Below, in pieces: positions 1 to 64,000 of a DNA stretch of 64,000 bases. The stretch is taken from the IMG/VR virus record IMGVR_UViG_3300037487_002113. One strand, written 5' to 3'. This stretch comes from an uncultured virus (IMG/VR IMGVR_UViG_3300037487_002113). Lineage: Duplodnaviria; Heunggongvirae; Uroviricota; Caudoviricetes. The stretch's first letter is position 1; every line of letters begins with the position of its first letter. The notes below the pieces were generated by a model. That model was not told the DNA's origin, made no database searches, and saw only the letters and a program-made list of their open reading frames with translations. Made by a program: the position numbers and the translations under genes.

Positions 1-127
1 CCCGCTCCCGTCCAGGCGCCACCAACTCGCCCGCCTCCGTCGCCCATCTGGGCGGCGGGGGCGGGCTATCTGTGTTGTGACCACCATCACCACCGGCCAA
101 ACCGGAAGCATCGCTAAGAAGAGCAAC
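1..127 (+). repeat. Direct repeat copy 1 (>=127 bp, left end cut by window) containing a 17-bp hairpin
   Basis: Identical to 543..669. Hairpin arms are 29-45 and 50-66, with two G-U pairs. Confidence 0.95.
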
Positions 128-163
128 GCAGTCGTCGGCGCGAATGCCGAGAAGGAGGAGAAG

Positions 164-505
164 ATGATGATCGAGGAGCAGAAGGGCGCGCCCTTCTCGG
201 CGGCCGAGAAGGGCGCGCCCGCGCCTGGCCCGGCGGCCGAGAAGAAGGAGGTGCTCAACGGCATCGAGTTGAGCACGATCGGCGACGGGATCGGGCTCTC
301 GGCGGCCGAGCGCTTCGCGGAGGAGCTGAACGTCCAGTACGAGGCGGACGCCAAGGTGGCGCTCGCCGGGCTGAACAAGAACCAGAAGGCGCACGCCCTC
401 GCGGCCGTCGCAAAGGCCGCGCCCAAGGACATGACCCGCGCCTTCAACGCGGGCCTCATGCGCGGCCTGCGCGCGGGGTGGGCGAAGGCCGCCGCCGCGA
501 AGTAG
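164..505 (+). CDS. Hypothetical protein, cassette 1 (C-terminal DMxRAFxxGxMRGLRAGWA motif)
   Basis: AGGAGGAG RBS before ATG 164. C-terminus is shared with 694..1083. Confidence 0.75.
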   Translation: MMIEEQKGAPFSAAEKGAPAPGPAAEKKEVLNGIELSTIGDGIGLSAAERFAEELNVQYEADAKVALAGLNKNQKAHALAAVAKAAPKDMTRAFNAGLMRGLRAGWAKAAAAK

Positions 506-542
506 TCCCGGCGGGCTCGGCGCGCGGTCGCCCGCGCTGAGC

Positions 543-669
543 CCCGCTCCCGTCCAGGCGCCACCAACTCGCCCGCCTCCGTCGCCCATCTGGGCGGCGG
601 GGGCGGGCTATCTGTGTTGTGACCACCATCACCACCGGCCAAACCGGAAGCATCGCTAAGAAGAGCAAC
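543..669 (+). repeat. Direct repeat copy 2
   Basis: Exact copy of 1..127, period 542 bp. Confidence 0.95.
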
Positions 670-693
670 AGCAAGCAACGAAAGGGGACGCGC

Positions 694-1083
694 ATGGAGA
701 AGACGAAGACGGCGACGTACTTGATCTGGCCGACGGAGCGGGGCTGGGTGCTCGCCCGGCTGCCGCAGAACCCCCGAAGGGAGGGGATCTTGGTCGGCAT
801 CTACGTGTCGCGCCGCGACGCGCGGAAGGCGCGGAGCGAGGCGATCGCGTGGCGCAGCAAGCCCGCCGCTTCGCGGCGCCGGGCGGCGGATGCGAAAACG
901 TTCGCCTTTCTGTACGCGGTCAAGCGGGCCGAGCGTGAGCGCCCGGACGTCGTCTCGCGGCAGCGCGAGGCGGTCGCGGCGAAGGCCGCCGCTGACATGG
1001 AGCGCGCGTTCGCGCGCGGCGTCATGCGCGGCCTGCGCGCAGGCTGGGCAGCGGGGCTGCCCGCGCCTGTCCCGACGAACTGA
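694..1083 (+). CDS. Hypothetical protein, cassette 2 (same C-terminal motif as 164..505)
   Basis: AAGGGG RBS before ATG 694; DMERAFARGVMRGLRAGWA tail. Confidence 0.75.
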   Translation: MEKTKTATYLIWPTERGWVLARLPQNPRREGILVGIYVSRRDARKARSEAIAWRSKPAASRRRAADAKTFAFLYAVKRAERERPDVVSRQREAVAAKAAADMERAFARGVMRGLRAGWAAGLPAPVPTN

Positions 1084-1093
1084 CAAACCACAA

Positions 1094-1133
1094 CGCGAGG
1101 TTGTCCGGGCGTGGTGCCCGTGACAACCTCGCG
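1094..1133 (+). other. Intergenic stem-loop
   Basis: CGCGAGGTTGTC...GACAACCTCGCG 12-bp arms with an inner stem, just upstream of the RBS of 1149. Confidence 0.6.
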
Positions 1134-1148
1134 AGCGGAGGATAGATC

Positions 1149-3074
1149 ATGTCCAAAAAGACGTCCAGAAGGAAGACCAGTCGCGGGTTCGAGCACCACG
1201 CGATCGACCCGCGTGACTTCGTGGTGTTCAAGCCGCGGCGCAAGCCGATCCCCGGCGTGCCGACCTTCGAGACGCTGCCGGACCGCCCCGAGGTGCTCCG
1301 CAAGGCGGAGACGCTCGAAGCCGCCGAGAAGGCGATCGGCGAGTGGCAGCAAGGCCGCTCGCGCTACGCGGCGCAGGGCCTCCACGCGGCAGCCGCCTAC
1401 GGCACCGGCGGCGTCCAGCCGACGGTGGAGGAGATGATGCGCGACCGAGAGGTCGACCCCGACGCGCCGAGCGGCGCTGACCTCGCGGCGGCGGCAGCGG
1501 AGTCGCTCGCCACGATGCGACTCCACAACCTCGCCGAGCGCGAGGCGATGGCGGAGACGCCAAGCTCCTGGGAGCGGCGCGGCCTGCGCGTGCTCTCCGG
1601 CCGCGAGCGGGCGGCGGCCGCGCGCGAGCTGGGGATCGCGGCGACAAGCCCCGCGCGCTTCGAGGAGGCCCGCGTAAGGTGGGCCGCGGCGCAGCGGAAG
1701 GAGCCGTCGTTCGAGGCGCCCACTCGCCCCGAGATGCCGATCCTGACGGACGACGAGCGCAAGCTCATGGCGCCGGAGGAGCGCGCCGCGCGCGTCGCCG
1801 CGCTCAAGGCGTGGGACGCTGCGACTCTCAAGTCGCGGCCCGAGGAGCCGATGTACGCCCCGCGCCCGCAGACGCAGGCGGACATCGGGAGCAAGGTCGA
1901 CGTGCGCAGCGGGCGCGCCATCCGCCCCGAGTCGCCTGCGTTCCGCGTAGCGGAGCAAACGACGAAGGAGAAGTACGAGCTGCTCGCGCAGAGCGAGGAC
2001 GAGGTCGACCAGGCGCTGGTGCAAATCGGCGTGGCCGACTTCATCGAAGCCGCGTGCACGAGGATCGCGCGCATCCGCGACCCGCAGCGGCGGAAGCACG
2101 AGTTCGAACGGGTGCAGGACTTCCGGGATCGGATGCACGAGTCATGGGACCCGGCGCACCTGGAGCCATACACCGAGGCGGAGTTCGCGTACGCCCTCGG
2201 GGCAATGCTTCCCGGCCGCAAGGGCACGGCGGGAGCGTTCTCCGAGGCCGTAAAGACGATCGGCACGAAGTTCGAGTTCGACGATGAGGATGGCCATCAC
2301 GTCATCTGGCTGACGGACGGCGCCGACCTCGTTCGGACGGGCGTGCTCTCGCGCTACGCCGGACAGCGCGACCTGTCGGGCGCGCTCAAGTCGGCGTACA
2401 AGTCCGCGCGCCGAGCGCGCCGCGACTTCACGCTGAGGAACGTCGAGGCCATCGAGCAGGTGATGAGCCTCGTGGTCACCCTGGGCCGTCGGCACCAGTG
2501 GTTTGACCAGGCCGTCTCCAAGTACCTCGCGGCCTCCAACCGAGGAAGGAAGGCGCTTGGCACTCTGCGCCTGGACATCTTCTTGGCGGCGGCCGAGTTC
2601 GGGTTCCAGATCCCCAAGGAAGTCGGCCCCTGGCCCGACCCGGCCATCCTCCGCGACCGCGCGGAGATGAAGGCTCGCGCGATGAGCGACGAGCCGTGGT
2701 CGATCTTCAATGAGGCGGGCAAGGCCTGGCAGATGCCCGCGACCGGCGCCGAGTCCGAAGCGCAGGCGCAGCTGGCGCGGGAGCGGTACGAGGCCTTCCA
2801 CGAGGAGTCCTCTGCGTGGGGCCCATCCTCGTCCAAGCACGAGATGCGGACGAAGGTTGCTGAGCGCGCAGCAATCCGAGGCGGGCAGCGCGCGCCGAGC
2901 CCCGCCGAGCAGCAGGCAATCCGGCAGGGGCAGACCCCGCGCGAGTACCGCAGCCCGGAGGAGGTCGCGGCGGGACGCGCGCAGGCTGAGGCCGCGCGAC
3001 TTGAGACGCTGCGCAAGGCCGCGCGCGAAATCGATGAGGCTATCGGGAAGCTGACCGATAAGTTCCGGCGGTAG
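1149..3074 (+). CDS. Large hypothetical protein (641 aa), helical, basic N-terminus
   Basis: GGAGG RBS, long ORF, no recognisable motif. Confidence 0.85.
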   Translation: MSKKTSRRKTSRGFEHHAIDPRDFVVFKPRRKPIPGVPTFETLPDRPEVLRKAETLEAAEKAIGEWQQGRSRYAAQGLHAAAAYGTGGVQPTVEEMMRDREVDPDAPSGADLAAAAAESLATMRLHNLAEREAMAETPSSWERRGLRVLSGRERAAAARELGIAATSPARFEEARVRWAAAQRKEPSFEAPTRPEMPILTDDERKLMAPEERAARVAALKAWDAATLKSRPEEPMYAPRPQTQADIGSKVDVRSGRAIRPESPAFRVAEQTTKEKYELLAQSEDEVDQALVQIGVADFIEAACTRIARIRDPQRRKHEFERVQDFRDRMHESWDPAHLEPYTEAEFAYALGAMLPGRKGTAGAFSEAVKTIGTKFEFDDEDGHHVIWLTDGADLVRTGVLSRYAGQRDLSGALKSAYKSARRARRDFTLRNVEAIEQVMSLVVTLGRRHQWFDQAVSKYLAASNRGRKALGTLRLDIFLAAAEFGFQIPKEVGPWPDPAILRDRAEMKARAMSDEPWSIFNEAGKAWQMPATGAESEAQAQLARERYEAFHEESSAWGPSSSKHEMRTKVAERAAIRGGQRAPSPAEQQAIRQGQTPREYRSPEEVAAGRAQAEAARLETLRKAAREIDEAIGKLTDKFRR

Positions 3075-3106
3075 CCGACGCGCAGCCCGCGTCAGGCCCG
3101 CTCACC

Positions 3107-3151
3107 CGCAAACGACCCGCCCTGCGCTGCACGGCGGGTCGTTTGCGTTTC
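3107..3151 (+). terminator. Hairpin + TTTC, terminator or processing site
   Basis: 15-bp perfect stem CGCAAACGACCCGCC/GGCGGGTCGTTTGCG followed by TTTC. Confidence 0.65.
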
Positions 3152-3208
3152 AACTCGCGCCGAGAGGCGATTGTCCAACGCAGGACACCCCCACCTACGG
3201 AGACTCTC

Positions 3209-3745
3209 ATGACCACCAAGACCCCCTCTCGCTTCTTCCTTCAAACCGCGTGGATGCTCGGTGCCGGACACGGGCACCACTGGGCGGCGACGGGCCCGCG
3301 CGCTGCGTGGGACGCGGGCGACCTCGCCGCGTTCGACGCGGCCATGGCCACGTTCGGCGCCGAGAACCCGGAGGACTGGGGCGGGGTCGGGCGCCCGGCA
3401 TCGTCGCCCTGGGAGCACGAGACGTGCACCAGGCGCACGTCATGGGTGCTCGACAATGAGCGCCTCACGGTGACGCTCCGCGCAGAGGGGAGCGTCACCG
3501 GCGGCGAGCTGTGGAACGGCGGCGTCTGGCAGATCGGCGCCACCATCGCGACGCTCACGCTCGACGCGCTCGCGCCGAGCATCCTCGTGGCGAAGGTCCT
3601 CGACTGGCCCCGCTGGTCGAAGGAGGGCGGCTACGGCGACACGGGCGCGTCGCGCGCCTGGCGTCTCTGCAAGGAGCTGGAGGCGAACCTCCAGCTCTCC
3701 GACGAGCGCGCAATGGGGCGCGCTCTGATGGAGAGCCGCCGTTGA
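3209..3745 (+). CDS. Hypothetical protein
   Basis: GGAGA RBS + ATG 3209. Confidence 0.7.
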   Translation: MTTKTPSRFFLQTAWMLGAGHGHHWAATGPRAAWDAGDLAAFDAAMATFGAENPEDWGGVGRPASSPWEHETCTRRTSWVLDNERLTVTLRAEGSVTGGELWNGGVWQIGATIATLTLDALAPSILVAKVLDWPRWSKEGGYGDTGASRAWRLCKELEANLQLSDERAMGRALMESRR

Positions 3746-3786
3746 CATTGTCAGAAACGCGCGGCACGCGCGTCATGGAGATACCG

Positions 3787-4011
3787 ATGCTTCCAAACAA
3801 CGAGGAGCGCGCGGCGTGGGAGGCATTTCTCCGCAGGCGCGGCGACGCCAGCGCGCTGGGCGCTGAGGAGCGCCGAGACCAAGAGCAAGAGGCGTGGGAC
3901 GCCTTTGACAGGGAGTTCGTCTGGCCGCAGCACTGGGGCGAGAGCGCCGAGTGCAAGGCCGAGCAGGTCGATGACGCGTGGAACGACCGCGCGAAAGGAA
4001 CGCAGCGATGA
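3787..4011 (+). CDS. Hypothetical protein
   Basis: GGAG RBS; stop overlaps next start (ATGA). Confidence 0.6.
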   Translation: MLPNNEERAAWEAFLRRRGDASALGAEERRDQEQEAWDAFDREFVWPQHWGESAECKAEQVDDAWNDRAKGTQR

Positions 4012-4388
4012 CCGTAACGATCGTGATCGACGAGGCCAGATACGCCGAGGCGCTCGAATCCATCGGAGACGCCTTCGAGGTGTCTCACGATGAACTCTGT
4101 CTCAAAGACGACGAGTTCATTACCGTCGAGGGGTGGCAGGACTGGGCCGTGCAGAAGTGGGAGGAGGGCCTCGACACCGCCGACGGCGGCCACCGCGTGT
4201 CCGACGCGGTCAACCGAGCCGTCGAGCAGCAGGAGCGCGGGAAGCGCGCCCGCAAGGAGCGCGTGCGCCACTCGCGGGAGGAGCGCGCGGAGCTGTACTG
4301 CCCGCGCTACGTCATGCAGGAAGAACGGCACAGCGCGTGGATGCGCGATGAGGCCGACACGGACGCCTGCAACGGCGGAAGTCCCTGA
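4008..4388 (+). CDS. Hypothetical acidic protein
   Basis: AAGGA RBS, coupled to neighbours. Confidence 0.7.
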   Translation: MTVTIVIDEARYAEALESIGDAFEVSHDELCLKDDEFITVEGWQDWAVQKWEEGLDTADGGHRVSDAVNRAVEQQERGKRARKERVRHSREERAELYCPRYVMQEERHSAWMRDEADTDACNGGSP

Positions 4389-4552
4389 TGGGACACGACA
4401 AGAAAGCGGCGGCGACGGCGGCGGGCGTCGGGCCGGGCGGGATGTCCTGCTCATGCTGCAACCTCGGGACCGGCCGCCGCACGAAGCGGGCGGTCAACAA
4501 GGCCGGCCGCCGCATCGCGAAGGCTGAGGCGAAGACCCAGGCCTCGGAATAG
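4388..4552 (+). CDS. Small basic protein with GPGGxxCxCC motif (54 aa, not in ORF track)
   Basis: TGATG coupling; translates as MGHDKK...GPGGMSCSCC... Confidence 0.6.
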   Translation: MGHDKKAAATAAGVGPGGMSCSCCNLGTGRRTKRAVNKAGRRIAKAEAKTQASE

Positions 4553-4593
4553 TCAACGCTCGCGCTCACCACCAACCGACCGGAGGATCTCTC

Positions 4594-5055
4594 ATGGCTG
4601 CAATCGTTATGTTCGCAGGTTCGCACACAGATCACGGTCTCCTCGGCGCCCACTGGGCGTTCGTCGAGAAGACCGCTACCGACCACGTCGCCGAGAAGGG
4701 CGTCACGCCCATGATCGCGACGTTCACGCTGGACGACGCGTGCCCCGACGCGATGTCCGGCATCTACGGCCCCATCGCTGGTGACCCGCCGGTGCCGGAG
4801 GCCGAGGTGCACTACGCGGTGCGCGGCGACCGGCGAGTGCGCGACCGCATGACCACGCTTCCGCCGCGTCCGACGCGTCGGCTGACCATCGTCGCGGTGC
4901 CGGAGTTCCGCGATGGCCCCGAGAAGGGCGCGCGACTCGTGTGCATCACCGCATACGGAGGGGAGCTGGCGCCCCAGCACCCGGACGACCCGCACAACCC
5001 AGACCCCGCAGCCGCGCGGGAGTTCTGGAATCAACACGCGCTCTCCGCAGGCTGA
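4594..5055 (+). CDS. Hypothetical protein
   Basis: CA-rich leader + GGAGG RBS. Confidence 0.75.
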   Translation: MAAIVMFAGSHTDHGLLGAHWAFVEKTATDHVAEKGVTPMIATFTLDDACPDAMSGIYGPIAGDPPVPEAEVHYAVRGDRRVRDRMTTLPPRPTRRLTIVAVPEFRDGPEKGARLVCITAYGGELAPQHPDDPHNPDPAAAREFWNQHALSAG

Positions 5056-5080
5056 CGCCCGCGCCAACCCCGTCACCCAG

Positions 5081-5126
5081 CGCCCGCTCGCCGCCGCCCA
5101 TTCCGGGCGCGGCGGGCGGGCGTTTC
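5081..5126 (+). terminator. Hairpin + TTTC
   Basis: Long GC stem 5081-5122 followed by TTTC. Confidence 0.6.
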
Positions 5127-5144
5127 GCATTGGAAGGAGACGAT

Positions 5145-5510
5145 ATGCAACTCGACGATCACAAGAACGTGCGGCGCAACATCCGCGAGTGGCTCACGGC
5201 GGTGAACGATGACGCGTCAGACCCCGCTCGCGACACCTACTACGTCGCGTGCGGCGTGGTCATGTGCGGCGGGATCGCCCACGAGGCGGCCGTCCAGGCG
5301 CAGGACTACAGCCTCACGCCGGAGTACGAGGACTGGTTCGCCTCGCACCGCAAGACGTGGTGCGCCGCTCTCGTGCGAGCGCTCAAGCGGCAGCGGCGCT
5401 GGGCCGCGGTCAAGAAGATGCTGATCGCCAACGTCGGTCCCGACGGCGAGACGATCATCGAGCCCGAGCACCACGCCGGTTACGTGGCATGGCTCAACTC
5501 CGTTCGCTGA
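5145..5510 (+). CDS. Hypothetical protein
   Basis: AAGGAG RBS + ATG 5145. Confidence 0.7.
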   Translation: MQLDDHKNVRRNIREWLTAVNDDASDPARDTYYVACGVVMCGGIAHEAAVQAQDYSLTPEYEDWFASHRKTWCAALVRALKRQRRWAAVKKMLIANVGPDGETIIEPEHHAGYVAWLNSVR

Positions 5511-5514
5511 AAGG

Positions 5515-5901
5515 ATGACAATGACGACCCAATACATCGCATGGCGCCGATTCGAGGACGCGTACGCGGCCTCCACCCTCAACAATGAGGGAAACTGGGA
5601 CTGCGAGGAGGAGGACGCGCGCCTCTTCGCCACGCGCGAGGAGTGCGCGGCGCACATCGCGTCGCTAATAAAGGAGGAGCCGACCTCATACGGCTACGAC
5701 TACGAGGCGCCGAAACCGATGGCGTTGTGCTGCGATGGCGAGCACGAGCCCAACGTCGACGGCGGATGGCGTGCCGCGGAGTCCGGCGGGCTGCTCGTCG
5801 CCGTGGGGTGCCGTAACTGCATGACGCGCGGACGCGTCGAGATCGTCGTCGCCAACATCACGTGGGGCGAGCCCAACCAACCAGAAGGAAAGACAAAATG
5901 A
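5515..5901 (+). CDS. Hypothetical protein with C-terminal C..H..CxxC..W zinc-like module
   Basis: CCDGEHEP...VGCRNC...ITW. Confidence 0.7.
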   Translation: MTMTTQYIAWRRFEDAYAASTLNNEGNWDCEEEDARLFATREECAAHIASLIKEEPTSYGYDYEAPKPMALCCDGEHEPNVDGGWRAAESGGLLVAVGCRNCMTRGRVEIVVANITWGEPNQPEGKTK

Positions 5902-6278
5902 TCAATCCCAGCCTCCCCAGAGACATCCGGCAGGTTCGTCTGCCGTGCCGCGTCGACCCCCGCGACCTCCCGCAGGGAGTCACGAAGATCGACGAGGTCT
6001 ACGTCACGGACCTCTCGTCCGCGACGCACATCTGCTCCGCCGAGCGAATGTCGTGGCTCGTCGGCATCCGCTCGGAGTTCACGTTCGTCGACGGCCTCTC
6101 CGAGGAACGCCAGGAGGAGCTGAGCAACCTCGAGTCTGAGTCGTGCCCGGAAGACGACTACTTCCCGATGCGTGACATCTCCGCGCTCCCGTCCGTCCGC
6201 TTCGAGGACGACAAGGACGACACCGACGAGGAGGCCCTGGAGGCCGCTCGCGAATACTTCCAGGGGAACTTCCAGTGA
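5898..6278 (+). CDS. Hypothetical acidic protein
   Basis: AAGGA RBS, ATGA overlap. Confidence 0.7.
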   Translation: MINPSLPRDIRQVRLPCRVDPRDLPQGVTKIDEVYVTDLSSATHICSAERMSWLVGIRSEFTFVDGLSEERQEELSNLESESCPEDDYFPMRDISALPSVRFEDDKDDTDEEALEAAREYFQGNFQ

Positions 6279-6973
6279 CCGTCACCTTCGACGCGCGCGA
6301 CCTAGAGCGCGCCGAGTACGACATCGACCGGGTGCTTAGGCGCCCCGACTCGTACGCCCACTACGGAGACGATCGCGTCTTCGTGACGTGGTCGGTCGGT
6401 CCCGTCGTGCTCACGCGCGACTCGGAGATCATCGACCAGGCCAACTACAAGGTCTTGGTCGCGTCGCTGAGGGCCGCAGAGGAGGCTGGCGACATCGAGC
6501 CCGAGAGCTACTCACTCAACCGCGCGTCCCACTGGGCCGTGGGGTGGGTCGAGCACCTCAGCTTCATGGCCCGCGCTGAGTCCGGCGTGCACCACGTCGT
6601 GCTCGGCAAGTTCGACGACACCGAAGGCCACATCGACGTCAACGGCGAGCCCTACGGGAAGTACGGCGAGCGGTTTGCGTACGCCGTGCTCGCCGCTGAC
6701 GCAGACGACGCGATCGACGCCGTCAAGAACGGCCCGCTCGCCGGGCGCAAAGACTTCCTCATCCTCGGCACGGGGACTGGCGACGACTTCAAGGTCAACA
6801 TTCCGATCGTTGACGTGCCGCGCATGACGCGCGTCGGGCGCTGGGTCCACGCCTGGCTCAACATGCTCTCCGAGTACCCGTCGGCAGACGACAGCGTGCT
6901 CTCCGAGATGGAGAGCGAGGCGAGCTTTGAGACGGTCGAGCGCTTCGAGGCGCTCATCAAGAAGGAGGACTGA
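6275..6973 (+). CDS. Conserved phage hypothetical protein (HWAVGWVE motif)
   Basis: TRDS..NY, HWAVGWVE and YP..DD..LSEME motifs, recalled from phage hypotheticals. Confidence 0.7.
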   Translation: MTVTFDARDLERAEYDIDRVLRRPDSYAHYGDDRVFVTWSVGPVVLTRDSEIIDQANYKVLVASLRAAEEAGDIEPESYSLNRASHWAVGWVEHLSFMARAESGVHHVVLGKFDDTEGHIDVNGEPYGKYGERFAYAVLAADADDAIDAVKNGPLAGRKDFLILGTGTGDDFKVNIPIVDVPRMTRVGRWVHAWLNMLSEYPSADDSVLSEMESEASFETVERFEALIKKED

Positions 6974-6974
6974 T

Positions 6975-7253
6975 ATGGCGACGCTCATCACAGTCAGCGG
7001 CGAGAGCCGTGAGGTGGAGGCAACCGAGCTTGCAGAGATGCAGGAGCTGGTCGGCGGCTACATCGAGATGGTCACCCTCGACGACGGGTCGATGATGATC
7101 TGCAACGAGGAGGGGAAGGTTCACGACCTTCCGCGGAACAACGTGGCGACGGCCATCTTCCGCCTCAAGCGCCGAGGCGACAGCGACTGGATCGCAGGCG
7201 ACGCGATCTTCTACTCGCGCGAGGAAAACAAGCTCATGCAAGAGGAGGACTGA
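6975..7253 (+). CDS. DUF3846-domain protein
   Basis: MQELVGGYIEMV...ICNEEGK..LPRN...IAGD signature. Confidence 0.85.
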   Translation: MATLITVSGESREVEATELAEMQELVGGYIEMVTLDDGSMMICNEEGKVHDLPRNNVATAIFRLKRRGDSDWIAGDAIFYSREENKLMQEED

Positions 7254-7254
7254 C

Positions 7255-7698
7255 ATGAAGACCTACAACATCACCGCCAACGAAGAGCCCGAGAATCTGG
7301 GCGTACGAGTCACGTTCATTGGCCTTCCGGGGCGCTACGCCAGCCGACCGGGCGATCTGACCTGGTTGTTCAAGCGCTACGACTACGAGAAGGACGTCCC
7401 GCCGTTCTTCTCCGAGGGCATCGCGGAGAGCAAGTGCTTCACGCTCCCGTGGGCCGTCTACATCTGGCTCTACGACGAGTGCCAGACGTCGGACCACCTG
7501 CACGACGGCGACGAGCTGATCCTCGACCACGAGGGCCGGCAGTACGTCACCGTCGTGAACACATGGCCGCGCTGCGAGGCGGCACAGTTCGCGGAGGACG
7601 CGTTTCGCGTCGAGCACGGCCTGCCGACGCTTGCCGAGGCGGAGCGCGAGCGGCAGACCAAAGAAGAGGCCGACCGCCGCTACGCGGGAGGCTGGTGA
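7255..7698 (+). CDS. Hypothetical protein
   Basis: GGAGG RBS, coupled. Confidence 0.7.
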   Translation: MKTYNITANEEPENLGVRVTFIGLPGRYASRPGDLTWLFKRYDYEKDVPPFFSEGIAESKCFTLPWAVYIWLYDECQTSDHLHDGDELILDHEGRQYVTVVNTWPRCEAAQFAEDAFRVEHGLPTLAEAERERQTKEEADRRYAGGW

Positions 7699-8339
7699 TG
7701 CCGACCTTCACGGTGTCCGGGGACATCACGTTCCCGTTCGTCACGTCGGTCGAGGCCGGGTCGGCCGAGGAGGCTGAAGACCTCGTGGCGGCGCAGCACC
7801 CGCTAGCCATTCCGTACGACACGAGCGTGGCGGGCGCGCTCGTGAGCGTGGATGACGTCATTCCCGACGAGCCCGCGTCGCCCGCGCCTGTCCCGGCAAG
7901 CCCGGTCGACGAGATCCTGTCGCTGCTCAACGGCAGCGGCGTCACCAGCAACAATCCCACCAACAAAAAAGACGGAGATACCATGAGCAGATTCAAGATC
8001 GTCGGGACGATTCTCGAAGACTTCGAGGTCGTCATCGAGGCCGATAGCGAGGCCGACGCGCGGCGGGTGATCCTTAAGACGCCCTTGGAGGACCTGCGCC
8101 TGCACAAGCAGTACGAGCAGACCGACGTCGCGCTGACGCTCGTCTCTGTCGAGCCGGAGGTGGCGCCTTACAACGTGACCGGGACGGTCACGATCGAGTT
8201 CACGGTCAAGGTGGACGCCGAGTCCGCGGAGGCGGCGGTCGACCTCGTCCGGGACATGAGTCTCCGGGAGATTCAGCGGTCGGCCGACGTCGACGAGGAA
8301 ACCGTCAAAGTCCTCGACGACGCCGCGGAGCCGGCGTGA
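7698..8339 (+). CDS. Protein with three DpnD/PcfM-like repeats (internal start at 7983 possible)
   Basis: Three [FY]xVxG......V.VEA.S.E.A repeats. Confidence 0.65.
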   Translation: MPTFTVSGDITFPFVTSVEAGSAEEAEDLVAAQHPLAIPYDTSVAGALVSVDDVIPDEPASPAPVPASPVDEILSLLNGSGVTSNNPTNKKDGDTMSRFKIVGTILEDFEVVIEADSEADARRVILKTPLEDLRLHKQYEQTDVALTLVSVEPEVAPYNVTGTVTIEFTVKVDAESAEAAVDLVRDMSLREIQRSADVDEETVKVLDDAAEPA

Positions 8340-8542
8340 TGGCCGCGCCGAGCCTGGCGTTCGCGCCGTACGTGGCGGAGGCGGGGTCATACCTCACCGC
8401 CGCTGGAAACTTCTCGAAGACGCGCGGCCTCGCCGTGCGCTTCAGGTCGATCGAAGAGGCCGAGGCGTTCGTCTGCCGCGTGGCAGCGAAGAACGCCTTG
8501 GTCGACAAGGCGCAGATCCTCATCTGCGCATGGAAGGAGTAG
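8336..8542 (+). CDS. Hypothetical protein
   Basis: GTGA overlap; F.SIEEAE motif. Confidence 0.55.
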   Translation: MMAAPSLAFAPYVAEAGSYLTAAGNFSKTRGLAVRFRSIEEAEAFVCRVAAKNALVDKAQILICAWKE

Positions 8543-8543
8543 C

Positions 8544-8969
8544 ATGAACAAGGACACGATCGCCTCCCTCGCCCCGATGGCGAACATCAACGGCTACTCT
8601 GACAGCGCCGCCGCCGTCAAGAGGTCGTTCCACTCGTTGGGACGCAAGCTCCTCAAGGACCTCGCGAATGATCTGGGCCTGACGCCCGGCTCGTACGAGA
8701 TCCGTTCCAACCTGGGAGGCATCGCCGTCTGCGGCGAGGTCACCCTCCACAGCGACAATCTGTACGTGCAGCTCTCGGACAACATGGGCGCAGGTGCACG
8801 GGTCCTGTACCGCACCTGCAAGTCGCGGCGCGACTACTGCGGTGGCATGAACCACTGGATGTCCATCTCGCGGATGGCCGTCGCGGAGGAGAGTTTCGTC
8901 GGCCACTGCCGCGCGCTGATGCAGAGCAGCGCGCTCGCGAAGCCCGCGCAAGGTCCGGCCGCGCGGTGA
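8544..8969 (+). CDS. Conserved phage/plasmid hypothetical protein (IRSNxGGIAVxGEVTLH family)
   Basis: Recalled motif FH..GRKLLK.LA..LGL..GSYEIRSNLGGIAVCGEVTLH; AAGGAG RBS. Confidence 0.75.
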   Translation: MNKDTIASLAPMANINGYSDSAAAVKRSFHSLGRKLLKDLANDLGLTPGSYEIRSNLGGIAVCGEVTLHSDNLYVQLSDNMGAGARVLYRTCKSRRDYCGGMNHWMSISRMAVAEESFVGHCRALMQSSALAKPAQGPAAR

Positions 8970-9292
8970 CTGCATCGTGCGCCCGCTGCGCGTCGCCCCT
9001 GAGCGACAGGCGCTGCGCTGACGAGACTTGTCCCTTCCACAGCTGTGCGCAGAGCGACGCGCGCGGCTGGGTCGGGCATCCCAACGCAAAACGAGAGCGT
9101 CACGGGTTCCGATCCGCGACCGTGCTCGTCAGCGCGCTCCGCCTCATCGAAGACTCCTGCGCCAAACTGCGCGTGCGGCTACATCCGTACGCAATCAAGG
9201 CGCACAACCCTTTCCGCGACTGCTGCGGAGAGCACGAACTCGAACAGCACGCGACCGATTGCCACCACCGACCGAGGAGCCAACGACCATGA
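8966..9292 (+). CDS. Cys/His-rich hypothetical protein
   Basis: CARC...C..ETCPF N-terminus; coupled at both ends. Confidence 0.55.
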   Translation: MTASCARCASPLSDRRCADETCPFHSCAQSDARGWVGHPNAKRERHGFRSATVLVSALRLIEDSCAKLRVRLHPYAIKAHNPFRDCCGEHELEQHATDCHHRPRSQRP

Positions 9293-9999
9293 TGTACAAG
9301 AACAACACGGAAACGACCACGCGAGACTGGATCTCGCTGAACACCAACGAGGCGTACGCGCCGCTCATCGCTTACACGATGGGCGAGGACTTCGACGCGC
9401 TGGAGCGCATCGGCCGCCCGGAGGACCCGGACCTCGACGAGCCCGACGACCCGTGCATCGACGAGCCCGACGCGGGCGAGATGACCGCGACCGAGTACGC
9501 AGAGGCCCTCGCCACGTACAACGCCGAGATGGCGCCCTACCGCGAGGCGCTTGCCGCGTACGAGAAGGCGCTCGAAGCGCACGAGGAGGCCGTCCGCGAG
9601 TTCGAGGAGGAGCTTCACGGCTTCCCGGTCGCCTGGAACTGTATGTGGTCGCCGCGCGAGAGCGTGTACGGCGGCCAACTCGAAGCACTCACGGAAGCCG
9701 GCTTCATCGTCTACGCGGTCTCGAAGCACACGGACATCCCGTACGGCTTCGACCACGTCTTCGGCGTGGACGGGGCCGGGTACGACTTCTACGACCAGCA
9801 CTGGAGGCCGCTGCGCGCGATTCTGTCGCGCGACGCTGCGCAGCGGTGGCTCAGCAAGGGCTACGGCTCTGCCGCCGACACCGTGCGCGAGCACAACGAG
9901 CTTGTCGCGTTCCTCGCAACCGAGGGTGGCGACGAGGAGCCTGCGCAATTCATCACGCGCTACTCGCTCCCGGTCCCCGAGACCGCCGCGGCCGAGTGA
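9289..9999 (+). CDS. Conserved phage hypothetical protein (FGxDGAGYDFYxxHW family)
   Basis: GFIVY...FGVDGAGYDFYDQHWRPL motif; GAGGAG RBS. Confidence 0.75.
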   Translation: MMYKNNTETTTRDWISLNTNEAYAPLIAYTMGEDFDALERIGRPEDPDLDEPDDPCIDEPDAGEMTATEYAEALATYNAEMAPYREALAAYEKALEAHEEAVREFEEELHGFPVAWNCMWSPRESVYGGQLEALTEAGFIVYAVSKHTDIPYGFDHVFGVDGAGYDFYDQHWRPLRAILSRDAAQRWLSKGYGSAADTVREHNELVAFLATEGGDEEPAQFITRYSLPVPETAAAE

Positions 10000-10001
10000 C
10001 C

Positions 10002-10238
10002 ATGCGCTTCATCCTCTGGGACCAGGACCGAGGCGAGCCGCTCCGAGGCAACGGAGGCGAATACCTCACGAGCGGCGCCATCGGCGTCATCGACGAGGAA
10101 AACGTCTACTTCACGACGTACGCCAAGTACCCGGACGCGCGGCGCCCGAAGGACCTCCCGGTCCACGGGCGCATCTGCGGCGTCGAGTACAGCATGGCGT
10201 GGACGCACGGCGTCTACGACATCATCCGAATCGACTGA
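10002..10238 (+). CDS. Hypothetical protein
   Basis: ORF directly after the previous stop. Confidence 0.6.
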   Translation: MRFILWDQDRGEPLRGNGGEYLTSGAIGVIDEENVYFTTYAKYPDARRPKDLPVHGRICGVEYSMAWTHGVYDIIRID

Positions 10239-10250
10239 GAGCCGTCAGTC

Positions 10251-10294
10251 CGAGAGGCCGAGCCGCGTCACTGTGGCTCGGCCTCTCGCGTTTC
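10251..10294 (+). terminator. Hairpin + TTTC
   Basis: 14-bp perfect stem CGAGAGGCCGAGCC/GGCTCGGCCTCTCG, then CGTTTC. Confidence 0.65.
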
Positions 10295-10322
10295 CCACCA
10301 ACCACAGACCACGGAGATTCTC

Positions 10323-10922
10323 ATGCACATACATTCCGAGCAGAAGATCGGCGCGCTCACGCTCAAGATCGTCCTCGACGAGGACGGCGGGGGCTTCAAC
10401 CCCAGGACGGACTACGACAACGGCAGCATCATGATCGGGTGGCACCGTCGGCGCACCGTCGGCGACGACCTCAGCAAGGCCGGGCTGTCGAGCCAGCAGC
10501 TCCGCGACGACTTCGGGTCGATCGAGGAGATCCGCGACTACCTCGTGGAGCGCTTCAAGCCGAAGTGCATCCTGCCGCTCTTCATCTACGAACACGGCGA
10601 GGCGATCTACGCCACCACCCCGTTCGGCGACCCCTGGGACAGCGGGCAGGTCGGCTTCATCTTCACGGACGGGACTGAGGAGTTCCCGAACCCCGAGGAG
10701 ATTCTCAACGGCCAGGTGGCCCAGTATTCGGACTGGGCCAACGGCGAGATCCACGGATTCGTCGTGGAGGACGAGCACGGCAACGTGCTGACGTCCGTAG
10801 GCGGATTCATCGGCGACCCGGAGAAGTCGGGCTGCATCGAGGATGGAATCTCCTCCGCCAACGCAGAGAACGAGTACGCCGCGCGCGAGACGGCCAAGTG
10901 CGAAGCGGCGGTGCACCTGTGA
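10323..10922 (+). CDS. Conserved phage hypothetical protein (LPLxxYxH...PWDSGQVG family)
   Basis: LPLFIYEHG...PFGDPWDSGQVGFIF...W.NGE..GF.V motif. Confidence 0.8.
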   Translation: MHIHSEQKIGALTLKIVLDEDGGGFNPRTDYDNGSIMIGWHRRRTVGDDLSKAGLSSQQLRDDFGSIEEIRDYLVERFKPKCILPLFIYEHGEAIYATTPFGDPWDSGQVGFIFTDGTEEFPNPEEILNGQVAQYSDWANGEIHGFVVEDEHGNVLTSVGGFIGDPEKSGCIEDGISSANAENEYAARETAKCEAAVHL

Positions 10923-11293
10923 CCGCCCGCGCTGGGTCCGGCGGCACCGCGTACGCCGCGCGCCGCGCCGTGCAGCGCCACTTCGTGGCGAAAATGGACA
11001 AGGAGGTGACGGATTCGCTCGCTGACGCGATGTGGAACCTTCACTACGGTCCGAGCGGTGGCGGCAGGAGCTACGAGACGTGCCTCACGACGCTTCGCGC
11101 GTGGTCCGAGAGCACCCTGAACGACGCCTACTACGACGTCCAGAGCGGCGAGGTGCTCGAATCCGAGCCGCAGAGCTGGGAAGACGAGGACGGCAACGTC
11201 GTCGAGCCCAACACGGACGACTACATGCGCTTCGACGTGTCTGACGTGAAGCGCCTGATGTTCGCGGACTTGATCGCACACGGTGGATTCTGA
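10919..11293 (+). CDS. Hypothetical acidic protein
   Basis: GTGA overlap; alternative ATG at 10994. Confidence 0.6.
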   Translation: MTARAGSGGTAYAARRAVQRHFVAKMDKEVTDSLADAMWNLHYGPSGGGRSYETCLTTLRAWSESTLNDAYYDVQSGEVLESEPQSWEDEDGNVVEPNTDDYMRFDVSDVKRLMFADLIAHGGF

Positions 11294-11550
11294 TGGACGC
11301 CATCGACAAAGACGCGCTCAACGCCATGCGTGAGCGTCACCGGCCCGGCACGCGCTGGGCGGCCTACGAGAACCAGGCGCTCGACTCGTCGAACGCCGGC
11401 CACCTGCAGTTCCTGCTCGTCGGAAGCGGCTGCACGTACACGGAGCCGCCGGCGAAGTACCCCATCGACAACGCCAACGGTGCGGGATGGCGTTACCTGC
11501 TCGTCGGCATCGTCAACATCGACTACGGCAACATCGGAGCACTCCCGTGA
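11293..11550 (+). CDS. Hypothetical protein
   Basis: TGATG coupling. Confidence 0.7.
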   Translation: MDAIDKDALNAMRERHRPGTRWAAYENQALDSSNAGHLQFLLVGSGCTYTEPPAKYPIDNANGAGWRYLLVGIVNIDYGNIGALP

Positions 11551-11738
11551 GCAGCGACGGCAAGGGCGCGCGCAAAATGCGCGCGGCGCTGTGCGCGAAG
11601 TGCGGTGACAGCGGCGAGATGACCGAGTGGAGTCGCTCGAAGGGTCGGGTAACGACCGCTCGCTACGTCCCGTGTCCCAAGAACTGCCAAGCAGCGCAGC
11701 GCAAGAAGGAGGCGGCAAATGCAAAAGCGATACGCTGA
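11547..11738 (+). CDS. Small zinc-finger-like protein
   Basis: CAKCGDSG...VPCPKNC. Confidence 0.55.
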   Translation: MSSDGKGARKMRAALCAKCGDSGEMTEWSRSKGRVTTARYVPCPKNCQAAQRKKEAANAKAIR

Positions 11739-11901
11739 GCGTCTACACAATCGAGACGAGGTGACCGTGCGCGACGGCAAGGAGCGCAAGCACGGGAAGG
11801 TCATCGGCGATCCCATCGAGGAGGGCAGCGGCATCTACGTTGACGTGCTCCTCGACTCCGGCGAGTTCCTTCGCCTCATCCACCACCGACAGCTGGACTG
11901 A
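11719..11901 (+). CDS. Small beta-barrel (SH3-like) hypothetical protein
   Basis: AGGAGG RBS; beta-strand pattern. Confidence 0.6.
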   Translation: MQKRYAERLHNRDEVTVRDGKERKHGKVIGDPIEEGSGIYVDVLLDSGEFLRLIHHRQLD

Positions 11902-11949
11902 GCAGTCCAGCTCGCCCCAACCACCGACAACGACAGCCAAGGAGAGATC

Positions 11950-13140
11950 ATGACCAACGAAGTTCGCGGAGCCAATACCGACTCAGAGGCCGCACGCCGC
12001 CAGGCCGCCGACACGCGGATCGCAGCAGACCCCTACGGCGACACGTTCGAGCACTTCGCTCGGTTCTGCCGTTCGTACACCGGCAGCAGCTTCCTGGATT
12101 CGGGTAGCGCCTACGGCTACACGTACAACCGGCCGATGCGCGCGAAGGACGCTCCGGCGATGCGCGCCGAGCGCGAGACCTACCGCGGCGCGACGCACGA
12201 GGAGTGGTTCGAGCGGATGCGAGATCTCTCGGACCTCGACGAGCACGAGCCCGTGCGCCTCTCGGACCTCGGCAAGAACTCCCCGTGCGAGATGACCGCT
12301 CACGTCTCGCTGGAGCACTGGATGGCGCACCACCTCCAGGCTTCCGACGAGACGCGCTGGCTCAACAGGCTGTACGCCTGGTGGGAAAGCAACCTCAACG
12401 ACAGCGCCAGGTCGTTCGACACGGAGGAGTTCGTCAAGTGGGCGCAGGCGGCGCGCGCGGCGTCGCTTCACGACACGGAGCCGCGAGGCGCCGAAGACGA
12501 GACGCATCCCGAAAGCGAGCAGCGCGCGGCCCGCGTCAAGCTCGTCCGCTCCGTGACCGACCACGACGCGCGGCGCGACCTGCTCGCGCTCCTCAAGGAG
12601 GAAGACGACGGCGGATTCTTCGACGTGCTGCTCGAATACGACGAGGAGATCGAGCACGTCGCGTCGGGCAACACCTACAACGACGACAACGACCTCAGCC
12701 AAGACCTCCAGTGGCACGCGTTCGGCCCTGAGCGCCGAGACTTCTACGGCGTGAAGCTCCTGGCGGTTCAGCCGCACTGTGGCTGCGACGCGCGCGGCGG
12801 CTATCCGCAGCCTCGCTGGTACAGCGTCGACGGCAGCGACGGCGACTGGACCAGCTGGCGGACGACCTTCTGGATCGGCGAAGGCAACGACATGGAATCG
12901 GAGCACCTCCGCTTCGTGCCGCTCGACTGGTGGCGCACGCAGCGGCCCGACGTCGACACGCTGACGCTTCCCGGCGTCGCCAAGGCGCCGAACCCCGATG
13001 ACTGGGACGAGTCGTGCGCGACCATCGTCGCGGACGAGAACGGTGAGAAGTGGATTCTCATCTACATCGGCGGCCACCGCTGGAGCAACGACCCGGTCGG
13101 CAGCTGCAACATCCGGTACTCGTGCGGAGAGCTGTCGTGA
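11950..13140 (+). CDS. Conserved phage hypothetical protein (FLDSG.AYG / NTYN..LSQ / H.G.D.RGGY family)
   Basis: Recalled motifs; AAGGAG RBS. Confidence 0.8.
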   Translation: MTNEVRGANTDSEAARRQAADTRIAADPYGDTFEHFARFCRSYTGSSFLDSGSAYGYTYNRPMRAKDAPAMRAERETYRGATHEEWFERMRDLSDLDEHEPVRLSDLGKNSPCEMTAHVSLEHWMAHHLQASDETRWLNRLYAWWESNLNDSARSFDTEEFVKWAQAARAASLHDTEPRGAEDETHPESEQRAARVKLVRSVTDHDARRDLLALLKEEDDGGFFDVLLEYDEEIEHVASGNTYNDDNDLSQDLQWHAFGPERRDFYGVKLLAVQPHCGCDARGGYPQPRWYSVDGSDGDWTSWRTTFWIGEGNDMESEHLRFVPLDWWRTQRPDVDTLTLPGVAKAPNPDDWDESCATIVADENGEKWILIYIGGHRWSNDPVGSCNIRYSCGELS

Positions 13141-13421
13141 CCGCTCAGTTCCTGCGCGTCTTCGTCATCGGCTACGCGCCCAGCGTCGGGCGCAGCGGCG
13201 AGGCGGAAGCCGGCACCGGCGGCTTCGGATGGGAGCTGTCATGGGAAAAGGTCGTCGAGTTCATGTCGGGCGTCGCGTCGCCCGGACACGACTACCGAAT
13301 CTCCATGATCGAGGTGCCCGCCGGGCTGAGCGGCGACGACCTCACCAACTGGCTCGATGAGCGGCCCGACCTGTGGGAGCCGCCGATTCCGATCTACGAC
13401 CCGACCACCAAGGAGAACTGA
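13137..13421 (+). CDS. Hypothetical protein
   Basis: GTGA overlap. Confidence 0.6.
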   Translation: MTAQFLRVFVIGYAPSVGRSGEAEAGTGGFGWELSWEKVVEFMSGVASPGHDYRISMIEVPAGLSGDDLTNWLDERPDLWEPPIPIYDPTTKEN

Positions 13422-13422
13422 C

Positions 13423-13797
13423 ATGACCACCAACGATCAGACCACCGAAAAGCCGACCACTCCCCGCAACCCCATCGACTCCTCGGCGTGCGAGGATCAC
13501 CTCGCCGCGGCGCGCGCGTTCGCCGACAAGATCGGACTGCGCGAGCAGCTCGAAGGGTGCCTCGAACGCCTCGCCGGGCCCACTTTCGGGCGTGAGTCGC
13601 AGGCGCGCCTGTTCAAGGACTTCGCCCCCTACTCGTTCGAGTTCGTGAAGCTCGTCCGATCGGAGAGCGGAGGCTGGGACTACGCCTACAACGGCGGCCT
13701 CATCTACCACGGCCCGCACGACAACGGCGGCGACGGCAGCGGCCCGACGTTCAGCGTGAACCTCACGCCGCACAACGGCTGGAGCATCCACACGTGA
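13423..13797 (+). CDS. DUF4120-family protein
   Basis: CLERL...DFAPYSF...GGLIYHG...FSV.L.P..GWSIHT C-terminus. Confidence 0.8.
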   Translation: MTTNDQTTEKPTTPRNPIDSSACEDHLAAARAFADKIGLREQLEGCLERLAGPTFGRESQARLFKDFAPYSFEFVKLVRSESGGWDYAYNGGLIYHGPHDNGGDGSGPTFSVNLTPHNGWSIHT

Positions 13798-14120
13798 CCG
13801 ACTACCTGCTGCACGTGGTCCGCTCGACCGTCGAGAAGGACGAGCTGACGCTCCGCCCGCTCTTCTGGTCCAACGAGGACGGCTGGGTCGACCGCAACTC
13901 GGCGACCGTGTTCTCGCACGTCGACTCGTTCCGGTACGACTTGCCGACCGGCGGCGAGTGGGTTCCCAACGACTGCGCCGACGGCCACGATGCCGACGCG
14001 CTGACCGTCCGCCCCGCCGAGGGGTGGGCGCACATCGTCGACATCAACTGCGCGCGCTGCGGGCAACTCGGCCTGCTGCGCATCGACAACGAGACGATCG
14101 ATTGGAGCGTAGAGCCATGA
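13794..14120 (+). CDS. Hypothetical protein: FWSNEDGW N-domain + C..H..CxxC..W module
   Basis: CADGHDAD...INCARC...IDW. Confidence 0.7.
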   Translation: MTDYLLHVVRSTVEKDELTLRPLFWSNEDGWVDRNSATVFSHVDSFRYDLPTGGEWVPNDCADGHDADALTVRPAEGWAHIVDINCARCGQLGLLRIDNETIDWSVEP

Positions 14121-14326
14121 GCAAGAACGACATCCCTCGGTTCACCAAGATCCGCACGGCAGATCTCTCTGCCATGACCGACCTCCTCACGGACTCCTAC
14201 ATGGCGTTCGAGGACATCGTCAACGACCTGACCAACGGCGCACCGGTAGAGGCGACGGGCCGCGCACGTGGGATGGCGATCGAGCTTCGCAACTGGCGCC
14301 CAAACCCCAAAGACAGCGAGAAATGA
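14117..14326 (+). CDS. Hypothetical protein
   Basis: ATGA overlap. Confidence 0.6.
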   Translation: MSKNDIPRFTKIRTADLSAMTDLLTDSYMAFEDIVNDLTNGAPVEATGRARGMAIELRNWRPNPKDSEK

Positions 14327-14327
14327 C

Positions 14328-14687
14328 ATGAGCACCATCATCAAGACCGAGAAGACCAACGTTCACGTCGACGACTACGACGAGTCTCCGGAGGGCGTCT
14401 ACCACATCTCTGTGCGCAACAAGGATGGCGACGAGATCGGCTACTGGACGAAGGACGAGATCGCCGAAGACACCGTCTCCGTCCTCGGCGCCATCTTCGG
14501 CGCGATCAAGCAGGGATCTGCCGGCGCCGTGCACAACGGGCGGGCGCCATCATCGTTCAGGTTCACCGTCGCAGTCGATCTGTCCGCGGAGTCTCGCGAG
14601 GACGCGAAGGATGCCCTGGACCGGATCATGGGCTCAGGCGAAAGCGTGCTCGGGTTCAGCTTCGTCAAGGAAGGATTCATCGAATGA
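14328..14687 (+). CDS. Hypothetical protein
   Basis: Coupled ORF. Confidence 0.65.
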   Translation: MSTIIKTEKTNVHVDDYDESPEGVYHISVRNKDGDEIGYWTKDEIAEDTVSVLGAIFGAIKQGSAGAVHNGRAPSSFRFTVAVDLSAESREDAKDALDRIMGSGESVLGFSFVKEGFIE

Positions 14688-15070
14688 CCACCATCCGACA
14701 CAAGCAGCACGACCTGGAGATCGTCTCCTACTACCACAAGCACGGCACCGACGGCTGGTGCTGCCACCCGGACGACACGACGGACTCGATGATCAGCACG
14801 ATCCTCGACCACATCTACGACGCCGGCGACGAGGCCCAGCGTCGCATCCTCACGCTCATCGTGAACGGCGCCATCCCCGAGGCGCTCGAAGCATGGGCAG
14901 ATGAGACGTCAGAGGGATTCGATGTCGGCGTCCTCTCCAAGTCGAGCGACAACCTGCGCGGGCTCTCCATGTCGTGGGACGCGAACGTCCCACGCAAGCA
15001 GTACGACAACGTCGCGCGCGCCAAGAAGATGCTCGCGGAACTCACGGCAGACGACAACGAGGAGGGATGA
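14684..15070 (+). CDS. Hypothetical protein
   Basis: AAGGA RBS, ATGA overlap. Confidence 0.7.
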   Translation: MTTIRHKQHDLEIVSYYHKHGTDGWCCHPDDTTDSMISTILDHIYDAGDEAQRRILTLIVNGAIPEALEAWADETSEGFDVGVLSKSSDNLRGLSMSWDANVPRKQYDNVARAKKMLAELTADDNEEG

Positions 15071-15072
15071 CC

Positions 15073-15333
15073 ATGGCACGTACGTTCTACAAAGCGGTGT
15101 TCTCGATCGAAGTGCTCTCCGAGGAGCCCATCGACGACATGACGCTCGAAGACATCGAGTACGCGATCACCGAGGGGCACTGCTCCGGCGTGATCACGAA
15201 GTCGGACACGGTGGAGATGACCGGCCCGGAGATGGCCAAGGCGCTACTCGCGCAGGGCAGCGACGCCGAGTTCTTCCAGCTCGACGACGACGGCAACGAT
15301 CTCAGCGAAGGAGACGAAGATGAAGATCAGTGA
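15073..15333 (+). CDS. Hypothetical acidic protein
   Basis: GGAGG RBS; IEVLSEE...GSD.EFF motif. Confidence 0.7.
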   Translation: MARTFYKAVFSIEVLSEEPIDDMTLEDIEYAITEGHCSGVITKSDTVEMTGPEMAKALLAQGSDAEFFQLDDDGNDLSEGDEDEDQ

Positions 15334-15562
15334 ACTCATCGCGAAGCTCGAAGAGGCCAAGCAGAACATCGGCGACGCCGACGTGTGCATGGTCGAGACG
15401 AAGCGCGACTACTGGGGTGGCGTCATCATCCGCGACGTACTGGACGTCGGCGAAGAGAGCGTCAAGTGGAGCGACTACCACGAGTCGTGGTCGACGCGCC
15501 CAGACAACAACCCGGACGCCGACTGGATCGCAGACAAGAAGATCTTCGCCATCGGGCGATGA
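15320..15562 (+). CDS. Hypothetical protein (MK.SELI.KL paralog 1)
   Basis: Similar to 15574..15798. Confidence 0.7.
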   Translation: MKISELIAKLEEAKQNIGDADVCMVETKRDYWGGVIIRDVLDVGEESVKWSDYHESWSTRPDNNPDADWIADKKIFAIGR

Positions 15563-15573
15563 AGGAGACGACA

Positions 15574-15798
15574 ATGAAAGTAAGTGAACTCATCAGCAAG
15601 CTCGAACGGCTCAAGTCAGAAGCCGGCGACATCGAGGTGGCGACGGCACACCACATGGGAGACATCCTCCACTCGACGGTCTTCCACGCTGCGCGCGGAG
15701 CGCACGTGGCTGGAGTCCGGTGGTCGGCGTACTTCGGGGCCTGGCAGGAAAGCACGACCGAGGAGCCCGAAGACCGGCGACTCGTCGTCATCGAGTGA
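15574..15798 (+). CDS. Hypothetical protein (MK.SELI.KL paralog 2)
   Basis: Similar to 15320..15562; AAGGAG RBS. Confidence 0.7.
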   Translation: MKVSELISKLERLKSEAGDIEVATAHHMGDILHSTVFHAARGAHVAGVRWSAYFGAWQESTTEEPEDRRLVVIE

Positions 15799-15810
15799 AG
15801 GAGACGCGAC

Positions 15811-15993
15811 ATGACCATCGACGAAGCAATCGACCAGCTCTACCGGGCGCGCGCACTGTCACCGCTGGGAGGGCGCACCGTGCTCGTAACGTGCCTGGTG
15901 GACAGTGAGATCCCCTACCTGCCCGTGGACAGCCTCAAGCTGGAACTCGACGGCGACGGGGCCCTGCTCCTGTCAATGAGCACGATTGAATAA
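15811..15993 (+). CDS. Hypothetical protein
   Basis: AAGGAG RBS. Confidence 0.6.
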   Translation: MTIDEAIDQLYRARALSPLGGRTVLVTCLVDSEIPYLPVDSLKLELDGDGALLLSMSTIE

Positions 15994-16027
15994 TGAGGCC
16001 CGCGAGGGCCAAGGGAGACCAACGACC

Positions 16028-16507
16028 ATGACCAACGACGACAAGACGAAGGACAAGTATCTCATCGGAGAAACTTGCGGCAGTGAGTACGGCAGAGAAG
16101 AGGCGTCGTACGCGATCGTTCAGATCAGCGAGGCGTCGGCCAAGAACATCCTCAGCTGGATGCGCAAGTTCGAGAAGGGAGGCGTCCTCGAAGGCGCGGC
16201 GTACGTCCAGTTCTTCGACTACTCCGCGACGTTCCTGATGATGCTCGACAAGGTGTACCCCAGCTACGACGAGAGCGGCATCGTCATCGCCGACTTCTCG
16301 GAGCTGCTCACTCACGTCTACGACCTCTCGTACGAAGGAGACGATGGGCCGGTCGTGCGGACGGAACTCAACATGATGTCGATCTCCGACGACAGAGTCC
16401 GCTGGAACGCGTGCATCAAGCACACCGACGCGGATGTCGAGAGCCCTGCGCTCACGCGCGAGCAGATCGAAGAGATGATCGCTGACTTCGCCAAGGAGGC
16501 AACGTGA
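16028..16507 (+). CDS. Hypothetical protein, duplicated family A copy 1
   Basis: Clearly similar to 17552..18010. Confidence 0.8.
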   Translation: MTNDDKTKDKYLIGETCGSEYGREEASYAIVQISEASAKNILSWMRKFEKGGVLEGAAYVQFFDYSATFLMMLDKVYPSYDESGIVIADFSELLTHVYDLSYEGDDGPVVRTELNMMSISDDRVRWNACIKHTDADVESPALTREQIEEMIADFAKEAT

Positions 16508-16791
16508 AGAACGGCAAGAAGAAGGGCCCGCGCCAGGCCCGGCCGACCGGGCTCGGCAACGACGCGACCGAGTTCCTGCGCGAGCAGGAGGCGGCGAAGG
16601 CCAACCCGTGCGCCAGCGGCCACAAGCCCGACTGGCACAAGGCCGCGTTCGCCGACTCCCTTCCGGGCAACGGGGGCGGCTGCATCGTCACGATCCCATG
16701 CTCTCGCTGCGACGAAGAGGCTGGCATTCTCATCGACGATTCTGCGATCGAGTGGAGCAACGACACGCTCGCGAAGGGAGCACGGTCATGA
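16504..16791 (+). CDS. Hypothetical protein with C..H..CxxC..W module
   Basis: CASGHKPDW...IPCSRC...IEW; AAGGAGG RBS. Confidence 0.75.
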   Translation: MKNGKKKGPRQARPTGLGNDATEFLREQEAAKANPCASGHKPDWHKAAFADSLPGNGGGCIVTIPCSRCDEEAGILIDDSAIEWSNDTLAKGARS

Positions 16792-17183
16792 CCGACGAGA
16801 CGTGGACCATCAGGTTTCACGAGGGCAGCAACGTCTACGGCGGCACAAAGCACGCGACGCGCACGAGCCTGTGCCTCGCGCTGTCGAAGATCCACGACGA
16901 GTTCATGCGCGGCTCCCGCATCGGCTACATCAAGACCGATCTGGAGCTGCGCGTCGACGGCAAGCTCGTCTGGGCTGACCGCATCGACGTCGACGAGGAC
17001 GGCAGCCCCACTCCGTGGAGCACGTGGGACCGCTGGCTCGCCCACTACGAGTCGGACAAGGGCGCAGAGAGGTGTCGCCGCTTCGACATCGACCGCGACA
17101 TGAAGGTCGCCTACTACCGCGCGCTGACGAGCGGCGACTACGAGGCCGCGCGCAAGTGCATCGAACACACGGAGGCAGCATGA
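16788..17183 (+). CDS. Hypothetical protein
   Basis: GGAG RBS, ATGA overlap. Confidence 0.7.
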   Translation: MTDETWTIRFHEGSNVYGGTKHATRTSLCLALSKIHDEFMRGSRIGYIKTDLELRVDGKLVWADRIDVDEDGSPTPWSTWDRWLAHYESDKGAERCRRFDIDRDMKVAYYRALTSGDYEAARKCIEHTEAA

Positions 17184-17536
17184 ACGACAAGATCGAAGTC
17201 GGGCACATGGTCACGGTCTCGGACGGCGAAGTCACCGTCGAGCTGGAATGGATCGGAGAAGGCTACGACGGCGACTTCGACCCCGACTGGCCCGAGGACG
17301 AGCCTCTCATGCGCTTCACCGTGCTCCAGCGCGTCGACGGCGTGAACGAGCAGATCCGCGACGCCAGCTACTGCACGGCCATCCGCGCAGACGCGCCGCG
17401 AGACGAGCTGCTCGCGCACGCGAACACGATTCTGCACGAGGTCGCCGACCTCGTGCGCAACGGACAGTCCATCAAGAAGCTCTGCGAGGGGCTCTCGTGG
17501 ATCGGGTCCGAACGCAGCGCCGCGGCTACCGCCTAA
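17180..17536 (+). CDS. Hypothetical protein, duplicated family B copy 1
   Basis: Clearly similar to 19079..19435. Confidence 0.8.
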   Translation: MNDKIEVGHMVTVSDGEVTVELEWIGEGYDGDFDPDWPEDEPLMRFTVLQRVDGVNEQIRDASYCTAIRADAPRDELLAHANTILHEVADLVRNGQSIKKLCEGLSWIGSERSAAATA

Positions 17537-17551
17537 CCACCAACCAAGGAG

Positions 17552-18010
17552 ACCAACGACCACAGCAAGAACAAGTACCTCATCGGCGAGACATGCGGCA
17601 GCGACTACGGCATGGAGGAAGCCCGCTACGCCATCGTCGAGATCAGCCGCGAAGGCGCCACGAAGATCCTCGACTGGATGCGCAAGTTCGAGAAGGGCGG
17701 AGTGCTCGACGGACCGGCGTTCGTTCAGTTCTGGGACTACTCGGCGACGTTCCTGAAGGACCTCGACAAGTCCTTCCCGGACCACCGCGACGGCGACGTC
17801 TTCGTCGCCAACTTCTCGGAGTTGCTCGCTCACCCGAGCGACCTGGATGTGCCGGCCGTACGGACGGAACTCGACATGATGTCGATCTGCAGCGACAGCG
17901 TCGTCTGGAAGTCGTGCATCAAGCACACCGACGCCGGAATCGAGAGCCCTCGGCTCACTCGTGAGTCAATCGAAGAGATGATCGCTGACTTCGCCAAGGA
18001 GGCAACGTGA
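17552..18010 (+). pseudogene. Family A copy 2, original start codon deleted (may restart at ATG 17612)
   Basis: Homology to 16028 extends upstream of 17612 (TNDHSKNKYLIGETCGS), but no ATG follows the RBS. Confidence 0.6.
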
Positions 18011-18276
18011 ACGACGAGACCAGCGGCGCTCGGCGACCGCTCGCCGTCTGCCCGAGAGACGTGTCGCACAAGACGTTCTTCACCACGGCGACCGTGATGG
18101 AGGAGTGGCTCGTCAACGAGTTCGGAGACTTCATGGAAAGCAGCGCGACCATCGACGTCGCAGACAAGCCGGACGTGCGCAACCAGTGGCTGTGCTGCGC
18201 GTGCGACAAGGCTGCGCTCACAGGCGACGACGCCCGCGAGTTTCTGAACCACCAACAACAGAAGGAGACGCCATGA
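18007..18276 (+). CDS. Cys-rich hypothetical protein, family C copy 1
   Basis: C....H..F...ATV.E.W.V...GD...CxxC...GDDAREFL; paralog of the N-terminus of 18273. Confidence 0.75.
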   Translation: MNDETSGARRPLAVCPRDVSHKTFFTTATVMEEWLVNEFGDFMESSATIDVADKPDVRNQWLCCACDKAALTGDDAREFLNHQQQKETP

Positions 18277-19082
18277 ACGACTACCCGATCGAACGCATCG
18301 TGCTCGCGTGCTCCAAAGACCCGACGCACGCTCGCTTCGGAGCGCAGGCGACCGTGGTCGAAAACTGGATCGTCGACCCGGAAGGCGACTACGTGGAGTC
18401 GACTGGGACCGGAGACGTCGTGGACGGCCCAGACCTCAACGAATACAGCGTCTGCAACGAGTGCGGAGCCGACGCGCTCGTCGGCGACGACGCGCGCGAG
18501 TTCTTGCGCAAACACCAACAGAAGGAAGCGACCGTGACCACGACCACCGACGAAAAGAGCGGCCCGCAGCAGGTCCGGCCGACCCCGCTGGCCGACGATG
18601 AAGATCTGGAAAGCATCTCCGACGCCTACATCAGAGCGTTCGGCTGGGACCTCGTGCGCGCCAGACGCAGCTTTCACCAGAGCACGGCCCTGGTGATCGC
18701 CGTGCATGGTGAGGATATGACTGTTCGCGAGTTTTCCGACGTGAGCAAAGCGTTCATGTCTAACGCGCCGCTGTTCGACCCGCGCATCACGCTCGACGTC
18801 GACGCGCCCGAGCTGGAACTGCACATCAGCTGGCTGGCGCGTCAGATCAACGTGTTGCCGCGTGAAATCGCGCTGGAGATGTACAACGAGAAGATCTGCG
18901 ACGTGCGCAAGCGCCACGGGCTGCTCGGGTGCGATGGCAGCCACGACCCCGACTGGTCCAAGGCTGAGTTCGCGGACGGCTTCAGCGCGCACGGGGTGCT
19001 CGTGTCCGTTCCGTGCAAGAAGTGCGAAACCGAATCGGCCGTGACCGTCCACGCCGATATGCTTGTCTGGGAGGACGCATGA
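18273..19082 (+). CDS. Fusion of family C copy 2 with a C..H..CxxC..W module protein (internal GTG 18534)
   Basis: N-terminus resembles 18007; C-terminus resembles 16504. Confidence 0.7.
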   Translation: MNDYPIERIVLACSKDPTHARFGAQATVVENWIVDPEGDYVESTGTGDVVDGPDLNEYSVCNECGADALVGDDAREFLRKHQQKEATVTTTTDEKSGPQQVRPTPLADDEDLESISDAYIRAFGWDLVRARRSFHQSTALVIAVHGEDMTVREFSDVSKAFMSNAPLFDPRITLDVDAPELELHISWLARQINVLPREIALEMYNEKICDVRKRHGLLGCDGSHDPDWSKAEFADGFSAHGVLVSVPCKKCETESAVTVHADMLVWEDA

Positions 19083-19435
19083 CTGACGAAATCGAGATCG
19101 GCCGCATGGTCACCGTCTCGGACGGCGACGTCACGGTTGAGCTGGAGTGGCTCGGCGAGGGAACCGAAGGCGACTTCGACCCAACCTGGCCAGAAGACGA
19201 GCCGCTCATGCGCTTCACCGTGCTCCGGCGCGTCGACGGCGTGAATGAGCAGATCGACGACGCCAGCTACTGCACGACCATTCGCGCAGACGCGCCGCAA
19301 GACGTGCTTCTCGCGTACGCGAATGAGATCTTGCAGGAGGTCGCCGGTCCCGTGCGCGACGGATGGCCCATCAAGAAGCTCTGCGCGAAGCTCTCGTGGA
19401 TCGGCACCGACCGAATCGGCCAGTCCACTGTCTGA
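19079..19435 (+). CDS. Hypothetical protein, family B copy 2
   Basis: VELEW.GEG..GDFDP.WPEDEPLMRF shared with 17180. Confidence 0.8.
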   Translation: MTDEIEIGRMVTVSDGDVTVELEWLGEGTEGDFDPTWPEDEPLMRFTVLRRVDGVNEQIDDASYCTTIRADAPQDVLLAYANEILQEVAGPVRDGWPIKKLCAKLSWIGTDRIGQSTV

Positions 19436-19463
19436 TCACCAACGAACGAAGGAACCAACGACC

Positions 19464-20084
19464 ATGACCATCAAGTACAAGTGGGAACCCGGAATCCGCC
19501 TCGAAAAGGGCGGCCATCGCATCTTTCACGAAATCCGCCACGCGTTCGCGGCGCCCGAGACGTGCCGCTGGGCGATCGCCGACAACAGCGGGACGACGCC
19601 CGACCGCACGGAGGACGGCGTCCTCTGGCTCGACTTTAGCCGACCGCTGCGCGTCAATCTCGGCGGCGGCTGCATCCCGGTGCTCGCCGAGCTTGACGGC
19701 GAGCGCGAGTCGCATTGCCCGTGCGGAATCGACGCCGTCGCAGCGCTGCACGAGAAGTTCCCGAAGTGGAAGGTGCTTCCGGATGGGATCACGATGAAGC
19801 TGCTCAGCGTCTTCGGGCTCCCTCCCGCGCCCGAGCCGTTCGTCGGGTCGCGCACGGTCTACGTCGTAAGCGCCATGCAAGAGGGAGAGGACGGCGACCA
19901 GGAGCCGACCATGACGTTCACCGAAGACGAGGACGTGGCGCGCGCCCACTTGCACGAGGCGATCGATGGGCACCACGACATCCCGCAGTTCAAGGCTCGC
20001 GTGACGCTCGTCACCATTCCGGCAGGCGTCACCGAAGCAGACAAATGGCTGTGGTCGCACAGTGAGCTGTGGACCGCAGGCTGA
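19464..20084 (+). CDS. Hypothetical protein
   Basis: AAGGA RBS, CA-rich leader. Confidence 0.7.
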   Translation: MTIKYKWEPGIRLEKGGHRIFHEIRHAFAAPETCRWAIADNSGTTPDRTEDGVLWLDFSRPLRVNLGGGCIPVLAELDGERESHCPCGIDAVAALHEKFPKWKVLPDGITMKLLSVFGLPPAPEPFVGSRTVYVVSAMQEGEDGDQEPTMTFTEDEDVARAHLHEAIDGHHDIPQFKARVTLVTIPAGVTEADKWLWSHSELWTAG

Positions 20085-20120
20085 CGAGAAGGCTGGCCTC
20101 TACGAGAAGAAGGTGACGTC

Positions 20121-20324
20121 ATGACCACCAAGAAGAAGAAGCCGAAGCTCGCCGTTCCGTACAACGAAAACACACCGGATGTCTGCACCGACGGCGACGA
20201 GCACACGGCAGATCCGCACGGCTTCACGCAGGCCGACGGCGCGGCGTGGATCGTCGACGTCAAGTGTCAGAAATGCGGGCGCATCGGGTCTGCGCCCGTA
20301 AGCCCGAGCGACATCCAGTGGTAG
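20121..20324 (+). CDS. Stand-alone C..H..CxxC..W zinc-like module protein
   Basis: CTDGDEHTAD...VKCQKC...IQW. Confidence 0.7.
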   Translation: MTTKKKKPKLAVPYNENTPDVCTDGDEHTADPHGFTQADGAAWIVDVKCQKCGRIGSAPVSPSDIQW

Positions 20325-20344
20325 CCAACAGAAAGAACACGAAC

Positions 20345-21355
20345 ATGAAGACCACGACCACCGAGAAGAAGAAGATGACCGCGGCCGAAAAGACCGACGC
20401 CGCGAAGCCGTACGAGGATGCGCTGGAGCGAAAGCTCAACTCGCTCGCGGAGTCCATGCTGCTCCAAGCGGCAATCGGGCAGGAGTACCGGTTCGGCGCA
20501 GCGAGCGTCGACGATGACAAGCGGAGCGCGCCCAAGAAGATCCGCGACCTCATCGCGCGCGGGCTCATCGAGGAGCTGCCGAAGACGCAGTGGGGAGACG
20601 TGCCCTACCGCGTCACGGAGAAGGCGATCGCCATCTCGGCGCCTCCGCTCACCGACGCCGAGCTGGAGTCGGAGCTGCTCCGCCAGTACGAGAGGCAGGT
20701 CGCGGACATGCGCCGCACCAACCGGTCGTACCACGACTTCTGGAAGAGCGCGCCAGCCGTCCAGCTCACGGAGCTTCCGCGCCAGGCCCTGCGCACCATC
20801 GTCCTGCGCCCGCGCACGGTCATCGCCGCGCGCTGCTGCTTCGAGGAGTACAGGCCGCCCGTCTTCGTCCCGTACGAGATCGGGGCTGAGTTCGCGGACG
20901 CGGCGCAAAAGGGCGCCTACCAGCGCAGCAACTGGCTCGACATGATGGACTCGGTCCTCGTGTCGTGCCCCGCCGTCTGCGAGCGCTGGCGCGTGGTGCT
21001 GGCGGAGGCCACCCGCAAGCACTGCGAGACCTCGCCGGAGGCCATCCCAGTCCTCCTCGGCGTGATGATCGGCGAGTCGACCGAGCGCGCCGAGAAGATG
21101 ATCGGAGCGGCGAACTGCTACTCCGGCTTCGGACACGGCGACAGCAAGCCGTTCGACAAGAAGCTGCCCGGCGAGTGGGAAGACGTGATGCGCGAGCACA
21201 TCGCGCACGCCGAGAAGAAGATCGCGTCGTACCAGAAGTCCATGAACGCCGCGGCGACCCTTCTGGATCGGCTCGAAAGCATCGACGAAATCGACAAAGC
21301 CTTCGCCGACGCCGTCGACTATGTAGTCGCGGAAAACGTCGACTCCATCCCGTAG
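20345..21355 (+). CDS. Hypothetical protein (possible N-terminal winged helix)
   Basis: IRDLIARGLIEE...YRVTEKA wHTH-like tail. Confidence 0.75.
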   Translation: MKTTTTEKKKMTAAEKTDAAKPYEDALERKLNSLAESMLLQAAIGQEYRFGAASVDDDKRSAPKKIRDLIARGLIEELPKTQWGDVPYRVTEKAIAISAPPLTDAELESELLRQYERQVADMRRTNRSYHDFWKSAPAVQLTELPRQALRTIVLRPRTVIAARCCFEEYRPPVFVPYEIGAEFADAAQKGAYQRSNWLDMMDSVLVSCPAVCERWRVVLAEATRKHCETSPEAIPVLLGVMIGESTERAEKMIGAANCYSGFGHGDSKPFDKKLPGEWEDVMREHIAHAEKKIASYQKSMNAAATLLDRLESIDEIDKAFADAVDYVVAENVDSIP

Positions 21356-21406
21356 GCCCGCGCTGGGTCCGGCTCCGTCAACCATCATCAGCAAAGAGAA
21401 ACGACC

Positions 21407-21772
21407 ATGAATACGACCACGAACGACGACGCGAACGAGAAGATCATCATCACCTTGAGCGAGCGCGCGCCCGTCAAGATCAGCATCAAGGACTGGCCGA
21501 TCGTCGCCAGGTCCGACTGGCACGACGGCAAGGAGTTCGAGAGCCAGGCGTTCCGCCGCGCAGAGATTCGCGTCCGCGAACACCGCGACGGCCGCCGCAT
21601 CGCCTACGGATGGGCGACGTCGCAATGGCAGGGCGAGCGTGACCAGTACGCTGGATTCCTGCTCGACAAGGGCGACGACGCCGTGCGCGCCATCCGGCGC
21701 GTCGCGGGAGCCATCGGACACCACGAGATCGCCGACGAGTGCATCGGCGACCTTCCGGCAGAAGCCATCTGA
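21407..21772 (+). CDS. Conserved hypothetical protein
   Basis: ITL..RAPVKI...WP...IRVR.H.DGR.I.YG pattern. Confidence 0.75.
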   Translation: MNTTTNDDANEKIIITLSERAPVKISIKDWPIVARSDWHDGKEFESQAFRRAEIRVREHRDGRRIAYGWATSQWQGERDQYAGFLLDKGDDAVRAIRRVAGAIGHHEIADECIGDLPAEAI

Positions 21773-21784
21773 GGAGAGCTGATC

Positions 21785-22225
21785 ATGGCCAACAACTACC
21801 AGCAATCGTCGTTCGCATTCAACATCAAGTCTCCAGAGGAGCGTGCCTTCCTCGTCGCGCTCGCGGAGCGTGCCGAGGCAGCCGAGGAGCGCGACGAGGA
21901 GGCCGACGGCGACGTGCCTGCGTTTGAGATCGCAGTCATCGAGTTCGGATGGGGATGGACTGCCGCCCATGATGCCGAGTGTGGCTGCTTCTACGCCGAG
22001 GAAGGCGGCAACGTCGACGCCATGGTGCGCGGACTACAAGAGTTCCTTGCCAAGTTCCGCGGCCCAACGGAGACGATCGCCTTCACGTGGGCGAACACGT
22101 GCAGTGCCATGCGCCCAGACAACTTCGGCGGCGGCGGCGTCGCGTTCACGGCGACGCAGATGAGATGGGTAGATGTGGACGCCGAAGTGAGCAGACTCGA
22201 AACAGAACTCAAGATGGGACGCTGA
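21785..22225 (+). CDS. Conserved hypothetical protein (WA.TCS..R.D.FGGG family)
   Basis: MANNYQQ start and C-terminal motif; GAGGAG RBS. Confidence 0.75.
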   Translation: MANNYQQSSFAFNIKSPEERAFLVALAERAEAAEERDEEADGDVPAFEIAVIEFGWGWTAAHDAECGCFYAEEGGNVDAMVRGLQEFLAKFRGPTETIAFTWANTCSAMRPDNFGGGGVAFTATQMRWVDVDAEVSRLETELKMGR

Positions 22226-22227
22226 CC

Positions 22228-22848
22228 ATGACCACCACCGACGACGGCAAGCTCCTCGCAGATGCCGAGGCGCTCAACAAGCAGTACATGGAGGCCGATG
22301 CGTTCGAGCGAAAGCAGCACGAGCAACGCATCGACCTCAAGTGGTCGCTGTGGAGCGAGGGCATGGAGTATTGGGAGGAGTACGCGCCCAAGACGCTCGC
22401 CGCGCTGAAGGCCGGCATCGACGACGGCGACTTGCTGGAGCACGGCGGCTACATCCGCATCCTGACCGCGCCGCGCAAAGAGATCCGCTCCGGCGAGGTC
22501 TGCATCTTCGCCCACGAGGGACACATCAAGGCCACCGTCGAGTTCCGCGAGGAGTGGGACGAGCCGTACGACCTCGCGGGCACGCTCCTCCACGAGGCAG
22601 GCATCACCGACCCGCCCGACGAGCAGCACGAGAAAATGGTCGAGCGACTTCGTGACCCCTGGACCGAACTCGGCACCATCGAGGAGGAGCACATCGACTT
22701 CGGCGAGTCGCCGACGCTCGCCGAAGTGCTCGCGGGCATCGACGCCGTCGAGGAGCGACTGATCGTCAACGACAAGCTCGCCTGGGAGTCGCTCGTCGAG
22801 TGGGCGAAGGACGAGTTCGGATCGCAGACCACCACCAAGGAGAACTGA
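22228..22848 (+). CDS. Hypothetical acidic protein
   Basis: Coupled ORF. Confidence 0.7.
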   Translation: MTTTDDGKLLADAEALNKQYMEADAFERKQHEQRIDLKWSLWSEGMEYWEEYAPKTLAALKAGIDDGDLLEHGGYIRILTAPRKEIRSGEVCIFAHEGHIKATVEFREEWDEPYDLAGTLLHEAGITDPPDEQHEKMVERLRDPWTELGTIEEEHIDFGESPTLAEVLAGIDAVEERLIVNDKLAWESLVEWAKDEFGSQTTTKEN

Positions 22849-22849
22849 C

Positions 22850-23071
22850 ATGGCTCTTTCACTCAACGAGGCGTGCGACATGATCTCTGTCTTCGACCCC
22901 GAGGCACTTGCTGTCGGATACGAAGACGGAGGAAGCCCCCATCCCAAGGGGTACTGGGGTGTGCAAGGGGATGGCCTGCCGGACGACGCAGACGCCATGT
23001 CCTACTTCCCCACGGAGCGGCTCGCTTTCCGCTACCGCCTGAGCCTCATCAACCGTCTGCTCAACGGCTGA
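22850..23071 (+). CDS. Hypothetical protein
   Basis: AAGGAG RBS. Confidence 0.65.
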   Translation: MALSLNEACDMISVFDPEALAVGYEDGGSPHPKGYWGVQGDGLPDDADAMSYFPTERLAFRYRLSLINRLLNG

Positions 23072-23093
23072 CCACCACCAAGGAACGACCACC

Positions 23094-23261
23094 ATGCAAG
23101 AAGTCACGCTCGAATATCTCGAATCGCTCGACGAAGAAGACCTCGACGAACTGGTCGCTGAGATCAAGTCGGAGGAGGCTGCCGAGATCAACAACGGCGG
23201 CAAGGACGCGCAGGTGCGCTTCATCGCGAGTGCCTACGGGCTCATCGCCACGGCGGACTGA
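23094..23261 (+). CDS. Small acidic protein (55 aa, not in ORF track)
   Basis: AAGGA RBS; MQEVTLEYLESLDEEDLDELV...INNGG..AQVRFI. Confidence 0.65.
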   Translation: MQEVTLEYLESLDEEDLDELVAEIKSEEAAEINNGGKDAQVRFIASAYGLIATAD

Positions 23262-23264
23262 GCC

Positions 23265-23426
23265 ATGAACCTCGCCGAACTGATCGCTCAGTACCGTCGC
23301 ATCATCGGATGGGACGGACTCGCCGCGGCCGAACGCTGGCTTCGCTCATGCGGAGTCAGCGTCGCCATGCGCAAGTACATCAAGGACCGCGCCACCAACA
23401 ACTTCACACCAACCAGCAGGAACTGA
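23265..23426 (+). CDS. Small hypothetical protein (53 aa)
   Basis: Fills the gap between coupled genes. Confidence 0.5.
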   Translation: MNLAELIAQYRRIIGWDGLAAAERWLRSCGVSVAMRKYIKDRATNNFTPTSRN

Positions 23427-23428
23427 CC

Positions 23429-24160
23429 ATGTCCACCAACCGCCTCACCATCACGACGGACGACGAAGTAAACGCCGTCATCACCTCCAACGACGACAAA
23501 ATCAAGCAGGTCTTCTTCGGCTGGGCCGATGACGGGAAGAACGCGCCGTTCTACGGCCAGAGCATCGCAAAGGTGCGCTCGATGTCCGGCGGTCACGACA
23601 TGTGGCGATGGACGCTCAGTGCTGAGATGGTCGAGACCATGCTCCGCAACCTCACGACCGGCATCGGCATCAGCGCATGGAGTCGCGCGGCGTCTCCCGA
23701 GGAGAAGAAGGCCAACACCACGGTGCTGCGCGAACTGAAGAAGTGGTTCAGTAACGACACGCAGTTCGAGCCCGACGAGTTCACGGCCGCGTACCTCGTG
23801 GCCGCGCTCTGGTCGACCAACGACAACGGCGACGAGAGCGGTGGACAACCGCTCGACGCGAACTACGGCATCGGGGACATCGCAGACGAGGCGATGAGGT
23901 CTGCCATGGAGTCGTGCGCGGAGTTCCAGGAGGAGCACGAGGAGCTGCTTGCGAAGGCGTACGAGCTGTACACGCCGCGCGATGGCTCCGACGGGCCGGC
24001 GCTCGCTGGGCACGACCTGTGGCTCAACTCCAATGGGCATGGCGTCGGGTTCTCTGACCGCGGTCTTGGAGAGATCGGCGAGGCGCTCTCGAAGGCGGCG
24101 GTCGCCTTCGGCGATCGCGACATCTACGTTGGCGATGACGGATTGATCCACGGATTCTGA
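23429..24160 (+). CDS. Two-domain protein; C-terminal conserved phage domain (F..AY..AALWS...GHD.WL..NGHG.GF.DR...GDDG)
   Basis: Recalled phage hypothetical motif. Confidence 0.75.
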   Translation: MSTNRLTITTDDEVNAVITSNDDKIKQVFFGWADDGKNAPFYGQSIAKVRSMSGGHDMWRWTLSAEMVETMLRNLTTGIGISAWSRAASPEEKKANTTVLRELKKWFSNDTQFEPDEFTAAYLVAALWSTNDNGDESGGQPLDANYGIGDIADEAMRSAMESCAEFQEEHEELLAKAYELYTPRDGSDGPALAGHDLWLNSNGHGVGFSDRGLGEIGEALSKAAVAFGDRDIYVGDDGLIHGF

Positions 24161-24174
24161 GAAGGAGAACGACC

Positions 24175-24501
24175 ATGAACACGACCACGACCAAGAAGAA
24201 GACTGCAGCGAAGGCCAAGAAGATTCACGTAATCGTCGCGTGGATCAACGACTGGAGCGCCGCCGACACCGTGAACACTCTCGGCTACGACGGCGGGCGC
24301 GGGCCCGTCCGCGTGTACGAGAAGGACAACTACGACAGCCGCATGGACCTCGGCAACGCGCCAGGTTCCAAGCTGCCGTACTTCGAGCACGCGCCCGAGG
24401 CGCTCCTCTGGATGGCCGCGCACCGCGACCAGCACATCCAGCTCGACACGAACGCCGCGCTGTCCCTCGGCTTCTCGAAGAAAGAACTGGCGGCGTACTA
24501 G
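24175..24501 (+). CDS. Hypothetical protein
   Basis: AAGGAG RBS. Confidence 0.7.
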   Translation: MNTTTTKKKTAAKAKKIHVIVAWINDWSAADTVNTLGYDGGRGPVRVYEKDNYDSRMDLGNAPGSKLPYFEHAPEALLWMAAHRDQHIQLDTNAALSLGFSKKELAAY

Positions 24502-24525
24502 CTGCCAGCGAAAGGGACCACGACC

Positions 24526-24717
24526 ATGCACCACCTACGCGAAGACATCCAAGAGCTGATCAACAAGCAGGGCTGGGACGAGCAGAGCCTCATCCTGCTC
24601 ATGTCCAACTTCATCAACGACAACGAGCTGACCGACAAACTCGCGGAGTTTCTCGAAGACGCAGCCGACGAGGAGAACGCCGGCTTCCCTGACGACGAGG
24701 GCGACGACGGGGAGTAG
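24526..24717 (+). CDS. Small acidic protein
   Basis: AAGGGA RBS. Confidence 0.65.
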   Translation: MHHLREDIQELINKQGWDEQSLILLMSNFINDNELTDKLAEFLEDAADEENAGFPDDEGDDGE

Positions 24718-24780
24718 CCCGCGCCTGGCCCGGCGGCGCAAATCAGTGCCGCCGGGCTCCCGGAAAGAGTTGAAAGACGC

Positions 24781-24809
24781 TTGCGTCTTCGCTGGATAGT
24801 GAGTATAGA
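24781..24809 (+). promoter_or_regulatory. Sigma-70-like promoter with overlapping palindrome
   Basis: TTGCGT-17-TATAGA. AAGACGC-TT-GCGTCTT at 24774-24789. Upstream hairpin 24728-24757. Confidence 0.6.
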
Positions 24810-24852
24810 GAGTCCACCAACCACCCGAGCGCACTAAGCGCCAGGAGTGACC

Positions 24853-26076
24853 ATGACCGCTGTTACCGTCGAAAAGTCGAATGATCTGACTGTTGCCGTA
24901 CTGCCCAGCCGAACCCGGATTGCGCTCGCAAAGATGCATATGCCGTTCGATGCGGCTGCCATCGCGATGCAGGCTGGCTGGACGCCGCTGATGCGCGCGT
25001 ACTTCGGACGAGCGAAGACCGCGCTCATCAACGACATCGCCCGAGCGATCGACAGGGAGCTGTTCTGTCTCGTCGGCTCGATGACCGACCCGCTGGATCT
25101 CAAGGGCTTGCCGTTCATCGAGTACGGCGAGGTTCACTACGCGCCGGAGGCGATGATCAAGGCGGCGCAGGAGCGCAAGATTGTCATCTTCCTTGATGAG
25201 ATGACGACGTTCCCGTCTGCTGTCAGGGCTGTCGCGCTCAAGATGATTCACGAGAAGATCTGCGGCCCGCACACTCTGGCGAGCAGCACGATGTTCGTGG
25301 CTGCGTGCAACGCGGCGATCGATGCGCCGAACGGTCGCCCGCTCGATGCGGGCAACATCAACCGCATGGTCGTGCTCGATATGCCGCCGCTCTCGCGCGA
25401 CGACGTGTCTCGCTGGAGCACGCTGAACGTGTCGGGGTTCGAGAGCGCGCCGATGCCGACCTGGACCATCGTGCCGCCCACGTGGCGCGACACGCACCGG
25501 CCCGCCGTCGCCAAGCTGATCGAGGCATGGGCTGACATCGGCACCAACTGGAAGGCGTGGGACGAGCGCGCGCAGAACAACGAGAAGGGCGACTTCATGC
25601 CCTACGGGTCGCTCAGGTCGTGGGAGATGGCGACTGACGTGATCGCCGCCGCTCGCGCCTCCGGCGTCCACTACGAAGACGAGCGCATGGCGCTGCTCGT
25701 CAAGGGCTGCGTGGGCTCCGTGAACGGCGCGGCGCTGCTCACGGAGATGAAGGTCTTGTTCGTCGTGCCCACGGCGGCCGAGATGCTCAACGGCGAGAAG
25801 GAACTGCCGAGCGGTATGTTCGAGACGCGCCTCGCAGCGACGCGCCTTTACGACTACGCCGTCAAGCACACTGACGAGAGCACGGCTCGTCGCGTCACGC
25901 AGATGGTGCTCATGGCCGCCGAGCGACACGGTGCGAGCGTCTGCGCCAAGCCGCTGGGCAGCCTCTTTGGCCTGCTCATCGAGCGCCGCCTCAACAAGAA
26001 GGACTACGCCGAAGAGTTGGCGTCGGTCATCTCCAGCAACCGCATCCGAGTCGGCGATCCGATCGGCAACGCGTAG
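24853..26076 (+). CDS. MoxR-like AAA+ ATPase (AAA_5 type)
   Basis: Walker A variant YFGRAKT, Walker B IFLDE, sensor AACN, NR arginine finger, RSW motif. Confidence 0.8.
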   Translation: MTAVTVEKSNDLTVAVLPSRTRIALAKMHMPFDAAAIAMQAGWTPLMRAYFGRAKTALINDIARAIDRELFCLVGSMTDPLDLKGLPFIEYGEVHYAPEAMIKAAQERKIVIFLDEMTTFPSAVRAVALKMIHEKICGPHTLASSTMFVAACNAAIDAPNGRPLDAGNINRMVVLDMPPLSRDDVSRWSTLNVSGFESAPMPTWTIVPPTWRDTHRPAVAKLIEAWADIGTNWKAWDERAQNNEKGDFMPYGSLRSWEMATDVIAAARASGVHYEDERMALLVKGCVGSVNGAALLTEMKVLFVVPTAAEMLNGEKELPSGMFETRLAATRLYDYAVKHTDESTARRVTQMVLMAAERHGASVCAKPLGSLFGLLIERRLNKKDYAEELASVISSNRIRVGDPIGNA

Positions 26077-26150
26077 TCGTCGTGAGACCCCAAGGCATCC
26101 CCGTTCCACTCCGCTTCATTTCACCGAATCAGTCACAGAAAGAGACCTCC

Positions 26151-27227
26151 ATGACCACTAACGACAGCCTCGACAGCACCAGCACCGACTACACGAACGC
26201 CAGCATCAGCACCGCTCCCGCCGCGAGCAGCGACGGCACTGACGGGCACAGCAGCAAGCGCAGCAAGTTCGTTGCCGTCGGCAACGAGAATCTCCCCGAC
26301 GGCTTCGTCGGACGAGGCGTCTTCTGGACGCCCAACGGTGCCGTGCCGTACCAGCAGGTCGCGGACGCGCTGGAGGCCGCTGGCTTCGGCGACGACGAGA
26401 TGGCTCTGCTGCCCAGCCGCCCGAGCCCCATGGTCGCGCTTCGGCGCGCGATGGACAGCGTCTCCCACACGCACACCGCGAACGGCGAGCTGGGGTACTA
26501 CGTCAGCCCGCTCAGCGTGGGCGGCAAGGGGAAGCAGAACAAGGCTGGCTGGCTCATCGCGCAGCGCAAGAGCGACGGCGAGGCCACGGCCGGAGCGAGC
26601 GCGGCGACGGTTGACTTGGTGTGTCACACCGAGTTCGTCGACGAGGAGGGCGTGAAGCAGATGCGCTTCACGTTCGACCCGGAGGATCACCCGTACCGTG
26701 ACGAGATCGAGGCGAAGTACGCCTACTACCTCAGCCACCTGGTGGGAGACGACATCAGCTACTTCCTCACGCAGAGCGTGGCGAGGTCGAAGCTCTTCGG
26801 CCTGGTCCCGTTCCGGCCGAGCGGAGGCTTCTACTACGTCGCCCCGGCGGTCGTGCCTGTCTGGCAGCTGTTCACGGAGACGTTCACGCCCGTCTCCGGC
26901 GTGAGCTTCTATCACGTCGACATGATCAACACGGCGGCGAGCTTCATCGAGGCAGCGCTCGCTGGGATCGGAGCCGAACTCGGCAAGCGCATCGACCAGC
27001 TCTCGGTGGAGCTGGAGAAGGGGCCTGGGATGCGCAAGCTCAACAACGCGACCAAGGAGATCGCCGAGATGCTCAGCGTCGCCGCGGGCCACGAGGCCGT
27101 GCTCGGTGGCGTGCTCAGCGATATGCGAGAGAAGGCCGACCGCCTCGGCTCGGCGCTCCGGCAGATGATCGCCGCGCAGGAAGCGGCGCGCATCGCGGCA
27201 AGCGACGCAGCGGAAGACGCGCAATGA
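26151..27227 (+). CDS. DUF6744/DUF3150-like protein
   Basis: G..FW...L..AGF...LP.RP...ALRRA and RPSGGFYYV motifs; coiled C-terminus; lies next to AAA and vWA genes. Confidence 0.6.
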   Translation: MTTNDSLDSTSTDYTNASISTAPAASSDGTDGHSSKRSKFVAVGNENLPDGFVGRGVFWTPNGAVPYQQVADALEAAGFGDDEMALLPSRPSPMVALRRAMDSVSHTHTANGELGYYVSPLSVGGKGKQNKAGWLIAQRKSDGEATAGASAATVDLVCHTEFVDEEGVKQMRFTFDPEDHPYRDEIEAKYAYYLSHLVGDDISYFLTQSVARSKLFGLVPFRPSGGFYYVAPAVVPVWQLFTETFTPVSGVSFYHVDMINTAASFIEAALAGIGAELGKRIDQLSVELEKGPGMRKLNNATKEIAEMLSVAAGHEAVLGGVLSDMREKADRLGSALRQMIAAQEAARIAASDAAEDAQ

Positions 27228-27400
27228 ATCGATACACGGCAACGATCACGCTGGAGATGACGGCCTACGGCGTCGAGGATCTGAACGCGCAGATCGCCAC
27301 GATGCTCGAATGCATGGACCCGGAGGAGACCCTGTGCGCGCTGGAGTGCGTCGAGAAGTACAGCATCGACAGCGTGACGTGCCTGGAGGATGAGCCATGA
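27224..27400 (+). CDS. Small acidic protein (58 aa, not in ORF track)
   Basis: ATGA overlaps at both ends. Confidence 0.55.
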   Translation: MNRYTATITLEMTAYGVEDLNAQIATMLECMDPEETLCALECVEKYSIDSVTCLEDEP

Positions 27401-29187
27401 GCAAAATCGAAGAGATGCGCAGGAAGCTGCTGGCCAAGAACGGAAAGCAGGAGGCGATCAAAGCGATCGACTCCTACGACCGCATGACGAAGCTGCGTCG
27501 CGACGCTGAAGGTCGCGACGTCTCGTCTCTACTCGACGCCGTCGCGTCGCGCGGCAAGGGCACGTCGTTCGTCGACTGGGTCGACGCGGCTATCTTCCGG
27601 GTCACGGAGCTTTACCCGGAGTTCTCGCGTCTGATCTACAACATGACCATCGTGCAGGCCGACGGGCTGCGCACCTGCGCGCTCGACTCGGCCGCGCGGC
27701 TCTACATCGACCCCATCCTCAAGGACGGGTTCGATGACATCCCTGGCTACACGTTCGGAGAGCTGTCGTACGTGCTCGCGCACGAGTGCCTGCACTGGAT
27801 GGAGGAGCACTTCGACAGGTCGCTGGCGATCGGCGCGACGGGCATGACGGCCAACATCGGAGCCGACTTGGAGATCGAGTCGAATCTGATCGATGACGTG
27901 AAGCTCTACGGAGCCTATCGCGAGCGCGGATCACATGAGCGCGTAAGCGACTGGGCGCAGGTCAGGTCACCCAAGCCCGGAGGGGTCTGGTCCATGCCGA
28001 AGTACGCGCGCTGGCCGCGCGGAAAGACCTTCGAGTGGTACTACGCGAAGCTCGTCGAAGAGGCCGAGGAGGAAGCCAAGAAGAATCAGCCGCCGCCGCA
28101 AGAGGACGACGAGAAAGACGACGAGAAAGACGACGAGCCACGCGAGGACGTCGACGAGACCGACGACGGCGACGGAGACGGCGACGAACCCGGCGACCAG
28201 GACGGCGACGGTGACGGTGACGGCGACGGCGACCAGGACGGCGACGGCGACGGTGACGGCGACGGCGACGGAGACGGCGACGAACCCGGCGACCAGGACG
28301 GCGACGGTGACGGTGACGGCGAAGGTGACGCCCGCGTTGGGTCCGGCGCCGGAAAACCGGCGCCGGAGCCCTGGAACGGCAAGCCCATTCAGTGCAAGCC
28401 TCACAAGGGCGACCACGGGTCTGTTGTCGACGGGATTCCGCGGGAGTACGAGCTGCCTGCGCCCGACGGGGACAAGATCCCCGGCATCACTCCGATCGAA
28501 GCGGAGGGCATCCGCAGGGAGATCGCCGCGGCCATCCTCGAAGGCGTTGGCCGCAGCGCCGGGAGTCTCGGCGCTCGGCGCCTGGCCGATCGCATCCTGG
28601 CAGTACCGCAGGTGTCCTGGGAGTCGCGGCTCGCCGCGGTCATCCAAGAGTCCTCGGACGAGCCGCGAAGCGGCACGAGCGACTACACGTGGGCGCGACG
28701 TGCGCGCCGACAGTCGGCCATACCCGACTTCATCATCCCAGGCACCGAGGCCAACTCGCCGAGCATCGCGTTCGTGCGGGACACGTCTGGCAGCATGAGC
28801 AACCAGATGCTCGGGTCCGTCAACAAGCACGGCGACATGATCCTCATGGCGCTCGACCTTGATGGCGTACACGTCGTTGACTGCGACGGAGACGCCTTCT
28901 CGCCGAAGCTCGTGCGCTCGCTGAGCGACTACCAGCCCACCGGCGGAGGCGGCACCGATATGCGCCTCGGCATCAGCGCGGCGCTCGCCATCGCCCCGCG
29001 ACCGAAGACGATCATCGTCTTCACCGACGGCGACACCCCGTGGCCCGAGCGCGCGCCCACCGGGGTGCGCATCGCGGTCGTGCTCGTCCCGAACACCGGG
29101 AACTCGAAGGTGAGCCAGGGCATCGTGAAAGCGGTGCCGAGCTGGATCACCACGATCGTTGCAGAGCCGCACGCAGCGGCGAGATAG
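27397..29187 (+). CDS. DUF2201-type protein: HExxH metallopeptidase + acidic linker + vWA domain
   Basis: LAHECLH, NIGADLEI; MIDAS DTSGSM, GGGGTDM, FTDG. Confidence 0.88.
   Translation: MSKIEEMRRKLLAKNGKQEAIKAIDSYDRMTKLRRDAEGRDVSSLLDAVASRGKGTSFVDWVDAAIFRVTELYPEFSRLIYNMTIVQADGLRTCALDSAARLYIDPILKDGFDDIPGYTFGELSYVLAHECLHWMEEHFDRSLAIGATGMTANIGADLEIESNLIDDVKLYGAYRERGSHERVSDWAQVRSPKPGGVWSMPKYARWPRGKTFEWYYAKLVEEAEEEAKKNQPPPQEDDEKDDEKDDEPREDVDETDDGDGDGDEPGDQDGDGDGDGDGDQDGDGDGDGDGDGDGDEPGDQDGDGDGDGEGDARVGSGAGKPAPEPWNGKPIQCKPHKGDHGSVVDGIPREYELPAPDGDKIPGITPIEAEGIRREIAAAILEGVGRSAGSLGARRLADRILAVPQVSWESRLAAVIQESSDEPRSGTSDYTWARRARRQSAIPDFIIPGTEANSPSIAFVRDTSGSMSNQMLGSVNKHGDMILMALDLDGVHVVDCDGDAFSPKLVRSLSDYQPTGGGGTDMRLGISAALAIAPRPKTIIVFTDGDTPWPERAPTGVRIAVVLVPNTGNSKVSQGIVKAVPSWITTIVAEPHAAAR
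28165..28322 (+). repeat. (GAC GGY)n Asp-Gly low-complexity tract with a 62-bp direct repeat
   Basis: 28165-28226 equals 28261-28322. Confidence 0.9.
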
Positions 29188-29205
29188 TCACCACCAGGAG
29201 AAACC

Positions 29206-29406
29206 ATGCACCCCATCGACGAAGCAATCTTCCACGGAACACTCACGGCCGAACTGCTGGCCACTCACGCCTCGCTGCCGCTCGCGCCGCCCGCACACTC
29301 ATACTGGTGCGATCGGATGCGCGAAGGGAGGGACGCGCTCACGGCGGCGCAACTCGCGGCTCGTGACATGGGCGCGTCGCTCGCGTCGCTCCACTCTCTG
29401 ACGTGA
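29206..29406 (+). CDS. Hypothetical protein
   Basis: AGGAG RBS. Confidence 0.55.
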   Translation: MHPIDEAIFHGTLTAELLATHASLPLAPPAHSYWCDRMREGRDALTAAQLAARDMGASLASLHSLT

Positions 29407-29449
29407 CTCGCTCAGCGGCAAGACAGCCCACCACCAAGAAAGACCAACT

Positions 29450-30172
29450 ATGAAAGCTGCCACGTTCGTGAGGCGTTCCAAGAACGCAAAGATCGGCAAG
29501 AAGACCTGCGCCACCTACCTGAGCATCGTCGCCACGTGCCCCAGCACGTGCGCGATGCGCGGCGCGGGGTGCTACGCGCAGGACGGCAACGTCAACGTCA
29601 CGGTCAGGCGCCTCGACGCAGGCGCCGAGGGCAAGGACGCCCGCGACGTGGCGCGCGAGGAGGCGCACCTCATCCGCACGTCGTTCCGTGGCAAGCGCAT
29701 TCCGCAGGACGGCGCCAGGGGCGGGCGAGACCTGCGCCTGCACGTCTCCGGCGACGCGCGCACGCCGTCTGCGGTGCGCATCATCGCCTCGGCCGTCGAG
29801 GACTACCTGCGACGAGGCGGAGGAGACGTCTGGTCGTACACGCACGCGTGGCGAGCCGTGCTGCGCCGCGAGTGGGGGCGCGTGTCGGTCCTCGCGAGCA
29901 TGGAGGACGCTCGCGAGGTGGCCGCAGCGCGCAAGCGCGGGTACGCCCCTGCGCTTGTCGTCGCACATCACGACTCCAGCCGCGCGCACAAGCTGCCGGG
30001 GTCCGACGTGCTGTGGATTCCGTGTCCGTCGCAGGTCAGGGACACCACGTGCGACCGATGCCGCCTGTGCATGAACGCGGACAAGCTGCTCAGCTCTGGC
30101 CGCGGCATCACGTTCGCGGCGCACGGCTCGCGGACCAAGACGATCAAGCGACGGCTCAGCGTCATCCAGTAG
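29450..30172 (+). CDS. Cys-rich phage protein, Gp88/DUF7227-like
   Basis: N.K.G...TCPSTC.....CYA, RLHVSGD, SYTH, CP......CxxCxLC, F.AHG. Confidence 0.7.
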   Translation: MKAATFVRRSKNAKIGKKTCATYLSIVATCPSTCAMRGAGCYAQDGNVNVTVRRLDAGAEGKDARDVAREEAHLIRTSFRGKRIPQDGARGGRDLRLHVSGDARTPSAVRIIASAVEDYLRRGGGDVWSYTHAWRAVLRREWGRVSVLASMEDAREVAAARKRGYAPALVVAHHDSSRAHKLPGSDVLWIPCPSQVRDTTCDRCRLCMNADKLLSSGRGITFAAHGSRTKTIKRRLSVIQ

Positions 30173-30198
30173 CTCGACCACCACAGAAAGACACGACC

Positions 30199-30573
30199 AT
30201 GACCACCGAAGACGACAACATCACAGACGAGGCCGAGTGCCTCGCGGCAGTCGAGGTGAGGCTCGCCGAGGAGGCGCTCGCCAAGGCGCAGGCATCACTC
30301 GCTGCCGCGCGCGCCAAGGCGGCCAGGCGCGCCAAGGTGTGCGCGGACCTGCGCGCCGCTGCGCAGCTGGTGCGCGATGCGCTCTGCGATGCGCTGAATG
30401 CGCGCGAGGAGTCTCTTGAGCTGATCGACACAGACGGCACGGGCTTCTGGGACGACGACGACCGTAACGGATACTGGGGAGACCTGCTCGAAGCTGCGGA
30501 CAACGCCTACGACGCAGAAAAGGCGGCCATCGCGCTCGCCGAGCACATCGAAAAGAACGGAGCGAACATCTGA
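30199..30573 (+). CDS. Coiled-coil hypothetical protein
   Basis: CA-rich leader; helical, Ala-rich. Confidence 0.65.
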   Translation: MTTEDDNITDEAECLAAVEVRLAEEALAKAQASLAAARAKAARRAKVCADLRAAAQLVRDALCDALNAREESLELIDTDGTGFWDDDDRNGYWGDLLEAADNAYDAEKAAIALAEHIEKNGANI

Positions 30574-31244
30574 TGACCAGCCACGACCAAGACTCAGACT
30601 GCGTCACCGACGCCGACGGTACGTGCACCATCTGCGGCGTGCACCATGGCTGCCCGTGCGAAACGTGCGGCGGAGCTGGCTTCCACAAGGATGACTGCGA
30701 GGAGACCAAGGCGCTGTACGCCGAGGAGCAGGCGCTTGCCGCAAAGTTCCCCGTCGGCGCGCGCGTGCGCATCATCGACTCCGACCTCTTCGCGTACATC
30801 GGGCTCACGGGCACCGTTGCCGACTACGGCATTCACAGCTTCCCCGATGAGCTGCCGCTCGTCGGAGTTCAGTTCGATGCGCCGGTGGTGTACCCCGAAC
30901 CACCGTACAGAGACCTTGTCACACGCGACGGCTTCTATGGCGACGAGCTGACGCTACTCAGCGCGCCAGCGTGCGACGGGTGCGGCGGTCCTCTCGGGCC
31001 TGACGCACGAGACGGAGAGTGCGGCTGCCGCCTCGACTCGGACGGCTGCGTCTGGACCGAGGATGAGGATGAGGACGAGGACGAGGACATCGCGCACCTG
31101 CGCGACGCGAAACGGAAGGCGAACGACGCGTTCATGGCGGCCATCAGCGCCAGCAGCGCGGCCCAAGTACATATACTGCGAGCGCGCGACGCCTACCTCG
31201 CGGCGGCGGAGCGGCTCTACGCGGCAGAGCGCCGCAGCACCTGA
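30573..31244 (+). CDS. Mosaic hypothetical protein (Zn finger + SH3-like + Cys cluster + coil)
   Basis: CTICG..HGCPCETCG; FPVGARVRI...GTV; CDGCG. Confidence 0.65.
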   Translation: MTSHDQDSDCVTDADGTCTICGVHHGCPCETCGGAGFHKDDCEETKALYAEEQALAAKFPVGARVRIIDSDLFAYIGLTGTVADYGIHSFPDELPLVGVQFDAPVVYPEPPYRDLVTRDGFYGDELTLLSAPACDGCGGPLGPDARDGECGCRLDSDGCVWTEDEDEDEDEDIAHLRDAKRKANDAFMAAISASSAAQVHILRARDAYLAAAERLYAAERRST

Positions 31245-31283
31245 TCTCACCACGACCGAAGACCACGACACAAGGAGACGACC

Positions 31284-32036
31284 ATGACTGAACAAGAGAA
31301 GATCCTCGTCCGCGTCCGCAACCTCCTCAAGCTCGCCGAAGGGGGCTCGAACGAAAACGAGTCCGCCTCGGCAGCTGCCGCTGCGCAGAAGCTGATCGAG
31401 CGGCACAAGCTCGATGCCGCGATGCTCGATGCCTCCGGAGACGAGGGACGCATTGACGAAGAAGAAGTCCGAGACTGCGAGGACCCGCTCGACAAGTCGA
31501 AGTCGAAGATCGCCTGGAAGGGCAGGCTCGCGAGTGGGATCGCACGCGCAAACAGCTGCCGAATCTACTGGCAGGGCGGCGCGATCCAAATCGTCGGCGC
31601 GCCGTCAAACGTCGGAACCGTCCGGTACCTTTACTCGTACTTCGTGCGCGAGGCGGACCGGCTCGCCAAGAAGTACGCAGGGAACGGCCGCGCATGGATG
31701 CACGCGTGGCGCGTCGGGCTCGCGGATACGATCGCCGCACGGCTCCGCGCCGCACGCGAGGAAGCACGCGTGGACGCGCTCGCCGAGGCGAAAACGGCAG
31801 ACCAGCGCGGCGTCGCGCTCGCCCGCGTCAACACCGGAATCACGCGGCTCGACGCGCAGGACAAGGCTGTCACGGATTTCATGGGCCGCCTCCGGCTGCG
31901 CAAGGGACGCAAGACCAGCGTCAACTCGTCCGGCGGCTACACCCAGGGCACCGTCGACGGACAACACGTGAACATCGCCAACGGCAGCGCGGCTCTCGGC
32001 GCCGGGGCGCGGGCACGCGTCGGCGCGTCGCTGTAG
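31284..32036 (+). CDS. DUF2786-domain protein
   Basis: KIL.RVRNLLKLAE..NENE...A...AQKLIERH N-terminus. Confidence 0.85.
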   Translation: MTEQEKILVRVRNLLKLAEGGSNENESASAAAAAQKLIERHKLDAAMLDASGDEGRIDEEEVRDCEDPLDKSKSKIAWKGRLASGIARANSCRIYWQGGAIQIVGAPSNVGTVRYLYSYFVREADRLAKKYAGNGRAWMHAWRVGLADTIAARLRAAREEARVDALAEAKTADQRGVALARVNTGITRLDAQDKAVTDFMGRLRLRKGRKTSVNSSGGYTQGTVDGQHVNIANGSAALGAGARARVGASL

Positions 32037-32056
32037 ACAACCAGAAGGAGCGATCC

Positions 32057-32242
32057 ATGACCACCAAGACCACCGACACGACCAACGGCTACTACTACGC
32101 GCGCAGCGACACCAGAAGCGTCGGCTGCGTCCACAAGCACCGCACGGAAGCCGCCGCGCGCAAGTGCGCGAAGGCCATGCGCTGCCCCGCGCACGCGGTG
32201 TTCGTCGACGCCGCGTCCGCTCGCGCAGCTGAGTCTCCGTGA
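32057..32242 (+). CDS. Small protein with C.H.HRT..AA..C motif
   Basis: AAGGAG RBS. Confidence 0.65.
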   Translation: MTTKTTDTTNGYYYARSDTRSVGCVHKHRTEAAARKCAKAMRCPAHAVFVDAASARAAESP

Positions 32243-32643
32243 CCAAGCGCGAAGACGTCTGGAGCGAGCTGGCGGAACGCGGGTTCGTCTGCGTCTACGA
32301 CGGCGAGTACGGACCCGACCTAAACGCCGACGCCGCGCTTCTGTTCACGTTCTACCCGCGCCTGATGCAGAAGCATCTCAACGGCATCTGGTGTCACGCG
32401 CCGGGAATGGCGCTTATCAGGGCGTTCCGGCGCGCGCGGACGCACGGCTGCGAAGCTCGCCCGGCCACCCAGCGCATCGCGGCGGCATTCTCCGAGCCGT
32501 CTGTAATCGCGCTCGTGGCTTCGGTCGGAGTGGAGGGTGCCGCGCGGCACATATTCGACGCGGCGATCGAAGGGGCGGCCGAGTTGTCGCTGGCGGCAAC
32601 GAAGCAATCATGGCAGCAGAACGGAAATGATGACAGAGGATAA
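32239..32643 (+). CDS. Hypothetical protein, paralog pair D copy 1
   Basis: L..RG...WCH.PG...A.RR...FSE.S..AL.AS.GV shared with 32627. Confidence 0.65.
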   Translation: MTKREDVWSELAERGFVCVYDGEYGPDLNADAALLFTFYPRLMQKHLNGIWCHAPGMALIRAFRRARTHGCEARPATQRIAAAFSEPSVIALVASVGVEGAARHIFDAAIEGAAELSLAATKQSWQQNGNDDRG

Positions 32644-33046
32644 GGCGCGCGAAGATCTGCGCAGTCGCGGATACGCCATCGCGTACACCATCCCGTGGCC
32701 CAAGGGGATGCCGGACGAAAAGTCCCTTCACAAGTCATTCCCATCCATGTTCGTCGTCTTCCAGGCGTGGGCGTGGTGCCATCGTCCTGGCGAGGTGATC
32801 CTCAAAGCCATACGGCGCATCGTCGACGCCTCGAACGACAAGCACAAGGTCACCGACGCGCGCAAAGCGTCGGTGCAACGAGAGGCGATCGTTGCCATCA
32901 AAACGGAGTTCAGCGAAGACTCCATTCGCGCGCTAACCGCATCGCGCGGGGTGGTCGAATCGGCGGAGATCGTGGCCGAGAGGGCAATAGCCAGGATGGA
33001 CATGATGCGAACCGGAAAGAGGCCACGAGGAGGGACAGAGCCGTGA
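32627..33046 (+). CDS. Hypothetical protein, paralog pair D copy 2
   Basis: Shares the motif with 32239. Confidence 0.65.
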   Translation: MMTEDKAREDLRSRGYAIAYTIPWPKGMPDEKSLHKSFPSMFVVFQAWAWCHRPGEVILKAIRRIVDASNDKHKVTDARKASVQREAIVAIKTEFSEDSIRALTASRGVVESAEIVAERAIARMDMMRTGKRPRGGTEP

Positions 33047-33243
33047 CGAAGACGAACATGGGCCTCGCAGGCAAGATCGCGCGAGGCGTCACGCGCCTGT
33101 TCTTGGGCGGGGCGATGGGGGCCTCGACGCCGTGGACCAGCAGCAAGACCACCAAAGAGAGCGCCATCGCGCTCGCAAGAATGAATCCGGACCAGCGCAG
33201 GGACCTCTTGCGTATGGCCGCCATCAACAAGGAGCACGTATGA
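33043..33243 (+). CDS. Hypothetical protein
   Basis: GTGA/ATGA overlaps. Confidence 0.5.
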   Translation: MTKTNMGLAGKIARGVTRLFLGGAMGASTPWTSSKTTKESAIALARMNPDQRRDLLRMAAINKEHV

Positions 33244-33569
33244 AGATCGCTAACTCACGCTCACTGTTCAGCCACGTTCACAGCAGCGCTCTCGACGCCG
33301 CGTCCGCGGCCGCGTTCACGAAAAAGGCCGGTGCCCGCGTTGGGCCCGGCGATGAGCTGCGGCTCTATGTAGACAAGGACGGCGTCCCGGCGCAGGCGCT
33401 GCTCATTCGGTGCAAAGACGAATGCGCTGTGGCGTACAGCGAGGAGTCGGGGTTTCTGTGGGGCATGCTCGTGGAGATCGGGTCACGCGCCATCCTGGTG
33501 GGCGACGGAGATCCACACGTCATCATCGACCTGCAAGACCTGTCCTTCACCTGCGAGCGCGTGTCATGA
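33240..33569 (+). CDS. Hypothetical protein
   Basis: AAGGAG RBS. Confidence 0.6.
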   Translation: MKIANSRSLFSHVHSSALDAASAAAFTKKAGARVGPGDELRLYVDKDGVPAQALLIRCKDECAVAYSEESGFLWGMLVEIGSRAILVGDGDPHVIIDLQDLSFTCERVS

Positions 33570-33832
33570 AGCGAAAGATCACGCTAGCAGCCGGCACGAT
33601 CGCAACGGGGCCGACAACGATCACGCTCGGCGCAACACACGCAACCGAATGGCGCGTCACAGCCGAGCAGCTCGCCATCGTCTGGAACCGCCCGCTGGCT
33701 GAAATCCTCGCGCGCCTGGCGCGGCTTTCCAGCAAAGCCTCTGAGAGGGACCTTGCCGCGTTCGGCAAATGGCTGCTCGACGCCGGGCCGACGGCCGCAG
33801 CAAAAGCAGCAGTCAACACGACCAAGGCTTGA
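33566..33832 (+). CDS. Hypothetical protein
   Basis: ATGA overlap. Confidence 0.55.
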   Translation: MKRKITLAAGTIATGPTTITLGATHATEWRVTAEQLAIVWNRPLAEILARLARLSSKASERDLAAFGKWLLDAGPTAAAKAAVNTTKA

Positions 33833-33857
33833 TTTCGCTCTCCATGCTCACTATCAT
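33829..33857 (+). promoter_or_regulatory. Sigma-70-like promoter with ATGCTCACTATC box
   Basis: TTGATT-17-TATCAT. Confidence 0.65.
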
Positions 33858-33882
33858 CTGAATCACCAACAAAGGACCGACC

Positions 33883-34377
33883 ATGTCTGCACCCATGTAC
33901 ATGATTGCCACGAACTACCGCACCATTCTCCAGATGGCGCTCGACGAGGGGCTCGACGCCGACGAGGAGCTGAAGACGGCGCTGCTCGACATCCGAGACG
34001 AGCTGAGCGAGAAGGCCGACAACATCAGCTACGTCATCAAGGCGCTGCTCGAAGAAGAGGAGTCGCTCAAAGCTGAGGCGGCGCGCCTCGCGGAACGCGC
34101 GAAGTCGCGCGCCGGAAGCGCCAAGCGCCTGAAGTCGTACCTGATGACGAGCCTGCAGGGGGCCGGCGTCACGAAGGTGAAGTGCGCCCACTTCACTGTC
34201 AGCGTCGTCAAGGGTCGCGAGGTCGTTGTCATCGATGACGAGGCGAAGATTCCGGACGACTTCTGGGAAACCAGCCGCTCTCTCGTGAAGTCGCTGGTAG
34301 GCGAGGCGCTCAGGGCGAGCGCTAAGGTTCCGGGAGCGCATCTCGGGACGAGCGAGCCGTACGTCCTCATCAAGTAG
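33883..34377 (+). CDS. Siphovirus Gp157-family protein
   Basis: EKADNI..VIK.L...LKAE..RL.ER...RLKSYL...V.IDDE.KIPD..F...VPGA.L. Confidence 0.88.
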   Translation: MSAPMYMIATNYRTILQMALDEGLDADEELKTALLDIRDELSEKADNISYVIKALLEEEESLKAEAARLAERAKSRAGSAKRLKSYLMTSLQGAGVTKVKCAHFTVSVVKGREVVVIDDEAKIPDDFWETSRSLVKSLVGEALRASAKVPGAHLGTSEPYVLIK

Positions 34378-34407
34378 CCGCCTGGCGCCCACCAAGAAAG
34401 AACGAAC

Positions 34408-35061
34408 ATGAAGAACCAAGCACGGACCGCAGGCACGTCTCCGATCCACAGGGCGTTGAAGGCCGACGCCAAGAACGGGGCGACATTTCACACGAAGGCC
34501 CTGCTGATCGAGCAGGGCTGCTTTACGGAGGCAACGGTGCATGACTGGGCGTCGACCGGCGGAGCGGACGCAGATCTGCGCCGCGCCATCGCGCTTAGAC
34601 ACCAGTGTGTCTTCGTCGACGACAAGTACGCAGTCGACCGGTACGGCGCCGATCAAATCAAACGCTGCGCGCAGTCGTACGACGTCGTCCGGGCTATCGT
34701 CGATGCCTGCGTAGCGTCGCATGACACTCGCCTGACCAGTGCAGAGCGCGACCAAATGACGCTCATGGCCGCTCAATGTATTGCCGACATGGCCATAGAG
34801 GCGCTCCCGACCGCGTGGTTCGACATGCGCCGCCTTGCCGACGCGCTAACCGAGCTTGGCGCGGAGGCCTATGTCCCCGACGCGACCATGCGCGCGCCGC
34901 GCGGGCCCCGAGAGATCGCCGTTGGCAAGCGCATCGTCGACGCCGTGCGGAAAGCGTGCGAATCCGTCGACGGGAAAACCGCTGCAGCGTATGACGGAGC
35001 GCCGCGCAAGGGCGGACGCAAGGCCCGGATCGACGTCCCGTACCTGCAGCTGGTGAAGTGA
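34408..35061 (+). CDS. Hypothetical protein
   Basis: CA-rich leader; ORF. Confidence 0.7.
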   Translation: MKNQARTAGTSPIHRALKADAKNGATFHTKALLIEQGCFTEATVHDWASTGGADADLRRAIALRHQCVFVDDKYAVDRYGADQIKRCAQSYDVVRAIVDACVASHDTRLTSAERDQMTLMAAQCIADMAIEALPTAWFDMRRLADALTELGAEAYVPDATMRAPRGPREIAVGKRIVDAVRKACESVDGKTAAAYDGAPRKGGRKARIDVPYLQLVK

Positions 35062-35294
35062 TGGCAGCCAAGAAGACGAAGGAGACGACCATGCCAAAGA
35101 AGACGACTGCCGCGCAGACTGCGACCGAATGGTGGGTGGAGATCGTACCGATCAAGAAGGGCGGCGAAGTTCGCCGGGCCGGGCCGTACAGCAGCGAGCG
35201 CCTGGCCGAGCGCGGCGAGCGAGGCGCCATGATCAACCTGGACCATGAGCGTTTCTTCGTACGCATCGTCACAGCAGAGGCGAAGTCCGCATGA
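35058..35294 (+). CDS. Hypothetical protein
   Basis: Coupled; INLDHE.FF motif. Confidence 0.65.
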   Translation: MMAAKKTKETTMPKKTTAAQTATEWWVEIVPIKKGGEVRRAGPYSSERLAERGERGAMINLDHERFFVRIVTAEAKSA

Positions 35295-35938
35295 CCGCGC
35301 TCGCACAGCTGTTCCTGCCAGAAGTGCCGCCTCCCAAGCCGAACCGTTTCGATGGTTCAACCGACGGGTTCTTCACATCCGGCCAAGATGCCGACGCGCT
35401 GGTGGCGTTTGCTGACGTGCGCCCGGAGATGTGCGTGCTCGAACCGTCTGCTGGCGAGGGGGCGATCGTGCACGCGCTGATGCGCCTGCCGGCGCCTCCG
35501 GCGCAGATCGTGGCGATCGAGATGCACAAGCCGTTCGCCGACAATCTGCGAGCCACCTGCGAGAAGTATGGCGAGCGAGTGGTCGTGGTCAACGCGGACT
35601 ACTTCAAGGTGGCGCTCAGCAACGAGCGGCACTTCGACATCGCAGTCATGAACCCGCCATACAGGAAGTTCCTCGACGTCAGGTTCATCGAGAAGGCGCT
35701 GAAGGACACCGACAAGATCGCCGCGCTGCTCCTTTCGAGCAGCCTACACAATCCGAAGCGCGCCGCCGTGTGGAACGAGTCGCGCATCGAGAAGATTGAC
35801 CTGCTCGCTCGCAGGCCCGGCGCCTTCGACAACGGACAGGTCATTTGCCACAAGCCGATGCGCGAGTACGTGCGCATCATGGCCGCACGATCGGAGGAGA
35901 CCCAGCGCGTTCACTTCCCCGTCGTGAAACTCGCTTGA
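35291..35938 (+). CDS. SAM-dependent DNA (N6-adenine-type) methyltransferase
   Basis: FFT motif X, VLEPSAGEG motif I, NPPY motif IV. Confidence 0.88.
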   Translation: MTALAQLFLPEVPPPKPNRFDGSTDGFFTSGQDADALVAFADVRPEMCVLEPSAGEGAIVHALMRLPAPPAQIVAIEMHKPFADNLRATCEKYGERVVVVNADYFKVALSNERHFDIAVMNPPYRKFLDVRFIEKALKDTDKIAALLLSSSLHNPKRAAVWNESRIEKIDLLARRPGAFDNGQVICHKPMREYVRIMAARSEETQRVHFPVVKLA

Positions 35939-35962
35939 CACTCTCGGCATGCTCAGTATAAA
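35935..35962 (+). promoter_or_regulatory. Sigma-70-like promoter with ATGCTCAGTA box
   Basis: TTGACA-16-TATAAA. Confidence 0.7.
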
Positions 35963-35984
35963 GGACGACCCCGCGAGGTGAAGT

Positions 35985-36215
35985 ATGCTCAGTAAAGCAG
36001 TCCATGAGGCGCGAGACCGCGGGTACGTGACCGCTAACGATCTCGCAGCCAGGTGCGGAGTTCACAGGACCACGGTATCGCTCGCCATCCGGAGCGGGAA
36101 GCTCCAGTTCAAGAAAGTTGGTCACGTGTTTCTGGTGGCCCAGCGTGACGCAGACGTCTTTGCTTCTCAGTGTCAGTTGACCAAGCCGACAGCCAAGAAG
36201 ACCGCGCGCACCTGA
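35985..36215 (+). CDS. Excisionase-like HTH DNA-binding protein
   Basis: YVT..DLA..CGVHR.TV...IRSGKL...KVG. Confidence 0.85.
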   Translation: MLSKAVHEARDRGYVTANDLAARCGVHRTTVSLAIRSGKLQFKKVGHVFLVAQRDADVFASQCQLTKPTAKKTART

Positions 36216-36240
36216 CCGGGCGCGCAGCCAAGGAGATCTC

Positions 36241-37395
36241 ATGAAGACGGAAACGACGACGCCCACCACGGGCGCCGGTGGTACGGTTCTACCCTCGTCC
36301 GAGCAGAAGGGCCTTGCAATCCAATCGGGGGGAGGGTCCATGGTGGACGGGGCGCACGGGATGGGCGATTACACGCCGCAGGGCGTGTTCGCCAGCGCGG
36401 GACTGATCGTTCCTCCCGTGTCCCCGGAGCAGGTGCGAGGCCTGTTCCAGATGCGCCAGTCGTACTACACGGCGCTGCTCGACCCCGCGCACGACTTTCT
36501 CTACTCGGTGTCCTACACCGAGCAGGGCAAGCCGCGCGAGTACATGACGACGAACCTGAAGTCGGCGCAGTTGTTCGCCGACACCTACAAGGCCACCTAC
36601 AAGGCTCGACCGCGCAAGAGCGGCGTCGAGAAGCTCGCGGAGTCTCTCGGCATCCAGGGTGAGATCGTGGAGTCTCGCGGACTGCCGGCCGAGAAGAACG
36701 AGGACTACGCGCTCGTCCGCTACAAGGCGACGCACCTCAAGACGGGGCGCGTGGCCTACGGCGTCGGCTGGTGCGACACGAAGGAGCGCCCGAACATGAC
36801 GAAGCACGCGCTGATTGCGACGGCTGACAGCCGTAGCTTCTCGCGCGCGGTGCTCCGGCTCATCGGCTACGGCGAGGTCGGCGCGGAAGAGATCCTCGCT
36901 GGCATCACCGACGACGTCGACGTGGTCATCGACACGGCGCCCCCGGCCGCAACCTTCGGACAGACGGCCCCCGTGGCCGCCGCTGCCGTCGCGCGGGCCA
37001 TCGTGTCCACCAGCGGCAAGGCAACGGCGCAGGCGGTGGACGGGGCCATTACGAGCCGCACGACGGAGACGCCCAAGGCGGACCCGGTCGCCGTCGACCC
37101 GGACGAGAAGCCCGTGCACATCGAATGGGCCGAGCGCAAGGAACACCAGTTCGCGGAGGACGGCTTCAGCATGGACGTCATCCGCTCCAAGGACCCCGCG
37201 GCGCCGAAGCTGACCACCGCTCAGTGCGCGGACTTCAGCAAGCAGCTGGTGGAGGCCTTCGAGGGCGACAAGGGGCTCGCTAAGCGCTTTCTGCGCCAGC
37301 ACGCGGGAGTCAACAGCACGACTGAGCTGAAGGTCGACCAGACCGACAAGCTCACGAGCCGACTCAAGTACATCACCACTGGCATCCCGTTCTGA
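36241..37395 (+). CDS. Putative single-strand annealing recombinase (Rad52/Sak-like) with low-complexity C-terminal part
   Basis: KSG.EKL...G.G.C...E.....TA.SR...RAVL pattern; context with Gp157 and DUF669. Confidence 0.55.
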   Translation: MKTETTTPTTGAGGTVLPSSEQKGLAIQSGGGSMVDGAHGMGDYTPQGVFASAGLIVPPVSPEQVRGLFQMRQSYYTALLDPAHDFLYSVSYTEQGKPREYMTTNLKSAQLFADTYKATYKARPRKSGVEKLAESLGIQGEIVESRGLPAEKNEDYALVRYKATHLKTGRVAYGVGWCDTKERPNMTKHALIATADSRSFSRAVLRLIGYGEVGAEEILAGITDDVDVVIDTAPPAATFGQTAPVAAAAVARAIVSTSGKATAQAVDGAITSRTTETPKADPVAVDPDEKPVHIEWAERKEHQFAEDGFSMDVIRSKDPAAPKLTTAQCADFSKQLVEAFEGDKGLAKRFLRQHAGVNSTTELKVDQTDKLTSRLKYITTGIPF

Positions 37396-37423
37396 TCAGC
37401 CGACCATCAAGGAGACAAGACAC

Positions 37424-37909
37424 ATGAGCGACCTGAACTTTCGATACGGCGGACGAGACCTCAACAGCCCCGAGGCTGGCAACGCACCGACGCGGGAGGT
37501 GCTGCCGAAGGGCAAGTACGTCTGCAAGATCGTCGACATCAAGGCGGGGCTGACGAAGCAGACGCCTCCGCAACCCAAGATGGTTGTGGAGTTCATGGTG
37601 CTGACTGACGAGTCGGGCTCCCGCGCCATGTCCGGCAAGCGCGTCTTCCAGGACTACATGCTGAATCCCGAGGTCCGGGGAGACGGCAACGACTTCCAGA
37701 CGTACCGGCTGCGCGGGCTGCTCAGCGCCTGCCAGGTGCCGGTTGTCAGCAACCAGTTCGACGCGCAGCCGATGATTGGGCAGGACGTGCTGGTCACCGT
37801 CACGCACCGCTTCGGCAACCCTGGCCCCGACGGTAAGATCCCGACGTTCACGAACGTCGAGACCGTAGACCGCGTCGCCGGGGCGGGTGACGCTGGAGAC
37901 ATCCTGTGA
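37424..37909 (+). CDS. DUF669-family (SSB-like OB-fold) protein
   Basis: LPKGKY.CKI.D......M.VEF.V....GK.VF. Confidence 0.75.
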   Translation: MSDLNFRYGGRDLNSPEAGNAPTREVLPKGKYVCKIVDIKAGLTKQTPPQPKMVVEFMVLTDESGSRAMSGKRVFQDYMLNPEVRGDGNDFQTYRLRGLLSACQVPVVSNQFDAQPMIGQDVLVTVTHRFGNPGPDGKIPTFTNVETVDRVAGAGDAGDIL

Positions 37910-38361
37910 GCGACCGCGACCAAGAGATCGCGCTGCTGCTGCGCAACCTTCTGAGCGTGCGCGACCTCGCCGAGGAGCTGCGCATGCTTTGCCTCAGCGA
38001 AAGCGCGGGCGGGTGGGAGCACAAGCACAACGCCGTACTGTCCGCGCACGAGATGATGCAGGGGGCCACTGAGGCGGCACGGCGCCTGTTCCCGGCCCAC
38101 CAGCAAGCTGTCTGCCCGTTCATGCTGAGCGCGTCCGCGGCGCTCGGCGCGTCGGGGATTCTGTTCAGCAGGTACGATGCGCTGGTGGCCACGGTGGCGG
38201 GGGACCTTGTGGACCCTGGCCACTTCCGAGTCATCCAGAAGCACTCCGAGTCATCCCGCCGAGTCATCGGCGGGCTGGCTCGCGAGGTGCGCGAGGCGAC
38301 GCACATCGCGCAGTTTCTCATCAACCGAATCGACGGGGTGCGCCATGCCAAGCCTGCGTGA
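37906..38361 (+). CDS. Hypothetical protein
   Basis: GTGA overlap, GGAG RBS. Confidence 0.65.
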   Translation: MSDRDQEIALLLRNLLSVRDLAEELRMLCLSESAGGWEHKHNAVLSAHEMMQGATEAARRLFPAHQQAVCPFMLSASAALGASGILFSRYDALVATVAGDLVDPGHFRVIQKHSESSRRVIGGLAREVREATHIAQFLINRIDGVRHAKPA

Positions 38362-38683
38362 CATGGCCACGATCGTGCGGCAGAGGTATCCGGAGGACGC
38401 CGATGCCATCGAGCTGGAGCACGCGGCTGCTGGCGTCTGTGCGAGCGCGCGAGATCTAGTCGATGCCATCGACACCGCGGCTCGCGAGGAGTCCGTGTAC
38501 CGTTTCATGGTTGCCGCGCTAGCCGATCCTGGCCGCCAGGAAGGGCCCGACGGCGACGATGAGATTCGTCAGGCAGGAGATGACGCCGTCTCGCAGGGAG
38601 AGATCGCCGACGCCGCCGCTCGCGAGGCGGAGTCGGCTGGTCGCGAGCTGGCCATGAAGATCCTTCGCCACGCGGACGTCTGA
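38345..38683 (+). CDS. Hypothetical protein
   Basis: Coupled ORF. Confidence 0.6.
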   Translation: MPSLRDMATIVRQRYPEDADAIELEHAAAGVCASARDLVDAIDTAAREESVYRFMVAALADPGRQEGPDGDDEIRQAGDDAVSQGEIADAAAREAESAGRELAMKILRHADV

Positions 38684-38684
38684 C

Positions 38685-41600
38685 TTGGCCATCTTCACCA
38701 TCGGCGGAGGGCCACCTGCAGGCCCTCCGCCCGGCGGCGGACCACCCAGCACCCCACCCAGCGCCCCGCCCACCGGCGGCACCGTCACCGGCCTGCTGCG
38801 CCCAGACCGTGACTACCAGCGCGAGGCCATCGACCGCGTGTTCGGCGACTGGTCCAACGGGCACAAGAGCTTGCTGCTGGTACTACCTTGCGGAGCCGGA
38901 AAGACCATCGTCAGCGCGGACATCATCCGTCGCACGGTACAGCAGACGTCGCAGAAGACGATCTTCATGGCCCACCGCGCCGAGCTGCTCCACCAGTCGC
39001 GCGACAAAATCCACCTGGTCGCGCCGCAGCTCTCTGTCGGCATCGTCCAGGCCGAAAAGGACAACCTGCAGCGTCAGGTGACCATCGCCAGCGTGCAGAC
39101 GCTGATGAACGAGAAGCGTCTTCAACGCGTACTGCAGCACGGGCCGTACTCACTGCTCGTCGTCGACGAATGCTTTCCGTCAGGGACCATGGTCGGTGGA
39201 ACCGCGATCGAAGATCTGCGCGTTGGGTCGTCGGTGCCCAGCTTTGACGAGACGACTGGTCGCGCTTGTCAAGGTCGTGTTGTGCGAGTGTTTCGCAGTG
39301 CGCCGCACGGCATGGTACGCGTGCATTTTAGTGGCATGCCGCCAGTCGCATGCACTCCTGGGCACCCGTTCTTCACCTCCCGCGGATGGATCGCAGCAGG
39401 CCTACTGACCAGCGATGACGCGGTGTTAGGAGCTTATCGATGGCGCCACGCACCATGGGGTGAGAGCTGCGATCGACACGAAGAAGACGACGCTTTTGAG
39501 TGGACTCGGGTGGACCGTGTTGAGATTCTCGAACAGAGCGGTGACGGAACGTTTGGAGGAGTGTGTCCAGACGGTTTTGTCTACAATCTCGAAGTCGCAG
39601 GGACTCATACCTACGTAGCTGGCGGGTACGTTGTCCACAACTGTCATCACGCGGCCTCGCCATCGTGGATGAAGGTCATTCACAACATGCGCGCGCAGAA
39701 CCCGGCGATGCGCATCCTCGGGCTCACGGCCACGCCTGGGCGCTCGGACGGGCTCGGGCTCGACGGACTGTTCGAGAAGATCTCGTACACGAAGTCCACC
39801 CTTGAACTCATCGAGGAAAAGTACCTCGTCTACCCGCGCGCGTTCAGGGTCAACCTCAACATCGACCTCGACGTCGTCGGGACGAAGGCCGGCGACGGCG
39901 ACAAGGACTTCAAGGACGGCGACCTCGCCAAGCTGATGGTCCAGCAACCGGTGCTCGACGCCACGTTCGCGGCCTACCAGAAGTACGGCGAAGGCCGCAC
40001 GATGATCGGCTTCAGCGTCACCGTAGAGCACGCACGCCTGCTCGCCGAGACGTTCACGAAGGGCGGCGTCAACTCGTCGTTCGTCGCAGGCGACACCAAG
40101 ATGGACGACCGGCAGGCGCTGTACGCCGACTTCCGGGCCGGCAAACTGCGCCTGCTGTTTTCGTGCGGCGTGCTCTGCCTCGACGAACAGACCGAAATCC
40201 TCACTGACCGTGGGTGGGTAGGACATCGCGAAATGACCTACCGGCATCGCGTGGCCAACTGGCAAGAAGGCAAAGTAACCTTTGTCGAGCCGCAAGAAAT
40301 CGTCATTCGCCATCGCGAAGAGTCTGAGGCGATGTACGTCTTGGAAACGCCTCGGCGAAGCATCCGTGTTACATCACGGCACCGAATGCTGTACCGCACG
40401 CTCGCGGGCGGCGCGTGGAAGAAGAAGCCTGTCGACGAAGTTGCCGATCGCGTGATCGAACTGCCGACGTGTGGCGATGCCGCGCCGTTCGACGTGGCAA
40501 TACCAGTGCACGGACCTATGCCGCCCCACGTACGACGGCGTGCTATTTCATCAAACGCATACAACCTACGCAAACGCGAAAAGTACGAGTGGGACGAGTC
40601 GTTTGTCGAAGCGGCGCGCCGCGTCGACCGGCGCCATGGGCTGTATTACGTGGCGCCGCAGAAGCTAAGTCTTGACCAGTGCCGTCTTATCGGGTTTTGG
40701 ATCGGCGATGGGACCCGAGGCGACCTGCAAAGCGGCGGCGTGGAATACAGCCTTAGCCAGGCGCTCGTTTACCCCGCGATCATCGCGTGGGTCGACGGCA
40801 TTGTTGAGCGATGCGGATACCACGTTGTTCGACGCGACAGGTCCGACGACACAGTCTGCCCGCATGTTAGATGGTCATTCGGCCGTGGGACCGGCGGCGG
40901 AAGCCAAGAGCGCCATGGTCTGTTCGAGATCGAGCCATACCTGAACAAGGACGGATGCGAATGGCTATGGGGACTCGACGATTCCCAGTTCGCCGCGCTA
41001 GTTGAAGGGTGGTGGTACGCCGACGGCGATCACGGGAAAGGGCTGCGGGTGCCTGCTGTGCTCCGTATTTCCAGTACGAACAGACGACTGCTGGACCTCG
41101 TCCAAGCAATCGCTGCCGTCCGCGGTTGGACTTGCACGGTCAGCGGTGGAAAGACCCGCAACCCACTACACGCGCCGCTTTTCAAGATTCACCTATCACG
41201 CCATCGCAGCCATAAAACGAGCGGAGTGCGGTCGCACTGCCGTATCCAGCGAGAAGCGACGCCATGGCGCAACGAGCTGGTCTGGTGCGTCAAGACAGAC
41301 ACGAAGAACATCATCACGCGCCGGCGAGGAACGGTCACCGTGATGGGCAACACGGAAGGCTTCGACGAGCCATCGGCGGGAGGCGTGCTGCTCGCGCGGC
41401 CCACGATGAGCCAGTCGCTGTTCATCCAGATGGTCGGCAGAGGTCTGCGGCCATACCCGACGAAGTCCGAGTGCATCGTCATCGACTGCGCGGGCAACAC
41501 GCGCAAGCACGCCATCGTGCAGATGTCGACGCTCGCGGGCTTCGAGCAGTTCGACGCGATGAAGAAGGACGAGCCGACCATCCCGCGCGAGGTGGGCGAC

Positions 41601-42374
41601 GAGCGGTCCGTGGTCGCCAACGGCACGGACATGTACGGCAACGAGGTCCGCATCACGGACGTGCGCGGCTCGACGCGCGAGTCGACGTACACCTGGCGCC
41701 AGACCGACTACGGCTACGCCCTGATGATCCCCAAGGTGGGCTACTACCTCGTCGCTAACGACAAGGGCGACCCCACGACCGCGAACATCCGGTTCTACGA
41801 CACGCGCAAGACGGTCGACGGACGCCCGGCCCCGCCGAGGTCCATCACCGACAAGCCCATCGACTGCAACCTCGCCTACGGCCTCGTCGAGTCCGAGGCC
41901 AAGCGCATGCTGCGCGCCGCCATGCGAGCAGCGAACGAGAAGCGCCCGACGACGAGCCAGCATCCCGACAAGCAGCTCTCGTTCGACGCGCATCTCTCCA
42001 AGATCGTCGACAACTTGGAGCCGCTCCTCGACGATGGTATCGAAGACGAGCCCATCGACGAGCACATCCTGATGTCGCGCACCGCGCGCTGGCGGGACGG
42101 GCCTCGCACCGAGGCGCAGACGAAACTGCTTGCGAAGCTCGGCACGAAGGTAGACAACATGCCGACGACCGCAGGCGAGGCGTCGGACCTCATCGGCATC
42201 GCTTCCGTCGAGAAACACCAGAAGTCCGTGCAGATGCACGGAGATCCCGCGACCCCGAAGCAGCGCTGGTTCCTGCGCATCAACGGCATCCCGCACGACG
42301 CTGACGTGAACAAGGCGGAGGCAGCGAAGCTCATCTACAAGCACCGCATCAAGACGCGCTCGTCCGCACATTGA
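38685..42374 (+). CDS. SF2 DExH helicase (ResIII/RadD-like) with two inteins
   Basis: RDYQ, PCGAGKT, HRAEL, DE|CHH, GLTATP, L|TEGFD, QMVGRGLR. Confidence 0.95.
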   Translation: MAIFTIGGGPPAGPPPGGGPPSTPPSAPPTGGTVTGLLRPDRDYQREAIDRVFGDWSNGHKSLLLVLPCGAGKTIVSADIIRRTVQQTSQKTIFMAHRAELLHQSRDKIHLVAPQLSVGIVQAEKDNLQRQVTIASVQTLMNEKRLQRVLQHGPYSLLVVDECFPSGTMVGGTAIEDLRVGSSVPSFDETTGRACQGRVVRVFRSAPHGMVRVHFSGMPPVACTPGHPFFTSRGWIAAGLLTSDDAVLGAYRWRHAPWGESCDRHEEDDAFEWTRVDRVEILEQSGDGTFGGVCPDGFVYNLEVAGTHTYVAGGYVVHNCHHAASPSWMKVIHNMRAQNPAMRILGLTATPGRSDGLGLDGLFEKISYTKSTLELIEEKYLVYPRAFRVNLNIDLDVVGTKAGDGDKDFKDGDLAKLMVQQPVLDATFAAYQKYGEGRTMIGFSVTVEHARLLAETFTKGGVNSSFVAGDTKMDDRQALYADFRAGKLRLLFSCGVLCLDEQTEILTDRGWVGHREMTYRHRVANWQEGKVTFVEPQEIVIRHREESEAMYVLETPRRSIRVTSRHRMLYRTLAGGAWKKKPVDEVADRVIELPTCGDAAPFDVAIPVHGPMPPHVRRRAISSNAYNLRKREKYEWDESFVEAARRVDRRHGLYYVAPQKLSLDQCRLIGFWIGDGTRGDLQSGGVEYSLSQALVYPAIIAWVDGIVERCGYHVVRRDRSDDTVCPHVRWSFGRGTGGGSQERHGLFEIEPYLNKDGCEWLWGLDDSQFAALVEGWWYADGDHGKGLRVPAVLRISSTNRRLLDLVQAIAAVRGWTCTVSGGKTRNPLHAPLFKIHLSRHRSHKTSGVRSHCRIQREATPWRNELVWCVKTDTKNIITRRRGTVTVMGNTEGFDEPSAGGVLLARPTMSQSLFIQMVGRGLRPYPTKSECIVIDCAGNTRKHAIVQMSTLAGFEQFDAMKKDEPTIPREVGDERSVVANGTDMYGNEVRITDVRGSTRESTYTWRQTDYGYALMIPKVGYYLVANDKGDPTTANIRFYDTRKTVDGRPAPPRSITDKPIDCNLAYGLVESEAKRMLRAAMRAANEKRPTTSQHPDKQLSFDAHLSKIVDNLEPLLDDGIEDEPIDEHILMSRTARWRDGPRTEAQTKLLAKLGTKVDNMPTTAGEASDLIGIASVEKHQKSVQMHGDPATPKQRWFLRINGIPHDADVNKAEAAKLIYKHRIKTRSSAH
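39171..39641 (+). mobile_element. Mini-intein (157 aa, no endonuclease) in helicase motif II
   Basis: Starts CFPSGT, block B CTPGHPF, ends VYNLEV...VVHN/C. Confidence 0.95.
40176..41351 (+). mobile_element. Intein (392 aa) with LAGLIDADG homing endonuclease in helicase motif V
   Basis: Starts CLDEQTEILT, VTSRHRM, LIGFWIGDG, LVEGWWYADG, ends VWCV...VMGN/T. Confidence 0.93.
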
Positions 42375-42380
42375 AACGAC

Positions 42381-42418
42381 GAGGGCTCGGCCGCCTGACC
42401 GCGACCGAGCCCTCTTTC
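42381..42418 (+). terminator. Hairpin + TTTC
   Basis: GAGGGCTCGG...CCGAGCCCTC followed by TTTC. Confidence 0.6.
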
Positions 42419-42450
42419 ACCAATCGTCTACCGCCAGGCAGCGAACAGGT

Positions 42451-43608
42451 ATGTCGAATATACTCTCGTCTTTTGAGGCAGTCAATGCCGTATCGTCGGA
42501 CGTCCAGCGTAAGGTAGACCTGTTTCGGCGCGCGTTTGTGGGCGCCGACCACGTGTACGCCATCCGCACGGCGACCGGCTGGCAGCCGGTGCACACTCGG
42601 CTGCGCGACAAGGACATCGTAGACCACCTGCGGGGTCGGATTGAGATCGGCTCGTACCCGATCCTTGAGTCACGCGACCAGGGCGGGTGGCCCATGTGCC
42701 GCTGGATTGGGGCAGACTTCGACGGGAAGCGCCCAGGGACCAGCTGGGAGCCCGACGCGCTGCGCGCCATGCAGTTCTTTGGCGAGGCGCCCGTCGTCTT
42801 CAACATGAGCCGCTCCGGGAAGGGGGCGCACATCCGAGCGCTCTTCTCTGAGCCGGTGCCAACCTGGCTTGCTCGCCGCTGGATGCTCGCCTGGCTGGAG
42901 GAGTCGGGTGTGACTCGGGCTGACGGCGACGAGGAGATGCCGACCTCGTTCGACCGGTGCATCCCGTCGCAGGACGACCTTGGCCGAGAGAAGATCGGAA
43001 GCCTCCTCGGATGCCCGCTCAACTCCGACCGCATGACCCAGACAGGAACCGGAACCCTGCTGCTGTCCGCGGAGGCTGCCTCGCAGAGGGGGCGCGTGGA
43101 GGTGGTCGAGGTAGATCAGCACTGGGGATACCTCGAATCGCTCATCGCGCGCGCCTGGTCGCGCACGCAGCTCGAAGCGGCCGTAGTCGAATCGTCCTGC
43201 GTGCTCGGGCTGTCGGTGCCTCCAAAGCGCTCGGATACGATGCACCTGAACGTCATCGCGGACGAGAGCCTGCTGCACTTCTCGGCGAGCTTCTGCGAGT
43301 TTCTGAAGTGGTGCGCGTCGCACCCTTCGATGGTCGGTTACGAGGCGTGGGTTGCTCTCGCGGCGAACCTGCACACGTTCGGTGGCGCTGGCAGAGACCT
43401 GTTCCATTCGCTGAGCGCGCTCGACCGCTCTCGATACAACGCCGACGCGACCGAGTGGAAGTGGCAGAGCACCGCCGACCTCGGCCCGGTGCGCTGCGAC
43501 ACGATCGGCAAGCTCGGGTTCCGTTGCCCCCATCTCGGCACGCCGCGCTGCGGCGGCGCCGTCACGCCAGCTCATTTCCACCACTGGACAAGGTACGAGC
43601 CCATCTGA
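42451..43608 (+). CDS. Archaeo-eukaryotic primase (TOTE-type AEP) with C-terminal PriCT/PriL-like Cys domain
   Basis: HL.G...IG.YP, ADFD, SRSGKGAH, P.QD....G.L...P; Y.AW...C..I...CP..C. Confidence 0.82.
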   Translation: MSNILSSFEAVNAVSSDVQRKVDLFRRAFVGADHVYAIRTATGWQPVHTRLRDKDIVDHLRGRIEIGSYPILESRDQGGWPMCRWIGADFDGKRPGTSWEPDALRAMQFFGEAPVVFNMSRSGKGAHIRALFSEPVPTWLARRWMLAWLEESGVTRADGDEEMPTSFDRCIPSQDDLGREKIGSLLGCPLNSDRMTQTGTGTLLLSAEAASQRGRVEVVEVDQHWGYLESLIARAWSRTQLEAAVVESSCVLGLSVPPKRSDTMHLNVIADESLLHFSASFCEFLKWCASHPSMVGYEAWVALAANLHTFGGAGRDLFHSLSALDRSRYNADATEWKWQSTADLGPVRCDTIGKLGFRCPHLGTPRCGGAVTPAHFHHWTRYEPI

Positions 43609-43653
43609 TGATGAACGCAATCATCGACGGTCAGATCTCTGGACCCATCAAGA

Positions 43654-45999
43654 ATGGCATCCGCCGACATGAGTGACGCCGGCGACGAACTCCGCGGCCT
43701 GCTGGACGACGACGTCGACGACGACGGTGACGTGGACATCCGTACGCGCGTTCTCGCATTGGCTGCAGCGATGCCTGCGCCCATCGCGGCGCATCTGCCG
43801 TTCATCGACGCGGCCAACAAGCTCAAGAGCAGCCTGCTCGATCGCGTCGGGGACCTCATCGCTGGCCGCAATGCGGGTATCCTGCTCACTGGAAGCGCCG
43901 GCGTCGGCAAGACCGAGTCGATGCTCGCTGCTGCGGAGGCGATGCTCGACCGCGAACAGGTCGTCGTATGGGCGGCTCCGACGATCGAGATGGCACGCGA
44001 AACGGAGGAACGCGCATCCCGCCGTCGCATCCAAGGCATCGTACTGCACGGGCGCAACGCGTCGACATGCGACTATATGGACAAAGTTCTTGTCTCGCGC
44101 GCCGAGGGCTACGCCCCAGGCGTATACGTGTGCCCGTCGTGCCCCAGGCATCCGGACAATCTCGCGGGGCAGATGATGGAGCTGAACACCTGCGAGCACT
44201 ACCGCAGGCTCTCCAGCGCGCGTCGCGCCATCAAGCGCGCGAAGGACACGAAGACCCGCCTGCCACTCGTCATCACAACGTACGAGAACGCCATCGCCGG
44301 GCTCAGCCATGCAGCTGGAAGCCGGCAGGGAGACATCTGGAAGACGAAGCAGGTATTCTTCGACGAAGACCCGTCGCGCGCCATGCGCGAGCGCGCGGTT
44401 CTATCTGACAGCGATCTCACGCGCACCCCGCGAGAAGAATATCCCTCCAACCTCCTGCGCATCCTTTCCAGGGCAAAAGCGATCGTCTCCGACAGGCAGC
44501 AGGCCTCCGCCGCCGTGATGAGCGGCTTATCAGTCAGGCCGGCGACAGCGAGCACCTCCCACGACGCCAGCGACATCTGTTTCGCAGGGGCCCGACTTCG
44601 AGACGTTCTTCTGTCGGCCGCCGACGATCTGTCGCCCGACAAGAATAACCCGCTCGACCTCGAAACTTGCCTAGCGCGTTGCGGCGAATGGGCGCCGAGC
44701 ATCGGCAAGGGTGGCCTGTTTAGCGTAAGCCAAGATCGGCAGAAATACATCGTCAACGCGTTTTTGCCAAAGTTTGCGGAAGCTCTTCATGACGAGTATA
44801 CGCGCGCCTACCTCGGCAGCGACGGCACGTACTCTGTGCGCCTGGAACGCAACGGCGAGGGAGAGTGGCAGTACATCCTCGATCGTCTCGTGCCGTTCAG
44901 CGGGGAGAACAACGTCATCATCGGAGACGCATACGCCGACCGGGGTTTCGTCGAGGCGATGTTCGGAGTCAATCACAAGGCCGGCGGCCGTACCATGCTA
45001 ACCATTGACGTGCGCGTCGCCTTGCCAGACAACGTGCGCGTCTTTCGTAGCACGAGCGCGAAGGCCACGAAGCGCTTCCTGCACGTCAAAGAGCTGTTGC
45101 ACCACCTGCTCGACACCGAAGTGAGCACCGTCTTGCAGGCCGAGGCGGGGAGGCGCGTGCTCGTCTACACGCAGAAGGGACACAAGAAGAACGTCGAGGA
45201 TTGGTTCGCCGCAAACGACGCCACGTACCAGCTCGCGGAGATCGCTTTCGAGCACTATTGGAGCGGACGCGGCAAGGACCAGTACAAGCACTTCGACACC
45301 ATCGTCTGCATCGGTGAGCCGGTGCCGAACCTGCTCGGGCTCGTGCACGAAGCGAACGCTCTGCACCCAGGAGAAGATGCCATCGCCTGGAGCCCAGACA
45401 GCAAGAAGATCCACACCCAGGACAACCGCCTGGCACGCGTCTGGAACATGCTTGCCGTCCAAGAACTGAGCCAGGCGCTCATGCGCATCCGACCCGGCAT
45501 GCAGTCGACGACCGACAAGCGCATGTACATCTTCGGCAAGCAGGTCGACTTGCCCATCGACTTCATCCATGCGCTCCACTGGAACGGGAAGACGTCGGTG
45601 TCGGGCGACGCCAAGCTCCAAGAGGGCGATCTCATGCCGCTCTCGCCGGAGCAGGTCCGCGACTACATCCTCTGGGTCTTCCGGGTTGCCGGCTGCTGGT
45701 GCAACCCCTTCCTCGCCAGCCTCAGCAAGCGGGGGGCCGCGGACGCGCCGACGAACGGCATCAGCGGCCCCATCGAGGACCTTCTGCGCCCGTCACCTCA
45801 CCTCATGGAGCACTCGCAGTGGCTCCGAAAGCAGTGGGGCGTTCGGCGCGGAATCGAACTGTCCGAACCCGCGTTGCCGCCGTCGGCCCCGCTCCGAACC
45901 TCCTGGATGACGAAGCTCGGACACCCCGTCCAGGTGTTCGGGGATGTATCACGAGCGTCGCAGCTGCTTGAGCTTTTGTACAAGCCGGAGGCTTCGTGA
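43654..45999 (+). CDS. Replication-associated SF2 helicase-like protein with putative Fe-S cluster
   Basis: GSAGVGKT, WAAPT, four-Cys region (C..C.SC..C), FFDE, RG.D, Q...R.RP. Confidence 0.7.
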   Translation: MASADMSDAGDELRGLLDDDVDDDGDVDIRTRVLALAAAMPAPIAAHLPFIDAANKLKSSLLDRVGDLIAGRNAGILLTGSAGVGKTESMLAAAEAMLDREQVVVWAAPTIEMARETEERASRRRIQGIVLHGRNASTCDYMDKVLVSRAEGYAPGVYVCPSCPRHPDNLAGQMMELNTCEHYRRLSSARRAIKRAKDTKTRLPLVITTYENAIAGLSHAAGSRQGDIWKTKQVFFDEDPSRAMRERAVLSDSDLTRTPREEYPSNLLRILSRAKAIVSDRQQASAAVMSGLSVRPATASTSHDASDICFAGARLRDVLLSAADDLSPDKNNPLDLETCLARCGEWAPSIGKGGLFSVSQDRQKYIVNAFLPKFAEALHDEYTRAYLGSDGTYSVRLERNGEGEWQYILDRLVPFSGENNVIIGDAYADRGFVEAMFGVNHKAGGRTMLTIDVRVALPDNVRVFRSTSAKATKRFLHVKELLHHLLDTEVSTVLQAEAGRRVLVYTQKGHKKNVEDWFAANDATYQLAEIAFEHYWSGRGKDQYKHFDTIVCIGEPVPNLLGLVHEANALHPGEDAIAWSPDSKKIHTQDNRLARVWNMLAVQELSQALMRIRPGMQSTTDKRMYIFGKQVDLPIDFIHALHWNGKTSVSGDAKLQEGDLMPLSPEQVRDYILWVFRVAGCWCNPFLASLSKRGAADAPTNGISGPIEDLLRPSPHLMEHSQWLRKQWGVRRGIELSEPALPPSAPLRTSWMTKLGHPVQVFGDVSRASQLLELLYKPEAS

Positions 46000-46150
46000 A
46001 AGACACTTGCCTCGCTCAAACAGCCTCCCGACCAGCGGCTCAGGGCACCTCAGATTCGTTGCTCACCTCACCAATCCGAGACGTGAACCTAGATTTCGGC
46101 CGCTTGACTTGGTGTTTTGGGCTACATCGCAAACTGAGCAATTTCACGAA

Positions 46151-46192
46151 GTTGCGTTTCCTCTAAATCCTAAGAGATAGAGCAAACGCAAC
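46151..46192. other. Inverted repeat in AT-rich intergenic region, candidate replication origin
   Basis: GTTGCGTTT.CTCTA...TAGAG.AAACGCAAC in the AT-richest stretch, directly after the primase/helicase genes. Confidence 0.45.
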
Positions 46193-46293
46193 ATTGCGTA
46201 ATCATTGAGCTTTTTCGTAACCCCTTGATATTGTTCACTTCACGTCTTCATGTCACCCCAGCCTCTAGCTCGCCCCGAACTGAGAACACACCT

Positions 46294-46896
46294 ATGAACA
46301 CGACCACGAACATGAACACCGTCTCGATCCCCAGGGCACTTCTCGCATGGGCGGAGCGTGATACATCCGTCGGTGAGTACGCCAGGGAGCTGGTTGGGAT
46401 CGGCACCCGGACGGGCGACGACGTCGAGGTCCCCGACGCCTCGGCGTGGTCCCGGATGTGGTGCTGCGTCGAGGCGGTGGTGTACGCGGCGGTGGGAGCC
46501 GACCGAGCCGACCTGCTGACCGACCTGCCGACCTGGGTGGCCAAGCTGCTCGGCCTGAAGTTCTCGTGGCACACGGCCGACGGCACGTGCCACGAGCTGG
46601 GCGGGGACGGCCGTGGCCGTTCGGTGAGCTGGGGCGCGGCGGATGCGATCCTCGGCTGGAGCGCCGGGGACCCTGCAGCGATCGGCGCGGTGCGCAGCGT
46701 GGTGGACGTCCTCGGTGCCAAGCCCATGCGCATGGTAGAAGACAAGCCCTGCTGTAAGTGCGGGAAAACAACGGCGATCTCGGTGGACACGACCGACGAC
46801 GTGCGGTACTGCGGTCCCTGCTGGTCTTACTTGACAAGCTCGGCTACAGTCGCGGTGCCGATCAAGCCGGCCAAGTCAACCCGAAAGAGCCGATGA
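46294..46896 (+). CDS. Hypothetical protein with C-terminal zinc finger
   Basis: CCKCG...YCGPCW. Confidence 0.7.
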   Translation: MNTTTNMNTVSIPRALLAWAERDTSVGEYARELVGIGTRTGDDVEVPDASAWSRMWCCVEAVVYAAVGADRADLLTDLPTWVAKLLGLKFSWHTADGTCHELGGDGRGRSVSWGAADAILGWSAGDPAAIGAVRSVVDVLGAKPMRMVEDKPCCKCGKTTAISVDTTDDVRYCGPCWSYLTSSATVAVPIKPAKSTRKSR

Positions 46897-47417
46897 CCGC
46901 CTCGCTCTCAGCTCAGTTCTCGGACGTCAGCGCGGCCCCCTTCAGGGATGGAGGGGCGCCCGTCCCGCCCGCGAATCTGGCCGCCGCTCGCCCCGTCTGC
47001 CAGACCCGCGTGGGGCAAACCGTCTGGTGTTGCGTGGACGCGGTCAGCCGTCTCGGCGTCGACTCGTACCTCGTGCTGCGGCCTGTTTTCAGGATGCCCT
47101 GGACCGAGTTCACCGTCGGCGGTCCGCTCGCGTCCGTCGTCAAGCGGCTCGACGTCATCGGCGCGCCATCGCCTTTCGGGAGCAGCATCAGCGAGATGCT
47201 CGGCGAAGTGTGGCGGTTCTACATGCCGGCGGGTGAGGCGCGGGCGTGTTCGTTTTTCCTGCCGTCTGACGGGATGTATTTTTTCCTCGCGGCGTGGGTG
47301 ACGGACATGGCTGGGGTGTTGATTCCAGGCCAGTTTCACATCGACGGCTACGTGTGGACGGCGCTTGGCGCGGCGCACGCGCTGCAGACCAACTCTGCTG
47401 AGGAGCGACCGCAATGA
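46893..47417 (+). CDS. Beta-rich putative structural protein, paralog 1 of 3
   Basis: AQFS / R.GQT / KRLD / P.G.S.S / VW / AGE / F.PS.G motifs shared by the three. Confidence 0.7.
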   Translation: MTASLSAQFSDVSAAPFRDGGAPVPPANLAAARPVCQTRVGQTVWCCVDAVSRLGVDSYLVLRPVFRMPWTEFTVGGPLASVVKRLDVIGAPSPFGSSISEMLGEVWRFYMPAGEARACSFFLPSDGMYFFLAAWVTDMAGVLIPGQFHIDGYVWTALGAAHALQTNSAEERPQ

Positions 47418-48001
47418 GCAGCCAGCTTGGCGCGCAGTTTTCGGAGCCGAGATACCGGGCTGGCGGCACGGTGTTCGACTTTGTGCAGACGGTCCTCACG
47501 CCGCACACGCGGGTCAGCGTGACCCCTCCTGGGGTGCTCAGGCTGGGCCAGACGCTGTACGTTTTGATCACGGCCCAGAACACCGGCACGTTCGCGCGCC
47601 AGCTGTGGCTCATGCCGTGGTGGCTGCACCCGACGTTCGAGTACCGGTTTCCGGGCCAGGGCGTGTACACGACGGACGATCTCGCCCGGTTTGGCGTTCA
47701 GAACCCCGTCATCGCCCAGCAGGATTCGCTTTGGATGACCAGCCCGAAGAGGCTTGACATCACTGGGGCGCCGTCACCATTTGGGACCAGCATTTCCGAC
47801 ATGCAGTCCGACGTCTGGGCGCTCGACGTGCCGGCTGGCGAGACGGTCAAGAAGTCTTTTTTCTATCCTTCGCACGGGTACGGGCTGGCGCAGACGGCGC
47901 AGATTCGCGACGTGGGGGACCCGATGGATGGCTCGGTTCGGTTTACGATCTCCGTGACGCCTGGCGCAACGCACGCGGTCTTCCAAGATGGGCAGGGGTG
48001 A
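47414..48001 (+). CDS. Beta-rich putative structural protein, paralog 2 of 3
   Basis: Same shared motifs. Confidence 0.75.
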   Translation: MSSQLGAQFSEPRYRAGGTVFDFVQTVLTPHTRVSVTPPGVLRLGQTLYVLITAQNTGTFARQLWLMPWWLHPTFEYRFPGQGVYTTDDLARFGVQNPVIAQQDSLWMTSPKRLDITGAPSPFGTSISDMQSDVWALDVPAGETVKKSFFYPSHGYGLAQTAQIRDVGDPMDGSVRFTISVTPGATHAVFQDGQG

Positions 48002-48004
48002 GCG

Positions 48005-48586
48005 ATGAGCGGCGGAACGTACGTCACCGGAGCGCAGTTCAGCGACATCGGACCTGTCACGAGGCAGGCCAGTGGCGCGTTCGTGCTCGAACCATTCGAG
48101 CCGGTCGTCGGCACGGATCTGCAGGACCGCACGCAGATCCAGTCCGTGCCCACGATGACAGGCGCGTTTCGCCTCGGTCAGACGGTGTACTTCGTCGCCG
48201 AGGTGAAGAACAACACGCTCGGCAACGTGGACTACGCCATCAAGCCGTGGTGGGTGCCGCCAGGCATCGAGTACACACCGCTGCCTGGCAGCGCGCCGCT
48301 GCCGACGGACTGGGTGACGATGTGCAAGCGCCTTGACGTTGCGTCTGGCGTTGGCCCTCAGCCTATCGGGACTTCGCTTAGCATTCTCCTTGACGAGGTC
48401 TGGGAGTTTGTGGGGCTGGCGGCTGGCGAGACTCGTCGGTTCGCCTTTGTGTACCCGTCGCATGGGTACGGGTTCGGCGTCACGACGCAGGTGCTCGCTG
48501 GGGCGATTGCGGCGGACTCGGTTCTGACGAAGATCTATTTCTCCGTCGGCGTCACCGATGCCATCGTCCAGGAGTCGATCGCATGA
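48005..48586 (+). CDS. Beta-rich putative structural protein, paralog 3 of 3
   Basis: Same shared motifs. Confidence 0.75.
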   Translation: MSGGTYVTGAQFSDIGPVTRQASGAFVLEPFEPVVGTDLQDRTQIQSVPTMTGAFRLGQTVYFVAEVKNNTLGNVDYAIKPWWVPPGIEYTPLPGSAPLPTDWVTMCKRLDVASGVGPQPIGTSLSILLDEVWEFVGLAAGETRRFAFVYPSHGYGFGVTTQVLAGAIAADSVLTKIYFSVGVTDAIVQESIA

Positions 48587-49335
48587 GATGGCCCGTACGA
48601 ATCTCGCAGCCCGGAGGTGCCGGGCCAGCGATTCAGAACAACCTGAACGCGACGTCCGCGCCTACTGTCAACGACGACAGCACCGTCGGGTATTCGGAAG
48701 GGTCGTTGTGGGTTTGGCCTCTTGGCGCGAATAGCATCGGGTACGGGACATGGATCTGCACCGACGCCACCCCCGGCGCCGCCGTCTGGCGTCGCATCGA
48801 GGCCGTCAACAACCTCGTCGGTGGTGCGGCTCCTGGCGTAACGAACGATGCGTCCGAGGAGTATTCGGCGGGGTCGGTGTGGATCTGGCCGGGCAACGGC
48901 ACGTGGATCTGCGCTGACCCAGCGATCGGCGCGGCCGTCTGGGCCCTCGTCTCGGCAACGGGCTCATCGAGCGCGCTGTCGTTGTCCGGCGCGTGGACCG
49001 CGGCGGTGGGCGTGGCCGTCGGCGACGTGGTCGTCGCGTCCGCCGCCAACACGGTGTCGCGCGCGGACTCGACCTCTGTGGCCACGGCGATCCCTTTCGT
49101 GGGCATCGTCTCCGCGCTCGCTGGCTTCAACGCCACGGTCGTCTACGCGGGCGAGTTCGCGTTCGGCGCGCCCGTGCTCGTTCCGAACTTCGTGTACTTC
49201 CTGGGCATCGCGCCCGGAAGCCTCACGGCGATCCCACCTACCGGCCCGTCGGGCTCGGTGGTACAACGCGTCGGCTACGCGAAGAGCGCCACGGTGCTCG
49301 TGCTCGACCAACGCGGCGAACCTGTGATCTTGTAA
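48583..49335 (+). CDS. Virion fibre/decoration protein
   Basis: Two AP..D...Y..GS.W....W.C.D...GAAVW repeats plus a capsid-cement-like C-terminal domain. Confidence 0.7.
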   Translation: MRWPVRISQPGGAGPAIQNNLNATSAPTVNDDSTVGYSEGSLWVWPLGANSIGYGTWICTDATPGAAVWRRIEAVNNLVGGAAPGVTNDASEEYSAGSVWIWPGNGTWICADPAIGAAVWALVSATGSSSALSLSGAWTAAVGVAVGDVVVASAANTVSRADSTSVATAIPFVGIVSALAGFNATVVYAGEFAFGAPVLVPNFVYFLGIAPGSLTAIPPTGPSGSVVQRVGYAKSATVLVLDQRGEPVIL

Positions 49336-49352
49336 GGACGAGGGGAAGCAAC

Positions 49353-49673
49353 ATGGCAGCGAAGCGGTACAAGCTCACGCAAGAAGTGATCGACTCCTGG
49401 TACACGAAGAACGGGAAGTTCAGCTTCAAGGTCGGGTTCGACAAGAACGACGGGCACACGATCTGTGGGCCCGGCCTCTGTCAGACGATCACCGTCGCCG
49501 AGGCGGACGTCGTGCAGACGACGAACGAGACGGCGCAGAAGTTCCTGCTGAACTTCATGATCCCACAGGGTGTCAGCCGCAACGGGGTTCGACCACCGCC
49601 GGGGCCCGTGTGGATCGATGTGACCGCGACGCAGCCGACTGCGAACGTGGACCTCGATCCGTTCTTCGTGTAG
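49353..49673 (+). CDS. Hypothetical protein
   Basis: GAGGGG RBS. Confidence 0.7.
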   Translation: MAAKRYKLTQEVIDSWYTKNGKFSFKVGFDKNDGHTICGPGLCQTITVAEADVVQTTNETAQKFLLNFMIPQGVSRNGVRPPPGPVWIDVTATQPTANVDLDPFFV

Positions 49674-49776
49674 GTTTCGGCCCGTAGGGTTCTGGCAGAG
49701 CAGCGGGGCCAGCAGGTCTCTGCCGTCGTAAGACAAACGGTTTTCAGGTTCAACGCTACCCCAAAAGAGGCTCCGC

Positions 49777-52700
49777 ATGGCTGCTGTCATTCCGCTCAAA
49801 ATCGTATCCGGCACGCTCTCGCAGTTCGGAACCACCGACGAGATCTACGCGCAAGGGATCGTCCCGCGATCGGGAACAGCGCTGGCCATCGGTGATGCGG
49901 CGACGACGCAGGTCGACGTCGGCGCAGCGGGCGCGACGCTCATTCGTCTCGGCAATGGGGCTGCTGGAGTGCCCGTGACAGGGCTGACCATCGACATCGG
50001 CACGAGCGGAGGTGTCGGTTCGACGATCAACCTCGGCAGCGTGAACACGACGGTCAACATCAACGGGTCGATGGTCGTTGACGTCAACGCGACGTTCGAA
50101 GGCAACACGATCATTGGTACTGTTGGCTCTCCGCTCTCCGATACTCTGACGGTCTACTCGGCGATCGCTGGCGACCTGACCTTCAAGGGCGGTGCCGATC
50201 ACAGCATTCTCGTGGCTCCCTCCGCTGGAGCTGGCAACAACCTCTCCATCGTCGGCGCCGTTGGCGCGGCCGGAAACAATGCCGGCGGCGCGGCGCAGAT
50301 CACCGGCGGCGCTGGCACGGGCGCGGCGGCTGGCGGTCAGGTCACCCTCACGGGAGGCGTCTCGGCGACCGGCCTCGCGGGCAACGTCAGCATCGTCACG
50401 TCGCGCACGGTTGACGCTACGCCGGGGACGGCTGGTCCAGCCCTGACGCTCACCGAGAGCGGCACGGGCGGCGGAACGTCAAGCGTCTGGACTGGCGCGG
50501 CAGATCCGAACAGCGCTCCGGTCACGGGCACGCTCGGCTCGCTGTACCTTCGGACCGGCACCGGAGAGCTGTACATCAACACGGCCGCTACGACCTGGGC
50601 GAAGGTCGCCACGGGCACGGGCGGCGGAGCCACGCTGCAGACGGCGTACACCGCTGGCAACACGATCGCCACGACGACCAACCCGGTTGCCCTCTCGGTG
50701 GCATCCGGCACGCAGAGCGTCCTGACGGTCACGTCGGCGAACGACACCGCTAGCGCAGCGGTTCTCGTCAATGGCACGAGCGTCGGCTACGGCACGGCCG
50801 GGCTGAAGGTGTTGCAGCAGAGCGGCGGTCGCCCTTCCAGCTCGGACGGCGTCAAAATCGAGATCAATGGATACGCGCCCACCACGGGCACGGGCGACAG
50901 CCTGACGTTCGTCGCCGGACCGAATACGGTCACGCTTGTCGACGCAGGCGCGTCGTTCGTTGCGGCTGACGTCGGACGGAACATCACGATCGCGAACTCC
51001 CCCACTCCTGCCAATGACGGCACGTTCGTCGTCACGGCGTATATCAGCCCGACTTCGATCGGGTGGGTCAACGCGAGCGGTGCCACGGAGGCAGCCCCGG
51101 CGCTCACGTGGTCAATGTCCAACGTGGCCAGCGGTCACGGGCTGAATATCACTGCCAGTGGCAATGTCACGGGAGGCGCGGCCTTCATCAGCAACGCGGG
51201 GTCTGGGGCCGGCCTCAACGTAACCGGTATCGGAACGGGCGTCTCGCTCTTCGTCGTCAGCTCTGGCGCAGGTGATATTGCTCGGTTCGAGAAGCCCGGC
51301 AACCCAGTTCTCGTGCTCAACACCGATGGTGCGATCACGGGCACCGCGTACAACAACGGCGTGGCCGGTAGCGCGATCAGCTTCACGGCCGGCGACGGCG
51401 TGGCTGCTGGCGGCGTGGGCGGCGACGTCGACATCACGGGCGGCTCGACCGCATACACGGTTGCCGCCGGGCACATCTTCCTGCAGGGCGGCCACAACAC
51501 CCACGCGACTGGCGCAGGCGTCAGCGGCGCCATCAGCATCAAGTCCGGTGACAAGACCGGCGACACCGCGACCAACGCTGCGGGCGTGACTGTCGCCGGC
51601 GGCTACAACGGCGGCGAGGGAGCGGGCGGGTTCGTTACGATCACGGCCGGTCACAACGAAGGCCCGACCGCGGGCGCGGGTCTCCCAGGCGACGTCAACA
51701 TCTCCGGTGGAGCCAAGATCTTCGGCACGGCTAACGCCGGCAACACGTTTATCGCGGGTGGCGCGGTTTCCAGCGGCGGCACGGGCACGGGCGGTAACGT
51801 CCAGCTCAGCGGTGGTGCGGCGCTCTCTGGTGTTGGTGGCGATGTCGTCTTCGTCGGTGGGACGTCGGCCTCGTCGACCCCTGGCGGGATCGAGATGCGC
51901 ACCGGGCGCACGACGAACAACACGGCTGCCACGGACGGCCCGGCTCTCAAGATCTACCAGGCGTGGCCGGCTCTTCCGATCTCTGCGAGCGTCTACGTCG
52001 GCGACAACAACCCGAACGGTATGAGCGTGTCCGGCAGCGAGGGCTCGCTGTACATGCACTACGGGGCGGGCGCTGGCGAGCTTTGGCTCAAGGTGGCCGC
52101 TGCCACGACGGGGTGGGAGAAGGTCGGCGCGGCGGCGACGCAGGCCTCGCAGATCGTACAGGGCGGATTCAACACCACGACGAATGCGGTTACGTCTGGC
52201 CTGCTCGGCTACCTGACGCCGGTCGCGAGCGTTGTCGATCTGGCCAGTGCAGCTGGCATCGCCACTGCGGGCGTCTTCGGCGCCAACGAGGGCACCGTCA
52301 ACTCGATGACCACGGCGGGCACGATCGACGCACAGAAGGTGGAGCCTGCGGTTACGGTCGTGGCCGGCGAGCGCCTGTACCTGTCTGCGGTCAGCAAGGG
52401 CTGCGTGACGAACGTGGTCCCGTCGGTGGCCCCGCAGGTCATCCTGACGGTCGGCTACGCGCGCACGGATGGCACTGGCGCGACGGCGACCACGTACCCG
52501 GTCTCCGGCGACACCTTCGCCTTCGCGGGCCCGTCCACCGTCACGTTGGCTGTTGCCGGCGGCTTCGCGGCGGGAGACCTGGGTCGTACGATCCGCGTCT
52601 CCGGCGCGCTCTCGCCCGCCAACAACGGCGACTTCGTGATCCTGAGCGTGGTCAATCCTGGCTTGGCCGGCGCGCTCGTGACCTACAGCAACGGGGCTGG

Positions 52701-53034
52701 CGTGTCTGAGTCCGCCGCCAGCGCCGTAACGGTCATGGGCGGCGGCGACGGCTTCTCGGCTGGCCCGGTTCAGACGGTGTCTGTCGCCGGTGCTTTCGTC
52801 GCGAGCGACGTGGGGCGCTACCTCCACATTTTCGGCGCATCCTCGGCAAACAACGATGGCGACTTCCTGATCACCAGCGTCGTCGCTGGCGTCAGCGCCA
52901 CCTACACGAACCCCAACACAGGCACGCTTGAGAACGCCATCGGCTCGACGACGTACTCCGTCAGCGCGGCGTACGGCATCGGCGCAGTGACCGACCTGCT
53001 GATGTCGATCGGCGCTCCGATGATCGTGCAGTGA
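49777..53034 (+). CDS. Long Gly/Thr/Ala-rich fibre or spike protein (1085 aa)
   Basis: GG.V.ITGG repeats, GSLYLR modules, three F.A.D.GR.I.....ANDG.F domains. Confidence 0.8.
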   Translation: MAAVIPLKIVSGTLSQFGTTDEIYAQGIVPRSGTALAIGDAATTQVDVGAAGATLIRLGNGAAGVPVTGLTIDIGTSGGVGSTINLGSVNTTVNINGSMVVDVNATFEGNTIIGTVGSPLSDTLTVYSAIAGDLTFKGGADHSILVAPSAGAGNNLSIVGAVGAAGNNAGGAAQITGGAGTGAAAGGQVTLTGGVSATGLAGNVSIVTSRTVDATPGTAGPALTLTESGTGGGTSSVWTGAADPNSAPVTGTLGSLYLRTGTGELYINTAATTWAKVATGTGGGATLQTAYTAGNTIATTTNPVALSVASGTQSVLTVTSANDTASAAVLVNGTSVGYGTAGLKVLQQSGGRPSSSDGVKIEINGYAPTTGTGDSLTFVAGPNTVTLVDAGASFVAADVGRNITIANSPTPANDGTFVVTAYISPTSIGWVNASGATEAAPALTWSMSNVASGHGLNITASGNVTGGAAFISNAGSGAGLNVTGIGTGVSLFVVSSGAGDIARFEKPGNPVLVLNTDGAITGTAYNNGVAGSAISFTAGDGVAAGGVGGDVDITGGSTAYTVAAGHIFLQGGHNTHATGAGVSGAISIKSGDKTGDTATNAAGVTVAGGYNGGEGAGGFVTITAGHNEGPTAGAGLPGDVNISGGAKIFGTANAGNTFIAGGAVSSGGTGTGGNVQLSGGAALSGVGGDVVFVGGTSASSTPGGIEMRTGRTTNNTAATDGPALKIYQAWPALPISASVYVGDNNPNGMSVSGSEGSLYMHYGAGAGELWLKVAAATTGWEKVGAAATQASQIVQGGFNTTTNAVTSGLLGYLTPVASVVDLASAAGIATAGVFGANEGTVNSMTTAGTIDAQKVEPAVTVVAGERLYLSAVSKGCVTNVVPSVAPQVILTVGYARTDGTGATATTYPVSGDTFAFAGPSTVTLAVAGGFAAGDLGRTIRVSGALSPANNGDFVILSVVNPGLAGALVTYSNGAGVSESAASAVTVMGGGDGFSAGPVQTVSVAGAFVASDVGRYLHIFGASSANNDGDFLITSVVAGVSATYTNPNTGTLENAIGSTTYSVSAAYGIGAVTDLLMSIGAPMIVQ

Positions 53035-53115
53035 TCTGACCACCTGGCAGCAGCAGCCGGCCCACCAGCCGGCCGCTGCTGCTTGTAGGCTTCTTCCCAA
53101 GACAAGGCGCGTGAC

Positions 53116-54801
53116 GTGGCAGAGCAGCCTCTAAAAATCGTCAACGGTACGATCTCCGACTTCGCGACCACAGACGTCGCGCTCGTCGGCGGCGTGCTCG
53201 CGAAGACGTCTACCGGCGTCAACGCGCCCGGCAACGACCTCACGGTCATCGGCGGCGCAGCGACGCCCGCCGGGACCGGCGCTGGCGGCGCAGCGCGCAT
53301 CACCGGCGGCGCCGCCGGAACGACAGCCGCCGCGCTCGCTGGCGGCAACGTGATCATCACAGGCGGCGCGACCAGCGGGACTGGCGCAGGCGCCCTGCCT
53401 GGCGGTGTCGTGCTGGAGACGACGCGCACCGCGACAAGCACGGCGGCGGTCGCCGACGGGCCGGTGCTCACGCTGACGCAGCCTGCGCTGACGGTGGGCG
53501 TGTTTGCTGGGGCCTCAGATCCGTCCGCCGGGTCCGGCGTCGTCGCGAACGCAGGCTCCCTCTACCTTCGGCAGTCGGGCGGCGTTGGGTCGATGTACCT
53601 CAAGACCGGCGCCGCGAACACGGCGTGGTCGGTAGACGTTTCGCCCGTGCTTGAGGGGAGCACGCTTCGCGTCGACGCCGTCAACGGCAGCGACACTACA
53701 GGCACACGCGGGGACTTTGCCCGTCCGTTCAAAACGATTACTGCGGCGCTAAATGCGTCTTCAGCGAACGACCTGATCCAAGTCGGCCCCGGCACGTTCG
53801 TCGAGGCGCCGTTCACCATGCCAGTGAATCGGACCATCTGTGGCTCGTTCCCGCTGCGGACGAAGATCCAGTACACGGCTACCGCGGCCTGCACGTTCGT
53901 CACGATGTCCGCTGGGTCCGTCTTACGGTCGGTAAAGATCGAGCTGCTCAGCGACACCACGGCACGCACCCCGCTCATTGGCGTGCTGTTTCCAGGCACG
54001 GTCAGCAACGCGTACCTGCAAGACGTTCACGTCATCGTCGACAATAGCAACGTGACATCCGGCCTCACGGACGTAACCGGCGTGTCCTTCACGACGACCG
54101 GAGATTACGCATCAGAGGACGCCATCTTTGACGTCGCGATCGACGTGCGAAGCGTGTTCACTGGCGCCAAGCGCGGCATCGTGAACAGTGGCGTAGGCAA
54201 CCATGTACACGTGGCAGAGGTCTCGTGTACGCTGGTTTCGCCCGGATCGGTGAACGCAATCAATATCGAGGCCGTCGACGGAATCTTTGCCATCTCATCG
54301 AGCCGCGTCCACGTGTCTCCGGTGGCAGCCGGAAACGCCAATATCTCTGCGAAGCTCAACACTCCGTCAAGCCTGCGCATTGGCGCCGTAGACCTTGAGG
54401 AGTCCTCGTGTAATGGCAGGGCGTTCGTGTCGTCTGGTCAGCTTGGTACGATGGTCTTCTCCGATATTGGGGGTCAAAATGGCACCCTCTACCTTCAGGC
54501 CGGTGGCGACTCTAACGGGGCCATCGAGAGCATTGCGCGCTTCCGTATAGCGCGGGCTTGTATCGTTCAGACGTTGAGCTGCCAGGTGCAAACCGCACCT
54601 AGCGGTGGCTCTGTCGTATACACTGTCCGCAAGAACAGTGCGCCCATGACTCTGACTGCTACTATTACTACGGGCACGTTAGTCGCAACAGACCTGAACA
54701 ACGCCGTCGAGTTTGCGGCTAATGACTATATTTCGATTCAGAGAATCGGAACCGGAAGCGCGAGCAACGCCCAGGTCACGATCGAGATGTCCGCATGGTA
54801 G
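53116..54801 (+). CDS. Fibre/spike protein with beta-helix (pectin-lyase-like) domain
   Basis: N-terminus resembles 49777; VD..NGSD.TG.....PF.TI.AAL....D.I.VGPG.F cap motif. Confidence 0.75.
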   Translation: MAEQPLKIVNGTISDFATTDVALVGGVLAKTSTGVNAPGNDLTVIGGAATPAGTGAGGAARITGGAAGTTAAALAGGNVIITGGATSGTGAGALPGGVVLETTRTATSTAAVADGPVLTLTQPALTVGVFAGASDPSAGSGVVANAGSLYLRQSGGVGSMYLKTGAANTAWSVDVSPVLEGSTLRVDAVNGSDTTGTRGDFARPFKTITAALNASSANDLIQVGPGTFVEAPFTMPVNRTICGSFPLRTKIQYTATAACTFVTMSAGSVLRSVKIELLSDTTARTPLIGVLFPGTVSNAYLQDVHVIVDNSNVTSGLTDVTGVSFTTTGDYASEDAIFDVAIDVRSVFTGAKRGIVNSGVGNHVHVAEVSCTLVSPGSVNAINIEAVDGIFAISSSRVHVSPVAAGNANISAKLNTPSSLRIGAVDLEESSCNGRAFVSSGQLGTMVFSDIGGQNGTLYLQAGGDSNGAIESIARFRIARACIVQTLSCQVQTAPSGGSVVYTVRKNSAPMTLTATITTGTLVATDLNNAVEFAANDYISIQRIGTGSASNAQVTIEMSAW

Positions 54802-54820
54802 TCGCCCCCCCGCTCCGCAG

Positions 54821-54849
54821 TTGACATCGTCCGACAGCGTGGGTAGTTT
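54821..54849 (+). promoter_or_regulatory. Sigma-70-like promoter
   Basis: TTGACA-17-TAGTTT. Confidence 0.55.
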
Positions 54850-54909
54850 CGTTCGCGACGCGAGGGCGCCCACTCTCCCGATGCCCGCGTCGCCAGGAGA
54901 TCTGCGACC

Positions 54910-55284
54910 ATGAAGAAGACGAAGAACCCGTTCAAGAACGTCACCCCGTCTAAGGTCCCGGACCCGCCGAGGGCCGTGCCGAGGACAGCATCCGCACCGA
55001 AGTCGCCGAAGGCGCCGCCCGCCGCAGCGCCCGCCGCAGCAGCTCCCGCCGCGCCCGCAGCGCTGGCCGGCAACGAGTTCGCGATCGAAGCGCAAGACGC
55101 CACGATCGTCCAGCTCGCCGAGGAGCGTCTCCAGAACGCGCAGCTGCACGCGCAGAACCGCAAGAACGAGCGAGACTCCTTGCTGGAGCAGGTGCGCACG
55201 AAGTACCAAGAGGGCGGCAAGTACGTGATGACGAGCATCGACATCGGTCGTGGCGTCATCGAGCGGCACCTCGCCGGGGCCTGA
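54910..55284 (+). CDS. Hypothetical protein, Pro/Ala-rich N-terminus + coiled coil (possible fibre chaperone)
   Basis: AGGAG RBS; C-terminal coil ending IDI.RG.I. Confidence 0.65.
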   Translation: MKKTKNPFKNVTPSKVPDPPRAVPRTASAPKSPKAPPAAAPAAAAPAAPAALAGNEFAIEAQDATIVQLAEERLQNAQLHAQNRKNERDSLLEQVRTKYQEGGKYVMTSIDIGRGVIERHLAGA

Positions 55285-55288
55285 AACA

Positions 55289-55442
55289 CCCCGCTGCACC
55301 AGGCGCACAGGGCTCGGCGGGCGCGAAAGACGCCTGCTGAGCCAGCGCTTGGCAGCCCGCGGCTAGCCCGGCTACCGGCTCGTTCGGAGCGCTCCCGTCG
55401 CGTATCCATCTGCGGACGCAGCGGCGAGGGGATTTTTTCTTG
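55289..55442 (+). ncRNA. Candidate multi-stem structured RNA or complex terminator
   Basis: Closing stem CCCCGCTGC/GCAGCG..GGGG, 13-bp GAAA-capped stem, U-tract. Confidence 0.3.
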
Positions 55443-55486
55443 GGAGGTGGTAGGCTTGTGCCCCCAGCGCCCCGAGGAAGTACCCG

Positions 55487-55807
55487 ATGAGTAGGTGGCC
55501 GGTCAGAATTTCGCAGCAGGGTGGTACGGCACCGGTCACGCCGATCCCCCTTACGGGCAGGGAACGCGTCTACAACGCGGAGCCTTCGGGCCGCGTCAAC
55601 GGCGCGAACCGGACGTTCGCGCTTCCCTATTTTGTTGTGGGAAGTCAAGCAGTTATGATGAACGGCTTGCGTCTGAGACCGGGCGCCGGGAACGACTATA
55701 CCGTCGGCGAACAGCGCGGCGTAGGCACCGGGTACAACCTGGTGATATTTTTCACGGCGCCTTGCGCCGGTACATGCCTGCTGGCAGATTACACCCCCGC
55801 GGGGTAA
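55487..55807 (+). CDS. Small virion beta-sandwich protein
   Basis: P.G.VNG.N.TF....GS..V..NG.RL..G..NDY; N-terminal RWPVRISQ shared with 48583. Confidence 0.7.
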   Translation: MSRWPVRISQQGGTAPVTPIPLTGRERVYNAEPSGRVNGANRTFALPYFVVGSQAVMMNGLRLRPGAGNDYTVGEQRGVGTGYNLVIFFTAPCAGTCLLADYTPAG

Positions 55808-55823
55808 GCAGGAGCAGTATCTC

Positions 55824-57827
55824 ATGGCACGCACGTTCATCAATCAGTCGACTCAGATCGCCAACAGCGAGACGTACACCAGCAACGAGCCGACCGGCTC
55901 CGCGATGGAGTCGCAGGACCCGAGCAAGACTCTGGCCACGGACCTGGCCAACCTTCGCACGCTGGTTCGCCTGACGAGCGGAGAAGACTTCTGGCATGGC
56001 GCTCCTATCGACAGCATCCGCGGTCTCCACGATGGCCTGGCGGCCGAAGTGGCTGCTCGTAAGGCCGCCGATGTGACCATCAACACGGCGATCTCCGACG
56101 AGGTGACCGCTCGCGGGATCGCCGAGGGGACCATCAACACGGCGATCAGCGCCGAAGTGGATGCTCGTAAGGCCGCCGATGTGATCATCAACACGGCGAT
56201 CTCCAACGAGGTGACCGCTCGCGGGATCGCCGAGGGGACCATCAACAGCCTGATCTCCAGCGAGGTGGCCGCTCGCGGGATCGCCGAGGGGATCATCAAC
56301 ACGGCGATCAGCGCCGAAGTGGCTGCTCGTAAGGCCGCCGATGTGACCATCAACACGGCGATCTCCGACGAGGTGACCGATCGCGAGGCCGCCGATGTGA
56401 CCATCAACGGCACCATCAGCGCCCTCGACACTGCGTACAAGGCGGCCGACTCGACGCTCACGACCGACAAGCTCGCTCGTGATGGCAGCCAGGCGATGAC
56501 CAGCGATTTCAACGCTGGCTCCTTCCGCGTCACCAAGGTCGCTCTCCCGACCCAGCCCAGCGACGCGACGAACAAGTCCTACGTCGACGCCCTGGTCAGC
56601 GGCCTCAAGCTGCTGGCTCCTGTGCGCGCTCTCGCGAGTACCGTCAACGGCGCCTTCATTGGCACGATCGTCGACGGCGTTCAGCTCGTCAGCGGCGATT
56701 CGGTGCTCGCGATCGACGCCGATCCGACCTACTCGGGCCCCTACATCGTCACGATCGATCAGCAGGGCGCCAGCTGGGCGCGTCGGTCCGACTTCTCCGC
56801 GACCTCCGCTCAGGACGGCGCATTCCTCTTCGTTCAGGATGGCGGGGTCTACGGCGACACCGGGTGGGTGCAGACGAGCGATGTCTCTGGATCGTACTTG
56901 TTCAGCCAGCTGTACGGCGTCGGCACGTACACGGCCGGAGCGGGCCTCGATCTCAGCGGTCGTGAGTTCCTCGTCGAGGCCGAGGGCATCGTTACCGCGA
57001 TGCTCGCATCGTCGTCGGTCACCGAGGCGAAGATCGACAACCTCGCGGTCACCGAGGGCAAGCTCGGCGGCGGCGCGGTAGCGACGGCGAAGATCGCGGA
57101 CCTCGCCGTCACCACGGCGAAGATCGCAGTCGAAGCGGTCACTGCTGAGCAGATCGGCAAGCTGGCTGTCACCACGGCGAAGATCGACGGCCTCGCCGTC
57201 ACCACGGCGAAGATCGACGACCTCGCGGTCACCACGGCGAAGATCGACGACCTCGCGGTCACCGTGGCGAAGCTCGGCGCTTCTTCGGTCACGACCGTCA
57301 AGGTCGAGGACTCGGCGATCACGCAAGCCAAGCTCGGTCTCGTAGATCCCGTGCTCGCGCAGGACGCGTCCACGAAGAACTACACCGACTTGGCCGATGC
57401 GCTCAAGTTCGACAAGGCGGGCGGCACGGTGACTGGCACGCTCAAGATGAGCACCAACCAGATCACTGGCCTCGGCGCGCCCACTCTCTCCACGGATGCG
57501 GCGACCCTGGGGACCGTCACCGACGCCATCGCGGCCCTCGACGCGAGCCTCGACGCGCGCACCAGCAAGACCTACGCTGTCCTGACCGCCGCCGCTGCCG
57601 CAGGAGTCGCCCTCGTCGGCGGCTTCAACGGCAACCTCGACGCGACACTCCCGACGCTGCCGTCGGACCCCGCGGAGTTCAATCGCACCTGCGACGTCTA
57701 CCTCAACGGCCAGCTCCTGCGCTCCGGCGCGGACATGGACGTGCAGGTTTCGCAGATCGCGAACGCGGTTCAGATGACGTTCCCCGCGGTCGTCGGCGAC
57801 GTGCTCTGCATCGCCCAACGCACCTGA
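55824..57827 (+). CDS. Fibre-like protein with coiled-coil and 10-aa repeats
   Basis: 18-aa and AVTTAKIxDL repeats, DATNKSYVD motif, C-terminal VYLNGQLL domain. Confidence 0.8.
   Translation: MARTFINQSTQIANSETYTSNEPTGSAMESQDPSKTLATDLANLRTLVRLTSGEDFWHGAPIDSIRGLHDGLAAEVAARKAADVTINTAISDEVTARGIAEGTINTAISAEVDARKAADVIINTAISNEVTARGIAEGTINSLISSEVAARGIAEGIINTAISAEVAARKAADVTINTAISDEVTDREAADVTINGTISALDTAYKAADSTLTTDKLARDGSQAMTSDFNAGSFRVTKVALPTQPSDATNKSYVDALVSGLKLLAPVRALASTVNGAFIGTIVDGVQLVSGDSVLAIDADPTYSGPYIVTIDQQGASWARRSDFSATSAQDGAFLFVQDGGVYGDTGWVQTSDVSGSYLFSQLYGVGTYTAGAGLDLSGREFLVEAEGIVTAMLASSSVTEAKIDNLAVTEGKLGGGAVATAKIADLAVTTAKIAVEAVTAEQIGKLAVTTAKIDGLAVTTAKIDDLAVTTAKIDDLAVTVAKLGASSVTTVKVEDSAITQAKLGLVDPVLAQDASTKNYTDLADALKFDKAGGTVTGTLKMSTNQITGLGAPTLSTDAATLGTVTDAIAALDASLDARTSKTYAVLTAAAAAGVALVGGFNGNLDATLPTLPSDPAEFNRTCDVYLNGQLLRSGADMDVQVSQIANAVQMTFPAVVGDVLCIAQRT
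56043..56420 (+). repeat. Seven 54-bp coding repeats
   Basis: xEVxAR(KAADV/GIAEG)xINTAIS units. Confidence 0.9.
56985..57340 (+). repeat. About twelve 30-bp coding repeats
   Basis: AVTTAKIxDL units. Confidence 0.85.
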
Positions 57828-57838
57828 TCTGAGGCAAC

Positions 57839-58567
57839 ATGAGCACCCTTCCGCGCGACATCAGGATTCAGGCTTTCCAGGAGATTGGCGTCAAGATCGA
57901 TGACGCCTTGGATGTGGCACGCCTGGATACTGCCCGCCGGGAGGGCGCTCATGCTGCGCTTCTCATCGCGCTGCGCAGCGTCGCTGAAACGATCAAGCAG
58001 GTCGACGGCGAGATCTTTCAGGACGCCGCGCAGGCTGCGGTAGCTCGCGAATGGGTGAGGCGCTGCGCCGTCGCGTGCGACGCCCTGGTAGTGCAGGCCA
58101 GCGCGCACGTCTACGTGGCGCGCGGCGCTGAGGCGCAGGCGAAGTCGCTTGTGGCCGTGGTGAAACAGGTCTACGATCTCGAACTCACGAAGAAGCATCG
58201 GGAAACAGTGCCCCTAGCCCCTCTCCCAGTCGTTTCCATCGCTCCGGCCGTCCAGGTCGCCTCAGCCGCTCCAGCCGCTTCGGCCGCTCCGGCCGCCTAC
58301 GTGCCGAACGTCAGGAGGCGCACGCTCAAGGAAGAGCGCCTGGCCGAGGCCGCCGCAAGGGATGCCGCGCTGGCGCTGGCCGCCGCGTTCGTTCCCCCGC
58401 CTGAGCCCGCTCCCGTTCCCGCCGCGAAGTCACCTGCGAAGCGTGCACCGAAGCCTGCGGCGAAGCCTGCGGCGAAGCCTGCGGTGAAAGTCCCGGCGCA
58501 GCCCGTGGCGAAGATCTCTGTGAAGCCCGTGGCGAAGGCCGCGGCGAAGAAGAAAGCGCAGCGGTGA
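57839..58567 (+). CDS. Hypothetical protein with histone-H1-like AKP tail
   Basis: PAAK repeats at the C-terminus. Confidence 0.7.
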   Translation: MSTLPRDIRIQAFQEIGVKIDDALDVARLDTARREGAHAALLIALRSVAETIKQVDGEIFQDAAQAAVAREWVRRCAVACDALVVQASAHVYVARGAEAQAKSLVAVVKQVYDLELTKKHRETVPLAPLPVVSIAPAVQVASAAPAASAAPAAYVPNVRRRTLKEERLAEAAARDAALALAAAFVPPPEPAPVPAAKSPAKRAPKPAAKPAAKPAVKVPAQPVAKISVKPVAKAAAKKKAQR

Positions 58568-58797
58568 AGGCCATGGGAATCAAGCTGTCGATCGCTCTCG
58601 TGCTCCTCACGATGGGCTCATGCACGCCCACGCAGCTGCGCATCTCGTACGCCAAGGAGGTCGCGCGCTGCACGACGAACGAGCGTGCTATCGTGGACCG
58701 TCAGGACACGACGCTGGAGCAGGACCATGCCGCTCTCGACGCGGAGCGCGCGCGCTGTGATGCGGCGCTTGCGGCCATCGAACACGGAGGCGAGTGA
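58564..58797 (+). CDS. Small lipoprotein-like protein (spanin-like candidate)
   Basis: Hydrophobic signal + MGSC; located in the lysis region. Confidence 0.55.
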   Translation: MKAMGIKLSIALVLLTMGSCTPTQLRISYAKEVARCTTNERAIVDRQDTTLEQDHAALDAERARCDAALAAIEHGGE

Positions 58798-58979
58798 TGG
58801 GCGACGCTGCGAAGATCGCGCTGGAGTTCGCCAAGGCTGTGGCCGACGCCACGCCGACGCTGTTCCAGCTGTTCTCCCATGTCGGCGGACGGGACAAGTT
58901 CCTCGTCGTGCTTGACGGCGTGCTGGTGACGGTCCGTGCGAAGACGGACGCGGACATCGCTGCCAAGCCGCGCCGGTAG
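58794..58979 (+). CDS. Small hypothetical protein
   Basis: GGAGG RBS, overlap. Confidence 0.6.
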   Translation: MMGDAAKIALEFAKAVADATPTLFQLFSHVGGRDKFLVVLDGVLVTVRAKTDADIAAKPRR

Positions 58980-59009
58980 GGAGATCTGCTTGGGGGACGG
59001 TTAGCTGGT

Positions 59010-59037
59010 CGCCGTGTGAGCCCAGGCTCACACGGCG
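59010..59037. other. Perfect 13-bp inverted repeat
   Basis: CGCCGTGTGAGCC-CA-GGCTCACACGGCG. Confidence 0.6.
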
Positions 59038-59083
59038 CTCCGCGGGGCGATGAAGTAACCTATGCCTACCGCGGACGTGACGT

Positions 59084-59455
59084 ATGACGTCGATCATCAT
59101 CTGGAAGCTCATTGCTGCGATCTTTGCCACGCCCTCTGCGGCCATCGTGGCCAGAGCCGTCATGCATCGCATGTCGAACTCGTGGAAGCTACGCGTGTCG
59201 GAGATCGACTACCTGCGCACGGAGGTCAAGCGCGAGCGTGAGGAGGCGGAGGCCGTGCTGCGCGCAGCACGCGCGGAGCACGCGGCTGCCTTGGCGGCGC
59301 AGGACCAGCTTGTCGAAAGGTTGCACCGTCGGATTGAAAACGTGGAAGGGGCGAGGGATAGTCTAGCGGCCGACCTCAAGGTCGCGCAGCACGACGTCGA
59401 AACAGCACGCAGGTTCGTCGATGGGGCTACGGCGACGCGGAAGGATAAGAAGTGA
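59084..59455 (+). CDS. Membrane-anchored coiled-coil protein (holin/spanin-like)
   Basis: N-terminal TM + heptads, upstream of the endolysin. Confidence 0.6.
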   Translation: MTSIIIWKLIAAIFATPSAAIVARAVMHRMSNSWKLRVSEIDYLRTEVKREREEAEAVLRAARAEHAAALAAQDQLVERLHRRIENVEGARDSLAADLKVAQHDVETARRFVDGATATRKDKK

Positions 59456-59739
59456 TGAAATCCTGGAAATGGCCGTCATCAGCTCAGTGGACCGCATGGT
59501 CGCTTCAGGCTTCGCTTCTCTTGGTGTCGATCGCCCCGATCCTCCCGCCCGGAACGCCCGCATGGGTGCCCAACGCGCTGCAGATCGGAGCCGTGTGCAT
59601 CGGCGTGTTCACGCATAAAATCGGCCACACCACCACGCCCAAGCCTGTCCGCGTTGCTGCGGTTCCCGCGGCAACGGAGGCGGTTTCTTCTGAAGCCGCT
59701 GTAACAGCGAGTCCAGCTGGCTCGTCGGAGGCAGTATGA
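59452..59739 (+). CDS. Two-TM protein, holin candidate
   Basis: Two hydrophobic segments. Confidence 0.55.
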   Translation: MMKSWKWPSSAQWTAWSLQASLLLVSIAPILPPGTPAWVPNALQIGAVCIGVFTHKIGHTTTPKPVRVAAVPAATEAVSSEAAVTASPAGSSEAV

Positions 59740-59843
59740 GCATCCTATCTGCAGAAACTCGTCGGAAGGGCGTCATCGCGCTCGGCGTCGGATGGCTGAT
59801 GTTCGCAACGATCGTGCTCGCCAGCGCGTGCATGCATGGCTGA
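59736..59843 (+). CDS. 35-aa membrane peptide (not in ORF track)
   Basis: GGAGG RBS, ATGA overlap; MSILSAETRRKGVIALGVGWLMFATIVLASACMHG. Confidence 0.45.
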   Translation: MSILSAETRRKGVIALGVGWLMFATIVLASACMHG

Positions 59844-60531
59844 TACGGCTCCGACATGTCTCGACTGGCGCAAGCGGCAGGTCGATCCTTTTCCGATCAA
59901 GCACAAGAACGACGGTACGCTGATCTCCACGAGCAAGATCGTGGCAGGTCAAACGTACTGCCGTGACCCGAAGACCGTCACCGGCATCACGGTCCACCAG
60001 ACTGCCTGCGTTTTCGGCCCAGCGGCCGACCCGGCCAAGAAGCACCTGCGCGCGATGGGCATCCCGGCGCACGCTGTGGCGTTTCGCGACGGGTTCTACG
60101 TCATCACGGCGCCGCTGTCCTGGTACCTCTACCACGGCAACCGGCTGAACGGCCCGACGCTTGGGCTGGAGATCGAAGGGCAGTACCCAGGTCTCCCTGA
60201 CGACACGACGACCCCGAAGCGCGAGGATGAGCAGACGACGTGGGGCGGACAGCCAACGCCGCTTGACGACCTGACCATCGCGACGGCGCGCGCGGCGCTC
60301 TGCTTTCTGGTGACCGAGGGCCGACGGGCGGGAATGCCGATCGAGTACGTCTACGCGCACCGGCAGAGCAACGGGCAGAAGCCGAGCGACCCTGGGTTCG
60401 GCATCTGGCAGCATGTCGTGCTCGACTACGCCGTCGCCGTGCTCGGGCTCAAGACGCAGGACCAGAAGACGTTTGACGACGGCAAGCCGATCCCCGCGCA
60501 GTGGGAAACCGGGGCGACGGCGAAATACTAG
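59836..60531 (+). CDS. N-acetylmuramoyl-L-alanine amidase (Amidase_2) endolysin
   Basis: ITVHQTA, AH, YHG...N..TLGLEIEG, AHRQ...K..DPG. Confidence 0.85.
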   Translation: MADTAPTCLDWRKRQVDPFPIKHKNDGTLISTSKIVAGQTYCRDPKTVTGITVHQTACVFGPAADPAKKHLRAMGIPAHAVAFRDGFYVITAPLSWYLYHGNRLNGPTLGLEIEGQYPGLPDDTTTPKREDEQTTWGGQPTPLDDLTIATARAALCFLVTEGRRAGMPIEYVYAHRQSNGQKPSDPGFGIWQHVVLDYAVAVLGLKTQDQKTFDDGKPIPAQWETGATAKY

Positions 60532-60556
60532 CGGGACGCCTCGCGACAGGCAGCAC

Positions 60557-60585
60557 TTGAACCGGATGCCGAAGGCGAGTACCTT
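60557..60585 (+). promoter_or_regulatory. Sigma-70-like promoter
   Basis: TTGAAC-17-TACCTT. Confidence 0.4.
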
Positions 60586-60630
60586 CGGGCCGAGCGGCGT
60601 CGACCGCGAAGGCAACCCGGAGAACTGATC

Positions 60631-61932
60631 ATGTCGGATACGATTCAGCGCAAGTTCATCGTGCTCCCGTCCAGCGGCGGCGCGACTGTTGTTCCGCCGT
60701 CCAACGTCCTCTGGGTTTCCGCAGGTGGCGTTGACCTGACGGGCACACGAGGCGACGCCGCGCTGCCGTATCTCACGTTTCAGGCGGCGCTGACGGATGC
60801 GCAGACGGGCGATCAGATCCGTGTGGGACCGGGCAGCTTCGCGCTCCCGGTAGCCGGTCTGGTCTGGCCGCTGGCGCTCACGCGACTCTCGATCGTCGGG
60901 TCTGGCGTAGGCGCGAAGGCTGGCACGCAACTCGTGCAGGCGTCCAACGCGGCCCTGGACGTGCCGGCCTATTTCTCGGCCCTGCACATCTCGGACATTG
61001 AGATCGCTACCACGACGTCTGGCGTCGCCATCCTCGCCGACGGCAGTGGCGTGGGCGCTATCGCCGGCACCTTCATGGGCTCGGGCGGCCTGGTGCTCCA
61101 CAACGTGCGCCTGGACGCGGCCAGCGGCTTCTACGGCCTGGTGGCTGCCAGCGCGTGCGAGGTCTCGATGACCAACGTGCACTCGTTCGGTCCGCTGGCA
61201 TTCTTGTCATGCAACTTCGGCCCCATGCAAAACATTCTCGCCGGCGACTACGTCAGCGGCGGGAAGACCATGCTGCTGCATTGGGAGGTCGCCAGCGTGA
61301 CAGCTCCCGCGGCCGGCCGGTCGATGTGCATGCTGCAGTCGGTGATCGCCGGAGACCTGCTCCTCGGCGGTCAGACCCTGTTCAGCGGAGACAGCGCCTG
61401 TCAGTTCGACTCCATTCAGAACTACGTCACGAACCCGCTGCTTGCGGGCGGAGGCGGAGAGCTGCCGAGCGTCAGTTTCAGTGGCAGTGCGACCTCCGTA
61501 GATTTCACGACCACGCCGCTGGGAGTTTCGGCGCCCATGACCTTGTCGTTCAAGGGCGCGACGGTGGTCACGTTTGCCGCGACCGCGACCTTCGTGCAAA
61601 ACATCTACGCCACCGGCATGAACGTCGTGACGTCGGTCATCATCGGTAACCTGGTGAGCTTCTACGATCGGCTCGCCAACGCGTCCAGCAAGTACACGAC
61701 GGTGGGCACCGGTACGATCACGCCTGGCTACTGGGCTGGCGAAGCCCTTGCCAGTAACGTCGAAACGCCGTTTCCTTTCGTGGCTAGCACCGCGCCAGTC
61801 TCCGCGCAGGCAACGGGGCAGTTGGCGGCTTCCGGCGCTGTTGCGGTTACCGCGGTCACTGCCACTGGCGTCACCGTGGACGACCCCGCGCACGACAGTG
61901 CCAAAACGTACGTCGCCGTCTTCTGGGGCTGA
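60631..61932 (+). CDS. Beta-helix spike-like protein
   Basis: G.D.TGTRGD...P..T..AAL....D.I.VGPG.F cap, shared with 53116. Confidence 0.7.
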   Translation: MSDTIQRKFIVLPSSGGATVVPPSNVLWVSAGGVDLTGTRGDAALPYLTFQAALTDAQTGDQIRVGPGSFALPVAGLVWPLALTRLSIVGSGVGAKAGTQLVQASNAALDVPAYFSALHISDIEIATTTSGVAILADGSGVGAIAGTFMGSGGLVLHNVRLDAASGFYGLVAASACEVSMTNVHSFGPLAFLSCNFGPMQNILAGDYVSGGKTMLLHWEVASVTAPAAGRSMCMLQSVIAGDLLLGGQTLFSGDSACQFDSIQNYVTNPLLAGGGGELPSVSFSGSATSVDFTTTPLGVSAPMTLSFKGATVVTFAATATFVQNIYATGMNVVTSVIIGNLVSFYDRLANASSKYTTVGTGTITPGYWAGEALASNVETPFPFVASTAPVSAQATGQLAASGAVAVTAVTATGVTVDDPAHDSAKTYVAVFWG

Positions 61933-61961
61933 TCGCAATCACGCGATCATAGGAGTTTACG

Positions 61962-62348
61962 ATGAGCATCAAGGTCTTTTCCGAAATGTCTGGCAACAGC
62001 GACGACATGATGTCCGGCCTCGGGGCGGACGAGATGGACGAGGTCGGGATGCGCGTCGCGCCGCACGGCGTCGAGTGCACCTTCGGCTGTCAGGGCTGTG
62101 GCTGGCAGAGCAAGATGCTGCTGGAGTGGCCTGAGATTCTCGCCGTCGTTCACGGCCACAAGGTCCATGGCATCAACCCGCTTCAGAAGGGCGTGGCGAT
62201 CTTGTCGCCGTGCAAGAAGTGCGGCGCGCAGCAGTCGATGTCCATGAGCTGGAATGAGGTCCGGGAGATCTGCGCCGCCGGCATCAAGAACAACATCATC
62301 GGCCGCAACCAGGTCCCGCCGCAGCTGCTCTTCGGCACCGGCGTCTGA
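61962..62348 (+). CDS. Zinc-ribbon hypothetical protein
   Basis: CQGC...CKKC; AGGAG RBS. Confidence 0.7.
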   Translation: MSIKVFSEMSGNSDDMMSGLGADEMDEVGMRVAPHGVECTFGCQGCGWQSKMLLEWPEILAVVHGHKVHGINPLQKGVAILSPCKKCGAQQSMSMSWNEVREICAAGIKNNIIGRNQVPPQLLFGTGV

Positions 62349-62367
62349 TCGTTCGTCGGAGGGTTCA

Positions 62368-63171
62368 GTGTCGTACGCGCCGCCTCTCGTCCAGAACGCC
62401 AAGATGGTCTCCAACATGCGCACCCGTCCGGGGCGCACGTCGGGGCAGCCCACGGTGCACGCGGGGATGGACCTGAACTCGGGCAACGGCAAGCCCGTCG
62501 TCTGCGTTCAGGACGGCGTGGTCGAGACGGTCAGCCGGGACGAGCGGGCAGCGCCTGGCATCAGCGGCTACGGCAACGCTGTCGTCATCAACCAGGGCGA
62601 CGGCTTCTGGACGCTCTACGGGCACATGAGCGCCACGTACGTGACGGCAGGCCAGCGCGTGACGGCCGGCACGATGATCGGTCGCATCGGCAACACCTCC
62701 AACGGCAAGTTCTCGCCTGTGACAGGTACGACGCGCGAGCAGTGGCGTGCCGCGGCTCCAAGCGATCCGGCGCGCCGCAAGGTGATGGTCCCGCACCTCC
62801 ACCTGGAGCGTCGACACGCTGCTCCAGGTGGCTCCTCGCCGTATCTCGGCACGTGGGCCGGTCGCGGCTACGGCGTGCTCACGGTAGACCCGAAGCCGTG
62901 GCTGGAGGCGGCTGGCCTGGTCATCGCGCGCAATCTGCAGATGAGCGTCACTCCGGGTTCGCAAATGGACCGGACGCGCGCGTCGTGGTCGGCGCTGGCT
63001 GGCACTGGCGTCGGAGTCGGGCCGGAGTCGGGCGGTGACGTGACCGACTACGGGTTCGAGATTGACGATGACTTGCTGGAGTCGGTCGACAGCAGCCTTT
63101 ACGCGTTTCTTGGTGTATCGGTCGTCGTGGCATTTTTGGGATTGGGGTTCCTGGCTTACAGGCTAACGTGA
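62368..63171 (+). CDS. M23-family peptidase with C-terminal TM anchor
   Basis: HAGMD, GYGN.V.I, YGHM, G.IG.T, PHLHLE; hydrophobic C-terminus. Confidence 0.88.
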   Translation: MSYAPPLVQNAKMVSNMRTRPGRTSGQPTVHAGMDLNSGNGKPVVCVQDGVVETVSRDERAAPGISGYGNAVVINQGDGFWTLYGHMSATYVTAGQRVTAGTMIGRIGNTSNGKFSPVTGTTREQWRAAAPSDPARRKVMVPHLHLERRHAAPGGSSPYLGTWAGRGYGVLTVDPKPWLEAAGLVIARNLQMSVTPGSQMDRTRASWSALAGTGVGVGPESGGDVTDYGFEIDDDLLESVDSSLYAFLGVSVVVAFLGLGFLAYRLT

Positions 63172-63791
63172 CGCGCCTCAGCAGTTCAGTTGCATGGTCG
63201 AATGAAGGCGCTCCGGCTATCCTCGCTCGGTACGAAGGGCTCGTCATCAAGACGGCGCGCTCGATGCGTCAGCAGCAGTCCTCCGGGCACTGCCTTGACG
63301 TGGACGACCTCGTCGCGGAGGGTCGCGTCGCGGTGCTTGAGGCCGTGGCCACCTACGACGGGTACGGCACGAACGAGTTCGGGTGGGTCCTACGACGCGT
63401 GAGGCATCGGATGCTTGATGCGATCCGACGGCTCGACATGCGCTCCCGGCGCGAGCTGCGCGAGGTCGCTGCGCGACGGCTGAGTGGCGTAGCCTCCTCG
63501 GACCTGCTCGCGGCCAGGCATATCGCGTTCGCCAGGGACGAGTCGGACTTCATGCCGCGAGACGGCAATCAGGAAGAGGACGTGGCAGCGAAAGAGGTCG
63601 CGGCAATCGTGCTCGACACGATCAGCGACATGACCGGCAAGGAGCGCATCGTCGCCGACGCGCTCGTCCTACACGGTGAGTCGATGGCCGAGGTCGCGGA
63701 GCGGCTGAGCGTGACGGTCGCGCGCGTGTCGCAGATCTTCCAGTCGGTGCGCGACACGCTCCGCTACCACATCGAGAGCAGTACCGCCTAG
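63168..63791 (+). CDS. RNA polymerase sigma-70-family factor (FliA/WhiG-like, regions 2 and 4)
   Basis: DDLVAEG...LEAV..YD...R.R..MLD.IRRLD..SR; EVAERLSVT..RVSQI. Confidence 0.88.
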   Translation: MTRLSSSVAWSNEGAPAILARYEGLVIKTARSMRQQQSSGHCLDVDDLVAEGRVAVLEAVATYDGYGTNEFGWVLRRVRHRMLDAIRRLDMRSRRELREVAARRLSGVASSDLLAARHIAFARDESDFMPRDGNQEEDVAAKEVAAIVLDTISDMTGKERIVADALVLHGESMAEVAERLSVTVARVSQIFQSVRDTLRYHIESSTA

Positions 63792-64000
63792 AGGATCGGC
63801 GGAAGCGTCCGCACGAACTGCGAGAATATCGGGTTGAACAGGGCGCGCGTCCCGTCGTCCATCGGGCGACGCTTAGTCGAGACCGCGTTGGCTGCGGTGG
63901 CGCCGGAGCAGCCCGTGGCGATCATGAGCGTGAGCGCAGAGATGAGGCCGCTGCGGTTCATGCCCATCATGCATGTCACAAGCACGCGCTTGTTCTCGCG
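63788..64000 (-). CDS. Dual-specificity/tyrosine phosphatase-like protein (5' truncated)
   Basis: VLVTCMMGMNRSG = CX5R P-loop; L.NP.F motif. Confidence 0.8.
   Translation of the reverse strand, partial: RENKRVLVTCMMGMNRSGLISALTLMIATGCSGATAANAVSTKRRPMDDGTRALFNPIFSQFVRTLPPIL

Follow-up and report, generated by a model that had tools for sequence, protein, structure and literature searches.

A strand-specific bipartite motif at gene ends of an uncultured phage parallels the layout of nick-associated sites in phiKMV-like phages

Phage DNA can carry programmed nicks, a phenomenon recognized some 50 years ago for which, according to PMC11780129, neither an enzyme nor a purpose has been established. 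In phiKMV-like Pseudomonas phages, the nicks are associated with a consensus given by Kulakov et al. (2009) as 5'-CGACNNNNNCCTA/CTCCGG-3' (quoted in PMC3517423 and bioRxiv 10.1101/619015); these papers place them on the "non-coding strand", while the consensus as printed matches the gene strand of the GenBank records. Sites of this type were once annotated as promoters and later shown to be otherwise: RNA-seq of LUZ19 is reported to find the motif unrelated to transcript abundance (PMC3604761), and Cappable-seq is reported to identify a different, 20-bp phage promoter (PMC10914365). For phage tf, 14 nick sites are described, all on one strand, 11 of them in the genome's left half and at similar places in relatives (PMC3517423). 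The consensuses given for tf and Rembedalsseter (TACT/RTGMC, WACTRTGAC) and for T5 (R/GCGCRGG) come from PMC3517423 and PMC11780129. Two other systems of repeated sites are relevant here. L5-type repressors are described as monomers that bind 13-bp asymmetric sites with two domains in successive major grooves, and reversal of such a site is reported to abolish repression (PMC9283540). In T4-like phages, the promoter-terminator cassettes called PeSLs are reported to mediate module shuffling (PMC2839356, PMC4122927).

A sequence-only reading of the window, the whole 64-kb stretch of DNA analyzed here, had reported 11 exact and co-oriented copies of the 18-letter bipartite motif GCCCGCG-N5-YCCGGC, with half-sites GCCCGCG and YCCGGC. 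Every one of these positions was recovered on the + strand, and the − strand contained no exact copy. This number is far above chance: 0.06 copies were expected from 100 dinucleotide-preserving shuffles (largest count, 1), while 1,000 codon-preserving shuffles yielded a mean of 0.26 on the + strand (largest, 3) and 0.11 on the − strand (largest, 2). The five near copies that had been listed are present as well, 4 with a single mismatch (530, 1059, 18562, and 37619) and 1 with two (3085). When up to two mismatches were allowed, 44 matches were found in the window (31 on + and 13 on −) against 27.3 expected, so most matches with two mismatches are chance occurrences. A weight matrix built from the exact copies, with a threshold of at least 12 bits, detected 19 copies on the + strand and 2 on the − strand. 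The matrix thus contributes 8 weaker + copies beyond the exact ones, of which 5057, 8341, and 12529 add to the near copies already named. The 19 copies on the + strand are as follows.

217..234, +: exact, GCCCGCGCCTGGCCCGGC; within gene 77-505, frame PAPGPA
530..547, +: one mismatch, 19.0 bits; intergenic, 24 nt past the stop at 505, with a hairpin downstream at 571-608 (17-bp stem, T-rich tail)
1059..1076, +: one mismatch, 18.2 bits; ending 7 nt 5' of the stop of gene 619-1083, with a strong hairpin downstream at about 1094-1133
3085..3102, +: two mismatches, 12.9 bits; 10 nt past the stop at 3074, followed by a terminator-like hairpin at 3107-3147
5057..5074, +: one mismatch, 14.2 bits; 1 nt past the stop at 5055, followed by a terminator-like hairpin (z −3.3)
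6569..6586, +: exact; within gene 6275-6973, frame ARAESG
7880..7897, +: exact; within gene 7698-8339, 5' of its DpnD/PcfM domain
8341..8358, +: weak, two mismatches, 12.2 bits; 1 nt past the stop at 8339; may be a chance match
8942..8959, +: exact; ending 10 nt 5' of the stop of gene 8544-8969, which is followed by a 319-nt spacer
10925..10942, +: exact; 2 nt past the stop of gene 10323-10922
12529..12546, +: weak, two mismatches, 13.9 bits; mid gene; may be a chance match
16526..16543, +: exact; 22 nt into gene 16504-16791, frame GPRQARP, and 18 nt past the preceding stop
18562..18579, +: one mismatch, 15.5 bits; in a linker of mosaic gene 18273-19082
21356..21373, +: exact; begins at the first base after the stop codon 21353-21355, 33 nt ahead of the next start codon
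24717..24734, +: exact; overlaps the stop that ends gene 24526-24717 and supplies, with its 3' half, the 5' arm of a hairpin at 24727-24758
28330..28347, +: exact; inside a DUF2201 metallopeptidase/VWA gene, located where a hypervariable acidic tandem-repeat linker has its 3' end
33333..33350, +: exact; within predicted gene 33240-33569
37619..37636, +: one mismatch, 13.6 bits; within a DUF669 gene
55355..55372, +: exact; intergenic, 70 nt past the stop at 55284, with a hairpin at 55311-55343 on one side and a T-run hairpin on the other

A perfect 37-nt palindrome at 184-220 overlaps the 5' end of the first copy.

As had been claimed, the copies are concentrated on the left: the first 33.4 kb contain 10 of the 11 exact copies (binomial p = 0.009) and 17 of the 19 matrix copies, and 18 of the 19 fall in the left, early-looking 38 kb. 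The proposed link to gene ends and domain junctions also proved statistically real. Six of the 19 copies start between −1 and +12 nt from a stop codon (p = 3e-6), including the previously noted contacts at 10925 (+2), 21356 (0), and 24717 (−1). Similarly, 6 of 19 are not wholly intragenic, where 8.3% would be expected (p = 0.0035), and a gene boundary is found within 30 nt of 10 of 19 (expected, 17%). With the gene model read by eye, 7 of the 9 spacers of at least 50 nt in the left 25 kb have a copy either right at their 5' edge or slightly ahead of it. The remaining copies occupy intragenic linkers in all three reading frames, 8 of the 19 being located mid gene. When the related loci described below were included and orthologues were counted separately, 9 of 21 exact sites in unique contexts stood −1 to 18 nt past the stop of a long ORF.

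The motif is conserved among relatives. Thirteen related loci from metagenomes contain 14 exact copies on the + strand and none on the − strand, for a pooled count, with the window, of 25 to 0; by weight matrix, the 8 related loci examined contain 18 on + and 1 on −. Orthologous copies of 10925, 21356, and 28330 occur at similar places in related phages: the first 1 nt past the same stop in L131, L132, and L133, the second at 17 of 18 letters in L121 and L123-L125, and the third in L124, L125, and L127 (it is absent in L130-L132). At the place orthologous to copy 24717, L121-L125 carry an N10 variant. Orthologous sites keep the motif although their flanks diverge or cannot be aligned, and in 5 lineages it forms the conserved core of otherwise unalignable spacers. 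Where orthologous sites differ, they do so in the spacer or at the Y position, and the other 12 specified positions are unchanged.

The motif is translated in all three reading frames and is also found between genes. Together with its retention while the flanks diverge, this points to selection on the DNA and supports the earlier claim that the constraint acts on the nucleic acid rather than on the protein. As all genes of the window are on the + strand, an orientation along the DNA strand is indistinguishable from one along transcription. The spacer has a fixed length of 5 nt, as each of the other spacer lengths from 0 to 15 gave at most one independent + site, which fits a protein reading duplex DNA across one turn. 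Judged from the sequence, the most natural reading is that of an asymmetric protein recognition site, whose half-sites would lie one helical turn apart. The arms had been described as quasi-palindromic; some self-complementarity is indeed present (10 of 18 positions, with the consensus read by eye), but it is weak and accompanied by no consistent fold.

Our preferred reading, held tentatively and with somewhat less than even confidence, is that a DNA enzyme encoded by the phage recognizes the motif in a sequence- and strand-specific manner, and that the motif most probably marks programmed nicks. We infer that a protein would read GCCCGCG and YCCGGC, with centers about one helical turn apart on the duplex, and that one strand would be cut by the enzyme at a constant position. 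In packaged DNA, the nicks would remain as localized single-strand interruptions like those of phiKMV-like phages, phage tf, and T5. This reading draws on the strand specificity, fixed spacer, and selection on the DNA described above, on a left-sided concentration of copies as in tf, on the failure of the promoter reading for the phiKMV motif, and on the proven phiKMV nick motif itself, which has the same layout. CGAC-N5-CCTACTCCGG is present on the gene strand at all 3 sites of phiKMV and at all 4 in the fetched part of LUZ19, and 6 of these 7 nick-consensus sites stand 0-1 nt past a stop and about 33-60 nt before the next start, as copy 21356 does (0 nt and 33 nt). Given a phiKMV-like consensus with the same N5, gene-strand, behind-stop layout, the suggestion that the motif represents an undescribed system was too strong. 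Several observations count against nicking. The motif differs in sequence from every published nick consensus, and none of the tf, Rembedalsseter, and T5 nick sequences occurs within the motif as written (consensus read by eye). No nuclease, nickase, or ligase was recognized among the 103 proteins scanned, out of 105 predicted genes. By tblastn, the phage has no protein in common with phiKMV. Finally, nicking accounts neither for the favored placement at the 5' edge of spacers nor for the strong hairpins or terminators near 530, 1059, 3085, 5057, 24717, and 55355; both of these features fit a transcription-linked role better.

Such a role could be played by a phage DNA-binding protein that acts on elongating RNA polymerase in an orientation-dependent manner, as in stoperator systems. 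This is unlikely, but it is a live rival to nicking. The binder would be a two-domain monomer or a heterodimer, and early-region transcription could be shut off or punctuated by it. In favor of the earlier stoperator analogy, the sites are asymmetric, co-oriented with transcription, and enriched at gene ends and in short spacers, some of them just 5' of terminator-like hairpins. Possible DNA binders are a 62-aa excisionase-type HTH protein encoded at 36027-36215 and, more weakly, a winged-helix-like domain in protein 20318-21355 (Z 6-8, not above background). Searches of Pfam, PHROGs, and NCBIfam found neither such a repressor family nor an integrase in the window, which represents an incomplete genome. 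The sites are furthermore confined to the left 38 kb plus one copy rather than spread genome-wide, and 8 of 19 are mid gene. No copy overlaps a recognizable early promoter; the sole conserved promoter of sigma-70-like type (about 24779-24808) is located some 45 nt 3' of copy 24717.

The hairpins would also suit an element that acts at the RNA level. In a polycistronic early transcript, it could be bound or cleaved by a factor for processing, stability, or anti-termination, and would sit between cistrons and ahead of terminator hairpins. We consider this rather improbable. The motif does occur only on the sense strand, with copies directly behind stop codons; copies 530, 1059, 3085, and 5057 stand 4-23 nt 5' of very stable hairpins (z −3.3 to −4.5), and the 3' half of copies 24717 and 28330 forms one arm of a hairpin. 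However, the copies have no fold in common: the 44-nt stretches that begin 4 nt 5' of YCCGGC in 21 copies folded no better than those at 170 other YCCGGC sites (p = 0.36). Neither is the geometry between motif and hairpin fixed, and no structure was found at 21356 (z +1.8), 10925 (+1.0), or 8942 (−0.1). Rfam returned no matches at E ≤ 1. A rigid bipartite spacing without pairing is also unusual for RNA sites, which counts against this explanation.

Lower still is the probability that the motif is a promoter, or part of one, through which a phage-specific RNA polymerase or sigma factor would drive early or middle genes. A repeated, oriented, and conserved motif 5' of genes would suit this role, several copies lie 12-33 nt ahead of a ribosome-binding site or start codon, and a sigma factor gene is present at 63333-63791. 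Nevertheless, no gene for a single-subunit RNA polymerase was found in the window, 8 copies inside genes are 215-858 nt 5' of the next start, and terminator-like hairpins follow several copies at once. Among sequencing runs, no RNA run was found to contain the stretch. Neither sigma-70 nor ECF promoters have a −35/−10 spacing that fits the 7-N5-6 layout. A promoter annotation had also been given to the look-alike phiKMV motif before it was disproved, as reported in PMC3604761 and PMC10914365.

Least probable is the proposed recombination or cassette-shuffling site, whether as the target of a dedicated recombinase or as short homology that drives module exchange as in T4 PeSLs. Among relatives and strains, the early region has a mosaic structure. 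At copies 10925 and 24717, homology to relatives is lost within about 30 nt, one strain contig joins 24737 to 10075, and neighboring modules have recently exchanged sequence, as seen from a perfect 127-nt repeat (1-127 = 543-669). The breakpoints are nevertheless not consistently associated with the motif. Copies 21356, 28330, and 12529 lie within uninterrupted homology; 3 of 6 window sites fall in gaps that cannot be aligned with the relative L124, but with such gaps making up about 35% of the stretch compared, this is no enrichment. Gene 16504-16791 is absent from L124, yet its insertion junction is the ribosome-binding site/start codon and not the motif, and of the strain joint ends listed (about 54), only about 4 come to within 30 nt of the motif. 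A search of the window revealed no recombinase family. With a length of 18 bp and no inverted arms, the motif is too small for the known tyrosine or serine recombinase sites.

If the preferred reading of programmed nicks is correct, the phenomenon would extend to a large uncultured lineage of GC-rich freshwater and sediment phages that shares no detectable protein with phiKMV (by tblastn, which gave no hits to phiKMV). The stop-codon-abutting N5 layout would then have recurred independently, suggesting that placement at gene ends is functional rather than accidental, and the motif would provide a sequence rule for finding more nick sites in metagenomes. A bolder and doubtful extension, to which we give little credence, is that gene-end nicking is a convergent form of phage "punctuation", with unrelated phiKMV-like podoviruses and this lineage both placing N5-bipartite nickase sites directly behind stops. 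The nicks would seed local repair synthesis and recombination, leading to repeat expansion and turnover of anti-defence cassettes; turnover would affect the first-entering early region, and tandem repeats would expand beside the site. The tandem-repeat arrays at 28165-28330 and, in L124, at 15303-15337 end at the motif. Should the motif instead act as a roadblock or regulatory site, it would represent a stoperator-like system outside actinophages. Under either reading, it could serve as bait for finding the protein that reads it.

Among known systems, integron attC and Xer/dif-like sites have inverted-repeat arms around a central region of about 28 bp or more and a recombinase nearby, against 18 bp for the entire site described here. 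The resemblance of PeSLs lies in repeated regulatory motifs and stem-loops at gene boundaries of variable early regions and in a link to module exchange (PMC2839356, PMC4122927). As described there, however, they consist of sigma-70 early promoters plus stem-loops, whereas the window motif lacks a promoter consensus, has no hairpin as a fixed part, and is not the center of breakpoints. The stoperators of Cluster A mycobacteriophages (L5 gp71, TipsytheTRex repressor) are reported to be asymmetric, numerous, oriented with transcription, mostly located in short intergenic regions, and read by two DNA-binding domains (PMC9283540). They differ, by the same account, in being contiguous 13-bp sites spread genome-wide in temperate phages, one of them overlapping the early promoter. 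The nick sites of tf, Rembedalsseter, and T5 share with the motif their restriction to one strand, their conservation across distant relatives, and the concentration of 13-14 sites in one part of the genome (PMC3517423, PMC11780129), but are described as short contiguous words of 7-9 nt. Unlike the window motif, the tf-type 9-mer is reported not to be enriched outside genes, with 88% intragenic sites in line with the coding density (PMC11780129).

The closest parallel is the phiKMV-like consensus. Its nicks are proven, those of the window motif putative, and the half-sites differ, with only the N5 layout and YCCGG in common. Density differs too (3-4 sites per 43 kb in phiKMV-like phages, 11-19 per 64 kb here), and many window copies are intragenic and clustered in the early region. 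The phiKMV-type consensus is carried by Autographiviridae phages with an RNA polymerase and a ligase of their own, neither family of which was found in the window, which covers part of the genome. Both motifs, however, occur in GC-rich phages of GC-rich hosts, are bipartite with a 5-base variable spacer within 18-19 bp, lie on the gene strand only, have copies directly behind stops and about 33-60 nt before the next start, and keep their place among relatives.

All 11 exact copies of GCCCGCG-N5-YCCGGC listed by the sequence-only reading were found in the window at identical coordinates, 11 on the + strand and none on the - strand as it had claimed, and its five near copies were recovered as well. 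The expectation from 100 dinucleotide-preserving shuffles was 0.06 copies. The codon-preserving control that it had called for (1000 shuffles, with synonymous codons permuted among the predicted genes so that proteins and codon usage were kept, and spacers shuffled) gave a mean of 0.26 on the + strand (largest 3) and 0.11 on the - strand (largest 2), against the 11 observed. When up to 2 mismatches were allowed, the window held 44 matches (31 on +, 13 on -) against 27.3 expected, and most two-mismatch matches are therefore noise. The motif family was set apart by a weight matrix derived from the exact copies, which at 12 bits or more gave 19 + sites and 2 - sites, and at 20 bits or more 11 and 0, respectively. 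Across the window and 13 related loci (stretches of JGI contigs picked by their MoxR ATPase), 25 exact copies with the five-base spacer lie on + and none on -, and every other spacer length from 0 to 15 gave at most 1 independent + site; the notable exception is an N10 variant in the related loci L121-L125, at the position orthologous to copy 24717. No other enriched word was found by k-mer enrichment under a maximal-order Markov model, and a motif scan of IMG/VR gave one match per locus among the matches listed.

The window is phage-like in content, with a G+C of 64-71%. In its gene model (105 genes, 94.5% coding sequence), third-position G+C places every real gene on the + strand.

Recognised genes and domains of the window (the three early-region domains in their listed order)
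6975-7253, +, DUF3846
7698-8339, +, DpnD/PcfM
13423-13797, +, DUF4120
38838-42374, +, RadD/SNF2-type helicase with intein signatures
Sipho_Gp157, DUF669 and AEP primase genes, +
MoxR ATPase gene and DUF2201 metallopeptidase/VWA gene, +
Methyltransferase, amidase and M23 peptidase genes, +
Tail-fibre-like repeats and a sigma factor, +

The left 24 kb consists of small genes without assigned function, apart from a few (DUF3846, DpnD/PcfM, and DUF4120) whose families are characteristic of early or anti-defence regions; from gene content and order, we infer that this left part is an early region. These three families are typical of the leading regions of conjugative elements and of anti-defence islands, and are not usually seen beside the replication and tail genes of phages. 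Paralogous, mosaic early genes form a block at 16028-19435, where 16028-16507 and 17612-18010 are 65% identical, 17180-17536 and 19079-19435 are 74% identical, and gene 18273-19082 combines a domain resembling 18007-18276 with a C-terminal part resembling 16504-16791. Further right, the helicase carries N- and C-terminal intein splicing signatures (Pfam Intein_splicing, TIGR01445, TIGR01443), the order of which suggests that more than one intein may have inserted. Three tandem paralogous genes of approximately 175-195 aa (46893-48586; 31-34% identical) lie upstream of a gene for a 1085-aa protein, and the tail-fibre-like gene 55824-57827 contains tandem repeats of 54 nt x 6.4 (56043-56408) and 30 nt x 8.7 (57016-57276). 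No tRNA was found in the window. Isolate phages gave no megablast match to 24 kb of it, IMG/VR contained no close relative by MoxR ATPase, helicase, or alignment A1, and species-genome contigs contained none by alignment A1. The 1085-aa and 781-aa proteins had no tblastn match in phages, nor the latter in plasmids. The MoxR ATPase showed only remote matches among N4-like phages and the plasmids of actinobacteria (23-32% identity), and relatives at 60-82% identity in metagenomes.

These relatives carry the motif as well. All 14 exact copies in the 13 related loci are on +, and a matrix scan of 8 of these loci at 11 bits or more gave 18 sites on + and 1 on -. Copy 21356 is kept at 17 of 18 positions in L121 and L123-L125, where the spacer 3' of it has diverged. 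Copy 10925 has counterparts in L131-L133, 1 base behind the same stop codon, with all 13 specified positions equal, a different spacer, and unrelated downstream sequence. Copy 28330, located where a hypervariable acidic linker within the DUF2201/VWA gene has its 3' end, is kept in L124, L125, and L127 despite unalignable linkers, and is missing in L130-L132. A spacer just 5' of a start codon, which cannot otherwise be aligned, retains in five lineages only the motif or a degenerate version as its conserved core. The claim that the constraint lies on the nucleic acid thus held, as copies are kept at orthologous places while their flanks diverge or fail to align. The motif is genuine and occurs across the lineage under selection, which acts at the nucleic-acid level, with single sites gained and lost.

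The linkers of the DUF2201 metallopeptidase/VWA gene are tandem repeats, acidic, Gly- or Pro-rich, hypervariable, and different in every lineage. The repeat array ends 0-1 nt from the motif copy in the window and L124, and 59 nt before it in L127.

Tandem-repeat linkers
28105-28330 of the window
15189-15337 of L124
17107-17203 of L127

The proposed link to gene ends was borne out: 10 of the 19 matrix sites in the window are no more than 30 nt from the start or stop of a gene (17% expected, p = 0.0005), 6 are not fully within a gene (8.3% expected, p = 0.0035), and 6 start between -1 and +12 nt relative to a stop codon (2.3% expected, p = 3e-6). The first 33.4 kb holds 17 of them (p = 0.0007). 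Where spacers are long, the copy sits at the 5' edge or still within the final codons of the preceding gene (1059, 8942, 24717, 3085, 5057), upstream of any hairpin or promoter. By our reading of the gene model, 7 of the 9 spacers of at least 50 nt in the left 25 kb have a copy at or before their 5' edge; spacer 10238-10323, one of two larger motif-free ones, holds a hairpin with a 17-bp stem (10251-10288) and a T-containing tail. Mid-gene copies encode the linker-like peptides PAPGPA, ARVGSG, and GPRQARP. As the fixed halves of the motif allow no stop codon, tolerance in linkers and at gene ends would be expected of any DNA-level signal of such length; tolerance alone is insufficient to explain how the motif hugs stop codons. 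Among 21 exact sites of unique context in the window and loci, with orthologues entered separately and approximately five positions independent, 9 follow the stop of a long high-GC3 ORF at a distance of -1 to 18 nt, 5 lie within long ORFs, and 7 fall in neither class under a strict criterion.

The most economical reading of the motif is a site recognised by a phage protein with an asymmetric mode of reading duplex DNA. The function we favour, tentatively and short of an even chance, is that of programmed nick sites of the phiKMV kind, by analogy with that phage. A stoperator-like elongation roadblock or regulator, the protein-binding alternative of the sequence-only reading, would also be read in one orientation near gene ends, and we consider it unlikely, if the best of the rivals. 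No motif-reading protein was identified: proteins 1149-3074 and 20318-21355 gave sub-threshold rows only in the Atlas, and for the second, the profile had no PDB sequence match and the model (pLDDT 73.6) no Foldseek match at E ≤ 0.001. Residues 22-110 of this protein gave winged-helix matches at Z 6-8, inside the stated background range. Its predicted winged-helix-like domain, encoded just 5' of copy 21356, is a weak lead to a candidate reader. The HTH protein encoded at 36027-36215 is a further candidate.

All genes run one way, so that for this motif "one DNA strand" is not separable from "sense strand". An intercistronic element acting in the RNA would share this orientation, and we regard it as improbable. 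The sequencing runs listed as containing the window include no RNA run. No fold is shared among copies: 44-nt stretches of 21 copies, beginning 4 nt before the 3' half of the motif, folded no better than 170 other YCCGGC sites (p = 0.36), and Rfam gave no match at E ≤ 1. Stretches of 58 nt centred on copies did fold better than random ones (-22.4 versus -16.9 kcal/mol), which we give no weight because the motif itself is more than 80% G+C. Very stable hairpins (z -2.1 to -4.5), several with T-rich tails, adjoin the degenerate far-left copies 530, 1059, 3085, and 5057 as well as 24717 and 55355. Their geometry is variable (4-23 nt downstream of the copy, overlapping its 3' half, or 12 nt upstream), and copies 21356, 10925, and 8942 are without structure. 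We read hairpins and motif as co-located at transcription-unit boundaries, not as a single element; this neighbourhood is the observation that fits nicking least well.

That the copies are themselves promoters, as their places 5' of start codons might suggest, is less probable still. A consensus scan found no sigma-70-type promoter in 1-20000. Upstream of the MoxR ATPase gene lies a conserved sigma-70-like promoter (approximately 24779-24808; TTGCGT/TTGACT ... TAGTGAGYATAG), with aligned counterparts in L121-L125, L129, and L131; it is the sole recognisable host-type promoter, and its word occurs only once in the window.

Comparison with relatives, and between the strains of four public runs of assembled contigs, shows the early region to be mosaic. 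The breaks do not coincide with the motif. The proposal that it built this mosaic by recombination or cassette shuffling finds no support, and a recombination site is the least credible reading. Three of 6 sites fall in non-aligned gaps relative to L124, and such gaps make up approximately 35% of what was compared; homology to L124 runs unbroken through copies 21356, 28330, and 12529; and the insertion of gene 16504-16791 begins at the ribosome-binding site/start codon, approximately 20 nt before the copy. Among the contig-derived strain joints listed, approximately 4 of some 54 ends are no further than 30 nt from a copy, against approximately 3% expected. The recombinase search suggested earlier found none in the window.

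A perfect 127-nt direct repeat (1-127 = 543-669) hints at occasional exchange through short repeated spacer sequences. It spans a hairpin with a 17-bp stem (29-66 = 571-608) and a T-rich tail, as well as codons 1-17 of genes 77-505 and 619-1083, which are paralogues (37% identical overall), and may extend further left, as it reaches the first base of the window. Gene 77-505 also has, within its coding sequence, a perfect 37-nt palindrome with 18-nt arms (184-220), which takes in the first four bases of copy 217.

Programmed nicking has precedents among phages. As described in PMC3517423 and PMC11780129, nick motifs are confined to one strand, conserved in position among relatives, and clustered in one part of the genome. 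PMC3517423 describes 14 nick sites at TACT/RTGMC in phage tf, 11 of them in the left half, and the consensus sequences R/GCGCRGG for T5 and CGACxxxxxCCTA/CTCCGG for phiKMV-like phages; PMC11780129 describes 13 nicks in Rembedalsseter at WACTRTGAC, a motif common to 61 phages; nanopore coverage per strand falls to about zero there. In the GenBank records, we found the phiKMV consensus at 3 sites in phiKMV and at 4 in positions 2500-25500 of the LUZ19 record, the part that was covered. Each of the 7 lies on the gene strand, and 6 start 0-1 nt behind the stop codon that ends the gene upstream (gp12, gp20, which is ORF20 in phiKMV, and gp31); there, the next start codon follows approximately 33-60 nt downstream. 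Both records label these sites phage-specific promoters, which later work does not bear out: by RNA-seq of LUZ19, the consensus is the sole detectable intergenic motif and is unrelated to transcript abundance (PMC3604761), and by Cappable-seq, the phage polymerase uses a different 20-bp motif at other places (PMC10914365).

Like the phiKMV motif, a proven nick motif, the window motif is bipartite around N5, lies on the gene strand, and sits right behind stop codons; the succession of stop, motif, 33 nt, and start codon at copy 21356 can almost be superimposed on the layout at phiKMV 13986 and 24128. Unlike in the phiKMV consensus, however, the half-sites are different, so that the motif does not belong to it by sequence. 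As tblastn found no protein common to the window and phiKMV either, the likeness is one of kind, and possibly convergent.
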